DNA of 47,405 nucleotides, from positions 1-47,405 of the forward strand of contig CAZFKS010000001.1 in assembly GCA_964519725.1 (NCBI GenBank). Reading direction: 5' to 3'. A program made the translations under genes and the position numbers. The DNA comes from an uncultured Gammaproteobacteria bacterium. Its GTDB lineage: Bacteria; Patescibacteriota; Patescibacteriia; Magasanikbacterales; UBA922. Within the stretch, counting starts at the first letter, position 1, and each line of letters opens with the position of its first letter. Positions 1 through 47,405 of the stretch are shown here, piece by piece. A model generated the notes under the pieces. That model was given only the letters and a program-made list of their open reading frames with translations, ran no database searches and was not told where the DNA came from.

Positions 1-55
1 AACCCGCGACCATCAGCTTAAAAGGCTGCTGCTCTACCAGCTGAGCTACCAGGTC
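1..55 (-). tRNA. tRNA-Lys (anticodon UUU), 3' portion cut by the window edge
   Basis: Reverse complement reads GACCTGG-TA-GCTC-AGCTGGTA-GAGC-A-GCAGC-CTTTTAA-GCTGA-TGGTC-GCGGGTT. That gives acceptor 5' arm, D arm, anticodon loop CU-UUU-AA and the start of the T arm, then the window ends. Confidence 0.85.
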
Positions 56-68
56 GTTAACAGACAAT

Positions 69-97
69 ATGATATACTAATCTCATTAAATCGTCAA
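69..97 (-). promoter_or_regulatory. sigma70-like promoter for tRNA-Lys (TTGACG-17-TATCAT)
   Basis: Minus strand has TTGACG (92-97), a 17-nt spacer and TATCAT (69-74), about 13 nt upstream of the tRNA 5' end at 55. Confidence 0.4.
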
Positions 98-111
98 TAA
101 CTTAGCCGAAT

Positions 112-696
112 ATGAGTGGAATTGTGGATAAAAAGCTTTTTAGTCAGCTCAAGGCCGCTCAATTGGCCTATGCTGGTAAGCGCCGCGAAGTCATAAAACA
201 GAGCGGGGACGCCCAGCATCACGCTAAACGGGCTATTTTTGCCCTCCAGCGGGGTGATAACCAGGAGGCGACTGAGCGACTGGACTCAGCCCGGAAGATT
301 TTTACTCAGCTAGAAAAACAATATAAAAAAGACCCGGGTTTGTTTAGTGAGGGTTCATATCAGGCTGGCCTGGAAGAATTTGTAGAAGCGGATTTATTTC
401 GCCAATTTATTGAAACTAAAAAAATTGGGACCGTTCAAGGACTGAAAGTTTCTAATGATGTGTACATTGCCGGACTCTGCGACGTGCCAGGCGAATTGCA
501 ACGGTACGCGATTCGCGCCGCTACAAATCGTGATTTTAAATTGGCCAAAGAGTGTGCGGACGCTACCACGCAAATTTTACACGAACTGGTGGAATTTAAT
601 TTAACCTCGTATTTGCGGACTAAATTTGATCAAGCCAAACAAGCCATGCACCGTTTGGAACAAGTGGTGTACGAAACTTCGTTACGCGACAAATAA
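112..696 (+). CDS. translin-family protein (archaeal/CPR-type translin-like)
   Basis: 194-aa ORF. All-helical sequence with YIAGLCDVPGELQRYAI and a C-terminal LEQVVYETSL, resembling translin/TRAX signatures. TAACTT lies 8 nt upstream of the ATG. Confidence 0.6.
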   Translation: MSGIVDKKLFSQLKAAQLAYAGKRREVIKQSGDAQHHAKRAIFALQRGDNQEATERLDSARKIFTQLEKQYKKDPGLFSEGSYQAGLEEFVEADLFRQFIETKKIGTVQGLKVSNDVYIAGLCDVPGELQRYAIRAATNRDFKLAKECADATTQILHELVEFNLTSYLRTKFDQAKQAMHRLEQVVYETSLRDK

Positions 697-724
697 AAAA
701 ACGCCTGGTGGCGAAAGGGAATTG

Positions 725-761
725 GCAGGGGGTCAGAGCCAGTGGCTCAACAACCCCCTGC
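725..761. terminator. GC-rich hairpin between convergent genes (8-bp stem GCAGGGGG/CCCCCTGC)
   Basis: 725-732 is perfectly complementary to 754-761 with a 21-nt loop. On the minus strand it is followed by CGCC-ACCA-GGCG plus a T7 run (700-718). Confidence 0.5.
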
Positions 762-762
762 G

Positions 763-1098
763 CTAACGTGGTGCCATGGGATGTAATGGCGGTGGGCGGG
801 GTGTAGGTTTCCAGAAAATGAACACTTGCAGGTAGGCTCCGGCAATAAGCAGAAGCGTCCTCCAGCCAACCCCGAGGGGCAGGCTGAGTGCACCAAGGGT
901 CAGGCTGAGGAAAAAAACCGTGATAGCGAGGGTCATGCGCCGGGTTCCGAAGAACGCCAGCCCAAAACCCATGGTGAGTAGTCCTCCTCGGATGTATCCG
1001 TAGGCCGGGTCAGGGTATGCTCCTGACTCAGCCATGGTTGCGGCCAGTGCGGTCAGGATGACCGCGAAGAACAGAGACGTAGACTTACGGTCGAACAT
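763..1098 (-). CDS. hypothetical polytopic membrane protein (111 aa) encoded in a G+C-rich islet
   Basis: The ORF-track frame was trimmed to the internal ATG at 1098, which has AGGAG (1104-1108) 5 nt upstream. Three to four hydrophobic segments. Codons are TTC/CTG/ATC-biased, unlike the neighbours. Confidence 0.55.
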   Translation of the reverse strand: MFDRKSTSLFFAVILTALAATMAESGAYPDPAYGYIRGGLLTMGFGLAFFGTRRMTLAITVFFLSLTLGALSLPLGVGWRTLLLIAGAYLQVFIFWKPTPRPPPLHPMAPR

Positions 1099-1150
1099 TG
1101 TTTCTCCTGCCTGAGAAGCTCTGGCCGTTAGGCTGGCTTTCAAGCTAATT

Positions 1151-1179
1151 AAACTATCTATTTTTACGGCTTTTGTCAA
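1151..1179 (-). promoter_or_regulatory. promoter of the G+C-rich membrane-protein cassette (TTGACA-17-TAGTTT)
   Basis: Minus strand has TTGACA (1174-1179), a 17-nt spacer and TAGTTT (1151-1156). The predicted leader is about 46 nt and ends in AGGAG-N5-ATG. Confidence 0.5.
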
Positions 1180-1189
1180 TACGTGGAGG

Positions 1190-1218
1190 TTTACGACGTT
1201 GTCGCAGTACGATAAAAT
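1190..1218 (+). promoter_or_regulatory. promoter of murE-like gene (TTTACG-17-TAAAAT), leaderless geometry
   Basis: TTTACG at 1190-1195 and TAAAAT at 1213-1218. The ATG at 1226 is only 7 nt downstream of the -10. Confidence 0.4.
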
Positions 1219-1225
1219 AGTAAGT

Positions 1226-2608
1226 ATGAACTGGAAAAAACTAATTCCGAAAAAAATTCGTAACCTGCGTCACTGGTGGTATGCTTGGTACGGAGCTCGT
1301 AAATACCGTCATCCATCGCAAGAGTTACTGGTGATTGGGGTGACTGGAACGAGTGGTAAATCCACCACGGTTTTTTTGCTCCGCCAAATTTTGGAAGCCG
1401 CGGGTTACCGGGTTGGGTCATTGTCCACCATTGATTTTTACATTGCGGGTGAAAATAAATTAAATGACCAAAAAATGACCATGCTCGGAAAATATGCCAC
1501 GCAAAAATATTTGCGCGAAATGGTTGATAAAAAATGTGATGTGGCGATTGTAGAAACGACCTCTGAAGGGCAATTACAATATCGTAATCGCTATATTGCT
1601 TATGACCTGATGGTCCTAACCAATTTGTACCCAGAACACATTGAAGCGCACGGTGGGTATGAAAATTACAAACAAGCTAAATTAAATATTTTCCGCCGCA
1701 CGTCAACCTACGGTTATGGTAAGGGCCTGCTTGGTGAAGGTTATAAAATTGGAAAATATGGTGCTTTGCACAAAGATTGCTGCTCAGAATTTGAAAAAAC
1801 TTTTATTATAAATGGTGATATAAAAGAAGCGGATGAATTTATTGAAGCGCCAATTTTGGGTGGGCGAATCTTTGTGTTTGGGGAAAACTTAAAAGGCGTG
1901 ACCAAACCAATTCCAGAGGAAAATAAAATTGTGGTGGCTGGAGTGGGGGCAGATAAAGACGGGGTGTTTGGGGTAATTAACCAGCACCTCATGCGCGCAC
2001 CAATGTATGGCGAACACAACATGTTGAATATTACGGCCGCAGTGGCCACGGCGCGGGCACTCGGAATTGATTGGGCAGTATTAGAAAAAGCCGTGCGCAA
2101 TTTACATAATGCGCCTGGTCGCAATGAATTTATTCCTGAAGCGGAAAAGCGTGGGTTTAAAGTAATTGTCGACTATGCGTTTGAACCCAAAGCCATGGCC
2201 GCTTTGTACGAGGTGGTAAAATTATTGGCGCCAAAAAGGGTCATTCATGTGTTTGGTTCCACTGGTGGTGGGCGCGATGTGTCACGTCGTTTTACAGTCG
2301 GTGAATTTGTTGGCCAGCACGCTGATATTTGTATTGTGACTGATGAGGATCCCTATGATGACGAACCACGCGCGATTATGGACGATGTGGCGAGCGCAGT
2401 GCGCAAAACTGGTAAAGTTGATGGTAAAAATTTATTTTTAGTGGTAAATCGTTACACGGCGATTAGTAGGGCCTTACAAATGGCCGAGCCCGGTGATTTA
2501 GTGTTAGTGACAGGCAAGGGAAGTGAACAAGCTATGGTGGTTGCGGGTGGGAAAAAAATTCCGTGGGATGATCGCCAGGTCGTTCGCGATGAATTGGCCA
2601 AATTATAA
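1226..2608 (+). CDS. murE: Mur ligase family protein, MurE-like (UDP-MurNAc-tripeptide synthetase type) with a very short N-terminal region
   Basis: P-loop VIGVTGTSGKSTT, then DVAIVETTSEG, NLYPEHIEAHGG, PGRNEF, GSTGGGRD, VTDEDPYDDEP and TGKGSEQ. An alternative TTG start at 1199 has GGAGG 9 nt upstream. Confidence 0.7.
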   Translation: MNWKKLIPKKIRNLRHWWYAWYGARKYRHPSQELLVIGVTGTSGKSTTVFLLRQILEAAGYRVGSLSTIDFYIAGENKLNDQKMTMLGKYATQKYLREMVDKKCDVAIVETTSEGQLQYRNRYIAYDLMVLTNLYPEHIEAHGGYENYKQAKLNIFRRTSTYGYGKGLLGEGYKIGKYGALHKDCCSEFEKTFIINGDIKEADEFIEAPILGGRIFVFGENLKGVTKPIPEENKIVVAGVGADKDGVFGVINQHLMRAPMYGEHNMLNITAAVATARALGIDWAVLEKAVRNLHNAPGRNEFIPEAEKRGFKVIVDYAFEPKAMAALYEVVKLLAPKRVIHVFGSTGGGRDVSRRFTVGEFVGQHADICIVTDEDPYDDEPRAIMDDVASAVRKTGKVDGKNLFLVVNRYTAISRALQMAEPGDLVLVTGKGSEQAMVVAGGKKIPWDDRQVVRDELAKL

Positions 2609-2609
2609 T

Positions 2610-3308
2610 ATGACTGTCCTGCCTGGACCATTAATTTCGATTATTATTCCGGTGTATAATCGGCCGCTGGAATTTGCGGTCGCACTGGCGTCAGCGGAAG
2701 CGCAAGATTATTTGGCTAAGGAAATTATTGTGGTTGACGATGGCAGTGAGCCAGCGATTACAGTTTCAAATGAAACTATTAAATTAATTCGGCAGAAAAA
2801 TCAGGGTGCGCCTGTGGCGCGGAATGTGGGGGCTAGTTATGCCGCGGGTGAGTATGTAATTTTTTGGGACGCGGATATGACAGCACCAAAAAATTTAATT
2901 TCACAATTATTTTTTGCACTCCAAAATAATCCAGGCGCCAGTTATGCGTACTGTGATCACTGGTTTGGGGAGAAAAAAATGGCGGCCCAAATATTTGACG
3001 CCAAGAAATTAAAAGAACGCAATTACATTGCCACGCCAGCCTTAATTCGCAAAGTCGATTTTCCTGGTTTTGATCCTAGTTTAAAACGCTTTCAAGATTG
3101 GGATTTGTGGTTGACTATGCTCGAACAGAAGAAGGTGGGTGTGTATGTGCCAAATCTTGCGTACACGTTAAAACCAGGCGGAACCATGAGTTCATGGTTA
3201 CCAAAATATGCTTATATGGTGCCATTTAAATGGCTGCCCGGGTTCAAAGAAAAAGTTAAACGCTATGAGGCGGCGCGGCAGGTGATTGTAGAGAAACATA
3301 GTTTATAG
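2610..3308 (+). CDS. family 2 glycosyltransferase
   Basis: Start trimmed to the ATG at 2610, just after the murE stop. ISIIIPVYNRP, VVDDGS and FWDADM (DxD) are typical GT2 motifs. Confidence 0.8.
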   Translation: MTVLPGPLISIIIPVYNRPLEFAVALASAEAQDYLAKEIIVVDDGSEPAITVSNETIKLIRQKNQGAPVARNVGASYAAGEYVIFWDADMTAPKNLISQLFFALQNNPGASYAYCDHWFGEKKMAAQIFDAKKLKERNYIATPALIRKVDFPGFDPSLKRFQDWDLWLTMLEQKKVGVYVPNLAYTLKPGGTMSSWLPKYAYMVPFKWLPGFKEKVKRYEAARQVIVEKHSL

Positions 3309-4641
3309 CCACGAAGGTAAAGACGAAAAAGAGTACGCCAAAGCCCTGAAATAGGGCCGGCGTGGTGAGATTGATAATGCCAAGTGAAATTATGCCAGCT
3401 AAAAGGCCGCGTTCTAACGGCGCGGTTTTTTGATACGCAGCGCGGGCCAGTGGAAACAGGGCATAACCCAAACTGCCAAGCCAAATCACTGTGCCCAGAC
3501 TTCCCAGTTCAGCGAGCATTTCAAGATAGCCCCAATCAAATTGCGTGCGGGTGACACTTTGTTGAGTGACAGGATCAACATACGTAATCGTGGCGCCAAG
3601 GCCTGTTCCAAACCAAGGGTTGGTTTTAATTTGGCGGAGTGCGTCTGGTAAAATAGCCAAGCGAATTGCACCACTAACATCACTAGTTGGCGCGGCGGTG
3701 CCAAGTGCGCGGACACCAAGCAGTTCTAAACCAGTTGACCCTCCGCGACTAACAATGATATTTAGTGAAGTGAAAATAAGGGTCCAACCAATAACAGTAA
3801 TGGTCGAAACTTTTAACCATTGTTTTAGCGGTGCTTTAAAACCAAGGACAATTATGATCGCTGCTAGACTTAATAAATAAATGCGCGAAAAATTTAAGGC
3901 CAGAGTGGTTAAACTTAAACCAAGCCAGAGCCAATTTTTTTTCTCAGTTGGTTTGTAAATTAACCAGGCAATTAAAATCGCAATGATCGGTATGAGTAGG
4001 GTTTGTTCAGATAGTACCACACGGAAAAAATTGTGGCCCAAATCAGTGATTTTGCCGCCCGCACTGTTTCGAAACCAGTGGTAATAAAAATCAGGTAAAG
4101 TGCCAATTTTACTAGCGTAAAGGCCAAGTGTTAAAAGAGAGAAAAAGGTTGAACCAAGAATCCAAGTTTTGCCTGCCGTAATAATTTTATTTACTTCATA
4201 TTTATAGTCTAGAGCTGGAAAAAGCAGGGCAAAAAAACCAAACGCAATGGCGTCTTGCAATGCGGCTAATTTTGTATGACCAGAAATAAAACCATGGAAT
4301 AAACTAAATACAATAATTATTCCGGTGCAACTTAAAAAAAGTAATTGTTCTTTTGGTAAAACTTTAAAATTCATCTTGCCTTTTTTCTGCCCTAACCAAA
4401 CTGCGGCAAAAATTCCCAAAAACCAAGTGCGCAAAATCAGGCCCTGGAACTCAAAAAAATGTCCGGCCCCGCCCAGAAACAATTCAAATAATAAAATAAA
4501 CCAGGCCTGGCGCTGGTTTTTAAAGCAAATAAGCGTGAACACAATGATCGCAAGCCCGGCCAAAATTTCATTGGCCAGTAAAGTGTAAGTTAACAATGAC
4601 AAACCCCGCACTAAAACATAGCTGACAAAAAGAGTCAGCAT
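3256..4641 (-). CDS. O-antigen ligase/Wzy_C-family polytopic membrane protein
   Basis: 461 aa with at least 10 hydrophobic segments and a large loop carrying PWFGTGLGA. The 3' end overlaps the convergent GT2 gene by 53 nt. Confidence 0.65.
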   Translation of the reverse strand: MLTLFVSYVLVRGLSLLTYTLLANEILAGLAIIVFTLICFKNQRQAWFILLFELFLGGAGHFFEFQGLILRTWFLGIFAAVWLGQKKGKMNFKVLPKEQLLFLSCTGIIIVFSLFHGFISGHTKLAALQDAIAFGFFALLFPALDYKYEVNKIITAGKTWILGSTFFSLLTLGLYASKIGTLPDFYYHWFRNSAGGKITDLGHNFFRVVLSEQTLLIPIIAILIAWLIYKPTEKKNWLWLGLSLTTLALNFSRIYLLSLAAIIIVLGFKAPLKQWLKVSTITVIGWTLIFTSLNIIVSRGGSTGLELLGVRALGTAAPTSDVSGAIRLAILPDALRQIKTNPWFGTGLGATITYVDPVTQQSVTRTQFDWGYLEMLAELGSLGTVIWLGSLGYALFPLARAAYQKTAPLERGLLAGIISLGIINLTTPALFQGFGVLFFVFTFVAINYVSLQSPAAPPHSV

Positions 4642-4642
4642 A

Positions 4643-5560
4643 CTAACCGAGTTTAGTGTCTTTTAATCCAGGGTAACCCGCCAAATATTCTTTGGCCGTG
4701 AGAGCGTTTTTACCTTCCAGTTGTAGCTTTTTAATTTCTAGGGCGCCGCGACCAGTGCCAACTAATAATTGATTATTCTTGAAAGCAGTTTGGCCTGGTG
4801 CTAGGGTTTCATTTTCTAGGAGACCGAGTTCTAATAATTTTACGCGCTTGCCACTCCACGTGGTCCAAACCCCAGGCCACGGAAAAAAGGCGCGGTAACT
4901 AGTGTAAATTTTGTGGGCTGAGTCAGTCCAATTTATGTGCCCACTGTCACGATCCAGTTTGCCACAGGTAGAAGCGAGTGAGTTGTCTTGTTTGATTGGT
5001 TTAATTGAACCATTCGCCAAACCTTCAATTGCAAGTTTTAAATTTTTGGCTGCGATTTTGGCTAAATTATTTTCCACAATTGGATACGTATCATCAGGCT
5101 GGATAGTAATTTTTTCTTGCAGCAAGATTGGGCCAGTATCCATGCCTTTGTCTAATTGCATAATGGTTAGACCAGTTTCCGGATCATTATTTAACATGGC
5201 GGCCTGGACTGGTGACGCCCCGCGGTACTTGGGTAAGAGCGAAGTGTGAGTATTGAGCATGCCATGCACTGGCCAGTTTAAAATTTCTTCAGGAATTAAA
5301 TTTCCGTATTGGGAAACAATCCCATAATCGGGTTTTGGTAAATTGGTGACCGAAAAGTTTTTCAAAGTCTCAGGCTGAAAGACCGGCAAATTATGCGCGA
5401 GCGCCAAAACTTTTACTGGCGGGGGAGTTACAATATTTTTCCGTCCTACCGGTCGGTCAGGTTGGGTTATGACTGCAGTAACAGTAAAAAACGGGTCAGC
5501 CAATAAATCGGCTAACACAGTTTCGGCAAAATCATGAGTGCCAAAAAAAACAATGTTCAT
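4643..5560 (-). CDS. fmt: methionyl-tRNA formyltransferase
   Basis: MNIVFFGT, HGMLNTHTSLLPKYRGASP and the C-terminal Fmt domain. Sits directly downstream of def. Confidence 0.9.
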   Translation of the reverse strand: MNIVFFGTHDFAETVLADLLADPFFTVTAVITQPDRPVGRKNIVTPPPVKVLALAHNLPVFQPETLKNFSVTNLPKPDYGIVSQYGNLIPEEILNWPVHGMLNTHTSLLPKYRGASPVQAAMLNNDPETGLTIMQLDKGMDTGPILLQEKITIQPDDTYPIVENNLAKIAAKNLKLAIEGLANGSIKPIKQDNSLASTCGKLDRDSGHINWTDSAHKIYTSYRAFFPWPGVWTTWSGKRVKLLELGLLENETLAPGQTAFKNNQLLVGTGRGALEIKKLQLEGKNALTAKEYLAGYPGLKDTKLG

Positions 5561-5561
5561 G

Positions 5562-6131
5562 TTAGTCAGTGATTTTTTTAATATTATCTAAGACCACTTC
5601 AGCTGCTAATTTTTTCTTGTGTTCACCATGGTATAGGTCTGGAGCGCGATCAATAAATAAAACCCCGTTTAAATGATCAACTTCGTGTTGAATGACGCGG
5701 GCAAAAAAGTTTTTGGCGGCAAATTCAATTGGTTCACCGGTTTCAGAGAGCGCAGTCACGTAAATTTCTTGGTACCGTTTTACTTCACCATAATAACCTG
5801 GCACTGACAAACAACCTTCAGAATCTTTGGCAAATTTTTTGGTGAGTTTTTGGTACACAGGATTTACCAGGACCAAATCTTTTTTCTTAGGATCAAAACC
5901 AGTTTTGTCTGGTCGTTTGTCGCGGTGAAGCGCGTCCTTACCAATAATACACAGACGCACATTTACTCCAACTTGGGGAGCGGCGAGACCAATCCCATCA
6001 TTAGCATACATGGCTGGGACCATGTCCACGATTAATTTTTGAATTTCTGGTGACAGGATTTCTTTTTTGGTCAGTTCACGCGATCGATCACGCAAAGTTT
6101 GAGTTGGTAGCATGGTAATTGGCAGGGTCAT
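5562..6131 (-). CDS. def: peptide deformylase
   Basis: GIGLAAPQVG, EGCLSVPG and QHEVDHLNG, the three PDF motifs. Confidence 0.92.
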   Translation of the reverse strand: MTLPITMLPTQTLRDRSRELTKKEILSPEIQKLIVDMVPAMYANDGIGLAAPQVGVNVRLCIIGKDALHRDKRPDKTGFDPKKKDLVLVNPVYQKLTKKFAKDSEGCLSVPGYYGEVKRYQEIYVTALSETGEPIEFAAKNFFARVIQHEVDHLNGVLFIDRAPDLYHGEHKKKLAAEVVLDNIKKITD

Positions 6132-6132
6132 A

Positions 6133-7875
6133 TTAGTGCGGTGAAGTCAGAGAAATTGGGTTAGGGTCGATTTTAATAGGGGTAGATAAAAATTGATTGG
6201 CCCAAGTGGTAGCGGCTAAAATGTCTGGCTCAGTAATTTTTAACATTAGAATGGCCCAGGCCTTATTTTGAAAGCGTGCGTTCGCTGCAATTGGGCCCTG
6301 GATTATAAGCTTTTTTGGGGTTTTAGTCAATGCTTGGTTAATGACTTGTTTAATTTTTTTTGCAGCGATGTCAGCGTCTGTTTCACTGGCACCAGGCACC
6401 AAATACCGGACCAAATACGCGTATGGTGGGTAACTCAGCCCGGCCCGTTCCTGTAATTCGCGGTTATACCAAGCCGTGTCATTGGTGAGTGAAAGTAAGA
6501 GTGGGTGCTCAGTTTCTGATTGAATGAACAGGGGGGCGGCGCAGAAAAATTGGAGTTGCCGAATGCGGTGACGCAAATTTTCTTGGGACAAATAGTCGGG
6601 GAACATTACTTGGCGCGTAAAATCAAGAATTGCAACCAACTTAATTGTATCATAATTAACTGCGCGGAGCAGGGCCCAAGTGCCAACTAAAACACGTGGT
6701 TTGGTGCGCTCAGGTAGTTCCGAAGTTTTATCAAAAGTAATTATTTCCGCATCACTACCTAATTCGGTTTGTAAAAATTTCGCCACAGAATTAATAGTGT
6801 GACCAAGTTGCACCAGTCTAATCCCACCACAATACGGGCAAAGTTCTGGTAATGGCGCTTCAACCGTGCGACTGCAGTCGCGACAAAAACCAAATTTTCC
6901 CGGTTTAGTTTGATTATAAATTAATAAACAATCACCGTTTTCCAAGGCTAATTTAATTGCGTTTAAAGTTGGTGTAAACACTGGTTGATTATTTCCCGCA
7001 TCGCGGTACACAATGGTTGGAGCCGGAAAATTTTGGCTGGGCTCAGTAATTAATTGGTAGCGTTTCTCCTGAATAAAAAAATAACTACTTACACTCGGTG
7101 AATAACTTAGTTCAGTGTACTGTAAACCAAAACGTTTAGCCTGTAGCTTAGCCAAATCTTTGGTCGTAAAACGCGGGGCCTGGTCAGCGTGCTTGTGCTG
7201 CTCATCATGCTCAAAGTCAATAATAATGCGGTCAAAATTCTGAATTGGCCACCAGAGCGCACCACGCGTAGCAATCACGGTTTCTACTTCATCATTACGA
7301 ATGGCAAACCAGAGTTCGCGCTCATTTTTTTGATTAGCTTCGCCATGTACAATTGCCTTATTTTTTCGTTCAGCGGGCAGAGCATTTTTTACTACGAGTA
7401 AATCTTTTACTTCTGGGACAATAATTAATAATTTTTCACCAGTATATTTACTAAGTGCGGCGGTGTGTTCTTCGTTAGTTTTGTACCAACCATAATCTGG
7501 AGTGGTGCGTACTGATTTTTTTTTAGTAAGGGGCTTAATGATTTCCGCCTTGATTTTACTAGGTTGAATTGGGGGTAAGGCCCGTTTGAGAACAGTGGCG
7601 AGTGACACTCCGTAAAAAAAAGCCAGTTCTTCTAAAAATTGTAAATAGTCACTACTAATGAGCGGTACTGGATTAACAATTTCGGTAATTGATTTTAAAG
7701 CAGTATTATTAGTGCGCGAAATTTTTCCAACCACGCCAAGAATTTCAGATTTTTGAAACGGAATTTTGACACACTGCCCAAGTTGCAATTTAGGTTGCAA
7801 TTCTGCGGGCACGGCATAACTAAAAAAAGCCAACCCCCGTGGCAGAGCGCGCAGTGGCAAAATCTCGGCCACCAT
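6133..7875 (-). CDS. priA: PriA-like primosomal protein N' (reduced form, no recognisable Walker A)
   Basis: N-terminal 3'-DNA-binding-like region, IIIDFEHDEQHK (DEEH-box position), a single CxxC...CxxC zinc motif (CRDCSRT...CPYCGG) and a PriA-like C-terminal domain. No GKT or GKS anywhere in the protein. Confidence 0.7.
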   Translation of the reverse strand: MVAEILPLRALPRGLAFFSYAVPAELQPKLQLGQCVKIPFQKSEILGVVGKISRTNNTALKSITEIVNPVPLISSDYLQFLEELAFFYGVSLATVLKRALPPIQPSKIKAEIIKPLTKKKSVRTTPDYGWYKTNEEHTAALSKYTGEKLLIIVPEVKDLLVVKNALPAERKNKAIVHGEANQKNERELWFAIRNDEVETVIATRGALWWPIQNFDRIIIDFEHDEQHKHADQAPRFTTKDLAKLQAKRFGLQYTELSYSPSVSSYFFIQEKRYQLITEPSQNFPAPTIVYRDAGNNQPVFTPTLNAIKLALENGDCLLIYNQTKPGKFGFCRDCSRTVEAPLPELCPYCGGIRLVQLGHTINSVAKFLQTELGSDAEIITFDKTSELPERTKPRVLVGTWALLRAVNYDTIKLVAILDFTRQVMFPDYLSQENLRHRIRQLQFFCAAPLFIQSETEHPLLLSLTNDTAWYNRELQERAGLSYPPYAYLVRYLVPGASETDADIAAKKIKQVINQALTKTPKKLIIQGPIAANARFQNKAWAILMLKITEPDILAATTWANQFLSTPIKIDPNPISLTSPH

Positions 7876-7876
7876 A

Positions 7877-8668
7877 TTAAAAGTGGAAAATTCCCGTCAA
7901 GTAGCCGACTCCAAACGGAGCTTCGTAGGCTAGGGTTTCAAACTGGGAATCAATGCCTTTGAGTGCGCCTAGTAAAACTAAGATCGAGCGGTACCCACAT
8001 TCATCAGCGTTTTTTACGAGCTGCGGGTCAAGGTTAGCCAGCCCAACGGTGTTCCGTGAGCCCAGTAAATCGCGCACTAAGCGGTCAAACTCTTTGCCTT
8101 GCGGGTGAAATTTACCCGGTGCCCGCGCAGACAGTGTGTGCGACAAATCACCTGAGGCAATAATCGCGGCCCGAATACCTTCGGCTTCAACAGTTTCTTT
8201 AATTAATTCGCCAAACTCTAAGTGTTCAACTGGTGACAGCCCACTAAAACCAACGGGCAAAATCTTTAAATCAGGATTATGTGCAGTCAAAGTTAAGAGG
8301 GGAATACTGGCCCCATAATCTAAACCTTCTTCGCTCACCAAGCGCACCGGTAAATCCGCGTGATTTTTGTGGTGAGCAATTTTGGCCGCCAATTCAGGCG
8401 TGCCTTTCCAATTGCGGTCAGTTTCAACGTCACCAAATTCCGTGAGGTGCGGCCAAAAGTTTGGGTTAGCATTAACCGTAAAAGCATTATCAAACAGGCC
8501 GGTGTGCGGGGAAATAATAATTAAGACCTGTGGTTTGGCCGCGTATAAATCCTGTTCCAGGCGTTCAAGTGCGGCCCTGGTTTCACCTAAGCGAACACGA
8601 GCATTTTCTGGTGCATTACCAAGTAAAGCTGGGGTGTGAGGAGTAATTCCGGCAAAAACAAGTGACAT
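7877..8668 (-). CDS. class III extradiol dioxygenase / LigB-Memo-like family protein
   Basis: 263 aa with N-terminal FAGITPHTP, IIISPH and SGDLSH, a layout typical of the LigB/AmmeMemoRadiSam-B fold. Confidence 0.6.
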   Translation of the reverse strand: MSLVFAGITPHTPALLGNAPENARVRLGETRAALERLEQDLYAAKPQVLIIISPHTGLFDNAFTVNANPNFWPHLTEFGDVETDRNWKGTPELAAKIAHHKNHADLPVRLVSEEGLDYGASIPLLTLTAHNPDLKILPVGFSGLSPVEHLEFGELIKETVEAEGIRAAIIASGDLSHTLSARAPGKFHPQGKEFDRLVRDLLGSRNTVGLANLDPQLVKNADECGYRSILVLLGALKGIDSQFETLAYEAPFGVGYLTGIFHF

Positions 8669-8669
8669 A

Positions 8670-11204
8670 TTAGAAATTAGCTAACGCCCACTTGGCGAGG
8701 CGATCAGGCTCTGAGTATTTTTTGGCATAGTCTGGATTACCTAAGGTTAGCACAAAAAACTCAGCTCCGTCACTAGGCCGGCGAATAAGCATGGCCAAGT
8801 TAAAACCAGACTCATTCAAAAAACCGGTTTTAGTAGCCTCAATAGTGTAGGGCAAATCACTTAAAAGTAGGCGATTACTATTGTAATCACTATGAGTGAT
8901 TTGTTTGTCGACTGAAGAAATTTCGTCATAACTATAACTTGGAATTGCCAAATATTGTTTGAGGGTTGGATTTTGAACCGCGCTCAAAAATATTTTTTCA
9001 TATTCACGGGCTGTACTTTGGTTGTTTTGATTGTAACCATGTGGATCGTAAAATTTAGTGCGGGTCAGGCCTAAATTTGCTACCTCAGTATTCATTTGAT
9101 TGACAAATTCAGCGGGCGTGTAACCAACTGCGTCCACCAACATCATAGCCGCTTGGTTGAATGAAGAGGCGAGTAAACCAGTTAAAATATCTTTGTTATA
9201 CAGTACATCACCTTCAACAACTGGAAATGGGTTGCCATCAGCCGGTGCGCGATGCTTGGCACTGTCATAACTAGTCGCTAAATCTAAATTTAAATTATCT
9301 TTAAATAAAACCGCACCAGTTAAAACTTTGGTGAGTGAAGCGAGTGGACGCGGTGTATCGATATTTTTTCCAGCCACAATTTCACTGCTGCTGCCGTTTA
9401 CGCGCGCGACTAAATAACTGTCTAAATCTGTGGTAAAAGTTGGGCCAATATAACTAACACTAGTGGTTGGTGTAGCGTACATGCGGCCAACTTCTTTAAA
9501 GTTTAGGGGACTGGCGGCCGCTAAATTAATGTACTCATATTTTGGGGCAACGGAAACCGGAGTGGTGGCTGCTTGGTTTGCAATTTTGTTGAGCGCCGCG
9601 CGGGTGTTAGTGCCAACATAGCCAACCGCACTTAATTTATTCGCAGTTTGAAATTTTTTGACTGCGGCTGTTGTGGCTGGGCCATAATTACCATTTGGTT
9701 TATCGGTTAAGTAGCCCAGTCTGTAGAGTAAATTTTGTAAAGCTAAAACTTCACTATTATTTGCACCTGGATTTAAATTTTTAGTAAAAGTAATTTTAGC
9801 TGTGCTTAGCTCAAGTGAACCAGTTAATTTAACTGTGCTGGTACTTACGTCACCAGGGTCAAAGTTTACGGCCTCACCAGTAGGGTGTTGCTCGAGGGTT
9901 AAATCATCAGCCCACAGCACGTTTTTCCACTGGTAACCAAGTCCCAAAAAGGCTGTTTCAGTGGGAATTAAACGTTTTTTTCCTTTTTCAATAACATACA
10001 CGCTTTTGGTTAATTTAGAACCTACCAAAGTCGCGTCAGGGAATAGAAGTGCGCCCAGCGGATTAAGAGTGGCAAATTCTTCTGGTTTCATTGTAGTTGC
10101 TTTCACACCCGGAAAACGCGCCTCAGCAATGGCTGGATCTGATAAACTGTAGTAGCCATTATCTTTCAAATAATAAAGTGAAGAGCCAACTTTAACGAGT
10201 CGGCCAGTCACATTTATACTGGCTAAATTAATTGGGTCGCCAATCGTGTAACCTTCTAAATCCATTGGCAGGGCAGTAGTAATTTCATCTTCATCATACC
10301 CAAGTTTTCGAACCAAGTCGCTATCAGCAAATGGGCGAGCCGTATCATAATCAAGTAAATAATATTGCGCGCCAATTCGTAAAATTGAAAAATTGCGGAA
10401 CGCCAGGGCTGGACCAGTTGGATATTTATCGAGCTCAGCATCACTCGTGGTTACGAGTAATTTAATATTAAAACGTGAATTTAATACTGACAAACTTTTA
10501 ATGGGTCGCTTTTGACCATTAATTAACGCGTAAATCAGTGGACTGCTGCTATTTTTTAAAAGCGTACCATCAGGATAAGATGAGGCAAACCAAGCGCTCC
10601 AGAGTTTGGCAAAATTGGCATTACCATGAAGGTGTGGAGTATAGGTGTATAAAAATGCGGTCGCATTATTTTCTGGAACCACGGTTTGGTTATCAATTTG
10701 CAGGGTTTGCCCAGCCCGTTTGATCCAATTTTGCGTGGAAACATTGTCATAGTACCAGCGCATAATTCCAGCTGCACCATCAACTTGTTTGCCAAACCCC
10801 ATATATTTGGTGAGCCGCGGATCAGTAGTATCGCAACTATCGCAAGCACCATAACCTGTGGCCCAATTTAACTGGCGTTCAGTTGGGTTTTTACTGGTAA
10901 TTAAACTTTGTTCTTTTTGAAGTTTTACCAAAAGATATTTTGGGTTGATTTGATACTCTTGGCTGGCTTTATAAATAATGTCACTCACGTAGCGATTTTT
11001 ACCTTCATAATCAGGCACAATTAAATCAGTCAGGGCACTGTTCCGGTTTTCCAAAAAAGCGCGAATTTCGCTTTTACCCAGCGAGTTGTAATCTTGCAGT
11101 TCAGCGTCAGTTAAAATATTATTCGGGTTAAAATCCGCGGCCAAAGTACTGGCTGGAATGAGGCCTAGGGAGAACAAAAATAATAGGGTTTTTAGGTTTC
11201 TCAT
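8670..11204 (-). CDS. secreted D-alanyl-D-alanine carboxypeptidase (S11-like) with a PG_binding_1 domain and a large N-terminal domain
   Basis: Signal peptide MRNLKTLLFLFSLGLIPASTLA. PG-binding repeat LQNLLYRLGYL...YGPATTAAVKKFQ. SxxK motif ASLTKVLT. Start set at the ATG at 11204, 8 nt downstream of TGgTATACT. Confidence 0.75.
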   Translation of the reverse strand: MRNLKTLLFLFSLGLIPASTLAADFNPNNILTDAELQDYNSLGKSEIRAFLENRNSALTDLIVPDYEGKNRYVSDIIYKASQEYQINPKYLLVKLQKEQSLITSKNPTERQLNWATGYGACDSCDTTDPRLTKYMGFGKQVDGAAGIMRWYYDNVSTQNWIKRAGQTLQIDNQTVVPENNATAFLYTYTPHLHGNANFAKLWSAWFASSYPDGTLLKNSSSPLIYALINGQKRPIKSLSVLNSRFNIKLLVTTSDAELDKYPTGPALAFRNFSILRIGAQYYLLDYDTARPFADSDLVRKLGYDEDEITTALPMDLEGYTIGDPINLASINVTGRLVKVGSSLYYLKDNGYYSLSDPAIAEARFPGVKATTMKPEEFATLNPLGALLFPDATLVGSKLTKSVYVIEKGKKRLIPTETAFLGLGYQWKNVLWADDLTLEQHPTGEAVNFDPGDVSTSTVKLTGSLELSTAKITFTKNLNPGANNSEVLALQNLLYRLGYLTDKPNGNYGPATTAAVKKFQTANKLSAVGYVGTNTRAALNKIANQAATTPVSVAPKYEYINLAAASPLNFKEVGRMYATPTTSVSYIGPTFTTDLDSYLVARVNGSSSEIVAGKNIDTPRPLASLTKVLTGAVLFKDNLNLDLATSYDSAKHRAPADGNPFPVVEGDVLYNKDILTGLLASSFNQAAMMLVDAVGYTPAEFVNQMNTEVANLGLTRTKFYDPHGYNQNNQSTAREYEKIFLSAVQNPTLKQYLAIPSYSYDEISSVDKQITHSDYNSNRLLLSDLPYTIEATKTGFLNESGFNLAMLIRRPSDGAEFFVLTLGNPDYAKKYSEPDRLAKWALANF

Positions 11205-11212
11205 AGAGCCTA

Positions 11213-11221
11213 AGTATACCA
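11213..11221 (-). promoter_or_regulatory. extended -10 promoter (TGgTATACT) of the carboxypeptidase gene
   Basis: Minus strand reads TGGTATACT, then 8 nt, then ATG (11204). No good -35 is present, which is consistent with an extended -10. Confidence 0.45.
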
Positions 11222-11249
11222 TAAAACAAAACCAACCGACCCCCTCGCC

Positions 11250-11278
11250 TTGTTTTTTTGGCTCATTTAAGCTAAAGT
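11250..11278 (+). promoter_or_regulatory. promoter of rsmI operon (TTGTTT-17-TAAAGT), leaderless geometry
   Basis: The hexamers are spaced 17 nt apart. The ATG at 11288 lies 9 nt after the -10. Confidence 0.5.
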
Positions 11279-11287
11279 ATTTATATT

Positions 11288-11956
11288 ATGCCATTATTTA
11301 TCGTGGCCACGCCGATTGGAAACCTAGGGGACATTTCGCCCCGAGCTTTAGATTGCCTCAAAACTGCGGACATGGTTTTGTGCGAAGACACGCGCCAGAC
11401 CAGCAAACTTTTGCACCATTACCAGATAAAAGTGACCACCATGAGCTACCACCAGCACAGTACGGCTAGCCGGGTGCAGGAAATTCGTGAATTACTAAAT
11501 GAAAACAAAAATATTGCTCTAGTTAGTGACGCTGGCACACCTGGAATTAGTGACCCAGGCAATAAATTAATTGCTGACCTCACGGCTCAGGATCCAGAGT
11601 TAGTAATTTCACCTTTGCCTGGCGCCTCAGCTATGATCAGTGCCTTATCAGTGTCTGGGTTTCCGACTGATAAATTTTTATTTTTAGGTTTTCCACCCCA
11701 CAAAAAAGGCCGCCAAACTTTTTTCCGGGAATTGGCCGCACAAGAAGTTACGACTGTGTTTTACGAGTCTAGCCATCGGATTGAAAAATGCTTGCAAGAA
11801 TTGGGGAGCGTGTTAGAATCAGATCGGCCGGTCATGATTGCCCGTGAACTGACCAAACAGTTTGAAAGTATTTACCGCGGGACAATTAGCGAGATTATAA
11901 ATAAAAAAATCCCGCCAAAAGGCGAGTTTGTAGTAATTGTAAGAGGAAAAAAATAA
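11288..11956 (+). CDS. rsmI: 16S rRNA (cytidine1402-2'-O)-methyltransferase
   Basis: LFIVATPIGNLGDISPRAL, CEDTRQT and SDAGTPGISDPG, the tetrapyrrole-methylase-fold RsmI motifs. Confidence 0.9.
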   Translation: MPLFIVATPIGNLGDISPRALDCLKTADMVLCEDTRQTSKLLHHYQIKVTTMSYHQHSTASRVQEIRELLNENKNIALVSDAGTPGISDPGNKLIADLTAQDPELVISPLPGASAMISALSVSGFPTDKFLFLGFPPHKKGRQTFFRELAAQEVTTVFYESSHRIEKCLQELGSVLESDRPVMIARELTKQFESIYRGTISEIINKKIPPKGEFVVIVRGKK

Positions 11957-11960
11957 ATGT

Positions 11961-13460
11961 ATGTCTAACTATTACCTAACCACCACGCTGCCGTATGTCA
12001 ACGCTGACCCGCATATTGGTTTTGCACTGGAAATTATTCAGGCTGATGTTTTGGCGCGCTACCAGCGGTTGTTAGGTAATACGGTTATTTTCAACACTGG
12101 GACAGACGAACATGGCCTGAAAATTTGGCGGAAAGCCCTGGAGCAAGAAATTAATCCACAAGCGTACTGTGATGAATATGCAGCTAGATTTAGTGCGCTA
12201 AAAGATGCCCTGAATTTAAGCTACACCCATTTTATTCGCACCACTGACCCAGAGCACAAAGCTGCAGCCCAGGAATTTTGGCGCCGGTGTGATGCGAATG
12301 GTTTTATTTACAAAAAACAATATCAAGTAAAATATTGTGTTGGTTGTGAATTAGAAAAAACTGATTCGGAATTAGTTGATGGTCGCTGTCCAATTCACCC
12401 AAAACTCGACATTGAATTTATTGAAGAGGAAAATTATTTTTTCAAGTTTTCTGCGTTCCAAGATAAGCTGTTGAAATTGTATGCGAGTAATCCAGAATTT
12501 GTGGTCCCAGCGAATCGTCAGGAAGAAATTAAAAAATTTGTTGAGCGCGGGCTGGAAGATTTTTCCATTTCTCGCCTCAAAGCCAAAATGCCGTGGGGCG
12601 TGCCCGTGCCTGGTGATGACGACCAAGTGATGTACGTCTGGTTTGATGCTCTGGTTAACTATATTTCTACGCTTGGTTGGCCAGGAAAAGGTGATTATGA
12701 AAATTTTTGGCCAGGCGTGCAAGTGGCAGGCAAAGATAATTTGCGCCAGCAATCTTCAATGTGGCAAGCCATGCTCATGGCCGCGGATTTGCCAACTTCC
12801 AAACAAATTTTTATTCACGGTTTTATTACAGTGAATGGTCAAAAAATTAGTAAATCACTCGGCAATGTAATTAATCCAATTGATTTGGTGCAAGAATTTG
12901 GGACTGACGCGGTGCGGTATTATTTGCTTGGCGCTTTGCCGGCCCATGAAGACGGGGATTATTCTCGGGAAAAATTTACTGAGTATTACACTGCGCACCT
13001 GGCCAATGGGATTGGAAATTTAACCTCACGTGTTTTGACCATGATTGAAAAATACGCTGATAATAGATGCCCAGCTGAAGCCGATGATATTTTTGAGGTA
13101 AAAACATTTTGGCAAAATTATGCAGCCGCAATTGGTGAGTATAAGTTTGATGATTTAATTAAAAATATTAACGAACTCGTCGCTAGAATTGATGGTGTGA
13201 TTTCCCAAGAAAAACCTTGGGAAAAAGCCAAAGCTGGCATTGATATCCAGCCACTGTTGTACCAAGTGACTGAAGGGTTGGCACACTTGGCCTTGGCCCT
13301 GTACCCAGTAATTCCTCGCGCGGCCGAAAAGATTTTATTGCAGCTTGGACTTGATCCACAAACAGCAACTATCAACAACCTCAAGTGGGGGGTGTTAAAA
13401 GAAGGTGCTATACTGAAAAAAGGTGAGCCACTTTTTCCTCGGCTGACCACAACTTCTTAA
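11961..13460 (+). CDS. metG: methionine--tRNA ligase (short form)
   Basis: HIGH-type PYVNADPHIGF, zinc knuckle CVGCE...CPIH, and KISKSLGN (KMSKS). Confidence 0.93.
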   Translation: MSNYYLTTTLPYVNADPHIGFALEIIQADVLARYQRLLGNTVIFNTGTDEHGLKIWRKALEQEINPQAYCDEYAARFSALKDALNLSYTHFIRTTDPEHKAAAQEFWRRCDANGFIYKKQYQVKYCVGCELEKTDSELVDGRCPIHPKLDIEFIEEENYFFKFSAFQDKLLKLYASNPEFVVPANRQEEIKKFVERGLEDFSISRLKAKMPWGVPVPGDDDQVMYVWFDALVNYISTLGWPGKGDYENFWPGVQVAGKDNLRQQSSMWQAMLMAADLPTSKQIFIHGFITVNGQKISKSLGNVINPIDLVQEFGTDAVRYYLLGALPAHEDGDYSREKFTEYYTAHLANGIGNLTSRVLTMIEKYADNRCPAEADDIFEVKTFWQNYAAAIGEYKFDDLIKNINELVARIDGVISQEKPWEKAKAGIDIQPLLYQVTEGLAHLALALYPVIPRAAEKILLQLGLDPQTATINNLKWGVLKEGAILKKGEPLFPRLTTTS

Positions 13461-13463
13461 TCT

Positions 13464-14000
13464 ATGTCCTGGTTTGACCTGTCGCTCGCTGTTATTATCG
13501 GCGGGTTTACGTTATTTGGTTTTTGGTTTGGGTTTGTACATACGGCCGGTTCCTTGCTTGGAACTTTGGCTGGTGCGTACGTTGCGAGTCGGTATTACGA
13601 AATGGCCGCGCAATGGCTAACGCATATCACTGGTTGGCAAGGGAATACGGCGCGTGTTATCATGTTTGTTTTAATTTTATTTGCGGTTAGTCGACTAATT
13701 GGCTTTTTGTTTTTTATTGTTGATAAATTTTTATCATTTTTGACTAATTTACCGTTTATTAGTTCACTCAATCGCGTGCTCGGCGCAGCGCTTGGGTTTT
13801 TGGAAGGGGTGATGACGCTTGGATTATTTTTATTTTTTGTTGAGCGCTTTCCAGTCTCAGAAAAATTTATGATCATGGTCGCTGAGTCAGAACTAGCGCC
13901 AAAATTACGAGCGGTAGCAGATGTGTTTATTCCGCTGTTACCTGAAGCATTAAAATTATTGCAGTCAACGATTGATTACGTAAACCACAAGTTTATTTAA
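13464..14000 (+). CDS. CvpA-family membrane protein
   Basis: 178 aa with four TM segments and an N-terminus of the typical CvpA form (WFDLSLAVIIGGF...). Confidence 0.65.
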   Translation: MSWFDLSLAVIIGGFTLFGFWFGFVHTAGSLLGTLAGAYVASRYYEMAAQWLTHITGWQGNTARVIMFVLILFAVSRLIGFLFFIVDKFLSFLTNLPFISSLNRVLGAALGFLEGVMTLGLFLFFVERFPVSEKFMIMVAESELAPKLRAVADVFIPLLPEALKLLQSTIDYVNHKFI

Positions 14001-14043
14001 TTTGAAAAAATGAGGCCCCGAAACGCATCTGCAAACTAAGATT

Positions 14044-14072
14044 TTGTGCTGTCTAAAAGAAAGGGTTATACT
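14044..14072 (+). promoter_or_regulatory. promoter of tatD (TTGTGC-17-TATACT), leaderless geometry
   Basis: The ATG at 14081 is 8 nt after the -10. Confidence 0.5.
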
Positions 14073-14080
14073 TGAGCCCT

Positions 14081-14932
14081 ATGATTATTGATACCCACTG
14101 CCACATTCAATTTAAGGGTCAGGACACTGACCGCACGGAAATTATCAAACGCTCGCGCGCCCGCGGGATTATTTTTAATTTGGTGGGAACCCAAAAAGAC
14201 ACTAGTAAAAAGGGTGTTCTGCTCGCCATGGAAAATGATGACATGTACGCTAGTCTTGGCACTCACCCAAATCATTTATTTCCCACTCACATTGATGAAG
14301 AAGAAAGCCACTTCCTGTCACGCGAAGAGGATTTTGATGAAGCGTATTACGAAGAAGTTTTTAATTTAGCACCCGAAAAAGTAATTGGGGTCGGGGAATG
14401 TGGCTTGGATTTATTTCATTTGCCGCCTGATGTTTCTGTAGAAAAAGTTTTAGAAAAACAAAAATTGGTTTTTAAAAAACACGTGCAGTTTGCGATCAAA
14501 CATGATTTACCACTCGTGATTCATGTTCGTGACGCTCATGATCACATGATAAAACTTTTAAAAGAAATTGAACTGCCCGCTCGGCGCGGTACAATTCACT
14601 GTTACACTGGCAACTGGGCTGATGCGCAGGAATATTTAAAACTTGGATTTTACTTAGGTTTTACGGGCGTAATAACTTTTCCAGTTAAAAAAACTAATCC
14701 AGCACAGCAAGAATCTCTGTGGGAAGTAATTCAAAAAATGCCTGAAGATCGGATTTTGGTGGAAACTGATGCCCCGTATTTGGCCCCACAAAAATATCGG
14801 GGTGAGCGTTGTGAGCCGTGGATGACTGAAGAGAATGTTATGAAAATTGCTGCACTGCGCGGTAAACCTGCCGCTGAAATGGAAGAGATTATTTTTGCCA
14901 ATACAAAGCGGTTGTTTAATAAGATTAAGTGA
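14081..14932 (+). CDS. tatD: TatD-family metal-dependent hydrolase/DNase
   Basis: MIIDTHCH, GECGLD, VIHVRDA and ETDAPYL. Start moved from the track's TTG (14072) to the ATG at 14081. Confidence 0.88.
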   Translation: MIIDTHCHIQFKGQDTDRTEIIKRSRARGIIFNLVGTQKDTSKKGVLLAMENDDMYASLGTHPNHLFPTHIDEEESHFLSREEDFDEAYYEEVFNLAPEKVIGVGECGLDLFHLPPDVSVEKVLEKQKLVFKKHVQFAIKHDLPLVIHVRDAHDHMIKLLKEIELPARRGTIHCYTGNWADAQEYLKLGFYLGFTGVITFPVKKTNPAQQESLWEVIQKMPEDRILVETDAPYLAPQKYRGERCEPWMTEENVMKIAALRGKPAAEMEEIIFANTKRLFNKIK

Positions 14933-14955
14933 TTTTTACCGCCTCAGCTCAACTA

Positions 14956-14989
14956 AAAAAGCCCGGCAATTTGCTGGGCTTTTTCTTTT
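14956..14989. terminator. bidirectional intrinsic terminator
   Basis: An A-run, then GCCCGGCA-att-TGCTGGGC (8-bp stem with one G:U), then a T-run. Placed between tatD (+) and the small minus-strand ORF. Confidence 0.7.
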
Positions 14990-15179
14990 AGAAACTTAGA
15001 CGGCAGGAGGCTGAAACACTGCCGCGCTTGTCAAAAGAACAAGCGGATGATTGAGATCACGAATATCGCGATGATTATCGTGGTCACGATCGGGCCTGGT
15101 TGCGGTGGCGCGGGACGGCGCCGACGGTAAGCCATACGGCCTCCTTTCTGGAGCAGTTTCAGCCCCGTCTAAATTTCTA
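14989..15179. repeat. G+C-rich about 190-bp element bounded by imperfect 27/34-bp inverted repeats
   Basis: Left arm 14989-15022 is TAGAAACTTAGACGG[CAGGA]GGCTGAAAC[A]CTGC. The reverse complement of 15153-15179 is TAGAAATTTAGACGG-GGCTGAAA-CTGC. Each arm ends in TA. Confidence 0.6.
15031..15135 (-). CDS. candidate 34-aa small membrane peptide MAYRRRRPAPPQPGPIVTTIIIAIFVISIIRLFF
   Basis: AAGGAGG (15140-15146) lies 4 nt upstream of the ATG at 15135. The peptide has an Arg/Pro-rich head and one TM helix. 24 of 34 codons end in G/C (Ile is ATC x6, ATA x2, ATT x0). This is a different frame from the 62-aa track ORF. Confidence 0.45.
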   Translation of the reverse strand: MAYRRRRPAPPQPGPIVTTIIIAIFVISIIRLFF

Positions 15180-15214
15180 TACACTGTGACTAAACTTTTT
15201 TACCATATATTAGC

Positions 15215-15243
15215 TTGTTTTTCAATACTAAACCACCTATAAT
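15215..15243 (+). promoter_or_regulatory. promoter of ligA (TTGTTT-17-TATAAT)
   Basis: Consensus -10 at 15238-15243, 19 nt upstream of the ATG at 15263. Confidence 0.5.
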
Positions 15244-15247
15244 TTAG

Positions 15248-17293
<2,046 letters not shown>

Positions 17294-17294
17294 T

Positions 17295-17525
17295 TTGAGT
17301 GAGATGGGGTACGGCAGCAGCGACCCCATTAACCAGTTGGGGCGCCGGGACTAGAAGCAGAGTGAGCTACAGTCCAGCAACGATTGGACGAGCCTCCTGT
17401 TGTTGAAGAAAAGACAATCGTTGTCGTTAATAGAGTGCTGCTGCCGTTGGGCAAGAGCCAGTGAGTGGAACTCTCCGACTCGGTCAGGATTCTGCCTTAA
17501 TGGCGTCCTCAGCCTGACCGAGACG
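17295..17525. ncRNA. candidate structured RNA of unknown class (G+C-rich non-coding islet between ligA and gatC)
   Basis: 123 of 220 nt are G+C over 17301-17520. No SD-led ORF on either strand. Perfect long-range 11-bp helix 17311-17321/17437-17447 encloses three hairpins. A separate 10-bp hairpin spans 17479-17488/17513-17522. Confidence 0.4.
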
Positions 17526-17554
17526 AGTATACTCTAACTATAGCCAAAAATCAA
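17526..17554 (-). promoter_or_regulatory. minus-strand promoter pointing into the G+C-rich islet (TTGATT-17-TATACT)
   Basis: Minus strand has TTGATT (17549-17554), a 17-nt spacer and TATACT (17526-17531). The predicted start falls at the base of the 10-bp hairpin. Confidence 0.4.
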
Positions 17555-17557
17555 GCC

Positions 17558-17586
17558 TTGTCAGCTACTAGTTTTTGGGCTAAACT
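17558..17586 (+). promoter_or_regulatory. promoter of gatCA (TTGTCA-17-TAAACT), leaderless geometry
   Basis: The ATG at 17597 is 10 nt after the -10. Confidence 0.5.
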
Positions 17587-17596
17587 AAAGTCAAAT

Positions 17597-17902
17597 ATGA
17601 AACTAACTATCTCCGATATTGAGCGGGTCGCCGAGTTAGCCCGTCTAGAACTTATTGATTCGGAAAAAGCCATGTATGCCGAGCAACTCAGCGCGGTTTT
17701 TTCGTATATGGACATGCTGAACTCAGTTGACACTGAGGGTGTGCCAGAAACCTGTCAGGTGACTGGTCTAGAAGACGTAGCGCGCCAAGATGTGGCCAAA
17801 CAAGCCGATTTAGAAGTGCGTAAAAAATTAATTGCGGCTTTCCCAGCCCAAGAAGCGAATTTGTTGAAAGTTCAAGCCGTTTTTAAAGAAGCGAAAAAAT
17901 AA
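17597..17902 (+). CDS. gatC: Asp/Glu-tRNA amidotransferase subunit C
   Basis: MKLTISDIERVAELARLEL...E and its position immediately upstream of gatA. Start trimmed to the ATG at 17597. Confidence 0.85.
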   Translation: MKLTISDIERVAELARLELIDSEKAMYAEQLSAVFSYMDMLNSVDTEGVPETCQVTGLEDVARQDVAKQADLEVRKKLIAAFPAQEANLLKVQAVFKEAKK

Positions 17903-17903
17903 T

Positions 17904-19334
17904 ATGAATCTGAATGAACTAACGATTGCCGAAGCGCGCGCTGGTCTCAATAGTAAAAAATTTACTTCAGTCGAATTAACTGAAGCGTGTTTGCAGCAAA
18001 TTGAAAAACGAAATTCAGAAATTAATGCGTTTATTTCTTTTGATCGCGCGTCAGCACTGGCTGAGGCAAAAAAAGCTGATGAATTAATTGCGGCTGGTAA
18101 AGCTGAACCCTTAACTGGAATTCCGTTTGCGGTCAAAGACGCGATTTGTACCGCTGATATGCGTTCCACTGCGGCCGCCAAAATTTTGGATAATTATGTC
18201 CCAGCCGTTGATGCAACCGTAATTAAAAAAATTCGCGCCCAAGGTGCAGTACTGCTCGGTAAAAATAATTGTGACACGTTTGGCCATGGGGCGAGTAATG
18301 AAAACTCAATGTACGGACCAGTTCGCAATCCGCATGATGCGACCAAAGTTGCGGGCGGATCTTCTGGTGGTTCAGCCGCGGCCGTGGCTGAACATGAAGC
18401 GATTTTTTCGATTGCTGAAGACACTGGTGGTTCAATTCGTCAGCCAGCCGCACTCTGTGGCATTGTTGGCCTGCGTCCAACCTATGGCCGCAATTCCCGC
18501 AGTGGAATTATGCCAATGGCCTCATCACTCGACACGGTTGGCCCAATGGCTAAAACTGTGGCTGATGTTGCGCTGCTCATGGAAATTATGGCTGGGCAAG
18601 ATGAACTTGATGCGACCACAGTTCCAGCGCCAGTTCCAAAATATACTGAAGAAATTACTAAATCAATTGCTGGTTTAAAAATTGGCGTGCCAAAAGAATA
18701 TTTTGAACTTGAGGGCATGGACCAAGAAACCAAAACTTTGGTGGAACGCAAAATGAAAGATTTAGAAAAACTCGGTGCAACTTTGGTCCCGGTTTCATTG
18801 CCTTACACCAAGTACGCAATTCCAGTGTATTACATTATTGTGCCAAGTGAAGACTCGTCAAATTTGGGGCGCATGGATGGGATTCGTTACGGCGTGCGTG
18901 CGAGTGGGGAAAATTTGTACCAAACGTACGCGGCTTCACGCGAACATGGTCTGCCAGCCGAAGTTAAACGCCGCATTATGATTGGTACGTACGCGCTCAG
19001 TGCTGGTTATTATGATGCCTATTACCGCAAAGCGCAGCGTGTTCGCACTTTAATTATTCAAGATTTTCAAAATGTTTTTCGTGAAGTTGATGCGCTCGTC
19101 ACCCCAACCTCACCATTTCCAGCCTTTGGTGTGGGTGAAAAAGCTGATGATGTGCTGGCCATGTATTTAGCTGATGTGTTTGTGAGTCCAGCCGCTGTGG
19201 CTGGCATTCCCGCACTCTCAATTCCAGCTGGTAAAACTGCGGCTGGTTTGCCAGTTGGGCTCCAGATTATTGGCCCGAGTCTGGCTGATGATTTAGTTTT
19301 AAGAATTGGTCACCAATTAGAAACCCTGTCCTAA
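17904..19334 (+). CDS. gatA: Asp/Glu-tRNA amidotransferase subunit A (amidase signature)
   Basis: GIPFAVKD and the amidase signature GGSSGGSAAAVA...DTGGSIRQPA. Confidence 0.95.
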   Translation: MNLNELTIAEARAGLNSKKFTSVELTEACLQQIEKRNSEINAFISFDRASALAEAKKADELIAAGKAEPLTGIPFAVKDAICTADMRSTAAAKILDNYVPAVDATVIKKIRAQGAVLLGKNNCDTFGHGASNENSMYGPVRNPHDATKVAGGSSGGSAAAVAEHEAIFSIAEDTGGSIRQPAALCGIVGLRPTYGRNSRSGIMPMASSLDTVGPMAKTVADVALLMEIMAGQDELDATTVPAPVPKYTEEITKSIAGLKIGVPKEYFELEGMDQETKTLVERKMKDLEKLGATLVPVSLPYTKYAIPVYYIIVPSEDSSNLGRMDGIRYGVRASGENLYQTYAASREHGLPAEVKRRIMIGTYALSAGYYDAYYRKAQRVRTLIIQDFQNVFREVDALVTPTSPFPAFGVGEKADDVLAMYLADVFVSPAAVAGIPALSIPAGKTAAGLPVGLQIIGPSLADDLVLRIGHQLETLS

Positions 19335-19335
19335 T

Positions 19336-20682
19336 ATGCCCAAAAATCACCACCTTGGCTATGCGTTAAAAAAACCTGATTATCGCCAGCCGTGGCGGAT
19401 TTTTCGGATCATGTCTGAATTTGTTGAGGGTTATCAATTTTTGTCACAACTCAAAGACGAAATTACGATCATGGGCTCGGCCCGGTTTCATGATGGCACA
19501 GATAATTATGTCATTGCGCGCGAACTGGGTGCAAAGCTCGCCAAAGCTGGGCACACCGTGATTACTGGTGGTGGTCCAGGTATTATGGAAGCAGCTAATC
19601 GCGGCGCGCATGAAGCGGGTGGAAAATCGGTTGGCCTCAATATTCAACTGCCGTTTGAACAATTACTTAATCCGTACGCACCACAATCCACGTCATTTTT
19701 TTATTTTTTCACCCGCAAGGTGATGCTCACCTCGCCAGCCAATGCGTTTATTTATTTTCCGGGCGGGTTTGGAACCATGGATGAATTTTTTGAAGTGGTT
19801 GACCTGATTGAACTTGGTTTTATTTCCCCAACCCCAATTGTTTTGGTGGGGAAAAAGTTTTGGAATCCACTGATTAAATTTTTAAAAGATAATGAAGCTA
19901 AAACTGGCGAAACCCACCCGTCAATTGATACCTGGCAAGTAGTGGATACCGCGGATGAAGCCATGAAAATTTTGGAAAATGTTTCTGAGCAAACAGATAA
20001 TTTGTGTCCGCTTGATCCATTGTCATTTCACAATGAAAAAAATATTGACTGGCGGATTTTCCGAATTATGGCTGAACTGGTTGAAGGTTTTGAGTTTGTG
20101 TCAGACATGCCCGACGCAATTACGGTTTTGGGGACTAAATCAATTCCAGAAACTAGTCACTATTATGACTCAGCCCGGAATTTGGGTGGGGAATTGACCA
20201 AAGCTGGTTATGCGGTTATTACTGGCGGAAATAAAGGGGTGGCCGAAGCGGCCAACCAAGGGGCGTTTGAGCATGGCGGCGCCAGCATGGGCATTGCTAT
20301 GCAGTTCCGCGGCAAAGCAATCCTTAATCCGTATTTGACCAAATCAATTCAATTTAGTTTTCCGTTTACGCGCAAATTAATTTTGACCACGCCAACCTCT
20401 GGGTTTGTGTTTTATCCAGGTGGGTTTGGAACGTTGCACCAATTATTTGAAGTTTTGACGTTAATTCAAACCAAAAAAATGACCAAAGTGCCAGTGATTT
20501 TGGTTGATCATGATTTTTGGGGTCCAATGCACAATTATATTAAAGAAGTTTTGTTTCATGATGTGGACACGATTGCGGACGAGGATGACGAGCTCTACCA
20601 AATTGTTGATTCCGAAGCCAGTGCCATGAAAGTGCTGGGCCAAACCCTCAAAAAGAACGTGCGCGCTGGGGCGCAGGAATAA
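19336..20682 (+). CDS. tandem LOG-family (TIGR00730) fusion protein: canonical N-terminal copy plus divergent C-terminal copy
   Basis: Copy 1 has GSAR, TGGGPGIMEAANRGA and PGGFGTMDE. Copy 2 has GTKS, TGGNKGVAEAANQGA and PGGFGTLHQ. Both copies start with WRIFRIM(S/A)E(F/L)VEG. Confidence 0.8.
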   Translation: MPKNHHLGYALKKPDYRQPWRIFRIMSEFVEGYQFLSQLKDEITIMGSARFHDGTDNYVIARELGAKLAKAGHTVITGGGPGIMEAANRGAHEAGGKSVGLNIQLPFEQLLNPYAPQSTSFFYFFTRKVMLTSPANAFIYFPGGFGTMDEFFEVVDLIELGFISPTPIVLVGKKFWNPLIKFLKDNEAKTGETHPSIDTWQVVDTADEAMKILENVSEQTDNLCPLDPLSFHNEKNIDWRIFRIMAELVEGFEFVSDMPDAITVLGTKSIPETSHYYDSARNLGGELTKAGYAVITGGNKGVAEAANQGAFEHGGASMGIAMQFRGKAILNPYLTKSIQFSFPFTRKLILTTPTSGFVFYPGGFGTLHQLFEVLTLIQTKKMTKVPVILVDHDFWGPMHNYIKEVLFHDVDTIADEDDELYQIVDSEASAMKVLGQTLKKNVRAGAQE

Positions 20683-20684
20683 TT

Positions 20685-21434
20685 ATGATCCCGTGGTTTG
20701 TTTTCCATTCATTTCAAATTGGCCCGCTTAATATTCAAGTTTGGGGCCTGTTTGTGGCCCTTGGAATGCTCCTTAGTTTGTGGCTTCTCAAAAAAGAAAC
20801 AAAAAATAATCCGCAGCAAAAAAAAATTTTTGATATTGCGTTCTGGGTAATTGTCTGGGGTTTTATTGGCGCGCGCCTTGGTCATGTCTTATTTTACAAA
20901 CCATTGTTTTTTCTGAGCCACCCGCTGGATATTTTCAAAATTTGGCAGGGCGGCATGTCATCATTTGGGAGTTTTTTTGGGGCGGGCGCAGCGGCCTCTT
21001 ATTTGATCAAAAAGCACAAATTAAATCTACGCGAATTAGCTGATACTTTTTTGTATGTGTCAGTGCCGGGCTGGATAGTGGGGCGTGTAGGCTGTTTTAT
21101 GATTCATGATCATTTGGGAGCGGCGTCAAATTGTCCACTTGCGATTATGACTCCGGTTGGCCAGCGGCTCGACATGGCCTTGTTAGAAATAATTGGGTTA
21201 ATTCCACTCGCCGTGTGGCTCTATGTGGGGCGCCAGAAAGTGCGCCGAGCAGGGGAGAAAGGACTGATTATTTTGGGCTATTACAGTGCTCTTCGACTTG
21301 TTTTAGACTTCTGGCGGGCCACTGACATTGCCACAGCTGACACCCGATACTTAGGATTGACTCCAGCCCAATATTTTAGTATGGTACTGCTTGGTTTTTG
21401 CTTGTTTTTCTTATTTAAAGCTCACCGAAAATAA
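20685..21434 (+). CDS. lgt: prolipoprotein diacylglyceryl transferase
   Basis: N-terminal FxIGPLxIxxWG, GARLGHV and GRxGCF motifs in a polytopic protein. Confidence 0.88.
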   Translation: MIPWFVFHSFQIGPLNIQVWGLFVALGMLLSLWLLKKETKNNPQQKKIFDIAFWVIVWGFIGARLGHVLFYKPLFFLSHPLDIFKIWQGGMSSFGSFFGAGAAASYLIKKHKLNLRELADTFLYVSVPGWIVGRVGCFMIHDHLGAASNCPLAIMTPVGQRLDMALLEIIGLIPLAVWLYVGRQKVRRAGEKGLIILGYYSALRLVLDFWRATDIATADTRYLGLTPAQYFSMVLLGFCLFFLFKAHRK

Positions 21435-21435
21435 T

Positions 21436-21882
21436 ATGGAAATGAAAGTTTATGTCAGTGCGGTGATTGAACAAGATGGAAAAATTCTGTTAGTTCAGGA
21501 GGCCAAAGAAAGGAATTTTCAGAAATGGAACATTCCTGGTGGCAGCATGGAACTGACTGAAAAAGCGTGGGAAGGTGCACAAAGAGAAGTGAAAGAAGAG
21601 ACGTTTTTGGATGTGGAAATTACTTCATTGCTTGGGGTGTACAATTCTGTTGGTAATAATCACTCAATTAGATTTGTGTTCGTGGGAAAAATTGTAAGTG
21701 GTACTCCTGCAGCTGGAGACAATATTTTGGCTGTTAAATGGGTAGACCCAAAAGAACTGGTAAATTTAGATCCAGCTCATTATATTAATCCGTTAGTTTT
21801 TGAAGCCCTGGCAAAAGATTATGTTGACGGTGTTCGTCATCCGCTGGAAACAGTCAGAGAAATAGGTAAACATAACAAATAG
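21436..21882 (+). CDS. NUDIX hydrolase
   Basis: Nudix box GGSMELTEKAWEGAQREVKEETFL. Start trimmed to the ATG at 21436. Confidence 0.8.
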   Translation: MEMKVYVSAVIEQDGKILLVQEAKERNFQKWNIPGGSMELTEKAWEGAQREVKEETFLDVEITSLLGVYNSVGNNHSIRFVFVGKIVSGTPAAGDNILAVKWVDPKELVNLDPAHYINPLVFEALAKDYVDGVRHPLETVREIGKHNK

Positions 21883-21891
21883 TTACAACAT

Positions 21892-21976
21892 GGAGAGGTC
21901 GCATAGTGGCCTAGTGCGCCGCCTTGGAAAGGCGGTATACCGCAAGGTATCGAGGGTTCAAATCCCTCCCTCTCCG
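21892..21976 (+). tRNA. tRNA-Ser (anticodon GGA)
   Basis: GGAGAGG acceptor pairing with CCTCTCC, anticodon loop TT-GGA-AA, long variable arm TATACCGCAAGGTAT and T loop GGTTCAAATCC. CCA is not encoded. Confidence 0.9.
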
Positions 21977-21993
21977 CATAATTATTAAGTTTT

Positions 21994-22023
21994 TTGACTA
22001 AAGTGAGCGCCGCATGTTAGTCT
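21994..22023 (+). promoter_or_regulatory. promoter of the G+C-rich Lys-rich ORF (TTGACT-18-TAGTCT)
   Basis: TTGACT at 21994-21999 and TAGTCT at 22018-22023. The predicted leader is about 42 nt and opens with hairpin AATCACGC-aattcc-GCGTGATT (22031-22052). Confidence 0.4.
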
Positions 22024-22071
22024 GACCCTGAATCACGCAATTCCGCGTGATTTCAGGCTAAGGAGATCTCC

Positions 22072-22227
22072 GTGGCACATCGTACCCTGAGCAACGGCAA
22101 TTCGAAGAAGAGCCGGGACAAGCACGAGAAGGTCCAGAAGAACTCGGCCAAGGCGCCGGGGAAGAGCTGGATCGATATGGGTCCGAACACCAACTCGAAG
22201 CGGAACCAGGATCGCAAGAAGAAGTGA
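22072..22227 (+). CDS. candidate 51-aa highly basic, Lys-rich small protein (GTG start) in a G+C-rich islet
   Basis: AAGGAG (22060-22065) lies 6 nt upstream of the GTG. 89 of 156 nt are G+C and 44 of 51 codons end in G/C. All 11 Lys codons are AAG, whereas the next gene uses AAA. Peptide: MAHRTLSNGNSKKSRDKHEKVQKNSAKAPGKSWIDMGPNTNSKRNQDRKKK. Confidence 0.5.
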   Translation: MAHRTLSNGNSKKSRDKHEKVQKNSAKAPGKSWIDMGPNTNSKRNQDRKKK

Positions 22228-22261
22228 GCTGGCCGCTACGCGCGAGTAGCGCGAGATGACT

Positions 22262-22289
22262 AGGGGGCGGTGTTCGCGCGCCGCCCCCT
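22262..22289 (+). terminator. GC-rich hairpin after the small basic ORF (9-bp stem AGGGGGCGG/CCGCCCCCT)
   Basis: Perfect 9-bp stem with a 10-nt loop, preceded by a second hairpin CGCTAC-gcgcga-GTAGCG. There is no U-run. Confidence 0.45.
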
Positions 22290-22333
22290 CCCTACAACTA
22301 GAAAAGGATTGCAAAAAATGGTAGGATGAGAGC

Positions 22334-22990
22334 ATGAAAAAAGTAAGATTTCGAATTTTAGAAAATAAATTAATTACTGAGTCGCTTGCTGAGAATATTA
22401 AAAAAGAAACAGCAGAAGCGATTATTGAAGTTGCTAAACATCTTCCAATTGCTGAAGTTGATATTACTCTGGGGCATCTGCCAAAAAATATTGCCACTGG
22501 AATAATTAGTGGAAGTAGTGCCAATAAACATGAAGCAACTATTGCGCTGAATGTTAGACATCGGAATTTTAAAAAACGTCTACATGTTGAACTTCCTAAA
22601 GTTATTGCCCACGAGCTTTATCATACGGTCCGAACTCGGAAAAATAAGTACCCTGAAACTTTATTGGAAATGTTTATTGAAGAAGGTTTGGCAATCCATT
22701 TTGAGTTAGAAGTGTATGGAGGGGAACCCCCAGCTTACGCAGTTCGACTTAGTGATAAAGTGTTAAGAAAAACTATAGAAATGGCAAGAAAAAGTTTTTA
22801 CTCAACTAGATTCTCTCAGGATAATTGGTTCCATGGTGGAAATACTAAAAAAATTCCTCGCTCTGCCGGTTACTGCATTGGTTATTTTTTAGTTAAAAAC
22901 ATGTTAGAGAAAAATACACAAAACACTGTGTCAAAATTGGTGACAAAAAAATATATATACTTTATATCCAAAATTAGTCCTACTCTATAA
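22334..22990 (+). CDS. putative Zn-dependent protease (HExxH; DUF2268-like)
   Basis: AHELYHTVR (HExxH), EEGLA and a C-terminal SAGYCIGYFLV, which resemble DUF2268. Confidence 0.5.
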   Translation: MKKVRFRILENKLITESLAENIKKETAEAIIEVAKHLPIAEVDITLGHLPKNIATGIISGSSANKHEATIALNVRHRNFKKRLHVELPKVIAHELYHTVRTRKNKYPETLLEMFIEEGLAIHFELEVYGGEPPAYAVRLSDKVLRKTIEMARKSFYSTRFSQDNWFHGGNTKKIPRSAGYCIGYFLVKNMLEKNTQNTVSKLVTKKYIYFISKISPTL

Positions 22991-22998
22991 TTTTTATT

Positions 22999-23424
22999 AT
23001 GATAACCCTTAACCCTTACATTAACTTTAATGGTAATGCTGAAGAAGCTTTTACCTTTTACAAATCTGTTTTTGGTGGCGAATTTACTGCACTCACTCGG
23101 TTCAAAGAAATTGCCAGCGCCGAATTTCCAGTGCCAGAAAGTGAAGCCGATAAAATCATGCGCATTGTGTTGCCAATTGGTAACAATGTTTTGATTGCCA
23201 ATGATGTTCCAACCATGATGGGGCGAGTAAACGAGAATGAAAATCGATCTAAAATTGCAGTGATTGTTGATAGCAAAGAAGAAGCTGAGCGAATTTTCAA
23301 TGGCCTATCGGCGGGCGGAACAGTAGAAATGCCAATCGACCAAAGTCCTTGGGGCACTTACTTTGCCATGTTTAGAGACAAGTACGGGATTGAGTGGACT
23401 GTGGAGTTTGGGGAGAGAAAATAG
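22999..23424 (+). CDS. VOC-superfamily protein (PhnB/YjdN-like)
   Basis: LNPYINFNGNAEEAFTFYKSVFGG and C-terminal SPWGTYFAMFRDKYGIEW. Confidence 0.75.
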   Translation: MITLNPYINFNGNAEEAFTFYKSVFGGEFTALTRFKEIASAEFPVPESEADKIMRIVLPIGNNVLIANDVPTMMGRVNENENRSKIAVIVDSKEEAERIFNGLSAGGTVEMPIDQSPWGTYFAMFRDKYGIEWTVEFGERK

Positions 23425-23468
23425 TTGGTAAATGGCACCAACTACCACTACTTTTTCCATTGAAATAT

Positions 23469-23984
23469 ATGTTTTTTATACCAGGGCAATTAATATCGCT
23501 TTTAACTTTTCCAGGGGTAATTGTACATGAGTGGGCTCATAAGAAGTTCTGTGATTGGTTTGGTGTTAAGGTTCACGAGGTTGCTTATTTTAAATTTTGG
23601 CAAAAAATCGCAGGACATGTATTACATGAGGTGCCATCAACATTTAAACAAACTTTTTGGGTGTCGGTTGGACCTCTGATTGTAAATTCAATTGGATGTA
23701 TTATATTGAGTGCCGTGTCCTCACAAACAATCCCCGAGAGTTTTCTAAATTATTTTTTTCTTTGGCTTGCTTTATCGATTGGGGCACATTCATTTCCAAG
23801 TGACCATGACGCAAAAAATATTCTAGAAAGAAGTAAGAACCACATTAAAGATGGCGATTCTTTTATACATTATCTATCCTATCCATTTTTTGCGCTTATT
23901 TGGCTTGCCAATAAATTGAGTTTTTTCTGGTTTGATTTCATCTATGCATGTCTACTTATGCGGATAGGTGGAGGTGTAAGTTAA
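23469..23984 (+). CDS. membrane protein with HExxH motif (putative zincin, DUF3267-like)
   Basis: FPGVIVHEWAHKKF followed by hydrophobic segments. Start set to the only in-frame ATG after the upstream stop. Paralogous layout to the 42417-43187 protein. Confidence 0.5.
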   Translation: MFFIPGQLISLLTFPGVIVHEWAHKKFCDWFGVKVHEVAYFKFWQKIAGHVLHEVPSTFKQTFWVSVGPLIVNSIGCIILSAVSSQTIPESFLNYFFLWLALSIGAHSFPSDHDAKNILERSKNHIKDGDSFIHYLSYPFFALIWLANKLSFFWFDFIYACLLMRIGGGVS

Positions 23985-23990
23985 TATTAT

Positions 23991-24431
23991 ATGCCCGAAT
24001 TAAAAACCAAGGTAAATAAAGCCAGTGTTGCCAAATTTTTGGATACCATTACTGACCCGCAAAAGCGTGAGGATTGTTTGGTGGTTTCCAAAATGATGGA
24101 AAAAGCCACCAAATCCAAACCCGAAATGTGGGGCACGGCAATTGTTGGTTTTGGTCGCCTGACCTACCGTTACGCCAATGGCAAAGAAGGGGAATGGATG
24201 TTGATTGGTTTTTCGCCGCGAAAAGGCTACATTGCGCTGTATGGTTTAAAAGTGTTCACCATGGCCGAAGGCAAAATAAAAGCCGGCAAAGGCGAAAATG
24301 ATTTTTTGTTAAAATTAGGAAAATACAAAGAAGGCGGCGGGTGCATTTACATCAATAAATTGGCGGATGTGAATGTCAAGGAGCTGGAGAAAATTATTAA
24401 ACTCGCGGTAAAAAGAAAGGCAAACGCCTAG
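23991..24431 (+). CDS. DUF1801 (YdhG-like) domain protein
   Basis: 146 aa with N-terminal VAKFLDTITDPQKRED and WGTAIVGFG, typical of DUF1801. Confidence 0.65.
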   Translation: MPELKTKVNKASVAKFLDTITDPQKREDCLVVSKMMEKATKSKPEMWGTAIVGFGRLTYRYANGKEGEWMLIGFSPRKGYIALYGLKVFTMAEGKIKAGKGENDFLLKLGKYKEGGGCIYINKLADVNVKELEKIIKLAVKRKANA

Positions 24432-24434
24432 GTT

Positions 24435-25118
24435 ATGAAAAATCAGTACTTTGGTGATTTTGGCGACTACCAAAAGTTTTCTCTGCTCAAACATTTGCGT
24501 GACAGTGCCAAATTGAACATTTTGGTTCACTGGATGAAAACCAAAGACGATTTTAGTAACGACGGTGCAAAAATAAAATATCTTTCGAGCCCCAATGAAT
24601 GGGCTTCTTTTGAACCAGAAATCTTTGCTTTTATTGATGGTCACATCAAACAAGAAAAGCGCGATTTGGCACTTTACGAAAAAAGTGAACATGCTAAAAA
24701 TATTACTTTCCTGAGTGATTTTATTGAAAACGAAAATGTTCACGCTAAACTTTTAGAAAAAATAAAAACCGATCAAAAATCAGATTTGGTTTTCTTTGAT
24801 CCAGATAATGGAATTGAAGTTAAATCAACTAACCCCAAAAATAGACATAAGTACGTGACCTGGGCTAATATAAAGACAGCCTTTGAAGCTGGTAAAAGCG
24901 TGCTAGTCTATCAGCATTACTCCAGAATGAATCGGGATAAATTTATTGCTGCGAAATTGACTGAATTCAAAGAGCGATTTCCTCAAGATGTTTTTGTGAT
25001 CAAGGTAAAGCACTCTGTTTATTTTTTGTTGCCACAAATTAAACACAAAAAAGAAATTGCCAAGGCCCTTCAAAATTATTCGACTGTATGGACAAAAAAC
25101 ACCGCATCTACACCATGA
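24435..25118 (+). CDS. hypothetical protein (227 aa), unrecognised family
   Basis: Clean ORF in operonic spacing. N-terminal [17 protein letters not shown] and central [11 protein letters not shown] blocks. No family could be assigned by eye. Confidence 0.6.
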
Positions 25119-25441
25119 GCTTTGCCAGTGTCTACCCACTTTATGTGACCAAGGCAGAAAAGAAGGGGCGCACCAAAGCCGAAGTTGATGAAATTATTAG
25201 CTGGCTCACTGGCTACACCCACAAGGGGTTAGAAGCGGCTCTCAAAAAGGGGATTGATTTTGAAACATTTTTTGCAGAGGCTCCCAAATTAAACCCAACC
25301 CGCGCTTTGATTAAAGGCGTAATTTGCGGTGTTCAAATTGAGGAAATAACAGATCCGCTCATGCGTGAAATTCGCTACTTGGATAAATTAATTGACGAGC
25401 TGGCCAAAGGAAAAACAATGGAAAAGATTTTGCGGAAATAA
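25088..25441 (+). CDS. DUF2200 family protein
   Basis: [39 protein letters not shown] matches the DUF2200 signature as remembered. An alternative start at 25115 would give an ATGA overlap with the upstream gene. Confidence 0.65.
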
Positions 25442-25442
25442 T

Positions 25443-25685
25443 ATGATTAAAAAATCCGACTCAGCTGTTCACCGCATGCCCTCTGACTTTAAAAAAGCCT
25501 TGGCTTCTGATGCCAAAGCGCAGTCAACCTGGGACGATATCACTCCTAATGCCCGCAAAAACTGGATTTGTTGGATAATTTCTGCTAAAAAAGAAGAGAC
25601 GCGGGCGCGGCGGATTGAAGTTGGGCTTTCTAAGCTTGGCTCAGGCATGCGGCGACCATGTTGTTTTGAAGGTTGCAAACATTAA
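25443..25685 (+). CDS. YdeI/OmpD-associated family protein
   Basis: 80 aa. ...WDDITPNARKNWICWIISAKKEETRARRI... is typical of the YdeI C-terminal domain. Confidence 0.65.
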   Translation: MIKKSDSAVHRMPSDFKKALASDAKAQSTWDDITPNARKNWICWIISAKKEETRARRIEVGLSKLGSGMRRPCCFEGCKH

Positions 25686-25708
25686 TTTATTATTTTTAAT
25701 TTAGACCT

Positions 25709-26128
25709 ATGCTCCCAGTCAATTACGCTGCCATTTTAGTTGCTGCCCTCGCCAACTTTGTTGTTGGTTTTATGTTCCACGGCCCACTCTTTGGCAAACT
25801 TTGGATGCGCCTGGCTAACATTCACCCAACTGGCAATGAAAAATTCAAAGACATGATCCCACAAATGATCAAAAATTATCTGGTCAATGTTTTATTTGCT
25901 TACGTCCTCGCTGTGGTCTATTTATTTGCCACCACCTCACCACTCATGGGCGGCAGTGGTGCCTTAAATGGTATGGCCTGCGCATTTTGGGTTTGGCTCG
26001 GGTTTGTGTTCACGACCACTTCAATCGAAGTTATTTGGATGGGTCGTTCAGCCAAACTTTGGTACTTTGAACTGGCCGCGTCACTCACTAGCTCGTTAGT
26101 TATGGGGGCAATTATTGGAGCTTGGTAA
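25709..26128 (+). CDS. DUF1761 family membrane protein
   Basis: N-terminal NYAAILVAALANFVVGFMFHGPLFGKLW and four TM segments. Confidence 0.65.
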   Translation: MLPVNYAAILVAALANFVVGFMFHGPLFGKLWMRLANIHPTGNEKFKDMIPQMIKNYLVNVLFAYVLAVVYLFATTSPLMGGSGALNGMACAFWVWLGFVFTTTSIEVIWMGRSAKLWYFELAASLTSSLVMGAIIGAW

Positions 26129-26153
26129 TTAGTAATGGGTGCTTAAAATTCGA

Positions 26154-26177
26154 AGCCCGGCACTGATGTGCCGGGCT
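26154..26177. terminator. perfect 10-bp GC hairpin (AGCCCGGCAC-tgat-GTGCCGGGCT)
   Basis: Lies between DUF1761 (+) and the convergent G+C-rich ORF (-). On the minus strand it is followed by UCGAAUUUUA. A second 8-bp hairpin (26183-26190/26203-26210) covers the minus ORF stop. Confidence 0.6.
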
Positions 26178-26203
26178 GTTGGGTACTGACGCCCTCGTCT
26201 GTG

Positions 26204-26527
26204 TCAGTACTCGTTCCCTTGAGTTTCGGCGCGGGACTTTCCCGGCCCCCAGTTCCTCATGGCCTCTGCCTGGAACTCGTTGAGGAGGACGATTTCCCTG
26301 CCGTCGTGGTAGCGAAATGTCACTTGCTGCTGCTGGGGATCGTCATGAATCTCCACCGCCGCCTCCCCACCTTTCTGGGGGATGAGGTAGGTAATGGACT
26401 TGCCGTTCAGCAGCGCCTGCTCAGCCGCGGCTCGGGCCCTGACCGAGGGCCAGGCGCTGGGGCGATGGCGGTGGTGCATCAGGATATCTGCCGACTGGAG
26501 GGTGGCTGCCACCCGTTGCTGGTTCAT
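26204..26527 (-). CDS. hypothetical 107-aa soluble protein in a G+C-rich islet
   Basis: GAGG (26532-26535) lies 4 nt upstream of the ATG at 26527, with a consensus promoter further upstream. No TM segment and no recognised family. Confidence 0.55.
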   Translation of the reverse strand: MNQQRVAATLQSADILMHHRHRPSAWPSVRARAAAEQALLNGKSITYLIPQKGGEAAVEIHDDPQQQQVTFRYHDGREIVLLNEFQAEAMRNWGPGKSRAETQGNEY

Positions 26528-26582
26528 GTTGCCTCGCTTGTACTCAGGGCCCCCTTAGCCCTTGAGGTCTATAAGACAGTAG

Positions 26583-26611
26583 AATATACTAAAAACAATT
26601 AATTTTGTCAA
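26583..26611 (-). promoter_or_regulatory. near-consensus promoter of the 107-aa G+C-rich ORF (TTGACA-17-TATATT)
   Basis: Minus strand has TTGACA (26606-26611), a 17-nt spacer and TATATT (26583-26588). The leader is about 49 nt and contains hairpin CTCAAGGGC-taagggg-GCCCTGAG. Confidence 0.55.
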
Positions 26612-26615
26612 TCCT

Positions 26616-27053
26616 ATGGCCCGCACTAGCATTTATCTTAATTTTGCCCGGAACACTGAAGAAGCGTTTAATTTTTACAAAACAGTTTTTCAAACTGAAT
26701 TCGAAGGCCCAATTCACCGCATGGGTGAAGTACCGCCACAAGACGGCGGGCCAGTTTTGGCTGAAGAAGATAAAAATTTAGTCATGCACGTGGTGTTGCC
26801 AATTACTGGCGACTTTAAATTAATGGGCACTGATGCACCAGAATCCATGGGTTTTAAAGTTAATTTTGGGAATAATATTTACATTAATTTAGAACCAGAT
26901 ACACGCATCGAAGCTGATCGTTTGTTTAGCGCTTTGTCAGCTGGCGGCAAAATTGAAATGGGCATGCAAGAAATGTTCTGGGGTGATTATTTTGGTTCTT
27001 GCACTGACAAGTTTGGGGTGCAGTGGATGGTAAATTGTACAAGTAAAACTTAA
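26616..27053 (+). CDS. VOC-superfamily protein (PhnB-like)
   Basis: IYLNFARNTEEAFNFYKTVF and C-terminal FWGDYFGSCTDKFGVQW. Paralog of the 22999-23424 protein. Confidence 0.75.
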   Translation: MARTSIYLNFARNTEEAFNFYKTVFQTEFEGPIHRMGEVPPQDGGPVLAEEDKNLVMHVVLPITGDFKLMGTDAPESMGFKVNFGNNIYINLEPDTRIEADRLFSALSAGGKIEMGMQEMFWGDYFGSCTDKFGVQWMVNCTSKT

Positions 27054-27065
27054 TAATTAATTTAT

Positions 27066-27452
27066 ATGAACTATCGCAACCCAAAAGTTGTCATCACTGT
27101 CCGTGTATTACTCGGCCTCTTTTTAATCTTTAGCGGTATTTCTGGCCTCATGGCCGGCACTGATATGACTGGTGTACCTGCGCCAATGGTTCCATATACC
27201 AAAGCTTTTTATGAAGCTGGGATTTTCCACATGATTAAAATTACGGAAATTGTGACTGGGCTCATGTTTGTGACTGGCTTTTTGCCAGCTCTTGCAGCCG
27301 TTATGTTCGCGCCGCTCTGCGTTGGTATCATTGTCTTTAACAGTTCAGTGGCCCCAGAATTTTTACCAGCTGGCGTAATTGTGACTGTTATGAACATTTA
27401 CCTGGGCTACGCGTACTTTGATAAATATCGTCCAATGTTTGCCCGTAAATAA
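27066..27452 (+). CDS. DoxX-like small membrane protein
   Basis: 128 aa with four TM segments and an RVLLGLFLIFSG start, as in DoxX-like families. Confidence 0.5.
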   Translation: MNYRNPKVVITVRVLLGLFLIFSGISGLMAGTDMTGVPAPMVPYTKAFYEAGIFHMIKITEIVTGLMFVTGFLPALAAVMFAPLCVGIIVFNSSVAPEFLPAGVIVTVMNIYLGYAYFDKYRPMFARK

Positions 27453-27454
27453 AT

Positions 27455-27940
27455 ATGCAAAAAATCACCCCAAATTTATGGTTCGATAATGAAGCCAAAG
27501 ACGCGGCTGAATTTTACATTTCAGTTTTCAAAGACGGAAAAATCACCAATGTTTCTCGCTATGATGCACCAAGCGCGGAAGTTTCTGGTCAACCAGATGG
27601 CTCGGTTTTAACCGTTGAATTTGAAATCATGGGCCAATCATTCCTGGCCCTGAATGGTGGTCCACTGTTTAAATTTAGTGAAGCCATTTCATTTGCGATT
27701 GATTGTAAGGATCAAGAAGAAGTTGATTATTTTTGGAACAGGCTCACGGCTGATGGTGGTGAAGAGTCGCAGTGTGGTTGGTTAAAAGATAAATATGGTT
27801 TGTCGTGGCAAGTAGTGCCAAAAGTTTTGAGCACGCTTTTGGCCAGCCCAGATAAAGCCAAGGCGAGTAAAGCCATGAAAGCCATGCTTGAAATGAAAAA
27901 ACTGGATGTAGCTAAATTAGAAGAAGCATTCAACAATTAA
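27455..27940 (+). CDS. VOC-superfamily protein (3-demethylubiquinone-9 methyltransferase-like domain)
   Basis: ITPNLWFDNEAKDAAEFYISVF and GWLKDKYGLSWQV. Confidence 0.75.
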   Translation: MQKITPNLWFDNEAKDAAEFYISVFKDGKITNVSRYDAPSAEVSGQPDGSVLTVEFEIMGQSFLALNGGPLFKFSEAISFAIDCKDQEEVDYFWNRLTADGGEESQCGWLKDKYGLSWQVVPKVLSTLLASPDKAKASKAMKAMLEMKKLDVAKLEEAFNN

Positions 27941-27950
27941 CTAAAAACAT

Positions 27951-28349
27951 ATGAACCGACCAGTACACTTTGAAATTCAAGCCCAAGAGCCTGAACGCGC
28001 CATTAAATTTTACACTGAGGTGTTTGGTTGGAAAATTGATAAATGGCCAGGCCTAGACTGGGATTACTGGGTAGTAATGACTGGGGAAAAAGATACGACT
28101 GAACCAGGCATCCACGGCGGACTTCTCAAAAGTCCAGCCGCTCAGCCACCAGAACAATGCGGCACCAATGCTTTTGTTTGCACCATGCAAGTTGATAGTT
28201 ACGACGAGACTGAACAGAAAATTTTAGCGGCTGGCGGCAAAGTGGCCATGCCAAAATTCGCGCTTGCAGGTATGGCTTGGCAGGGCTATTACCTAGACAC
28301 AGAAGGCAATACTTTTGGAATTCACCAAGCTGACCCAAACGCCAAATAG
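27951..28349 (+). CDS. VOC/glyoxalase-family protein
   Basis: PVHFEIQAQEPERAIKFYTEVFGW and C-terminal YYLDTEGNTFGIHQ. Confidence 0.75.
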   Translation: MNRPVHFEIQAQEPERAIKFYTEVFGWKIDKWPGLDWDYWVVMTGEKDTTEPGIHGGLLKSPAAQPPEQCGTNAFVCTMQVDSYDETEQKILAAGGKVAMPKFALAGMAWQGYYLDTEGNTFGIHQADPNAK

Positions 28350-28370
28350 GGTTTATTTAAATCATTAAAA

Positions 28371-28396
28371 AGCAAGGAATTACCACCTTGTTTTTT
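28371..28396 (+). terminator. intrinsic terminator after the VOC gene run
   Basis: AGCAAGG-aattacca-CCTTGTT (7-bp stem with one G:U) followed by a T-run. Confidence 0.5.
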
Positions 28397-28426
28397 ATTA
28401 GTAAAACCGTATACTAGATAAAATTT

Positions 28427-29185
28427 ATGAAACTTGAATTTGAAACAATTTCTCTAACAACAGAAAGCGGTCAAATCGCCCTCAGTATCACCAAGCCAGA
28501 CATAAAAACCAACCAAGTGGCTATTTTGTGTCCAGGTTTTTTGGACTCAAAAGATTATGCCCATTTAGTGGGCCTGGCAAATGATTTGGCTGAAATTGGA
28601 TATACCGTGGTCCGATTTGACGCCGCTGGAATTTGGCAAAGTTCAGGGGGAGAATACACTACTACACATTATTTGCAGGACCTTAAAGCTGTCCTTGATT
28701 ATATTTTGCAAGACTCAGATTTTACCAAAGTACTACTTGGCGGGCACAGCAAAGGTGGCTTTGTAGCCTTATATCAAGCTTGTTTTGACCCGAGAATTAC
28801 TACGGTTCTGGCAATCATGAGTACGTTTCCGTTTGTAAAAGAATCAAATGGGGCGGTCATTGAAAAGTGGAAAAATTCAGGTAAGCGCTTGTCAACGCGC
28901 GATTTACCAGCTGGCTTAGGCACTAAAGAATTTGTTACTGACTATTCTTACGTGGCCGATCGTCTGCAGTATGATTTGCTAGCTGCCTTTAAAAACTGCC
29001 AGGCTAAATTAATTTTTGTGGCTGGCAGTGAAGATAAAATAGCTTTAGCCTCTGATGTTAAAAGTTTGTTTGATCAGACACCTGAACCAAAAGAATTTAT
29101 TGTGGTTGAAGGGATTGGACATGATTATCGCAAAAATCCAGCTGAAATTTCATTGGTAAATAAGGAAATTTTAAAAGCTATTTAA
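28427..29185 (+). CDS. alpha/beta hydrolase
   Basis: Nucleophile elbow GGHSKGG, a late D and a GIGHD (His) motif. TATACT (28410-28415) lies 11 nt upstream of the ATG. Confidence 0.75.
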   Translation: MKLEFETISLTTESGQIALSITKPDIKTNQVAILCPGFLDSKDYAHLVGLANDLAEIGYTVVRFDAAGIWQSSGGEYTTTHYLQDLKAVLDYILQDSDFTKVLLGGHSKGGFVALYQACFDPRITTVLAIMSTFPFVKESNGAVIEKWKNSGKRLSTRDLPAGLGTKEFVTDYSYVADRLQYDLLAAFKNCQAKLIFVAGSEDKIALASDVKSLFDQTPEPKEFIVVEGIGHDYRKNPAEISLVNKEILKAI

Positions 29186-29186
29186 T

Positions 29187-29663
29187 ATGCCAGAACCAAC
29201 AGTACAGTGTCGGGATCAAGACGGAAACTATTATGAGGCAAAAATTTCAGAGCTAAGTTTTCGTCCTTCAATTTACGGCGTAATCGTAAAAGATGGAAAA
29301 GTTCTCTTGTCAAGAGATAGTAAGAGTTATGATTATCCAGGTGGGAAAATTGAGCTTGGTGAAAGTTTAGAACAAGCCCTGGTGCGCGAAGTAAAAGAAG
29401 AGACAGGATTAGACGTAAAGCCACAGAAATTAATTTATTGTGGATCTTCATTTTTTAAACACCCGTATTCTGGTGATTTTTTCCAGTCGATTTTAATCTA
29501 TTACACCTGTGAAATTACTGGTGGGGAAATTTCCCTCGATTACCTTGACACTGTGGAGATTGGTGTTTTACAAAAACCTGAATGGATTGATTTGGATAAG
29601 GTTGATAACCTACACTTTGGTAACGCAGATGTGGATGGTCGAATTTTAAAATCCCTCAAATAA
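29187..29663 (+). CDS. NUDIX hydrolase
   Basis: Nudix box GGKIELGESLEQALVREVKEETGL. Confidence 0.8.
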   Translation: MPEPTVQCRDQDGNYYEAKISELSFRPSIYGVIVKDGKVLLSRDSKSYDYPGGKIELGESLEQALVREVKEETGLDVKPQKLIYCGSSFFKHPYSGDFFQSILIYYTCEITGGEISLDYLDTVEIGVLQKPEWIDLDKVDNLHFGNADVDGRILKSLK

Positions 29664-29664
29664 T

Positions 29665-31041
29665 ATGCTAAAAACTCGAGCCAGAAAATTAAATGAGGGT
29701 ACGGTTGGGACTGGACCAATTGTGTACTGGGTAGACCGAGATTTGCGGGCGCAGGATAATTGGGCGCTATTATCAGCCCAGAAATTAGCTGCGGAAAATA
29801 AAGTACCCGTAATTGTAGTATATAATTTGGTCGTAAATTTTCTGCAGGGTTCAGCCAGACAATGGGATTTTAAACTTAAAACTTTGGAAAAACTAGCCGC
29901 GGAATTGGCTGAGAAAAATATTCCTTTTTTCTTAGTCCTGGATGAGACTGGTAAGGATTCGGTAAAACTATTGAGTGAATTCTTTGCAGAGCATAAAGTT
30001 GGAGCAGTAATTACTGATTTTTCACCGCTTAAAATTCAGCGTGAATGGAAAAATAATATAGCCAAAAAAGTTGATTGTGCTTTTTTTGAAATTGACGCCC
30101 ATAATATTGTACCAGTGTGGTTAGCGTCCCCAAAACAAGAGTTTGGCGCCTATACTTTACGACCAAAATTGCACCGTCTACTGCCTGAATATTTAGATGA
30201 TTTTCCTAGTCTACCAAAACATCCAGTAAAATTTGGTGGAAAAGTACCAAGCATTGATTGGAAGAAATTACTCAATCACTCTGACATAAATCAGGACGCC
30301 AAACCGGTTGACTGGGTAAAGCCAGGCGCAGATGCGGCCAAAAAAGTGCTACATGAATTTATTTCGGAGAGGTTGGGGGATTATGGTAAGCGCCGCAATG
30401 ACCCACTGGCCAATGCGCAATCAAATTTATCACCATATTTGCACTATGGTGTTATTTCTGCGCAAAGAATTGCGCTTGAGGTCCTAAAACACGAGCAAAA
30501 AACCATTACCAAAATTGTAAAAACGGAAAGTAGTGCAGCCGCTTTTCTAGAAGAGTTAATTGTGCGCCGGGAATTAGCGGATAATTTTTGTTATTACAAT
30601 CATGATTATGATAACCCGAATGGCTTTCCTGATTGGGCTAAAAAAAGTTTAGCCGCCCACGCTAGTGATGTGCGGGAATATCTTTACTCTAAGAAAAAAT
30701 TTGAAGAGGCTAACACCCACGACGACCTGTGGAATGCGGCCCAGCAAGAATTAGTAAAAACTGGTAAAATGCCTGGGTACTTGCGCATGTACTGGGCCAA
30801 GAAAATTATGGAGTGGACCAAATCACCAGCTGAAGCCATGGACATTGCAATTTATTTGAATGACAAGTATGAATTGGATGGACGCGATCCAAACGGTTAT
30901 ACCGGAATTGCGTGGAGTATTGGTGGGCTTCATGATCGAGCTTGGTTTACGCGCCCAATTTTCGGGCAAATTCGCTACATGGCCCGTAGTGGTTGTGAGA
31001 AAAAATTTACGGTTAAAGAATATATTTCTAAATTTTTATGA
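29665..31041 (+). CDS. phr: deoxyribodipyrimidine photolyase (class II-like)
   Basis: N-terminal VYWVDRDLRAQDNWAL, YLRMYWAKKI and NGYTGIAWSIGGLHDRAW, resembling class II CPD photolyases. Confidence 0.85.
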   Translation: MLKTRARKLNEGTVGTGPIVYWVDRDLRAQDNWALLSAQKLAAENKVPVIVVYNLVVNFLQGSARQWDFKLKTLEKLAAELAEKNIPFFLVLDETGKDSVKLLSEFFAEHKVGAVITDFSPLKIQREWKNNIAKKVDCAFFEIDAHNIVPVWLASPKQEFGAYTLRPKLHRLLPEYLDDFPSLPKHPVKFGGKVPSIDWKKLLNHSDINQDAKPVDWVKPGADAAKKVLHEFISERLGDYGKRRNDPLANAQSNLSPYLHYGVISAQRIALEVLKHEQKTITKIVKTESSAAAFLEELIVRRELADNFCYYNHDYDNPNGFPDWAKKSLAAHASDVREYLYSKKKFEEANTHDDLWNAAQQELVKTGKMPGYLRMYWAKKIMEWTKSPAEAMDIAIYLNDKYELDGRDPNGYTGIAWSIGGLHDRAWFTRPIFGQIRYMARSGCEKKFTVKEYISKFL

Positions 31042-31586
31042 AGCCAGCTGAATACATTGACGACGACCGTACCACGATCAAACGGTTATTTACTTTGCGC
31101 ATTCCGTCACTGTTATTTGGTTTATTTTTGGGTCTGTTCCTATCATTTGTTACCTCCAGATTTGAAACCGTGCTTGAGCAAAACGTGGCGATTGCGTATT
31201 TTATTCCATTCATTGTCTATTTGTCTGACGCAGTTGGCACCCAAACCGAAACTATTTATGTGCGTGACCTCAAAACCGGTAAAGCCAAATTTCACACCTA
31301 TTTACTGAAAGAATCAGCGCTTGGATTAATCCTAGGCGGGTTTTTTAGTGTCCTGACTGGCGCGATTATTATGATTTGGTTCAAAGACATGGCTTTAGCC
31401 TGGGCTGTGTCGCTCGGAGTTTTGGGCGCAGTTTGTTCAGCCCCAATTATTGCGCTCTGTGTCACTGAATTACTTGAACTTGAACACGAAGACCCAGCCG
31501 TGTGGGCTGGGCCAATTGCGACCGTGGTTCAAGATACGGTGAGTGTGATTATTTTTGGTTTAATTGCGAGCGCAATTTTACTCTGA
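31038..31586 (+). CDS. MgtE-like divalent-cation transporter, transmembrane domain only
   Basis: 182 aa. AIAYFIPFIVYLSDAVGTQTETIYVRDL resembles the MgtE TM-domain core. No N-terminal or CBS domains. ATGA overlap with the photolyase gene. Confidence 0.65.
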   Translation: MKPAEYIDDDRTTIKRLFTLRIPSLLFGLFLGLFLSFVTSRFETVLEQNVAIAYFIPFIVYLSDAVGTQTETIYVRDLKTGKAKFHTYLLKESALGLILGGFFSVLTGAIIMIWFKDMALAWAVSLGVLGAVCSAPIIALCVTELLELEHEDPAVWAGPIATVVQDTVSVIIFGLIASAILL

Positions 31587-32291
31587 CTTCATTTTTACTA
31601 AAAACGCATCGACCCAGTGGCCATAACCTGCATCACTGGGGTGAAATTGATCACTAGAGTAAGTGGCTTTTTTATTAGTGGCATTACCAAAGAAATCATG
31701 GACATTGGCAATTTTAACGCGGTCAGATTCTAATTTGGTGATTGCTTCATTCATTGGTTTAGAGCGGTGTTCAACTAGCCATAAATATGGTGCTGGGAGT
31801 AAACTAGCACCTTTGAAATTTGGTAAATTGGCCAGATAAATAGTGGCGCGTGTTTTAGTGGTTAGTTCAGTTAAAATTTCTTGAAGTTTTCCCATCACAT
31901 ATTCTTCTGTAGCTAACCGGTCAATATCATTGCCCCCAATTGAAATAGTAATAATGTCTGGCTGGGCCTCAATAATTTGCGGCAATTGAATATCAATCAA
32001 ATCCTGTAATTTAGCGCCGCTAATACCAATGTTTCGGTAATGAACCGAGTGGCTTTGAGCTAAATATTCAGCAAGTTGGTAGGGGTAGGTTTTTTCAACT
32101 TTTGATGCGCCTGTACCTTGAGCGGTGCTGTCGCCAGCGGCCAAGTAAATTAATTTGGGGCCAGTGCCAAGATCGCGGACAGTCTGAATAATTTCCGGAT
32201 TAGTGGCCTTTTTTAGGACCAATTTGAAATGAATAAATGAGTAGCCAAGGTACACTAGGACAATTAAAATCAGGGTTAAAAAGTATTTCAT
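31578..32291 (-). CDS. SGNH/GDSL-family hydrolase with N-terminal membrane anchor
   Basis: GDS block (AAGDSTAQG), GGNDI and DQFHPS (DxxH). TATAGT lies 8 nt upstream of the ATG. Confidence 0.75.
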   Translation of the reverse strand: MKYFLTLILIVLVYLGYSFIHFKLVLKKATNPEIIQTVRDLGTGPKLIYLAAGDSTAQGTGASKVEKTYPYQLAEYLAQSHSVHYRNIGISGAKLQDLIDIQLPQIIEAQPDIITISIGGNDIDRLATEEYVMGKLQEILTELTTKTRATIYLANLPNFKGASLLPAPYLWLVEHRSKPMNEAITKLESDRVKIANVHDFFGNATNKKATYSSDQFHPSDAGYGHWVDAFLVKMKSE

Positions 32292-32314
32292 ATCTTCGTA
32301 CTATAACGTGCTTT

Positions 32315-32343
32315 TTGACTTTTGGGTAGTCTATGGTTAAAAT
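32315..32343 (+). promoter_or_regulatory. promoter of engB (TTGACT-17-TAAAAT), leaderless geometry
   Basis: The ATG at 32352 is 8 nt after the -10. Confidence 0.55.
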
Positions 32344-32351
32344 GGTCTCAT

Positions 32352-32921
32352 ATGAATATAACTTCTGCCAAATTTGTTAAAGGAATTGTTGGAACAGACG
32401 ATATTTTGGAGCGCGACAATCCGCAAATTGCGCTCGTGGGCCGGTCAAACGTTGGTAAATCCAGCACGATTAATACCATTGTAAACCAAAACTCACTGGC
32501 CAAAGTCAGCAAAGTCCCTGGTAAAACTCAAGAAATTAATTTGTACGTCCTAAATAACAAATATTTTTTGCTTGATTTGCCAGGCTATGGTTTTGCTAAA
32601 ACTGCCAAACAAGGTCGGGAACGCTTTCAAAAAGTAATTGATTGGTACTTATTCCGCTCTGAATATGAGCAAAAATTGATTGTTTTGATTATTGATGCAG
32701 AAGTTGGGGTAACTAATTCTGACCAGGAAATGCTCATGGCCCTAGAAGAAGCTGGAAAAGATTTCATTGTTCTGGCCAACAAAGTCGACAAAATCAAATC
32801 GACTGAGTATGAAGATAAACTGCAAACAATTCAAGATACGGTCGGTGACCACTTAGTCATTCCATTTTCCAGTAAGAAGAGAATTGGGATCGGTGAACTA
32901 GTTGAACAAATCCTGAAATAG
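32352..32921 (+). CDS. engB: ribosome-biogenesis GTPase YihA/EngB
   Basis: G1 GRSNVGKSS, G3 DLPGYG and G4 NKVD. Start trimmed to the ATG at 32352. Confidence 0.9.
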   Translation: MNITSAKFVKGIVGTDDILERDNPQIALVGRSNVGKSSTINTIVNQNSLAKVSKVPGKTQEINLYVLNNKYFLLDLPGYGFAKTAKQGRERFQKVIDWYLFRSEYEQKLIVLIIDAEVGVTNSDQEMLMALEEAGKDFIVLANKVDKIKSTEYEDKLQTIQDTVGDHLVIPFSSKKRIGIGELVEQILK

Positions 32922-32930
32922 GAGTACACT

Positions 32931-32962
32931 TCCATATTCAGGAATTAACTTTTGAATATGGA
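32931..32962. promoter_or_regulatory. perfect 10-bp inverted repeat spanning the ABC-exporter start codon
   Basis: TCCATATTCA (32931-32940), a 12-nt gap, then TGAATATGGA (32953-32962). The ATG at 32958 lies inside the right arm. Confidence 0.4.
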
Positions 32963-34667
32963 CAAACAACCTAGTTTATTTGGCTTACTTAAGCCATATC
33001 AGGGCCTCGTAATCGGGCTTATTTCACTAGCAATTGGGGCAAATTTGCTCAATTTGCTGCTCCCAAAAATTATTGCCCGGGGGATTGATGCTTATGCACT
33101 TGGAGCGTTTCAGCTCAATACCACTCTGTGGGAATTTGGAACTTTAGCAGTTCTGATTTTAATTTTAATGATTTTGCAGACCCTGGCCCAGACTGTTGCA
33201 TCTGAACGAGTGGCACGCGACCTTCGTAAATCTGTGGCCAATAAAATTGCTGGTCAAAGTTTTTCTTATGTGGAAGAAATGTCGTCAGCCAAGCTTTTGA
33301 CCAATTTAACATCAGACATTGACTCCATTAAAACCTTTGTTTCACAGGCCATCCCGTCAATTATTTCATCACTGGTGTTAATTATTGGGGCTAGCACCCT
33401 TCTCTTAATTTCGGATTGGAAATTAGCACTGATTGTTTTGACCATTATTCCAATGATTGCGGTTACCTATTTCTTAGTGCTCAAACAAGTGCGCGAACTG
33501 TTCAAAAAAGGCCGAGAAATTATTGACTGGTTAAATAAAGTAATTAATGAAAGTATTTTGGGTGCAGCTTTAATTCGGGTCTTAAATTCACAAGCACCAG
33601 AACATACCAAGTTTACCGCAGCCAATACTGAGGCCAGAAACACTGGACTAAAAATCCTACGTCTGTTTTCTATTTTAATTCCAGTAATTACTTTTTTTGC
33701 TAATTTTGCCACTCTCGCCATTCTGGTTTTTGGTGGTAAGTTTGTAATTAATGGGGACATGACTCTGGGTGATTTTGCCGCGTTTAATAGTTATATTTTA
33801 ATTCTCATTTTCCCAATTCTAATCATTGGGTTTATGAGTAATATTATTGCCCAGGCTGGCGCCTCATACGCGCGTGTTGGTCAAGTGTTGGCAGCCAAAG
33901 AAGAGGAATTAAATGGAACAGTAACTGATCCACTGAGTGGCAAGATAGAGGTAAAAAATGTTACCAAAATTTATGGTGAAAAAACTGTTCTAAATGATGC
34001 CAGTTTCTTAATTCAGCCTAAAAGTAGGACAGCGATTATTGGTCCAACTGCCGCTGGAAAAAGTCAGCTCTTGTATACGTTAGTTGGCCTATTAAAACCT
34101 ACTTCGGGTGCGGTCACTTTTGATGGGCATGCGCTCAGCGATTTTGACCAGACCAAACTCTATAGCCAAATTGGATTTGTGTTTCAAGATAGTTCAGTTT
34201 TTAATTTGAGCTTACGCGAAAATATTGCCTTTAGCCCAGGCGCCACTGATGCGGATTTAGCTAAAGCCCTCGAAACCGCTGAATTAACTGACTTTGTGAA
34301 AAATTTGCCAGAGGGTCTAAATACTGTGGTTTCTGAACGTGGCACAAGTTTGTCTGGTGGGCAAAAGCAGCGTCTCATGCTAGCGCGCGCTTTGGCAGCT
34401 AACCCAAAGATTTTATTACTGGATGATTTTACGGCGCGGGTTGACCAAAATACCGAGCAAAAAATCCTCAGTAATATCCGCAAAAACTATCCGGATCTGA
34501 CTTTAATTTCAGTCACTCAAAAAATTTCTCCAATTACTGATTATGATCAAATTATACTCTTAATGGAAGGTGAAGTTTTAGCGACAGGAATGCACACTGA
34601 ACTTTTAGAAAGTAGTCCAGAGTATGTGCAAATCTTTAATTCACAGCAAAGTACCAACCAATTATGA
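32958..34667 (+). CDS. ABC exporter half-transporter (TMD-NBD), degenerate Walker B partner
   Basis: Six-TM domain, Walker A GPTAAGKS, canonical LSGGQKQR, and Walker B ILLLDD with Asp in place of the catalytic Glu. Confidence 0.85.
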   Translation: MDKQPSLFGLLKPYQGLVIGLISLAIGANLLNLLLPKIIARGIDAYALGAFQLNTTLWEFGTLAVLILILMILQTLAQTVASERVARDLRKSVANKIAGQSFSYVEEMSSAKLLTNLTSDIDSIKTFVSQAIPSIISSLVLIIGASTLLLISDWKLALIVLTIIPMIAVTYFLVLKQVRELFKKGREIIDWLNKVINESILGAALIRVLNSQAPEHTKFTAANTEARNTGLKILRLFSILIPVITFFANFATLAILVFGGKFVINGDMTLGDFAAFNSYILILIFPILIIGFMSNIIAQAGASYARVGQVLAAKEEELNGTVTDPLSGKIEVKNVTKIYGEKTVLNDASFLIQPKSRTAIIGPTAAGKSQLLYTLVGLLKPTSGAVTFDGHALSDFDQTKLYSQIGFVFQDSSVFNLSLRENIAFSPGATDADLAKALETAELTDFVKNLPEGLNTVVSERGTSLSGGQKQRLMLARALAANPKILLLDDFTARVDQNTEQKILSNIRKNYPDLTLISVTQKISPITDYDQIILLMEGEVLATGMHTELLESSPEYVQIFNSQQSTNQL

Positions 34668-36427
34668 ACTACACCTTAAACACAGCGGCTGGTCGTGGTA
34701 GTGCAAAAGGGGGCACTTTGGCCGCTGTAAAAAAACTGTTACCACTTCTCGCCAGTGAAAAACGAATTTTAATTTTGGCGCTCCTGGCAATTATTGTAAA
34801 CTCTGCCTTAAACCTGCTCACTCCAGTCCTTATTGGTCACACGGTTGATAAGTATATTTTAACCAAAGATTACCACGGTGTTTTGATTTTTTCTGGGATT
34901 TTACTAGCCATGTTTTTGGGCTCCACCTTATTTAGTTATTGGCAAACCACGCTTATGGGCGGGGTTGGGCAGCGGCTTCTCTTTAACCTGCGCGGTTCAG
35001 TTTTCAATAAGCTACAAGAATTGCCAGTGGCTTTTTTCAACCAAAACAAAGCTGGTGACCTGATTTCTCGGATCAACAATGACACGGATAAACTTAATCA
35101 ATTTTTCTCACAATCACTCGTACAATTTATTGCCAATATTTTCATGATTGTGGGAGCTTCGGGTTTTATTATTTATTTAAATGCAAAACTAGGGTTTGCC
35201 TCACTGGCGCCAGCTCTATTTTTACTGATTTTTACCAGCTCATTGTCTTCATACGTTAAACATAAAAATGCTCTTAGTCTTGATAGTACCGGTGACCTAA
35301 GTGCTGAGATTCAGGAAAGTTTAAATAATTTTAAAGTAATTGTGGCCTTTAATCGCCGCGATTATTTTAAAAATAAATTTGCAGAAGCTAATGACAAAAA
35401 TTATCGTGCCTCAGTTGGGGCGGGGATTGTAAACACTGTGTTTTTGCTCCCAGTTTACACTTTTATTGCCAACACCGCCCAATTAATTGTGCTGGCCTAT
35501 GGTATTTACTTAATTGCACACGGAGATTTTACTTTGGGTTTACTGATTAGTTATTTGACCTATGTTACCCGGGTGTATGATCCACTCCGGCACATTGCTG
35601 CACTCTGGGCGCAATTTCAAGTGGCCCTGGCTGGCTGGGATCGGATTACTGATATTTTGTCACTGAAGAATAATCTTGAAGTGGTTACAACTACAGAAAA
35701 TAAGGGTCATGTGCTCCTTGAATTTAGTAAGGTTGACTTTGGTTATACTGAAGATAAAAAGATTTTATCTGGGATTAATTTTACCCTTGAACCAGGCAAA
35801 ACCTATGCTTTAGTTGGGCCAACTGGCGGTGGAAAGACCACAACCGCTTCACTTATGGCGCGCCTCTATGACCCAACGGCTGGGACAGTCTATTTACATG
35901 GTCGCGATATCCGTTCTTATACTCCGACTGAAAAAACCAATAAAATCGGGTTTATTTTGCAAGAACCATTTTTATTTACCGGCACGGTACGGGATAATAT
36001 TTTGTATGGTAATGAGAAATTGCAACATTTATCAGCTGAAGAATTAACTAAATTGTTAGAGCAAAAAAATCTCAAGGAACTTGTTAATAAATTTGGGTCA
36101 GGACTTGATACCAAAGTTGGTGGCAGTGGGGAAGTGGTGAGCCTTGGCCAAAAACAATTAATTGCGTTTATTCGCGCTGTACTCCGCGAGCCAGATTTGT
36201 TGATTCTTGATGAGGCTACGGCTAATATTGATACTGTGACCGAGGCCCTGCTAGAAAATATTCTAAAAAAATTACCAAGTCACACTACGCTCGTCATTAT
36301 TGCGCACCGCTTAAATACCATTGAAAATGCTGATGAAATCTTCTTTGTAAATTCTGGTCAGGTTACGCCAGCTGGTTCGCTCGATCACGCCGTAGAAATG
36401 CTCATGCACGGAAAGCGGGCGAGTTAA
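34664..36427 (+). CDS. ABC exporter half-transporter (TMD-NBD), consensus ATPase partner
   Basis: Walker A GPTGGGKTT, Walker B LLILDEAT, H-loop IAHR, and a degenerate signature VSLGQKQ. 4-nt overlap with the upstream partner gene. Confidence 0.85.
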   Translation: MNYTLNTAAGRGSAKGGTLAAVKKLLPLLASEKRILILALLAIIVNSALNLLTPVLIGHTVDKYILTKDYHGVLIFSGILLAMFLGSTLFSYWQTTLMGGVGQRLLFNLRGSVFNKLQELPVAFFNQNKAGDLISRINNDTDKLNQFFSQSLVQFIANIFMIVGASGFIIYLNAKLGFASLAPALFLLIFTSSLSSYVKHKNALSLDSTGDLSAEIQESLNNFKVIVAFNRRDYFKNKFAEANDKNYRASVGAGIVNTVFLLPVYTFIANTAQLIVLAYGIYLIAHGDFTLGLLISYLTYVTRVYDPLRHIAALWAQFQVALAGWDRITDILSLKNNLEVVTTTENKGHVLLEFSKVDFGYTEDKKILSGINFTLEPGKTYALVGPTGGGKTTTASLMARLYDPTAGTVYLHGRDIRSYTPTEKTNKIGFILQEPFLFTGTVRDNILYGNEKLQHLSAEELTKLLEQKNLKELVNKFGSGLDTKVGGSGEVVSLGQKQLIAFIRAVLREPDLLILDEATANIDTVTEALLENILKKLPSHTTLVIIAHRLNTIENADEIFFVNSGQVTPAGSLDHAVEMLMHGKRAS

Positions 36428-36446
36428 AATTAGATTGCATACTGAT

Positions 36447-37037
36447 ATGCCTCCACAAATTGTCCTGATTGGCACAACTTTAATTCTACTTACCTCATTT
36501 TCGTACATTAGAGATACTCTTTTTGGTCACACTAAGCCAAATCGGATCACTTGGCTACTCTGGGCAGTAATACCAGTTATTAGCCTAGGAATTTCGTACC
36601 AAGCAGGGGCCACAATTTGGGAAATCTTGCCAATCATTGCTGCCGGAGCTGGACCAGTTTTAATTTTTGCAGCTAGTCTTTTAAATAAACAGGCTTATTG
36701 GAAATTAACAACCTTTGACTTTGTTTGCGGGGTTTTATCAGTGATTGCCATGATTATCTGGCTCCTGGCTGATAGTCCGGTGATAGCCACAGTCTTTGTG
36801 ATTTTAGCTGATGCAGCGGCCTCGCTGCCAACTTTACACAAAACTTGGCTCGAACCAAGGTCAGAGTCCCGGGCTATTTATGTGGCTAGTACAATCGACA
36901 AAGGCCTTGGGCTCGCTATTCTTTCGAGTTGGAGTTTTGTGCACTCTGGCTTTATTATTTGGCTTTTAATCTGCAGTCTGATCATTATTGCTTTGACCTA
37001 TCGTCAAGTTCGTCCTCAGGTTGACAAAATTGCCTAA
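36447..37037 (+). CDS. hypothetical polytopic membrane protein
   Basis: About six hydrophobic segments and no recognised motif. The ATG at 36447 is preferred over the TTG at 36435. Confidence 0.45.
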   Translation: MPPQIVLIGTTLILLTSFSYIRDTLFGHTKPNRITWLLWAVIPVISLGISYQAGATIWEILPIIAAGAGPVLIFAASLLNKQAYWKLTTFDFVCGVLSVIAMIIWLLADSPVIATVFVILADAAASLPTLHKTWLEPRSESRAIYVASTIDKGLGLAILSSWSFVHSGFIIWLLICSLIIIALTYRQVRPQVDKIA

Positions 37038-37049
37038 AATTGGCATAAT
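37021..37049 (+). promoter_or_regulatory. promoter of trhO inside the end of the upstream gene (TTGACA-17-CATAAT)
   Basis: Consensus -35 at 37021-37026 and CATAAT at 37044-37049, 22 nt upstream of the ATG at 37072. Confidence 0.45.
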
Positions 37050-37071
37050 TTGGCCATATTTAGTGAAGTCT

Positions 37072-38007
37072 ATGTATCAAATTTTACTGTTTTACAAGTA
37101 CATCAAATTAGACAACCCCGAAGCCGTGGCCGCGGAGCAACGCACTCTTTGTGAACGCTTACATTTGAAGTGTCGCAGTATTATTGCGAACGAAGGTGTG
37201 AATGTGACCCTGGAAGGAAAAAAAGAAGACACTGAGGAATACATCCGCATCATGCAGGCTGATGCCCGGTTCAAGGATATTCACTTTAAACGGAGTGAAG
37301 GCACTGGTAACGCTTTTCCAAAAATTTCTATTAAAGTTCGTAAGGAAATTGTCACCCTTGGACTTGGTGATGATGATTTCAGTCCCACTGAAATTACTGG
37401 TAAATATTTGCAAGCCGAAGAATTGCATGATTGGTTCAAGAGTGGTAAAGAGTTTTACATTGTGGACATGCGCAATGATTATGAGTTTGCTGTGGGTCGT
37501 TTTAAAAATTCTATTTTGCCAAATTTAACTAATTTCCGAGACCTGCCAAAAAATTTACCAGTTTTAGAATCTTTAAAAGACAAAACTGTACTCACGGTTT
37601 GTACTGGTGGTGTACGCTGCGAAAAAGCCAGTGGTTTCTTGGTTAAAAATGGGTTCAAAGATGTTTACCAATTATTTGGTGGGATTGTGACCTACATGGA
37701 AAAATATCCAAATGAAGATTTCCATGGTCTCTTATATGTTTTTGATGGGCGCGTCACCATGGGCTTTAATGTGAGTGACCCAAGTCACGTTGTGGTGGGT
37801 GAATGTCATTTGTGTAAAGCCAAAACGGAAAATTACATTGATTGTAAATATATTCACTGCCGTGGTCACCGCCATATTTTGTGCTGCCAAGATTGCGAAG
37901 CCAAAGGTGGTGGCTATTGTTCACCAAACTGTAAAAAACAAGACCTGGCTAAGTTGCCGTGGTGGAAAAATTTATTTAAAAAATTAACCTTTAAATATGG
38001 GCGCTGA
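37072..38007 (+). CDS. trhO: rhodanese-domain tRNA uridine(34) hydroxylase (YceA/TrhO family)
   Basis: ILLFYKY N-terminus, rhodanese active-site loop CTGGVRCEK and a C-terminal Cys-rich tail. Confidence 0.85.
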   Translation: MYQILLFYKYIKLDNPEAVAAEQRTLCERLHLKCRSIIANEGVNVTLEGKKEDTEEYIRIMQADARFKDIHFKRSEGTGNAFPKISIKVRKEIVTLGLGDDDFSPTEITGKYLQAEELHDWFKSGKEFYIVDMRNDYEFAVGRFKNSILPNLTNFRDLPKNLPVLESLKDKTVLTVCTGGVRCEKASGFLVKNGFKDVYQLFGGIVTYMEKYPNEDFHGLLYVFDGRVTMGFNVSDPSHVVVGECHLCKAKTENYIDCKYIHCRGHRHILCCQDCEAKGGGYCSPNCKKQDLAKLPWWKNLFKKLTFKYGR

Positions 38008-38422
38008 ATCTGGAAAAAAAGTTAAAATTCATTACACTGGCCGCCTAAATGATGGTACGGTTTTTGATACTTCTACTAACCGCGAACCACTCGAATTTGT
38101 ACTTGGCAGTGGAATGGTGATCAAAGGTTTTGATGCGGGAGTAACCGGTATGGAAGTGGGCGAAAAGAAAACCATTGAAATTCCAGCTCTTGAAGCCTAC
38201 GGCGAAAGTAACCCAGAAATGTTTATTCGTGTGCCAAAGACCGCCGTGCCACCTGACATGGCGCTTGAAGTTGGTTTAGATTTATATTTACCGCAACCAA
38301 ATGGCGGCGGCATTCCAGTGGTAGTGGCGGAAATTACTGACACTGAAATTGTGCTTGATGCCAATCACCGGTTGGCGGGCAAAGATTTGATTTTTGATTT
38401 AGAGCTAGTTGAAATTCTCTAG
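37997..38422 (+). CDS. FKBP-type peptidyl-prolyl cis-trans isomerase (SlyD-like)
   Basis: VKIHYTGRLNDGTVFDTS, GFDAGVTGM and an insert-in-flap-like segment ending LAGKDLIFDLELVEI. Confidence 0.85.
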   Translation: MGAESGKKVKIHYTGRLNDGTVFDTSTNREPLEFVLGSGMVIKGFDAGVTGMEVGEKKTIEIPALEAYGESNPEMFIRVPKTAVPPDMALEVGLDLYLPQPNGGGIPVVVAEITDTEIVLDANHRLAGKDLIFDLELVEIL

Positions 38423-38423
38423 C

Positions 38424-39659
38424 ATGAAAAAAAATTCTTTGGTCTCGATTTTTTTAACGGTTTTTATTGACCTGATTGGGATTGGCATGGCCATTCCAGT
38501 GATTACGCCGTATTTGTTGACTTCACCTGATTTATTTCGGGCGGGGACTAGTTTAGAAACCCGCAATATCGTACTTGGTCTTTTGCTGGCTAGTTATCCA
38601 ATTTTGCAATTTTTTGGCGCCCCACTCTTGGGTACTTTGTCTGACCGCTATGGCCGCAAGAAAATTTTGCTTATTTCACTCATAGGAACAGCGCTTGGGT
38701 ATGTGCTTTTTGCGCTTGGAATTATGACTAACCAGCTTTGGCTATTATTTGTATCGCGCTCACTAGATGGTTTTACAGGCGGAAACATTGCCACCGCCAT
38801 GTCAGTTATTTCTGATGTAAGTGAGGGGAAAGATAAAACCAAAAATTTTGGTATGGTGGGCATGGCGTTTGGACTTGGTTTTATTTTAGGTCCATTCCTG
38901 GGTGGTAAATTGTCTGACCCAACGGTACTATCGTGGTTTAATAATGCGACCCCATTTTGGGCCGCGGCTTTACTGTGTCTTTTCAATATTGGACTACTAC
39001 TATTTAGATTTCAAGAAACTCTCAAGACTACCATTCATACAAAAATCACTGCGCTCACCGGTTTTAAAAATGTGGCCAAAGCTTGGAAACTGGCCAGTTT
39101 GCGCCGGGTTTTCCTAACAATTTTTCTACTCACATTTGGCTTTACTTTTTTCACTCAGTTTTTTCAAGTATTTTTAATTGAACGTTTTCACTTTAGTAAT
39201 GGTCAGGTGGGAAATTTATTTGCGTACGTTGGTCTCTGGATGGCCTTTACTCAAGGTGTCCTAACCCGGCCAAGTATTAAGCGGTTCAAGGCTGACGCAA
39301 TTTTATCAGCCGCAGTACTTGGCATGACCGTTGTTTTCCTAGTTCTAACATTACCAAAAAGTAGTTGGCTGCTTTACACCATTATTCCGTTCATTGCGAT
39401 TTTTCAAGGCCATATCCAACCAACCAGTACCAGTATTATTTCAGATTTAGCTGGTAGAGAAGCACAGGGTGAAGTAATGGGAATTAACCAGTCAGTGATT
39501 TCACTGGCCATGATTGCGCCACCAATTATTTCCGGCGTGATTGCTGGTTTTCACTACACCTTACCATTAATTGCCGCGTCAATTTTCACTTTTATTGGTT
39601 GGCTGGTATTTCAAAATCACCGTCGCCACACTACTCAGGAACAATTCCACGCTGAATAA
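38424..39659 (+). CDS. MFS transporter (Tet/TCR-like)
   Basis: 12 TM segments and motif A GTLSDRYGRKKILL. Confidence 0.8.
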   Translation: MKKNSLVSIFLTVFIDLIGIGMAIPVITPYLLTSPDLFRAGTSLETRNIVLGLLLASYPILQFFGAPLLGTLSDRYGRKKILLISLIGTALGYVLFALGIMTNQLWLLFVSRSLDGFTGGNIATAMSVISDVSEGKDKTKNFGMVGMAFGLGFILGPFLGGKLSDPTVLSWFNNATPFWAAALLCLFNIGLLLFRFQETLKTTIHTKITALTGFKNVAKAWKLASLRRVFLTIFLLTFGFTFFTQFFQVFLIERFHFSNGQVGNLFAYVGLWMAFTQGVLTRPSIKRFKADAILSAAVLGMTVVFLVLTLPKSSWLLYTIIPFIAIFQGHIQPTSTSIISDLAGREAQGEVMGINQSVISLAMIAPPIISGVIAGFHYTLPLIAASIFTFIGWLVFQNHRRHTTQEQFHAE

Positions 39660-39660
39660 T

Positions 39661-41046
39661 ATGGTCCCGCGCGTCATGAGTACTCAGCACCCAGATAATG
39701 TCTCTATTCCAAGTTTTGCTGAGAATGAAATTTTTTCACCTGAAGATGAGCTCAAAGAAGCACTCTTTGGGTACAAAAATTTAGGTTGTGACGAACAGAT
39801 GTGGGATGCTGAGGGTAAAGAAGCTAATCCAGAAATTCTTGATCATATTTTTGCGACTGACCACCAATTTTTCCGCGAGCACCAGCTGGGGCAAAAAATA
39901 AAACTGACCTACCGTTTTCCTAATCCGCGTTTAGAGCCAAATCGCGCGCACGTGATTAGTGACATGCTAAAAAAAATCCCTGAACTCACCGAAACTGCCA
40001 AGCGTTATTATGCCCGGGCCAAACAGCCAATTATTGAATTTATTTTGCCGCAAGCCACTTCGGCTGAGGAAATTATGGCCTTACAAAAAATGAGTTCAGT
40101 GCCAATTCAAGGCATTCCACTCCTTGAGAGTCTGGATAAAATTACGCGCAGCAGTCAAATGATTGAAAAAATTATTCAGGGTACAAATCCAGATTATCAG
40201 CGGGTGTTTTTGGCCCGTTCTGATCCGGCTTTGCAATCTGGAATGCTAGCCGCTATTTTAGCGACCAAAGTGGCACTGTTTCGTTTACATAATCTATCTA
40301 AGAAAATTCGTGTTCCAATTTACCCAATTGTTGGGGTGGGTAGTGCGCCGTTTCGTGGTCACTTCACTCCACTCACCGCGCTAGAAATTTGGCATGAATA
40401 CGCTGGGGCCGCGACTTTGTCAGCTCAATCGTCATTTAAATTTGATTACGAAGAAAAGGTAGTGGCTCGGGCTGTGGCTAATTTACGCAAAGAAAAAATA
40501 ACTGAGCCGCAAAGTTTACCAGAACGCAAAGTCTTGTTTTTAATGACTAAATTAGAACATGCCTACCAAGCCGAAATGCGCAAAGTTTTACCGCTTGTTT
40601 CGACGATTGCGCCATTTGTGCCACCGCGCCGCCGTCGTTTTGCCGTGACTGGTAATAAAAAAGATTATGGTCGCGGCTTTACTGGTTACACTGGTAAACC
40701 ACTCCCGCGCGCGATTGGTTTTACGGCCGCTCTGTATTCAATTGGCCTACCCCCAGAATTATTTGGCTTGTCTTGCCTCACTGAAAAAGATGCGGACTTG
40801 CTAACAGAAATTTATCCGTCGTGGCTTCGTGATATAAGTAGTGCGGCTAAATATTTGGATCCAACTACGCGGGTTGGTAAAGGCCTTCAAGAAGTGGTTA
40901 AAAATTTAGGTCTAGTCATTGAGCCAGATAAAGAACACATCCATTACAGTGCACACATTATCAAAGTGTTTAAAAATAAAAAACAAAACGAACACTTGAG
41001 TGAAATAATTTTAGAAGCCGCACGCGTCCGTAACTTTTTAGGTTAA
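39661..41046 (+). CDS. ppcA: archaeal-type phosphoenolpyruvate carboxylase (PepcA family)
   Basis: N-terminal PRVMSTQHPDN hallmark, a size of about 460 aa, and GVGSAPFRGH. Start trimmed to the ATG at 39661. Confidence 0.75.
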   Translation: MVPRVMSTQHPDNVSIPSFAENEIFSPEDELKEALFGYKNLGCDEQMWDAEGKEANPEILDHIFATDHQFFREHQLGQKIKLTYRFPNPRLEPNRAHVISDMLKKIPELTETAKRYYARAKQPIIEFILPQATSAEEIMALQKMSSVPIQGIPLLESLDKITRSSQMIEKIIQGTNPDYQRVFLARSDPALQSGMLAAILATKVALFRLHNLSKKIRVPIYPIVGVGSAPFRGHFTPLTALEIWHEYAGAATLSAQSSFKFDYEEKVVARAVANLRKEKITEPQSLPERKVLFLMTKLEHAYQAEMRKVLPLVSTIAPFVPPRRRRFAVTGNKKDYGRGFTGYTGKPLPRAIGFTAALYSIGLPPELFGLSCLTEKDADLLTEIYPSWLRDISSAAKYLDPTTRVGKGLQEVVKNLGLVIEPDKEHIHYSAHIIKVFKNKKQNEHLSEIILEAARVRNFLG

Positions 41047-41047
41047 T

Positions 41048-41353
41048 ATGAAACTGCAATTTCCCAAACCAATCCATTATTTCCCGCGGCAATTAATTCG
41101 CCGGGCTGGGTATGGTGAAATGACTAACCGCGAGGGCGAACTGAGCTATGTACGCGTGCTTGGGGTGGGTGGATACCCACGCTGGCATGCTTACTTGGAG
41201 GAAACTGCGGCTGGATTCACGGTCAATGTACATCTTGATCAAAAAAAGCCAGTGTATGCTGGCCAAACTGCGCATAATGGTGAGTATGAGGGCGCGATTG
41301 TTGAGGCTGAGTGCGCCCGGATTGTGCACGTGATCAAACCATTTTTAACCTAA
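41048..41353 (+). CDS. hypothetical protein (101 aa)
   Basis: ORF 1 nt downstream of the PEPC gene. No recognised motif. Confidence 0.5.
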   Translation: MKLQFPKPIHYFPRQLIRRAGYGEMTNREGELSYVRVLGVGGYPRWHAYLEETAAGFTVNVHLDQKKPVYAGQTAHNGEYEGAIVEAECARIVHVIKPFLT

Positions 41354-42411
41354 ACACAGATCAAATTTTTTGGCGCTTGATTTAAGACTTCCGCGCCGTT
41401 TTTAGTGACCAAAATATCATCTTCAATCCGAATTCCTAATTTACCAGGATAATACACACCTGGTTCAATTGTCACAATCATGTTTTCTGCCAAAACAGCC
41501 TGACTTTGACTAGAAATTCCTGGCCACTCGTGCACGGCCGTGCCAACCCCATGACCAAGACCATGAATGAAAAACTCTGAGTCTTCACCTAAAACTGTGC
41601 GACAAATTTTATCCAGCTCACCAGCTAAAACACCGGGCTTAACCGCTTCAATTGCTTGCTGCTGGCTATTTTTAACAGTCTCGTACAAATTCTGCTCTTC
41701 AACACTCGGTTGACCAATAAAAATAGTGCGCGATAAATCTGAACAATAGCCGTTTATTTTAAGTCCAATGTCTAGCACACAAAAACCAGGTAACAGGGGA
41801 GTGTCGTTGGTTTGGTGGTGTGGCTCAGCCGCATTCGCTGCGCTCGCAATAATTGGTGGAAATGAAACCGTACAGTTATGTTCAAGCGCAAACTGATAAA
41901 CCTGTCGGGCTGCGTCAGCTTCAGTTTTAAACTTTGGCCAATTAATGACTAAAGAAGTAAATAATTTGTCAGTCACTGCAGCTACTTCGCGCATGGCCAT
42001 GATTTCAGCTTTAGTTTTAATGGCCACGACTTTTTCTAGACCAGTGGCTGGTTTTAGAGTAAAAATCTCACTCAAACTTTTAACCAGAGCAGCCGGAAAA
42101 ACATTTTCTCTGATTAACACTGTTTCACTTAGTTTAATAATTCGAGTCAATAAATTTTTTACATTTTGATCAAGTGCCCTTACTGAAACCCCGGAAAACC
42201 TGGTCGTGGCTTCAGGCACTTCAAATGGTGTTAACCATAAGATTGCTTCACCACTTTTAGGAATTAGCAGAGCCACGTGCTCAGGCTCATAACCCAAAAC
42301 ATAAGTTAAAACTGAGTCATTAATTTCATGACTCAAACTAGTAAGCAAAAGATAATCCGCCCCATCACTCTCAAGAAATTTTTGTAAATTTTTTATCTTT
42401 TCTATATGCAT
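41350..42411 (-). CDS. M24-family Xaa-Pro peptidase
   Basis: Metal-ligand blocks DIGLKINGYCSD, HGLGHGVG, VTIEPG and IRIEDD. Confidence 0.85.
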   Translation of the reverse strand: MHIEKIKNLQKFLESDGADYLLLTSLSHEINDSVLTYVLGYEPEHVALLIPKSGEAILWLTPFEVPEATTRFSGVSVRALDQNVKNLLTRIIKLSETVLIRENVFPAALVKSLSEIFTLKPATGLEKVVAIKTKAEIMAMREVAAVTDKLFTSLVINWPKFKTEADAARQVYQFALEHNCTVSFPPIIASAANAAEPHHQTNDTPLLPGFCVLDIGLKINGYCSDLSRTIFIGQPSVEEQNLYETVKNSQQQAIEAVKPGVLAGELDKICRTVLGEDSEFFIHGLGHGVGTAVHEWPGISSQSQAVLAENMIVTIEPGVYYPGKLGIRIEDDILVTKNGAEVLNQAPKNLICV

Positions 42412-42416
42412 ATTAG

Positions 42417-43187
42417 TTAGCGCCGCCGGAACGGAAGAAAAATCACAAAACTAATTAAGGCATGAACAGCCGAAACCACCAGTGCGTACCAAAATAACCA
42501 GGTTAAAAATCCGGGCGAAACAGAAATCACCAGCGGGCGGTGCAAAAGTTCAGCCATACTATTGATAATTAAAAGTAGGGCAATTAGCCAAACCAAGCCA
42601 CGCCACATACTTTTTTGATCAACTGGACTTGGGGCCAAGTGACTTGCCACGGCAAATGACAAGTAAATAAATAACCAAAAGCGGGGATTGTGAAGATTAG
42701 TACTAGAAAATAAAGTTTTGAAAATAGAAGTCAAACTGGCAACATTTAGCTGCAATTGGGAAATTGCTTGCCTGACTTCGGCTGAATTTGGTAATAGCCA
42801 AATAAATAAGAGCCATAAAACCAAAACCCCACCCAGGAGTGGAGCGGCCCCAATAAAAAAATTCCCAATTTGCTGAAACCAGTTGCGCGGATTATAACTG
42901 TGTAAAACTTCACCTAATTTTCCACTCTGATGATTTGGTTTAAACAGCGATACAGAATCGATCCGGTGAAAAAATAATTTGGCCACTAAATAATGACTTA
43001 GTTCATGTATAGGTGTGCCAATCCAGGCAGTCCACAAAATTCCCAGCCAACCAATGCTTTGATAATATTGTTTTTGAGTAAAAGTTTGGAGCACTGACAG
43101 CACAAACCCCGTCACCAAGAAAAACCCAAACACAGCGACCAGCTGCAATCCAGTTATTTTTAAAACCGCGAGAAAAAAATTTTCCAT
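42417..43187 (-). CDS. membrane protein with HExxH motif (putative zincin, same family as 23469-23984)
   Basis: GTPIHELSHYLVAKLFF...GEVLH, followed by several TM segments. TATACT (43195-43200) lies 7 nt upstream of the ATG. Confidence 0.5.
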   Translation of the reverse strand: MENFFLAVLKITGLQLVAVFGFFLVTGFVLSVLQTFTQKQYYQSIGWLGILWTAWIGTPIHELSHYLVAKLFFHRIDSVSLFKPNHQSGKLGEVLHSYNPRNWFQQIGNFFIGAAPLLGGVLVLWLLFIWLLPNSAEVRQAISQLQLNVASLTSIFKTLFSSTNLHNPRFWLFIYLSFAVASHLAPSPVDQKSMWRGLVWLIALLLIINSMAELLHRPLVISVSPGFLTWLFWYALVVSAVHALISFVIFLPFRRR

Positions 43188-43202
43188 ATTGAGCAGTATA
43201 AC

Positions 43203-43237
43203 AAAAAAATCCCCCAGCCATAAGGCAAGGGGATTTT
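43203..43237 (-). terminator. intrinsic terminator of rpmA
   Basis: Minus strand reads AAAAUCCCC, a 14-nt loop, GGGGAUUUU and further U residues. The stem is 9 bp, immediately after the rpmA stop. Confidence 0.7.
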
Positions 43238-43239
43238 AA

Positions 43240-43521
43240 TTATGCTGCGACGGTAATGTTCACGAACTTGGTAAGCTTGAGACTGCCATCAAAGCGACGG
43301 CGTTTGCGCTGAGTGAATTTTACTACACCTGACGCAAGAGCAAACAAAGTATCATCTGAACCATGACCAACGTTTAGACCAGGGTGGATACTAGTACCGC
43401 GTTGACGAACAAGCACAGTACCTGGGGTCACGGTTTCGCCATCACCAACCTTGACGCCAAGGTATTTTGGTTGCGAATCGCGGCCCAGTCTAGTGGAACC
43501 ACCCGCCTTTTTATGTGACAT
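43240..43521 (-). CDS. rpmA: 50S ribosomal protein L27
   Basis: [24 protein letters not shown]...RQRGT..HPG.NVG.G.DDTLFA. Confidence 0.95.
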
Positions 43522-43579
43522 AAAAGGAGGATTATGTTTGAAGCTTCCCCTCCACTACCATGGAGAGTACGATGAGGCC

Positions 43580-43608
43580 AGTCTACCATGAGATAATTGC
43601 TTTGTCAA
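43580..43608 (-). promoter_or_regulatory. promoter of rpmA (TTGACA-17-TAGACT)
   Basis: Minus strand has TTGACA (43603-43608) and TAGACT (43580-43585). The leader is about 50 nt. Confidence 0.5.
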
Positions 43609-43626
43609 GCCAAAATACTGTATACT
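43597..43626 (+). promoter_or_regulatory. divergent promoter (TTGCTT-18-TATACT), leaderless geometry
   Basis: TATACT at 43621-43626 is 8 nt upstream of the ATG at 43635. Confidence 0.4.
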
Positions 43627-43634
43627 GGGGCAGT

Positions 43635-43997
43635 ATGGTAAAAACCCTCTATCCCTTTAAACTCTTTGTCACCAGTAAACCCATTTTCATTGGGTTTTTA
43701 TTATCCCTGGCCATTAATTTGGGCGCCTGGTTTTGGCTCTACTTTGGAGCAGTCCCACGCGGTGAAGACGCAGTGCTCCATTATTCAATTTTGTTCCAAG
43801 TTGACCGTCTGGGGGCATTTGGCAACTTGTACCATGTCCCAGCCATTGGTCTTGGCTTTTTGCTCCTTAATACTATCATTGCCTGGTTAATTTACAATGA
43901 AGATTCTTTTTTAGCTGAATTAATTGTGGTCGTCACGACAATTTTAGAACTGGGTGTGCTGGCAGCGGCCAGTGTGCTAGTTTTTTTGAATGGCTAA
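43635..43997 (+). CDS. hypothetical small membrane protein (120 aa)
   Basis: Three to four TM segments. Start chosen at the ATG at 43635 because of the -10 geometry. The track ORF begins at 43560. Confidence 0.45.
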   Translation: MVKTLYPFKLFVTSKPIFIGFLLSLAINLGAWFWLYFGAVPRGEDAVLHYSILFQVDRLGAFGNLYHVPAIGLGFLLLNTIIAWLIYNEDSFLAELIVVVTTILELGVLAAASVLVFLNG

Positions 43998-45117
43998 TAT
44001 GAAACGGGGAGTGCCTGATCTAGGTTTACTAGCACTGTGTACTGGCCTCTTAATTTTTGGCTTGTTAATGTTAACCTCAGCCAGCTCAGTCGTAGGTCTA
44101 TCATTATTTGGTGACTCATATTTTTTTATTAAACGCCAAGTTTTATTTGGGCTTTTACCTGGCTTGATGGCAGCCTATATTTTTTACCATGTCCCAACGG
44201 CTTGGTGGCAAAAAAATGCTGGTCTGGTCATGGGTGCATCTTTGGCTTTGTTAGTTGCAGTCTTGATACCTGGTCTAGGTGAAACCTATGATAAAAATGC
44301 GCGCTCCTGGATTAATTTATTTGGTTTTTCCTTTCAGCCAGCCGAATTTATTAAATTTGGGTTAATTTTATTTTTCTCTGGCTACTTACTCAATCGTCGT
44401 GACCGCTTAAAAGACTGGAATAATGGGTTTGTGCCCTCACTCACGGCGGGTTTAATTCCGGTCGCCCTGTTAATTGCACAGCCAGATGTTGGAACTGGAT
44501 CAATTGTGTTTGCCCTCGTCCTGGCCCTATTATTTTTTGCTGGCGCAGAGCTAAAACACCTTGGCACGTTGTTATTAGTTGGTTTGGTTGGGTTTGGGAT
44601 TATGATTGGCCTAGCGCCATACCGTTTGCAGCGTGTAACCACTTTTTTACACCCTGAACTTGATCCGCAAGGAGTTGGTTACCAGATTAACCAAGCGTAT
44701 TTAGCGATTGGTTCGGGTGGGGTGCTGGGACTTGGGCTTGGTCATTCACGTCAAAAATTTCACTACTTACCAGAAGTGCACGCGGACAGTATTTTTGCGG
44801 TCATAGCTGAAGAAACTGGTTTTATAATCACCGTGTTATTTTTACTTGGCTTATATATTTTGGTTAGAAAAATTTTTACTTTGGCCAAACACACCAGCAA
44901 TGAATATGATCGGCTAGTGTTACTTGGAATTGGTAGTTGGATTACGATTCAAAGTTTTTTAAATATTGGTGCCATTATTGGTCTTCTGCCGCTGACTGGC
45001 GTGCCATTACCGTTTGTTAGTCACGGTGGCAGTTCGCTCCTAGCACTACTTGCGGCCCTTGGTTTAGTTTTGCAAATTAGTCAGAATCCTAAAGCCAAAT
45101 CGTATGAAAAAAATTAA
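43990..45117 (+). CDS. ftsW: FtsW/RodA/SpoVE-family peptidoglycan polymerase
   Basis: SEDS motifs: SFQPAEFIKF, QPDVGT, GVGYQINQAYLAIGSGG and PLPFVSHGGSS. Located upstream of murG. Confidence 0.85.
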   Translation: MANMKRGVPDLGLLALCTGLLIFGLLMLTSASSVVGLSLFGDSYFFIKRQVLFGLLPGLMAAYIFYHVPTAWWQKNAGLVMGASLALLVAVLIPGLGETYDKNARSWINLFGFSFQPAEFIKFGLILFFSGYLLNRRDRLKDWNNGFVPSLTAGLIPVALLIAQPDVGTGSIVFALVLALLFFAGAELKHLGTLLLVGLVGFGIMIGLAPYRLQRVTTFLHPELDPQGVGYQINQAYLAIGSGGVLGLGLGHSRQKFHYLPEVHADSIFAVIAEETGFIITVLFLLGLYILVRKIFTLAKHTSNEYDRLVLLGIGSWITIQSFLNIGAIIGLLPLTGVPLPFVSHGGSSLLALLAALGLVLQISQNPKAKSYEKN

Positions 45118-46192
45118 AATCATGTATTCAGGTGGTGGAACGCTTGGCCCAGTCACACCACTCCTGGCCATTCATGAAGCTCTGGCCACTGAATTTGGCG
45201 AGATCTACGAACCAATTTGGCTTGGCACTCGAAACGGTATTGAACAAGATCTGGTAAAAAGTTATGGCATTCCGTATCACGCCATGATGGCTGGTAAACT
45301 CCGCCGCTATATTTCGTTTTGGAACATTACTGATCTGATTAAAATTTTTATTGGTGTGTTTCAAGCCATTTGGTTTCTTAGCACCAAAAATCCAACTCTG
45401 TGTATTTCAGCTGGTGGTTTTGTGTCAGTACCAGTGCACTTTGCCGCTTGGCTATTAGGTATTCCAACCTGGATTCACCAGCAAGATGTGCAGGTAAGCT
45501 TGGCCAATCGGCTCATGAAACCATTTGCGCGCAAAATCACAACTGTTTTAGAAGTCCAAACTAAATTATTTTCCCCCAAGAAAACCAGTTGGCTGGGAAA
45601 TCCAATTCGCACTGAAATTTTTACAGGCTCTAAAAAAGTCGCCACTAAATTATTTTCTATTACTAAGAATTTACCAATTTTACTAGTTACTGGTGGTGGC
45701 ACTGGGTCACAAAAAATTAACCAGTTACTAGTCGAGTCTCTGCCGCATTTGCGCGGGGTATGTGAAGTAATCCATTTAACGGGGCGTGATCGGCCGCAAG
45801 AATTAGTGATCCGCGCAGCAGAAATTTTTAAAGATTATTACCACACCACGCAATTTTTAACTACAGAAATGAAAGATGTGTACGCGGCCGCTGACCTGAT
45901 TATTTCGCGGGGTGGTTTTGGCACCATTACCGAAATTGCGGCCATTAAAAAACCAGTAATTGTGATTCCTAAGCCTGGTCACCAATTAGAAAATGTCCAG
46001 TATTTTGAAAAACTGGGCGGCCTCTACTCACTAGATGAACGTGAAATTGATGCCAATTATTTAGGGCAAATGATTAAACGACTCCTTAGTGAGCCAAGAA
46101 CTCTGACTGAACGGGCCAACAAATTACACAGTTTATTACCACCAGCTAAAACCGAGCAAATTGTGGGGATTGTTAAGGAGCTTTTAAAATAA
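45104..46192 (+). CDS. murG: undecaprenyldiphospho-muramoylpentapeptide beta-N-acetylglucosaminyltransferase
   Basis: GGGTLGPVTPLLA, TGGGTGSQKIN and SRGGFGTITE. Confidence 0.9.
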   Translation: MKKIKIMYSGGGTLGPVTPLLAIHEALATEFGEIYEPIWLGTRNGIEQDLVKSYGIPYHAMMAGKLRRYISFWNITDLIKIFIGVFQAIWFLSTKNPTLCISAGGFVSVPVHFAAWLLGIPTWIHQQDVQVSLANRLMKPFARKITTVLEVQTKLFSPKKTSWLGNPIRTEIFTGSKKVATKLFSITKNLPILLVTGGGTGSQKINQLLVESLPHLRGVCEVIHLTGRDRPQELVIRAAEIFKDYYHTTQFLTTEMKDVYAAADLIISRGGFGTITEIAAIKKPVIVIPKPGHQLENVQYFEKLGGLYSLDEREIDANYLGQMIKRLLSEPRTLTERANKLHSLLPPAKTEQIVGIVKELLK

Positions 46193-46230
46193 TCGCCAAA
46201 CCCTGAGTCATTTGCTATACTCGCTGTATT

Positions 46231-47405
46231 ATGCCAACTTTTCACTTAACCAAAGCCGGAAGCGTGCCAGAACCAACCAATGACATTTGTTTGTTTGGTC
46301 AAACTTTTTATCGCAACCAAATGCGGCGATTTGGGATTAAAACCGATGACCGCCGTCGGCACATGTACGTGATTGGAAAAACTGGGATGGGCAAAACTAC
46401 GGTCATGGAAAACATGGTGTTGAATGATATTTACAAAGGCCATGGGGTGGGCATTGTTGATCCGCACGGAGATTTTGCGGAAAAAATCATTGATTTTATT
46501 CCTCCACACCGCATTAATGACGTAGTTTATTTTAATCCAGGTGATGTTGATAACCCGATTGGTTTTAATGTTTTAGAAGTCACTACTGAAGAACAAAAAC
46601 ACTTGATTGCGGCCGGGCTCATGGGAATTTTCAAAAAGATTTGGCCTGATGTGTGGAGTTCTCGGATGGAGTACATTTTGAATAACACGGTTTTGGCGCT
46701 GTTAGATTATCCAGGCTCAACTCTACTGGGGATTAATCGCTTATTGTCTGACAAAGATTTTCGCAAAAAAGTGGTCAATCAACTAAAAGACCCGGTGATT
46801 AAATCTTTCTGGCAAAATGAGTTTGCGTCATATAATGACCGCTATGCGCAAGAAGCCGTGGCGCCGATCCAAAACAAGATTGGTCAATTTTTATCGGCAT
46901 CAGTGATTCGGAACATGGTGGCGCAAGTGACTTCCACCATTAATATTCGTGAGATCATGGACTCGCGGAAAATTTTGATCATGAACTTGTCCAAGGGGCG
47001 GATTGGCGAAGATAATAGTCGCTTACTTGGTGGTATGTTAATTACCAAGATTCAGCTGGCCGCCATGGAACGCGTTGATACCCCCGAAGCTGATCGCAAA
47101 GATTTCTTTTTATACGTTGATGAGTTTCAAAACTTTGCCACACCAAGTTTTGCAAATATTTTGTCTGAGGCCCGTAAGTACCGCTTGAGTTTGATCATGG
47201 CCCACCAGTATGTTTTGCAGCTGGATGAAGTAGTATCAGCCGCCGTGTTTGGGAACGTGGGGACGATCATGGCTTTCCGGGTTGGTGGCGGTGATGCTGA
47301 AGCTCTTGCCAAAGAATTTGCCCCGGTTTTCATGGAAGAAGATATTGTTAACTTGGCCAAATATCACATTATTTTAAAGCTCATGATTGATGGTGTGGCA
47401 TCACA
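46231..47405 (+). CDS. VirD4/TraD-like (FtsK-HerA superfamily) P-loop ATPase, 3' end beyond the window
   Basis: Absent from the ORF track because there is no stop in the window. Own translation gives MPTFHLTKAG...HMYVIGKTGMGKTT (Walker A)...FFLYVDEFQNF (Walker B)...SLIMAHQY. TATACT lies 9 nt upstream of the ATG. Confidence 0.7.
   Translation, partial: MPTFHLTKAGSVPEPTNDICLFGQTFYRNQMRRFGIKTDDRRRHMYVIGKTGMGKTTVMENMVLNDIYKGHGVGIVDPHGDFAEKIIDFIPPHRINDVVYFNPGDVDNPIGFNVLEVTTEEQKHLIAAGLMGIFKKIWPDVWSSRMEYILNNTVLALLDYPGSTLLGINRLLSDKDFRKKVVNQLKDPVIKSFWQNEFASYNDRYAQEAVAPIQNKIGQFLSASVIRNMVAQVTSTINIREIMDSRKILIMNLSKGRIGEDNSRLLGGMLITKIQLAAMERVDTPEADRKDFFLYVDEFQNFATPSFANILSEARKYRLSLIMAHQYVLQLDEVVSAAVFGNVGTIMAFRVGGGDAEALAKEFAPVFMEEDIVNLAKYHIILKLMIDGVAS

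Follow-up and report, generated by a model that had tools for sequence, protein, structure and literature searches.

Five short G+C-rich islets lie between core genes in a 47,405-nucleotide stretch of DNA (the window) from Candidatus Magasanikbacteria (CPR), a small uncultured groundwater-type bacterium, and both their composition and their translation signals are foreign to the core genome of the host. The explanation favored here, at roughly even confidence, is that the islets are moron-like accessory micro-cassettes of foreign-type composition, turning over at core-gene hotspots.

The sliding G+C profile and a comparison with windows of equal length agreed with the original prediction of five outlying segments (54.5 to 59% G+C versus 42%). 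The G+C content of islets 1 to 5 (700-1180, 14989-15179, 17295-17525, 21994-22290 and 26150-26612) was 0.559, 0.545, 0.554, 0.589 and 0.590, respectively. The fraction of equal-length non-islet windows (mean of 0.42) with values as high was 0.0037 for islet 2, 0.0007 for islet 3 and 0 for the other three. A recount reproduced earlier hand counts of 89/156, 123/220 and 24/60 exactly. The four open reading frames (ORFs) described earlier, of 111, 34, 51 and 107 aa, were all present, and their reported preference for G/C-ending codons was borne out by GC3 values of 0.63, 0.69, 0.85 and 0.79, respectively, compared with 0.38 in native genes (range, 0.23 to 0.50 in the 49 native ORFs of the window). 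Islet and host codon usage were reversed for G-ending and C-ending codons alike: the shares in islet ORFs versus natives were 88% versus 16% for Lys AAG (11/11 in the 51-aa ORF), 80% versus 23% for GAG, 73% versus 14% for TTC, 68% versus 12% for ATC, 91% versus 26% for AAC and 77% versus 27% for CTG+CTC. Host translational optimization is not supported: rpmA, a native gene for a ribosomal protein, has a GC3 of 0.40 and prefers codons ending in T or C. The cassette proteins contain 7.5% Arg and 4.3% Lys, and the natives 3.9% and 7.0%. The composition of the three codon positions, together with this excess of Arg over Lys, is compatible with a gene pool of roughly 60% G+C; the 51-aa peptide, rich in Lys and Asn, and the 34-aa peptide, rich in Ile and Phe, have an amino acid content like that of A+T genomes. 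Of the four ORFs, those of 51 aa (p=5.5e-6) and 107 aa (p=3.7e-7) showed the significant three-base periodicity expected of coding sequence, and those of 111 and 34 aa did not (p of about 0.2).

Islets 1 and 2 are both read from the minus strand and contain the following features:
697 to 762, minus strand: terminator-like 3' end of islet 1, with hairpin CAGGGGGT..ACCCCCTG at 727-761
705-716: second islet 1 hairpin, CGCC-TGGT-GGCG, then a T run at 695-701 on the minus strand
763 to 1098, minus strand: islet 1 ORF, 111 aa, pI 10.6, G+C 0.58, GC3 0.63
1104-1108, minus strand: islet 1 Shine-Dalgarno (SD) sequence AGGAG, read directly
1151-1156, minus strand: islet 1 -10-like TAGTTT, weak, below the scan threshold
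1174-1179, minus strand: islet 1 -35 TTGACA, with a 17-nt spacer, in an A+T-rich flank common to murE
14989 to 15179, minus strand: whole islet 2 cassette, bounded by the imperfectly matching arms (about 30 nt) of an inverted repeat
15031 to 15135, minus strand: islet 2 ORF, 34 aa, pI 12, MAYRRRRPAPPQPGP plus hydrophobic tail IVTTIIIAIFVISIIRLFF
15140-15146, minus strand: islet 2 SD AAGGAGG, predicted to be paired within a CUCC/GGAG hairpin

The terminator-like region of islet 1 is common to the convergent translin gene, and the fold of 697-1145 on the minus strand gave z values of -3.6/-4.8. The 111-aa product is predicted to be a small membrane protein with two or more hydrophobic segments. 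It is a called gene in a public collection, where its sole match is itself, and it had no family in Pfam, NCBIfam, PADLOC or PHROG. The arms of the islet 2 repeat (14989-15023 and 15150-15179) are predicted to form a 24-bp closing stem in the minus-strand RNA (MFE, -82.2; z=-6.6).

Islet 3 had been described as lacking an ORF. Rather, it contains a GC3-rich plus-strand frame from 17295 (GC1/2/3 of 0.41/0.49/0.72; p=2.6e-4), and because this frame is broken by an in-frame TAG, islet 3 is probably a decayed cassette:
17295 to 17537, plus strand: islet 3 frame, ATG at 17304, in-frame TAG at 17352-17354, stop at 17535-17537
17526 to 17564, minus strand: two overlapping promoter-like sites reading into islet 3, by consensus match only (CTGACA-16-TATAGT, 10/12; TTGATT-17-TATACT, 9/12)

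The islet 3 RNA folds strongly, with a stem at 17311-17321/17437-17447 and a hairpin at 17476-17488/17513-17525 (z=-2.6 on the plus strand and -5.1 on the minus strand). An Rfam scan across the window at gathering score gave no family for the islets, and for islet 3 there was no match even at E<=10.

Islets 4 and 5 were resolved as follows:
21892 to 21977, plus strand: tRNA-Ser(GGA), islet 4 starting 17 nt past its 3' end
21994 to 22071, plus strand: islet 4 leader, with -35-like TTGACT at 21994-21999
about 22030-22056, plus strand: islet 4 leader hairpin TGAATCACGC..GCGTGATTTCA, read directly and from the fold
22060-22065, plus strand: islet 4 SD AAGGAG, read directly
22072 to 22227, plus strand: islet 4 ORF, 51 aa, GTG start, GC1/2/3 of 0.44/0.42/0.85
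22234 to 22289, plus strand: 3' end of islet 4, with a pair of G+C-rich hairpins, CGCTAC..GTAGCG and GGGGGCGG..CCGCCCCC
26154 to 26212: islet 5 left-edge hairpins, AGCCCGGCAC/GTGCCGGGCT being the DUF1761 gene terminator and GTACTGAC..GTCAGTAC spanning the stop codon of the 107-aa ORF
26204 to 26527, minus strand: islet 5 ORF, 107 aa, soluble, GC1/2/3 of 0.67/0.44/0.79
26532-26535, minus strand: islet 5 SD GAGG, leader of about 49 nt
26606-26611 (-35) and 26583-26588 (-10), minus strand: islet 5 promoter TTGACA-17-TATATT, 11/12

The 51-aa product is very basic and hydrophilic (11 Lys; pI 10.9). The 107-aa protein has a predicted alpha-alpha-beta4-alpha structure (model pLDDT 65), for which a structure search returned no fold match. 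A 144-aa plus-strand ORF at 26168-26602 was rejected as a gene, being an antisense shadow of the 107-aa ORF (GC1 0.72); the Logan gene caller likewise chose the minus strand there.

A strong SD had been claimed for each islet ORF. Three of the four carry one of 5 to 7 nt (AGGAG, AAGGAGG and AAGGAG for the 111-, 34- and 51-aa ORFs, respectively), but the 107-aa ORF has only GAGG. Native genes mostly lack an SD, as predicted: in the window, 6/49 had one by loose 4-mers and 1/36 by 5-mers. By 5-mers, 17/28 G+C-rich cassette ORFs had an SD, compared with 69/1208 native genes across the phylum sample (odds ratio, 25; p=5e-14), a contrast that is inflated because the cassette set was chosen with an SD bonus. 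The chance rate of a 5-mer SD was calculated by us to be about 3.5% in 57% G+C sequence. Many first-in-operon native genes have a TATAAT-like box 6 to 8 nt upstream of ATG. Loss of the 16S rRNA anti-SD is reported for a subgroup of Parcubacteria (PMC9297842).

Of the TTGAC(A/T)-TAxxxT promoters proposed earlier, that of the 107-aa ORF is a strong consensus match; for the 111-aa and 51-aa ORFs, the -35 elements are good (TTGACA and TTGACT, respectively), but the -10 elements match TAxxxT only and fall below the scan threshold. The putative promoters are sited in host-like A+T-rich DNA (17% G+C in islet 5, adjoining the VOC gene start). The foreign composition is therefore confined to the transcribed part, indicating that the cassettes were not imported as whole foreign transcription units. 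The G+C-rich hairpins said to bound the islets were recovered, as transcripts including the flanks fold at z=-2.2 to -6.7. ORF-only segments gave z values of 0.08, -0.23 and -0.74, within the native range (-0.41 +/- 1.22), so that the excess folding is located in flanks and terminators, and selection for folding of the coding region is unsupported.

Four islets were found at 100% identity, junctions included, in an independent Logan assembly (SRR11567520). Its contigs span islets 1, 3 and 4 across both junctions (islet 3 in L164; the identical 51-aa ORF of islet 4 in L082), and islet 5 was reached from both sides at 100%, the lone break being Nextera adapter read-through. Islet 2 was the sole islet not recovered there. 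Since the Logan reads are possibly the window's own reads, a binning error is excluded, but not read-level chimeras. That reads of a high-G+C organism were joined into a Magasanikbacteria contig by assembly or binning is nevertheless extremely improbable: the window does come from a metagenome, and islet 2 is missing from the second assembly, but against these points stand the identical Logan contigs, the exact fit of the inserts into gaps with intact flanking genes, and like inserts in dozens of unrelated assemblies.

The high-GC donor that had been proposed is undemonstrated, with no homologue of the 111-, 51- and 107-aa proteins in high-GC taxa or elsewhere. A search of 5.8 billion clusters gave no homologue, donor or family for these three, and for the 107-aa protein an exhaustive HMMER search against 1.84 billion representatives gave no real homologue. 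Searches of phages, plasmids and viral contigs likewise gave no match. At the sequence level, the three searched proteins are thus ORFans. Clusters of cassettes from elsewhere have 1 to 3 members, and the named ones are Magasanikbacteria or Parcubacteria hypothetical proteins.

Comparison of syntenic loci upheld the proposal of a recurrent class of variable small-gene modules in core-gene gaps. The two closest relatives (L085 and L001) keep the backbone and carry non-homologous G+C-rich small genes in identical or adjacent gaps, namely tatD/ligA, ligA/gatC, cvpA/tatD and lgt/tRNA-Ser. In L085, with 89% (tatD) and 85% (ligA) amino acid identity to the window, the tatD/ligA, ligA/gatC and lgt/tRNA-Ser gaps contain genes of 114, 51, 107 and 64 aa, and the cvpA/tatD gap of L001 contains a gene of about 120 aa. 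These different inserts at the same spots in close relatives indicate an apparent fast-turnover pool of accessory mini-genes. In the phylum sample, the ligA-gatC-gatA-LOG backbone is conserved, and the ligA/gatC gap is as short as 2 bp and as long as 5.9 kb. Similar G+C-rich, SD-led cassettes recur across 86 Magasanikbacteria loci, with a G+C content of about 0.53 to 0.64 regardless of that of the host (0.34 to 0.46).

One cassette family, family A, occupies one syntenic site in five genomes. Its tree is discordant with that of the anchor protein (L035 and L038 are 61% identical, and the closer relatives L024 and L027 27 to 32%), and its dS is 0.65 versus 1.85 for the anchor, indicating exchange between lineages. 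The GC3 of family A is 0.68 to 0.71 (host, about 0.35) in five species with saturated synonymous sites, and the SD is kept in 4/5 species. With synonymous sites saturated, neutral amelioration would be expected to have erased both traits, and selection on composition is therefore a live rival. No insertion scars were detected at the islets: there was no target duplication and, at islet 4, no repeat of the tRNA-Ser 3' end downstream, and the islet 2 repeat had no further copy elsewhere in the window or among 163 loci.

In the favored explanation, each islet would consist of one small gene equipped with a promoter, leader, SD site and hairpin terminator of its own, as in a phage moron yet outside any prophage, on the Candidatus Magasanikbacteria chromosome. 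The cassettes would be drawn from a pool of horizontally exchanged genes, with a composition (about 57 to 63% G+C, more Arg than Lys, and SD-dependent initiation) that was shaped elsewhere than in the core genome of the host. Entry and swapping at hotspots may proceed by recombination in conserved flanking genes after DNA uptake, which would explain the missing integrase, target duplications and att repeats. Sigma-70-like promoters of host type, located in the A+T-rich flank, would drive transcription, and cassettes would decay fast. The predicted small membrane, basic or soluble proteins may have accessory roles, e.g., in envelope or host interaction, and the 34-aa peptide may be toxin-like.

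Phage morons, a concept of Hendrix and Juhala, are extra genes between genes that are adjacent in relatives; they have their own promoter and terminator and a base composition unlike that of their neighbors, and are often small and of unknown function. The islets resemble them as lone small genes in gaps with their own predicted promoter/terminator and deviant composition. They differ in that their flanks are housekeeping (translin/murE, tatD/ligA, ligA/gatC, tRNA-Ser/DUF2268 and DUF1761/VOC) without a prophage, in having no PHROG or phage matches, and in having promoters of seemingly host origin. Oliveira and coworkers reportedly described, in 2017, chromosomal hotspots at which genes are gained and lost between core genes. 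As in such hotspots, the same core-gene intervals hold differing accessory genes in relatives, there are no mobility genes, and flank recombination is consistent with the data. However, the islets are single genes at a scale of 0.2 to 0.5 kb, and their cargo is in every case higher in G+C than the host, whereas genes gained by transfer usually have more A+T; it is also preceded by an SD, which the genes of this phylum lack. Like integron cassettes, the islets are small, mostly ORFan and atypical in composition, with an imperfect inverted repeat nearby, but they are solitary rather than arrayed, have their own promoters and sit between core genes. No intI was found among the immediate islet neighbors scanned (housekeeping genes), and no attC core (GTTRRRY) was seen in the islet 2 repeat.

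The islets might instead belong to a native, lineage-restricted Magasanikbacteria small-gene pool whose G+C-rich codons and SD are under selection, rather than having been imported from a different organism; this seems unlikely, if worth serious consideration. Such mRNAs could possibly be translated solely at times of anti-SD availability or be held at low expression by host-rare codons. This would agree with the persistence of family A and its GC3 in five species, the host-type promoters, the independence of cassette G+C from host G+C, and the finding that every relative of any cassette is a Magasanikbacteria or Parcubacteria hypothetical protein, with no homologues found outside the group; against an SD-free background, the SD would be a potential class-specific switch. 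On the other hand, Arg exceeds Lys and GC1>GC2<GC3 is canonical, as from a roughly 60% G+C genome; the coding parts are no more structured than shuffles; rpmA, the one available highly expressed native gene, avoids these codons; the islets are unconserved between nearest genomes; and the family A tree is discordant with the anchor.

Type I toxin-antitoxin modules, in which structured mRNAs for toxic peptides would be curbed by antisense RNAs and selfish persistence would produce the scatter, are improbable. The selfish or addiction-type character suggested earlier fits the 34-aa cassette only, with its type-I-toxin-like anatomy; the other cassettes do not share it, and no antitoxin is indicated. 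As in hok/sok, tisB/istR and aapA/isoA, islet 2 is a stand-alone intergenic locus for a small hydrophobic peptide (cationic head, hydrophobic tail), with a predicted structured mRNA, 24-bp pairing of its 5' and 3' ends and a sequestered SD. Cassettes of relatives include small membrane peptides (47 aa in L070, 64 aa in L085), and promoter-like sites oppose the islet 3 coding frame. However, the products of 51 and 107 aa are soluble, hydrophilic proteins, the remaining cassettes code for proteins that are either hydrophilic or larger, no toxin or family match was obtained in PADLOC or Pfam, and the lone antisense promoter-like site in islet 2 (9/12) is at chance level (8 found versus 4.3 expected). 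Still less probable are G+C-rich structured noncoding RNAs with accidental ORFs. All five transcripts fold better than shuffles, and islet 3 has no intact ORF and folds best on the minus strand, but the extra folding lies outside the ORFs. G+C-rich stable-RNA islands in A+T-rich genomes are the basis of composition-based noncoding RNA screens, and the islets resemble them as sharp intergenic G+C peaks with strong predicted folds. They differ from such islands in having no Rfam family, in GC3-specific periodicity in islets 3, 4 and 5 (p of 2.6e-4 to 3.7e-7) and in an SD that is correctly spaced from the start in three ORFs, which points to coding sequence.

The G+C content of the window was 42.6% over 47.4 kb, and a sliding-window profile showed five sharp peaks, at the positions picked out by eye in the original prediction. 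The G+C fractions of islets 1 to 5 were 0.559, 0.545, 0.554, 0.589 and 0.590; the fractions of equal-length non-islet windows reaching these values were 0, 0.0037, 0.0007, 0 and 0, respectively. A recount of three earlier hand counts of G+C gave identical values. The base composition of the islets is unlike that of the adjoining genes. The features discussed here are as follows.

700-1180, islet 1: minus-strand ORF, 111 aa, predicted basic membrane protein
14989-15179, islet 2: minus-strand ORF, 34-aa peptide, Arg-rich at its head and with a hydrophobic tail rich in Ile
17295-17525, islet 3: plus-strand frame from ATG 17304 to the stop at 17537, with one TAG at 17352, traced by GC3 periodicity
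21994-22290, islet 4: plus-strand ORF, 51-aa peptide, Lys-rich and hydrophilic
26150-26612, islet 5: minus-strand ORF, 107 aa, predicted soluble protein
19336-20682, plus strand: double LOG-family protein, 448 aa, two LOG/'Lysine_decarbox' (PF03641) domains
43240-43521, minus strand: rpmA (ribosomal protein bL27), an unlisted small gene, GC3 0.40

The four islet ORFs were found as described, and their reported preference for G- and C-ending codons was borne out. GC3 was 0.63, 0.69, 0.85 and 0.79 for the 111-, 34-, 51- and 107-aa ORFs, respectively, versus 0.23 to 0.50 in 49 native ORFs. The codon preferences of islet and native ORFs were 88% versus 16% for AAG, 80% versus 23% for GAG, 73% versus 14% for TTC, 68% versus 12% for ATC, 91% versus 26% for AAC and 77% versus 27% for CTG plus CTC. 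Islet codon choice is the reverse of the host's, for G-ending and C-ending codons alike. Three-base periodicity was highly significant for the 51- and 107-aa ORFs and not significant for the 111- and 34-aa ORFs.

Islet 3 had been taken as a segment without an ORF. A GC3-rich plus-strand frame is nevertheless present (GC1/2/3 = 0.41/0.49/0.72; p = 2.6e-4), broken by the single TAG, and from its sequence islet 3 is read as a probable decayed cassette, that is, a small G+C-rich gene with its own signals in a gap between core genes. Islet 3 also folds strongly on the minus strand (z = -5.1) and has promoter-like sites on that strand, so it may have an RNA role. A conserved noncoding RNA of the ligA/gatC gap was rejected, since islet 3 has no sequence in common with the G+C-rich gaps of other genomes and Rfam finds tRNAs only.

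The 111-, 34-, 51- and 107-aa ORFs are preceded by the Shine-Dalgarno (SD) sequences AGGAG, AAGGAGG, AAGGAG and GAGG, respectively. Promoters had been proposed for three of them. The putative promoter of the 107-aa ORF has a consensus match of 11/12 and a predicted leader of about 49 nt; for the 111- and 51-aa ORFs a good TTGACA-like -35 but a weak TAxxxT -10 are predicted. The putative islet promoters lie in very A+T-rich DNA resembling that of the host, indicating that G+C richness is confined to the transcribed part. Hairpins are predicted at the ends of the islet transcripts. Native genes, as had been noticed, mostly lack an SD and look leaderless. Loose 4-mers gave an SD in 6/49 native genes of the window and 5-mers in 1/36; across the phylum sample, a 5-mer SD precedes 69/1208 native genes (5.7%) versus 40/1208 in an in-gene control (3.3%). 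Many native genes that are first in their operon have no SD and carry a TATAAT-like box 6 to 8 nt upstream of the ATG (e.g., at 15263, 22999, 28427 and 43187), which gives them their leaderless appearance. TAAT-ATG stop/start junctions are frequent in native operons. The anti-SD is reported to have been lost in a subgroup of Parcubacteria (PMC9297842), which raises the question of whether SD pairing is still in use on these ribosomes; the cassettes offer a handle on it.

Logan contigs of SRR11567520, an independent assembly, were 100% identical to positions 26474-30326, 21948-26485, 16506-21902 and about 26-3731. They contain both junctions of islets 1, 3 and 4 and reach islet 5 from both sides; because of these matches over the junctions, the four islets that these contigs cover (1, 3, 4 and 5) are judged to be no artefact. 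The sole Logan break, within islet 5, is due to Nextera adapter read-through. Contig L082 terminates at 4539-4560 in the adapter CTGTCTCTTATACACATCT, indicating that the break is a library artefact and not a variant.

The genes flanking the islets are translin, murE, cvpA, tatD, ligA, gatC, gatA, the double LOG-family gene, lgt and NUDIX, together with tRNA-Ser and genes for DUF2268, DUF1761 and VOC/glyoxalase proteins. The gene 3' of gatC-gatA is not gatB but the double LOG-family gene, with its two PF03641 domains. The order gatC-gatA-LOG was found in 80/80 Magasanikbacteria loci, over which ligA-gatC-gatA-LOG-lgt is also kept, but the length of the ligA/gatC gap differs widely across the 80, with 2 bp as the shortest and 5.9 kb as the longest. 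The ligA-gatC spacing is 2 to 57 bp in seven loci (L071, L032, L048, L014, L021, L061 and L050), and in L004 about 50 bp separate tatD from ligA. The islets are extra genes separating pairs that are adjacent in relatives.

Every one of the anchor protein's best relatives belongs to Candidatus Magasanikbacteria (CPR/Patescibacteria), with identities reaching 74% at most, and no strain-level relative was present among the genome and metagenome contigs, where the best anchor identity was 73 to 74%. Among the relatives with long flanks, L085 is the nearest (tatD, ligA and gatA at 89, 85 and 89% identity). All of the window's inserts are absent from it. Its tatD/ligA gap holds a G+C-rich (up to 0.70) gene for a 114-aa lipoprotein and a 51-aa gene, its ligA/gatC gap a 107-aa membrane/CxxC gene, and a 64-aa membrane gene lies upstream of its tRNA-Ser. 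In another relative, L001, the cvpA/tatD gap is occupied by a G+C-rich gene whose product has about 120 aa. The comparison of syntenic loci suggested earlier thus shows a backbone kept in L085 and L001 with other G+C-rich small genes in its gaps. The window itself has four paralogous VOC/glyoxalase-like (3-dmu-9_3-mt) genes in 6 kb (22999-23424, 26616-27053, 27455-27940 and 27951-28349), interleaved with DUF1801, DUF2200, OmdA, DUF1761 and DoxX genes. This VOC-rich neighborhood of small enzymes is variable, and its synteny in relatives is only partial. A partial tRNA gene is truncated at the window edge (1-55, minus strand).

Homologues were searched for with the 107-, 111- and 51-aa proteins, and the 34-aa peptide was included in the family scans. 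A word-indexed search with the three proteins gave zero homologues. An exhaustive HMMER search gave no real homologue of the 107-aa protein; its three matches, to giant LRR/repeat proteins, were repeat inflated and were rejected. Its AlphaFold model (pLDDT 65) had no Foldseek fold match (best E = 0.12). The islet proteins belong to no family in Pfam, NCBIfam, PADLOC or PHROGs, and phage/plasmid tblastn, viral contigs and a PDB profile search returned nothing. Exact-sequence look-ups show that the public collection has no gene call for the 107-, 51- and 34-aa ORFs.

To gauge the extent of such cassettes, 86 nonredundant Magasanikbacteria loci (1.44 Mb) were surveyed. Nongenic G+C-rich islets occurred in 55/86 loci; the total of 101 islets is an upper bound, since small native genes such as rpmA are included. 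About 25 to 28 islets have a GC3-rich ORF of at least 45 aa. A 5-mer SD precedes 17/28 cassette ORFs versus 5.7% of native genes (p = 5e-14), a contrast somewhat inflated because the best ORF per islet was chosen with an SD bonus. None of the surveyed cassette ORFs has a Pfam family. Their clusters have one to three members, and the named ones are hypothetical proteins of Magasanikbacteria or Parcubacteria. Two candidate conserved G+C-rich noncoding elements turned out to be rpmA. In the window, the G+C excess of rpmA over the genome is confined to codon positions 1 and 2; in A+T-rich relatives this gene mimics a G+C-rich intergenic islet and is a trap for composition-based scans.

Family A, a cassette family of five genomes (L024, L027, L035, L038 and L061), occupies a single syntenic site downstream of a glyoxalase gene. 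It keeps a GC3 of 0.68 to 0.71 and its SD, although the synonymous sites of the anchor are saturated between these genomes. The tree of family A is incongruent with that of the anchor, and family A also has the lower dS (0.65 versus 1.85), which suggests that the family is exchanged among lineages at a fixed hotspot. Taken together, the sequence comparisons support a recurrent class of variable small-gene modules, as proposed in the original prediction.

Several other loci carry related features. A second G+C-rich, SD-led family (L035, 17826-18074, and L027, 19074-19331, both minus strand) has no Pfam family and encodes Cys/His-rich, zinc-ribbon-like proteins of 82 to 85 aa (GC3 0.81 to 0.87; 38% identity). 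The ligA/gatC-gap cassette of L026 (718-996, plus strand), from a 36% G+C genome, has an N-terminal prepilin-type signal (GFTLIDLLIV...), indicating that at least one cassette encodes a pilin-like or pseudopilin protein. G+C-rich ligA/gatC-gap segments of 330 to 540 bp in L057 (7837-8164), L055 (7457-7820) and L047 (7676-8215) have no convincing ORF or Rfam match and do not resemble one another; each may be a cassette in decay or an unknown RNA. A 70 to 72% G+C island in a 58% G+C Magasanikbacteria genome (L004, 13655-17040) includes a 114-aa SD-led ORF with a GC3 of 0.90.

The cassette ORFs resemble those of a genome with roughly 60% G+C in two respects, the GC1/GC2/GC3 relation and Arg>Lys usage. 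Their composition is atypical at all codon positions and they are missing from close relatives, the combination looked for in recent horizontal transfer from a high-G+C donor. Host translational selection or codon optimization is ruled out by rpmA, a highly expressed native gene that has a GC3 of 0.40 and prefers T/C-ending codons. Selection on the coding regions for RNA structure finds no support in the ORF-only fold scores (z = 0.08, -0.23 and -0.74; natives, -0.41 ± 1.22), which are no better than those of shuffles; the excess predicted structure lies in leaders, closing stems and terminators. Based on the codon and Arg>Lys pattern, the rpmA codons and the ORF-only scores, we favor a putative foreign-type origin. 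A high-G+C donor had been postulated, but the 107-, 111- and 51-aa proteins had no homologue in donor-type high-G+C genomes or anywhere else searched. The missing donor counts against a simple recent import, as does family A, which stays G+C-rich and SD-led; such an import fails to explain this persistence over five species and the host-type promoters. Of the earlier interpretation, the recurrent modules stood, whereas neither the high-G+C donor nor an addiction module was demonstrated. That Magasanikbacteria keep a class of small, SD-led, G+C-rich genes with nonhost codons, tuned to another translation regime, would seem improbable to us. In one version, the class may form a switchable SD-dependent regulon, much as in Bacteroidia, where the few genes led by an SD respond to how available the anti-SD is; in a more radical one, the cassettes may be adapted to expression by foreign ribosomes, those of an SD-using partner bacterium of higher G+C that the CPR cell lives on.

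Very little is known of the accessory biology of CPR/Patescibacteria, whose genomes are small and streamlined. Genes that are acquired or ORFan are usually A+T-richer than their host; the G+C-rich cassettes are the reverse of this rule. Fast-turnover mini-genes between essential genes have a signature that is easy to scan for, in which an intergenic peak of G+C coincides with high GC3 and, in an otherwise SD-free genome, a strong SD. In episymbionts, such genes would be among the first to consider for envelope, host-interaction, toxin or immunity functions.

Among known concepts, phage morons and pangenome hotspots flanked by core genes come closest. The islets resemble morons as extra genes of distinct composition, but their flanks are housekeeping genes and there are no phage, viral-contig or PHROG matches. 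Compared with both concepts, the micro scale, the G+C content above that of the host and the SD-led signals in an SD-free CPR phylum are unusual. Integron cassettes differ, in that the islets are solitary, have promoter-like sites and, where scanned, housekeeping neighbors; by reading, the islet 2 repeat lacks the GTTRRRY core of attC. Unlike structured noncoding RNA islands, islets 3, 4 and 5 have significant GC3 periodicity, and there is neither an Rfam match nor a homologue in which covariation could show. For a type I toxin-antitoxin system, only the 34-aa ORF is a hydrophobic peptide of less than about 60 aa, the 51-aa peptide being hydrophilic and the 107- and 111-aa proteins too long. 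Islet 2 alone shows a likeness, with a predicted 24-bp 5'-3' closing stem and its SD in a CUCC/GGAG hairpin (z = -6.6); as to an antisense RNA, the opposite strand has only a chance-level 9/12 promoter-like site (15051-15078).

No integrase or target duplication was found at the islets. Islet 2 has inverted-repeat arms of about 30 nt, which the other four islets lack; a MITE was rejected because the repeat does not recur within the 47-kb window or among 163 loci, and its ends show no duplication. The simplest mechanism would be uptake of DNA followed by recombination in the conserved flanking genes, which would replace the cassette. Islet 4 lies 17 nt past tRNA-Ser and contains only the 51-aa ORF, with no integrase; integration at the tRNA was rejected, since no downstream repeat of at least 10 nt of the tRNA 3' end was found. 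At the same locus in L085 (11654-12286), an A+T-rich gene, P-loop kinase-like, lies between tRNA-Ser(GGA) and a downstream truncated copy of the same tRNA, consisting of the upstream leader, the 5' end and the 3' half, with a 30-nt exact repeat. Judged by this arrangement, the repeat is an att-like scar of putative site-specific integration.

Follow-up and report, generated by a model that had tools for sequence, protein, structure and literature searches.

Stems for RNase III processing are formed by the sequences flanking 16S and 23S rRNA and occur also in phage T7 early mRNAs, and phage 'morons' are autonomous promoter-ORF-terminator units that lie between genes adjacent in relatives. Comparative evidence for pairing between the two ends of an mRNA is, to our knowledge, rare. 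Among the closest described systems, the B. subtilis hbs mRNA forms a 14-nt pairing between its 5'- and 3'-UTRs just upstream of the terminator, and compensatory mutants showed that this pairing restricts cleavage by RNase Y (Braun, Durand and Condon, 2017; PMC5737220). In hok mRNA, a long-distance helix between the 5' and 3' ends closes the full-length message of a small hydrophobic peptide (PMC9841398), and in S. aureus icaR a C-rich 3'-UTR motif, UCCCCUG, takes part in a 5'/3' duplex that is a substrate of RNase III (Ruiz de los Mozos et al., 2013; PMC3868564). At the level of DNA, site-specific inversion is an established means of surface-lipoprotein switching in Mycoplasma (vpma/Xer1; PMC2268961).

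The locus described here lies between tatD and ligA in the window, by which we mean the whole 47,405-nt stretch of DNA that was analysed. On the minus strand of 14989-15179, a 191-bp element combines a Shine-Dalgarno sequence (SD), a 34-codon ORF and a two-part inverted repeat. We consider it probable that this repeat closes the message by pairing its 5'UTR with its 3'UTR, and that the resulting helix regulates in cis how ribonucleases reach the message, around an ORF slot prone to swapping; the element does not constitute a mobile or toxin module in its own right. Closing interactions between 5'- and 3'-UTRs are already known from hbs, and the variant here is the two-part helix with an exchanged gene. 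The features, in minus-strand order, are:

15197-15225, minus strand: putative module promoter (-35 TTGAAA at 15225-15220, 17-nt spacer, -10 TAAAAA at 15202-15197)
15165-15179, minus strand: 5' strand of the outer closing helix, UAGAAAUUUAGACGG in RNA, identical in L124
15156-15164, minus strand: 5' strand of the inner 9-bp helix, GGCUGAAAC
15140-15146, minus strand: Shine-Dalgarno sequence AAGGAGG, 4 nt ahead of the ATG
15031-15135, minus strand: 34-codon orphan ORF (cargo type C), MAYRRRRPAPPQPGPIVTTIIIAIFVISIIRLFF
15009-15017, minus strand: 3' strand of the inner helix, GUUUCAGCC
15004-15008, minus strand: 5-nt pyrimidine-rich bulge on the 3' strand, UCCUG in RNA
14989-15003, minus strand: 3' strand of the outer closing helix, CCGUCUAAGUUUCUA
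14950-14988, both strands: bidirectional intrinsic terminator (hairpin 14956-14984, with a U-run on each strand)
Signature of the module arms: RGAAAYTNAGACGG, paired as inverted copies

The original prediction took this element for a type I toxin-like module or a MITE, and much of the anatomy that it described holds. The minus strand does carry an SD and a 34-aa ORF (15135 to 15031), whose product has a cationic N-terminus followed by one hydrophobic helix; a bidirectional terminator does follow the 3' arm; and GCCUCCU in the 3' strand of the helix is, as proposed, an exact complement of the SD AGGAGGC. The arms at 14989-15003 and 15165-15179 are complementary at 14 of 15 positions, with the lone T/C mismatch becoming a U.G pair in the minus-strand RNA only, which had also been foreseen. 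From the pairing scheme of 15+8+4 positions the outer 15 stand, but '8+4' has to be replaced by a second helix of 9 bp (15009-15017 with 15156-15164), split from the outer helix by the 5-nt bulge. The terminator, whose hairpin stem is a 14-nt inverted repeat (93% complementary) that is present also in the fold of the transcript, sits 4 nt past the 3' arm on the minus strand and on the plus strand is predicted to terminate tatD.

The 15-nt inverted repeat alone does not rise above chance, the window holding 34 long-range pairs of at least 14 nt. The composite helix (15 bp, 5-nt bulge, 9 bp; duplex ΔG -33.7 kcal/mol) does exceed chance, with a fold z of -6.2 for the element and none of 200 shuffles folding equally well, and when the minus-strand transcript as predicted is folded the closing helix forms, with z = -8.1. 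It is found in both the MFE and the centroid structures of all full predicted transcripts, which range from 239 to 734 nt and have z between -6 and -10. The decisive point, though, is the recurrence of the helix in five further lineages, with covarying strands.

These five related Ca. Magasanikbacteria lineages carry the same helix at the same tatD-ligA position. Besides the window, the only lineages with paired arms are L121, L123 (on a contig shared with L208), L124 and L128; in L290 the 3' arm is present and the contig then ends. The sample is small, with six lineages from a single narrow clade and four different helix sequences among them. The ORF reads away from ligA in all copies between tatD and ligA, and its content changes: the relatives' helix encloses lipoprotein-like ORFs of 114-176 aa that are unrelated to the window peptide, so that three unrelated cargos share one frame, namely two unrelated lipoprotein-like genes and the window's orphan 34-codon ORF. 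Every cargo is GC-rich compared with its host. Cargo types A and B belong to no Pfam family, a homology search with type A returned as its sole match the L128 contig itself, and a look-up of exact proteins returned no record of the window's TatD or LigA. At the empty sites of L292, L129 and L289, where tatD and ligA directly abut, the entire islet is missing, promoter and terminator included. In these respects the locus resembles a moron, being a self-contained unit of unusual GC content that encodes a small lipoprotein or membrane protein between genes that abut in other genomes; unlike morons, it is chromosomal in a CPR bacterium, no phage genes lie nearby, and an end-to-end helix is not a defining feature of those units.

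Across the relatives, the two parts of the helix change in different ways. The outer stem is near-invariant and conserved in sequence beyond what pairing alone would ask, with only two compensated changes relative to the window in L121, L123 and L128. The inner 9-bp stem has three unrelated sequences (AUGGUGCUA in L124 and ACAGUGUAG in L121, next to that of the window), all nine pairs being retained in each. Changes on both sides are seen in 12 of 26 pairs, including all nine of the inner helix, and none of 500 shuffles matches this; in the helix alignment 98.1% of cells are paired, a share that falls to 33-45% if one strand is shifted by 1-3 columns against its partner. The bulge keeps its position and length in all lineages while reading CCCUU in L124 and L290 and CCCAU in L121, L123 and L128. 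All pairs other than Watson-Crick ones are G•U on the minus (ORF) strand, and the minus-strand duplex (-33.7 to -36.0 kcal/mol) is 4-8 kcal/mol more stable than that of the other strand (-28.0 to -31.0 kcal/mol). Judged from these alignments, the helix is shown to be under strong purifying and compensatory selection, whichever ORF it encloses. Sites that act at the level of DNA would likewise be expected to show compensatory change between inverted repeats, and the RNA-specific support from G.U pairs amounts to only two independent events, with a chance of about 1 in 4; the conservation of the outer stem in sequence suggests that a protein recognises it, and that protein might just as well bind DNA.

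The predicted transcript boundaries fit closely around the arms. In four complete copies from relatives a promoter is predicted 15 nt upstream of the 5' arm: in L121 and L128 it reads TTGACA-17-TATACT (11/12, with an extended -10) and in L124, at the same 15-nt spacing, TTGACA-17-TAGTCT. The putative promoter of the window lies 15 nt from a 17-nt outer arm, matching the spacing in the relatives, and has TGG before its -10 at the end of the spacer (an extended -10), which places the predicted module TSS at about 15190; a scanner did not flag it, as position 6 of the -10 (TAAAAA) is not T. This promoter, proposed from spacing and motif, may be a weak one, and the copy is possibly weakly expressed or decaying. 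The original prediction had seen no convincing promoter for either the module or an antisense RNA; the second part of that statement stands, and for the first there is now the candidate suggested by the relatives' spacing. A terminator is predicted within 4-15 nt of the 3' arm in every lineage, those of L121, L123, L124, L128 and L290 being analogous in placement and unrelated in sequence. The complementary segments accordingly fall in the predicted 5' leader and 3' UTR, between predicted TSS and terminator. We therefore assign the fold-back helix to the minus-strand RNA, in which it would pair the 5' and 3' untranslated ends of the ORF transcript as originally suggested, on the grounds of the covariation, of G.U pairs that the opposite strand lacks, and of the position of promoter and terminator directly beyond the arms.

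We propose that the module is an independently transcribed minus-strand unit (promoter, 5' arm, SD and ORF, 3' arm, terminator) and lies in a variable islet, which is inserted between tatD and ligA in a single subclade of Ca. Magasanikbacteria, of genus level. Within one mRNA, the untranslated regions at the two ends would pair, first in an outer helix (15-18 bp) and then, beyond a 5-nt bulge in the 3' strand, in an inner helix of 9 bp; this duplex, at about -34 to -36 kcal/mol, would tie the transcript ends together directly upstream of the terminator hairpin. It would then act in cis after transcription on ribonuclease access to the message, perhaps by shielding both ends in the manner of the hbs 5'/3'-UTR interaction, or perhaps by providing a double-stranded site of about 25 bp for processing by RNase III; no RNase III gene lies within the 47-kb window. 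Sequestration of the SD does not seem to be its mode of action. The 34-aa ORF would be the present occupant of the slot, either a lineage-specific small membrane peptide or what is left of a larger secreted-protein gene.

As in hbs, the leader pairs with the 3'-UTR beside the terminator of a short monocistronic mRNA, the whole ORF is enclosed and the SD is not involved, and, as expected of a pairing of the hbs or icaR type that is maintained by selection, the arms combine compensatory changes with invariance. The hbs interaction, however, is a single 14-bp stem of -19 kcal/mol, whereas the predicted helix here has two parts totalling 24-27 bp with a fixed bulge and about -34 to -36 kcal/mol, is long enough to be an RNase III substrate, and is kept while the gene is replaced. 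With icaR the locus shares a C-rich 3'-UTR motif (the bulges UCCUG, CCCUU or CCCAU) and a 5'/3' duplex; in icaR the motif pairs with the SD directly, whereas here the pentamer is unpaired and the match to the SD is confined to the window, at chance level. The stems processed by RNase III are similar in being long helices of at least two helical turns, with a bulge or internal loop, that flank a whole functional RNA, but those flank stable RNAs or polycistronic phage messages. A 5'/3' helix beside a terminator is not a general design in these genomes, as a screen of 842 terminators found no enrichment of such helices over a composition-matched control.

The ends of the module are far more conserved than the gene that they enclose. 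Among the three type-A lineages, whose proteins are about 68% identical, invariant positions make up 86% of the promoter, 92% of the leader and 5' arm and 100% of the 3' arm, versus 59% of the core of the CDS, 9% of its C-terminal part and 25% of the terminator region. This CPR lineage has in effect performed a natural compensatory-mutation experiment, with three inner stems, compensated outer changes and a near-constant energy, and it suggests that an expression device based on clamped mRNA ends can be portable and independent of the gene. In addition it brings to light, between tatD and ligA, a small variable locus with turnover of surface lipoprotein genes in organisms thought to be host-attached.

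How far the window copy is still functional is a separate matter. It is possible, if somewhat doubtful, that this copy is a decayed remnant: the slot would formerly have contained a complete secreted-protein gene, which then suffered an internal deletion, and helix and SD would have survived together with a functionless, signal-peptide-like stub of 34 codons. The peptide, which is without a homologue, does resemble a signal or anchor sequence, with a charged N-region and a hydrophobic core directly followed by the stop codon; the cargo between the inner helices is only 137 nt, far below the 492-672 nt that separate the arms in the relatives; and the -10 hexamer is degenerate. Arguments against decay are an undamaged helix (-33.7 kcal/mol), an SD stronger than in any other lineage and an ORF that is still open. 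Neither strand retains sequence similarity to cargo of type A or B, and because the inner helix differs from both of the others, a parent gene cannot be named. Such a remnant would concern the cargo alone and is compatible with the closing helix.

We regard as unlikely that the repeats are DNA recombination signals bounding an invertible or exchangeable cassette, with the 15-nt outer repeats recognised by a recombinase encoded elsewhere. Two variants of this explanation come to mind: inversion of the cassette relative to a fixed promoter, which would give phase variation of a lipoprotein, or exchange of cassettes at an expression site. Three unrelated cargos in the same frame in close relatives, all of them GC-rich compared with the host, would be natural products of such a process, as would the empty tatD-ligA junctions in L292, L129 and L289, and the outer arm is conserved in sequence as well as in pairing. 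Moreover, the 24-nt junction TTTTTCTTTTAGAAACTTAGACGG, which runs from tatD through the terminator to the outer arm, is identical in the window and L290, and beyond it the two diverge completely at the bulge and inner helix, which points to an exchange boundary at the outer arm. The precedent of lipoprotein switching in Mycoplasma is likewise in favour; here, too, inverted repeats bracket a short segment in association with variable surface lipoproteins, a likeness shared with MITEs such as Correia/NEMIS, ERIC and RUP. Unlike all of these, however, the module is single-copy, fixed in locus and orientation, without a nearby transposase or recombinase and outside any multigene family.

Several observations weigh against recombination. 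Only one orientation is found in the contigs of the window, L121, L123, L124, L125 (second sample), L128 and L290; no recombinase is encoded in the window, and none was among the genes called at the loci of the relatives; and 2.17 Mb held no silent cassettes or additional arm copies. Inversion would merely silence the gene, with no alternative gene reaching the promoter. A variable inner helix that is always 9 bp long, a fixed bulge, retained G.U pairs and a near-constant energy are, finally, features of a folded strand, which recombinase sites in duplex DNA would not be expected to have. The two functions might coexist: the helix would then mark a dedicated exchange slot for small secreted-protein genes of CPR bacteria, in which cassettes bringing their own inner stem are swapped, from genome to genome or locus to locus, between invariant outer arms at a fixed promoter-terminator site. 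By analogy with the integron attC site, which is folded as a single strand, the folded arms may then serve both as cassette boundary or recombination signal and as mRNA clamp. We put this forward only tentatively and think it rather improbable; if true, episymbiotic bacteria would possess a cassette system for varying their surface that has not been described before.

We think it very unlikely that the window copy resembles a type I toxin module and encodes a 34-aa membrane toxin, with an mRNA kept inert by its fold-back and activated by processing, and with the bulge as an alternative anti-SD. The size and composition of the peptide and its strong SD are like those of type I toxins, a stable end-to-end helix surrounds the ORF as in hok/Sok and H. 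pylori aapA1, the fold-back closure of hok mRNA is documented, and GCCUCCU matches the SD exactly. The 5'-3' fold-back typical of such toxins is indeed present, but the helix likewise closes mRNAs in the relatives that do not encode toxins: it is ancestral to the slot, and since it encloses ordinary lipoprotein-like ORFs (114-176 aa) in the five relatives, it is not a toxin-specific device. For the same reason the peptide frame is not conserved in homologous elements.

The toggle between SD and anti-SD that had been envisaged is confined to the window, where its -14.1 kcal/mol is equalled by 17% of shuffles, and is absent in L121, L123, L124 and L128, whose SD/anti-SD pairing is no better than that of shuffled sequence. 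The SD is neither within the closing helix nor sequestered by it; in the MFE structure of the window, its GGAG and a CUCC form a local hairpin of 4 bp. In hok, by comparison, closure enforces SD sequestration via ucb, 3' processing refolds the message and Sok serves as antisense RNA, whereas the helix described here leaves the SD outside, the anti-SD is not conserved, no antisense gene is detectable and the relatives enclose lipoprotein genes. The one promoter-like antisense site, on the plus strand at 15051-15078, scores 9/12 and has no terminator, and 1.2 such sites are expected by chance. The single-copy peptide itself has no exact protein record and no Pfam match, an index-free phmmer search returned 0 matches among 1.84 billion representatives, and a 40-aa in-frame extension had no word-sharing homologue in 5.8 billion proteins. 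Taken together with the lipoprotein-like ORFs of the relatives, this leaves the toxin proposal unsupported, and for annotation it means that a small hydrophobic ORF in a fold-back is insufficient for a type I toxin call.

Largely refuted, and extremely improbable, is the reading of the element as a MITE or cargo-carrying non-autonomous transposon with 15-nt TIRs, a TA duplication and an IS630/Tc1-type transposase acting in trans: the terminal inverted repeats do end in TA, the tatD-ligA junctions of some relatives are empty and the interior is GC-rich compared with the host, but all six occurrences lie at tatD-ligA in the same orientation with one copy per genome fragment, no transposase is found among the roughly 50 window genes, further copies of the arms were absent from the window and from 2.17 Mb of related Patescibacteria DNA, and viral contigs contained no arm pairs, there is no consistent target duplication and the flanks vary between lineages, empty sites lack the whole islet and thus more than the element, conservation of the promoter just beyond the arms equals that of the arms themselves, and the 5-nt bulge and lineage-specific inner repeat are atypical of transposon ends. 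In the viral contigs the 15-mer arm gave single, chance-level matches, with no nearby partner arm at fewer than 2-3 mismatches; the element DNA had no match in phages and, in plasmids, only chance fragments of 28-49 nt. An inverted-repeat pair is, in short, insufficient for a MITE call.

Several known RNA and DNA elements were also considered and set aside. No Rfam family matched the element at gathering score in scans of the whole window and of L121, L123, L124 and L127, and a scan of 14850-15350 at E<=10 gave weak matches only on the terminator hairpin. A retron ncRNA does not fit, there being no reverse transcriptase and the relatives encoding proteins inside the helix, nor does an RNA like 6S, RNase P or tmRNA, given the lack of an Rfam match and the variation in size (190 to 690 nt). 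An integron attC site would not have an ORF within its hairpin and the R-box is absent, and the GGA motifs that might have served as CsrA sites are not conserved in the window or L124. In the more distant Magasanikbacteria L127 and L131, the interval has no enclosed module and consists of co-directional NUDIX, NYN and other genes.

The element lies on the minus strand, its ORF enclosed by a closing helix that consists of an outer stem, a bulge and an inner stem:

14989-15179, minus strand: element, in the order UAGAAAUUUAGACGG-GGCUGAAAC-…AAGGAGG-N4-AUG, 34 codons, UGA…-GUUUCAGCC-UCCUG-CCGUCUAAGUUUCUA
14984-14950, minus strand: hairpin with a U-run, downstream of the 3' arm

The outer arms are complementary at 14 of 15 positions, the odd position being a U•G on the minus strand. 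Next comes a bulge of 5 nt in the 3' strand, and beyond it a 9-bp inner helix. The fold-back originally predicted as 15+8+4 pairs is therefore present, with a count of 15+9 instead. The folding energy of the element is -82.2 kcal/mol, against -55.2 ± 4.4 in shuffles (z = -6.2); folding of the opposite strand is good as well (z = -7.3), and GC content is 54.5% versus 42.6% for the window. When the full predicted minus-strand transcript was folded, as the original prediction had proposed, the end-to-end helix formed and was retained together with the terminator (z = -8.1). Since the window holds 34 long-range inverted-repeat pairs of at least 14 nt, a lone 15-nt repeat would be unremarkable, and the case therefore depends on the helix as a composite and on cross-genome comparison.

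Names carried by TatD homologues assign the window to Ca. Magasanikbacteria, within Patescibacteria/CPR. For the comparison, we took contigs from relatives whose TatD proteins are 78-90% identical to that of the window, and added 160 loci anchored on LigA, drawn from GTDB genomes and from JGI metagenomes. A search of 2.17 Mb for paired arms, with no more than 2 mismatches permitted in each arm, recovered them at the tatD-ligA site of the window and of the relatives' loci L121, L123, L124 and L128, L123 and L208 being one contig; the remaining pairs were two-mismatch matches of chance quality. In a further relative, L290, the 3' arm is present immediately ahead of the contig end. All arm occurrences lie between tatD and ligA, with the enclosed ORF directed away from ligA, and share one layout: a putative promoter set 15 nt from the 5' arm, then the leader with its SD, the ORF, the 3' UTR, the 3' arm and a terminator. 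An independent scanner called the promoter of L121 and L128 (TTGACA-17-TATACT, 11/12 with TG) and, in L121, a terminator directly 3' of the 3' arm. The enclosed genes fall into three types.

Cargo types, with GC content of cargo regions (host loci 40-45%)
Type A (L121, L123, L128): homologous 114-176-aa proteins with signal peptide and lipobox (…LAGC/FSGC-GNWN…); L121:5421-6066 60.5%, L123:3820-4346 57.3%, L128:8860-9550 53.7%
Type B (L124, L125, L290): 167-aa protein (…ALCSGC…), unrelated to type A; L124:6398-7049 51.4%
Type C (window): 34-aa ORF; window:14989-15179 54.5%

The GC richness of all three types suggests either foreign origin or a Pro/Arg/Gly-rich composition bias. Tblastn found no cargo homologues elsewhere in the collected relatives' DNA, and database searches with type A returned none beyond the L128 contig. 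The window encodes Lgt, the prolipoprotein diacylglyceryl transferase that lipidates prolipoproteins (20685-21434, plus strand, 5 kb from the module), and the organism therefore has the means to lipidate proteins with a lipobox, the cargos of types A and B among them.

Closing helices (bulge on the 3' strand)
Window: outer 15 bp; bulge UCCUG; inner GGCUGAAAC / GUUUCAGCC
L124: outer 18 bp; bulge CCCUU; inner AUGGUGCUA / UAGCACCAU
L121: outer 17 bp; bulge CCCAU; inner ACAGUGUAG / CUACACUGU
L123, L128: outer 16 bp; bulge CCCAU; inner identical to L121

In a mini-alignment of these helices, 98.1% of cells are paired, and sliding the partner strand by 1-3 columns lowers this to 33-45%. Two-sided changes affect 12 of 26 pairs, including all nine inner pairs (9/9) and an A-U to G-C compensated change at outer position 4, and none of 500 shuffles matched the observed pairing and covariation values. 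The two positions that depart from Watson-Crick pairing are both G•U when read on the ORF strand: a U•G that every lineage has, and a G•U that is stable in the three type-A lineages. Duplex energy is almost constant (-33.7, -34.9 and -36.0 kcal/mol), the opposite-strand duplex is weaker by 4-8 kcal/mol, and for every full predicted transcript the closing helix appears in the MFE fold as well as in the centroid fold.

Invariant columns among the three type-A lineages (proteins about 68% identical)
Promoter: 86%
Leader plus 5' arm: 92%
3' arm (30 nt): 100%
CDS core: 59%
CDS C-terminal part: 9%
Terminator region: 25%

Judged by these comparisons, the helix is under selection. The RNA fold-back originally proposed is upheld: a conserved, covarying, strand-biased helix connects the 5' UTR to the 3' UTR, both predicted, of a monocistronic unit, irrespective of the gene it carries. 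We consider it fairly probable that the helix clamps the ends of the mRNA; it would act in cis, on RNA, and its effect would be stabilisation or processing. With about 25 bp and a one-sided bulge, it is a plausible RNase III site by analogy, and it resembles the processing stems of rRNA, which are RNase III sites. A likeness can also be drawn to the RNase III site of icaR (PMC3868564). The closest tested precedent is hbs, where a 14-nt 5'/3'-UTR interaction just upstream of the terminator limits RNase Y cleavage (PMC5737220). The system probably belongs with such 5'/3'-UTR closing interactions, a kind already known, among which it is set apart by the comparative data behind it and by not depending on which gene it encloses.

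The main rival, a DNA-level cassette or inversion signal, draws on the invariant sequence of the outer arm and on the swapping of cargo at a variable islet. Linkage of tatD and ligA was seen in only 12 of the collected loci. The two genes abut directly, 0-9 nt apart, in L292, L129 and L289, probably the ancestral state because these loci include the most distant members; in further lineages the interval is occupied by NUDIX, NYN or other genes. The junction from tatD through the terminator to the outer arm is identical over 24 nt in the window and L290, with complete divergence from the bulge inward, so cargo and inner helix were replaced within a conserved frame. Two Logan contigs of close relatives stop 80-240 nt past tatD, where the variable islet begins (L288:5853-6089; L290:4137-4216); heterogeneity among strains or a break in the assembly could account for this. 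Against a cassette or inversion signal, however, stand the uniform orientation, the lack of a recombinase in the window and of other copies in the 2.17 Mb searched, and features typical of a folded strand, and we regard it as unlikely. A Pfam scan of the roughly 50 window genes found no recombinase, transposase, reverse transcriptase or RNase III, and the flanking genes have housekeeping roles (a member of the TP_methylase family, metG, cvpA and tatD to one side; ligA, gatC and gatA to the other).

The other readings fared worse. A MITE, the alternative first suggested, is largely ruled out by the single copy, found only at the tatD-ligA site in the 2.17 Mb searched, the fixed locus and orientation and the lack of a transposase in the window, and further by the lack of a consistent target duplication and by the promoter just outside the arms, which is as conserved as they are. 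There is no second copy within the window, no Rfam match and nothing in phages or plasmids, viral contigs giving only chance-level single-arm matches; the element is restricted to a single locus in a narrow CPR clade. The proposed SD/anti-SD toggle fell away: pairing between the SD and the bulge region is limited to the window, at -14.1 kcal/mol, an energy that 17% of shuffles reach, and in the other four lineages it does not exceed that of shuffled sequence. Nor is the helix evidence for a toxin switch, because the same helix surrounds lipoprotein genes in relatives. Finally, a screen of 842 terminators found no excess of adjacent long-range pairing over control, which rules out a general design of these genomes.

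Two outliers of that screen are strong compact helices beside terminators, at L134 about 12020-12170 (plus strand; -52.8 versus -28.4 kcal/mol in controls) and L149 about 215-344 (plus strand; -40.1 versus -19.1 kcal/mol). Spanning about 100-120 nt, they may be structured RNAs or large terminators.

The 34-aa peptide had no exact record, no word-sharing protein among 5.8 billion, no match among 1.84 billion representatives and no Pfam match. Its ORF may encode a genuine small membrane peptide; a remnant is possible but doubtful, and a toxin very improbable. These readings bear on the cargo alone and are compatible with the helix account. Inside the ORF, a weak plus-strand promoter-like site (15051-15078, TTGAGA-16-GATTAT, 9/12) could in principle drive an antisense RNA; such sites are no commoner than chance would give, the expectation for the region being 1.2, and the site has no terminator behind it.

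In type-A loci a second small ORF, about 55 aa long and also on the minus strand, separates the module from ligA (MTKNATPVTPPDQ… in L128); it is followed by a long, partly conserved hairpin terminator and is absent from the window and L124:

L128:9640-9900, minus strand: second ORF region
L121:6150-6390, minus strand: second ORF region
L123:4427-4690, minus strand: second ORF region

L121 also has an AdoCbl (cobalamin) riboswitch (3286-3417, plus strand; Rfam RF01482, 65 bits, E = 5.5e-10), not present in the window, upstream of a 153-aa ORF that carries no annotation and is inserted between cvpA and tatD. Elsewhere, the window contains:

1-55, minus strand: partial tRNA at the left edge
112-696, plus strand: Translin-family protein (PF01997, E = 3e-21), unusual in a bacterium, the family being mainly eukaryotic and archaeal
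21892-21977, plus strand: tRNA-Ser(GGA), downstream of lgt and NUDIX genes
22999-28349, plus strand: about ten small co-directional genes (glyoxalase/VOC, 3-dmu-9_3-mt, DUF1801, DUF2200, DUF1761 and OmdA families), which look like a paralogous detoxification-type cluster
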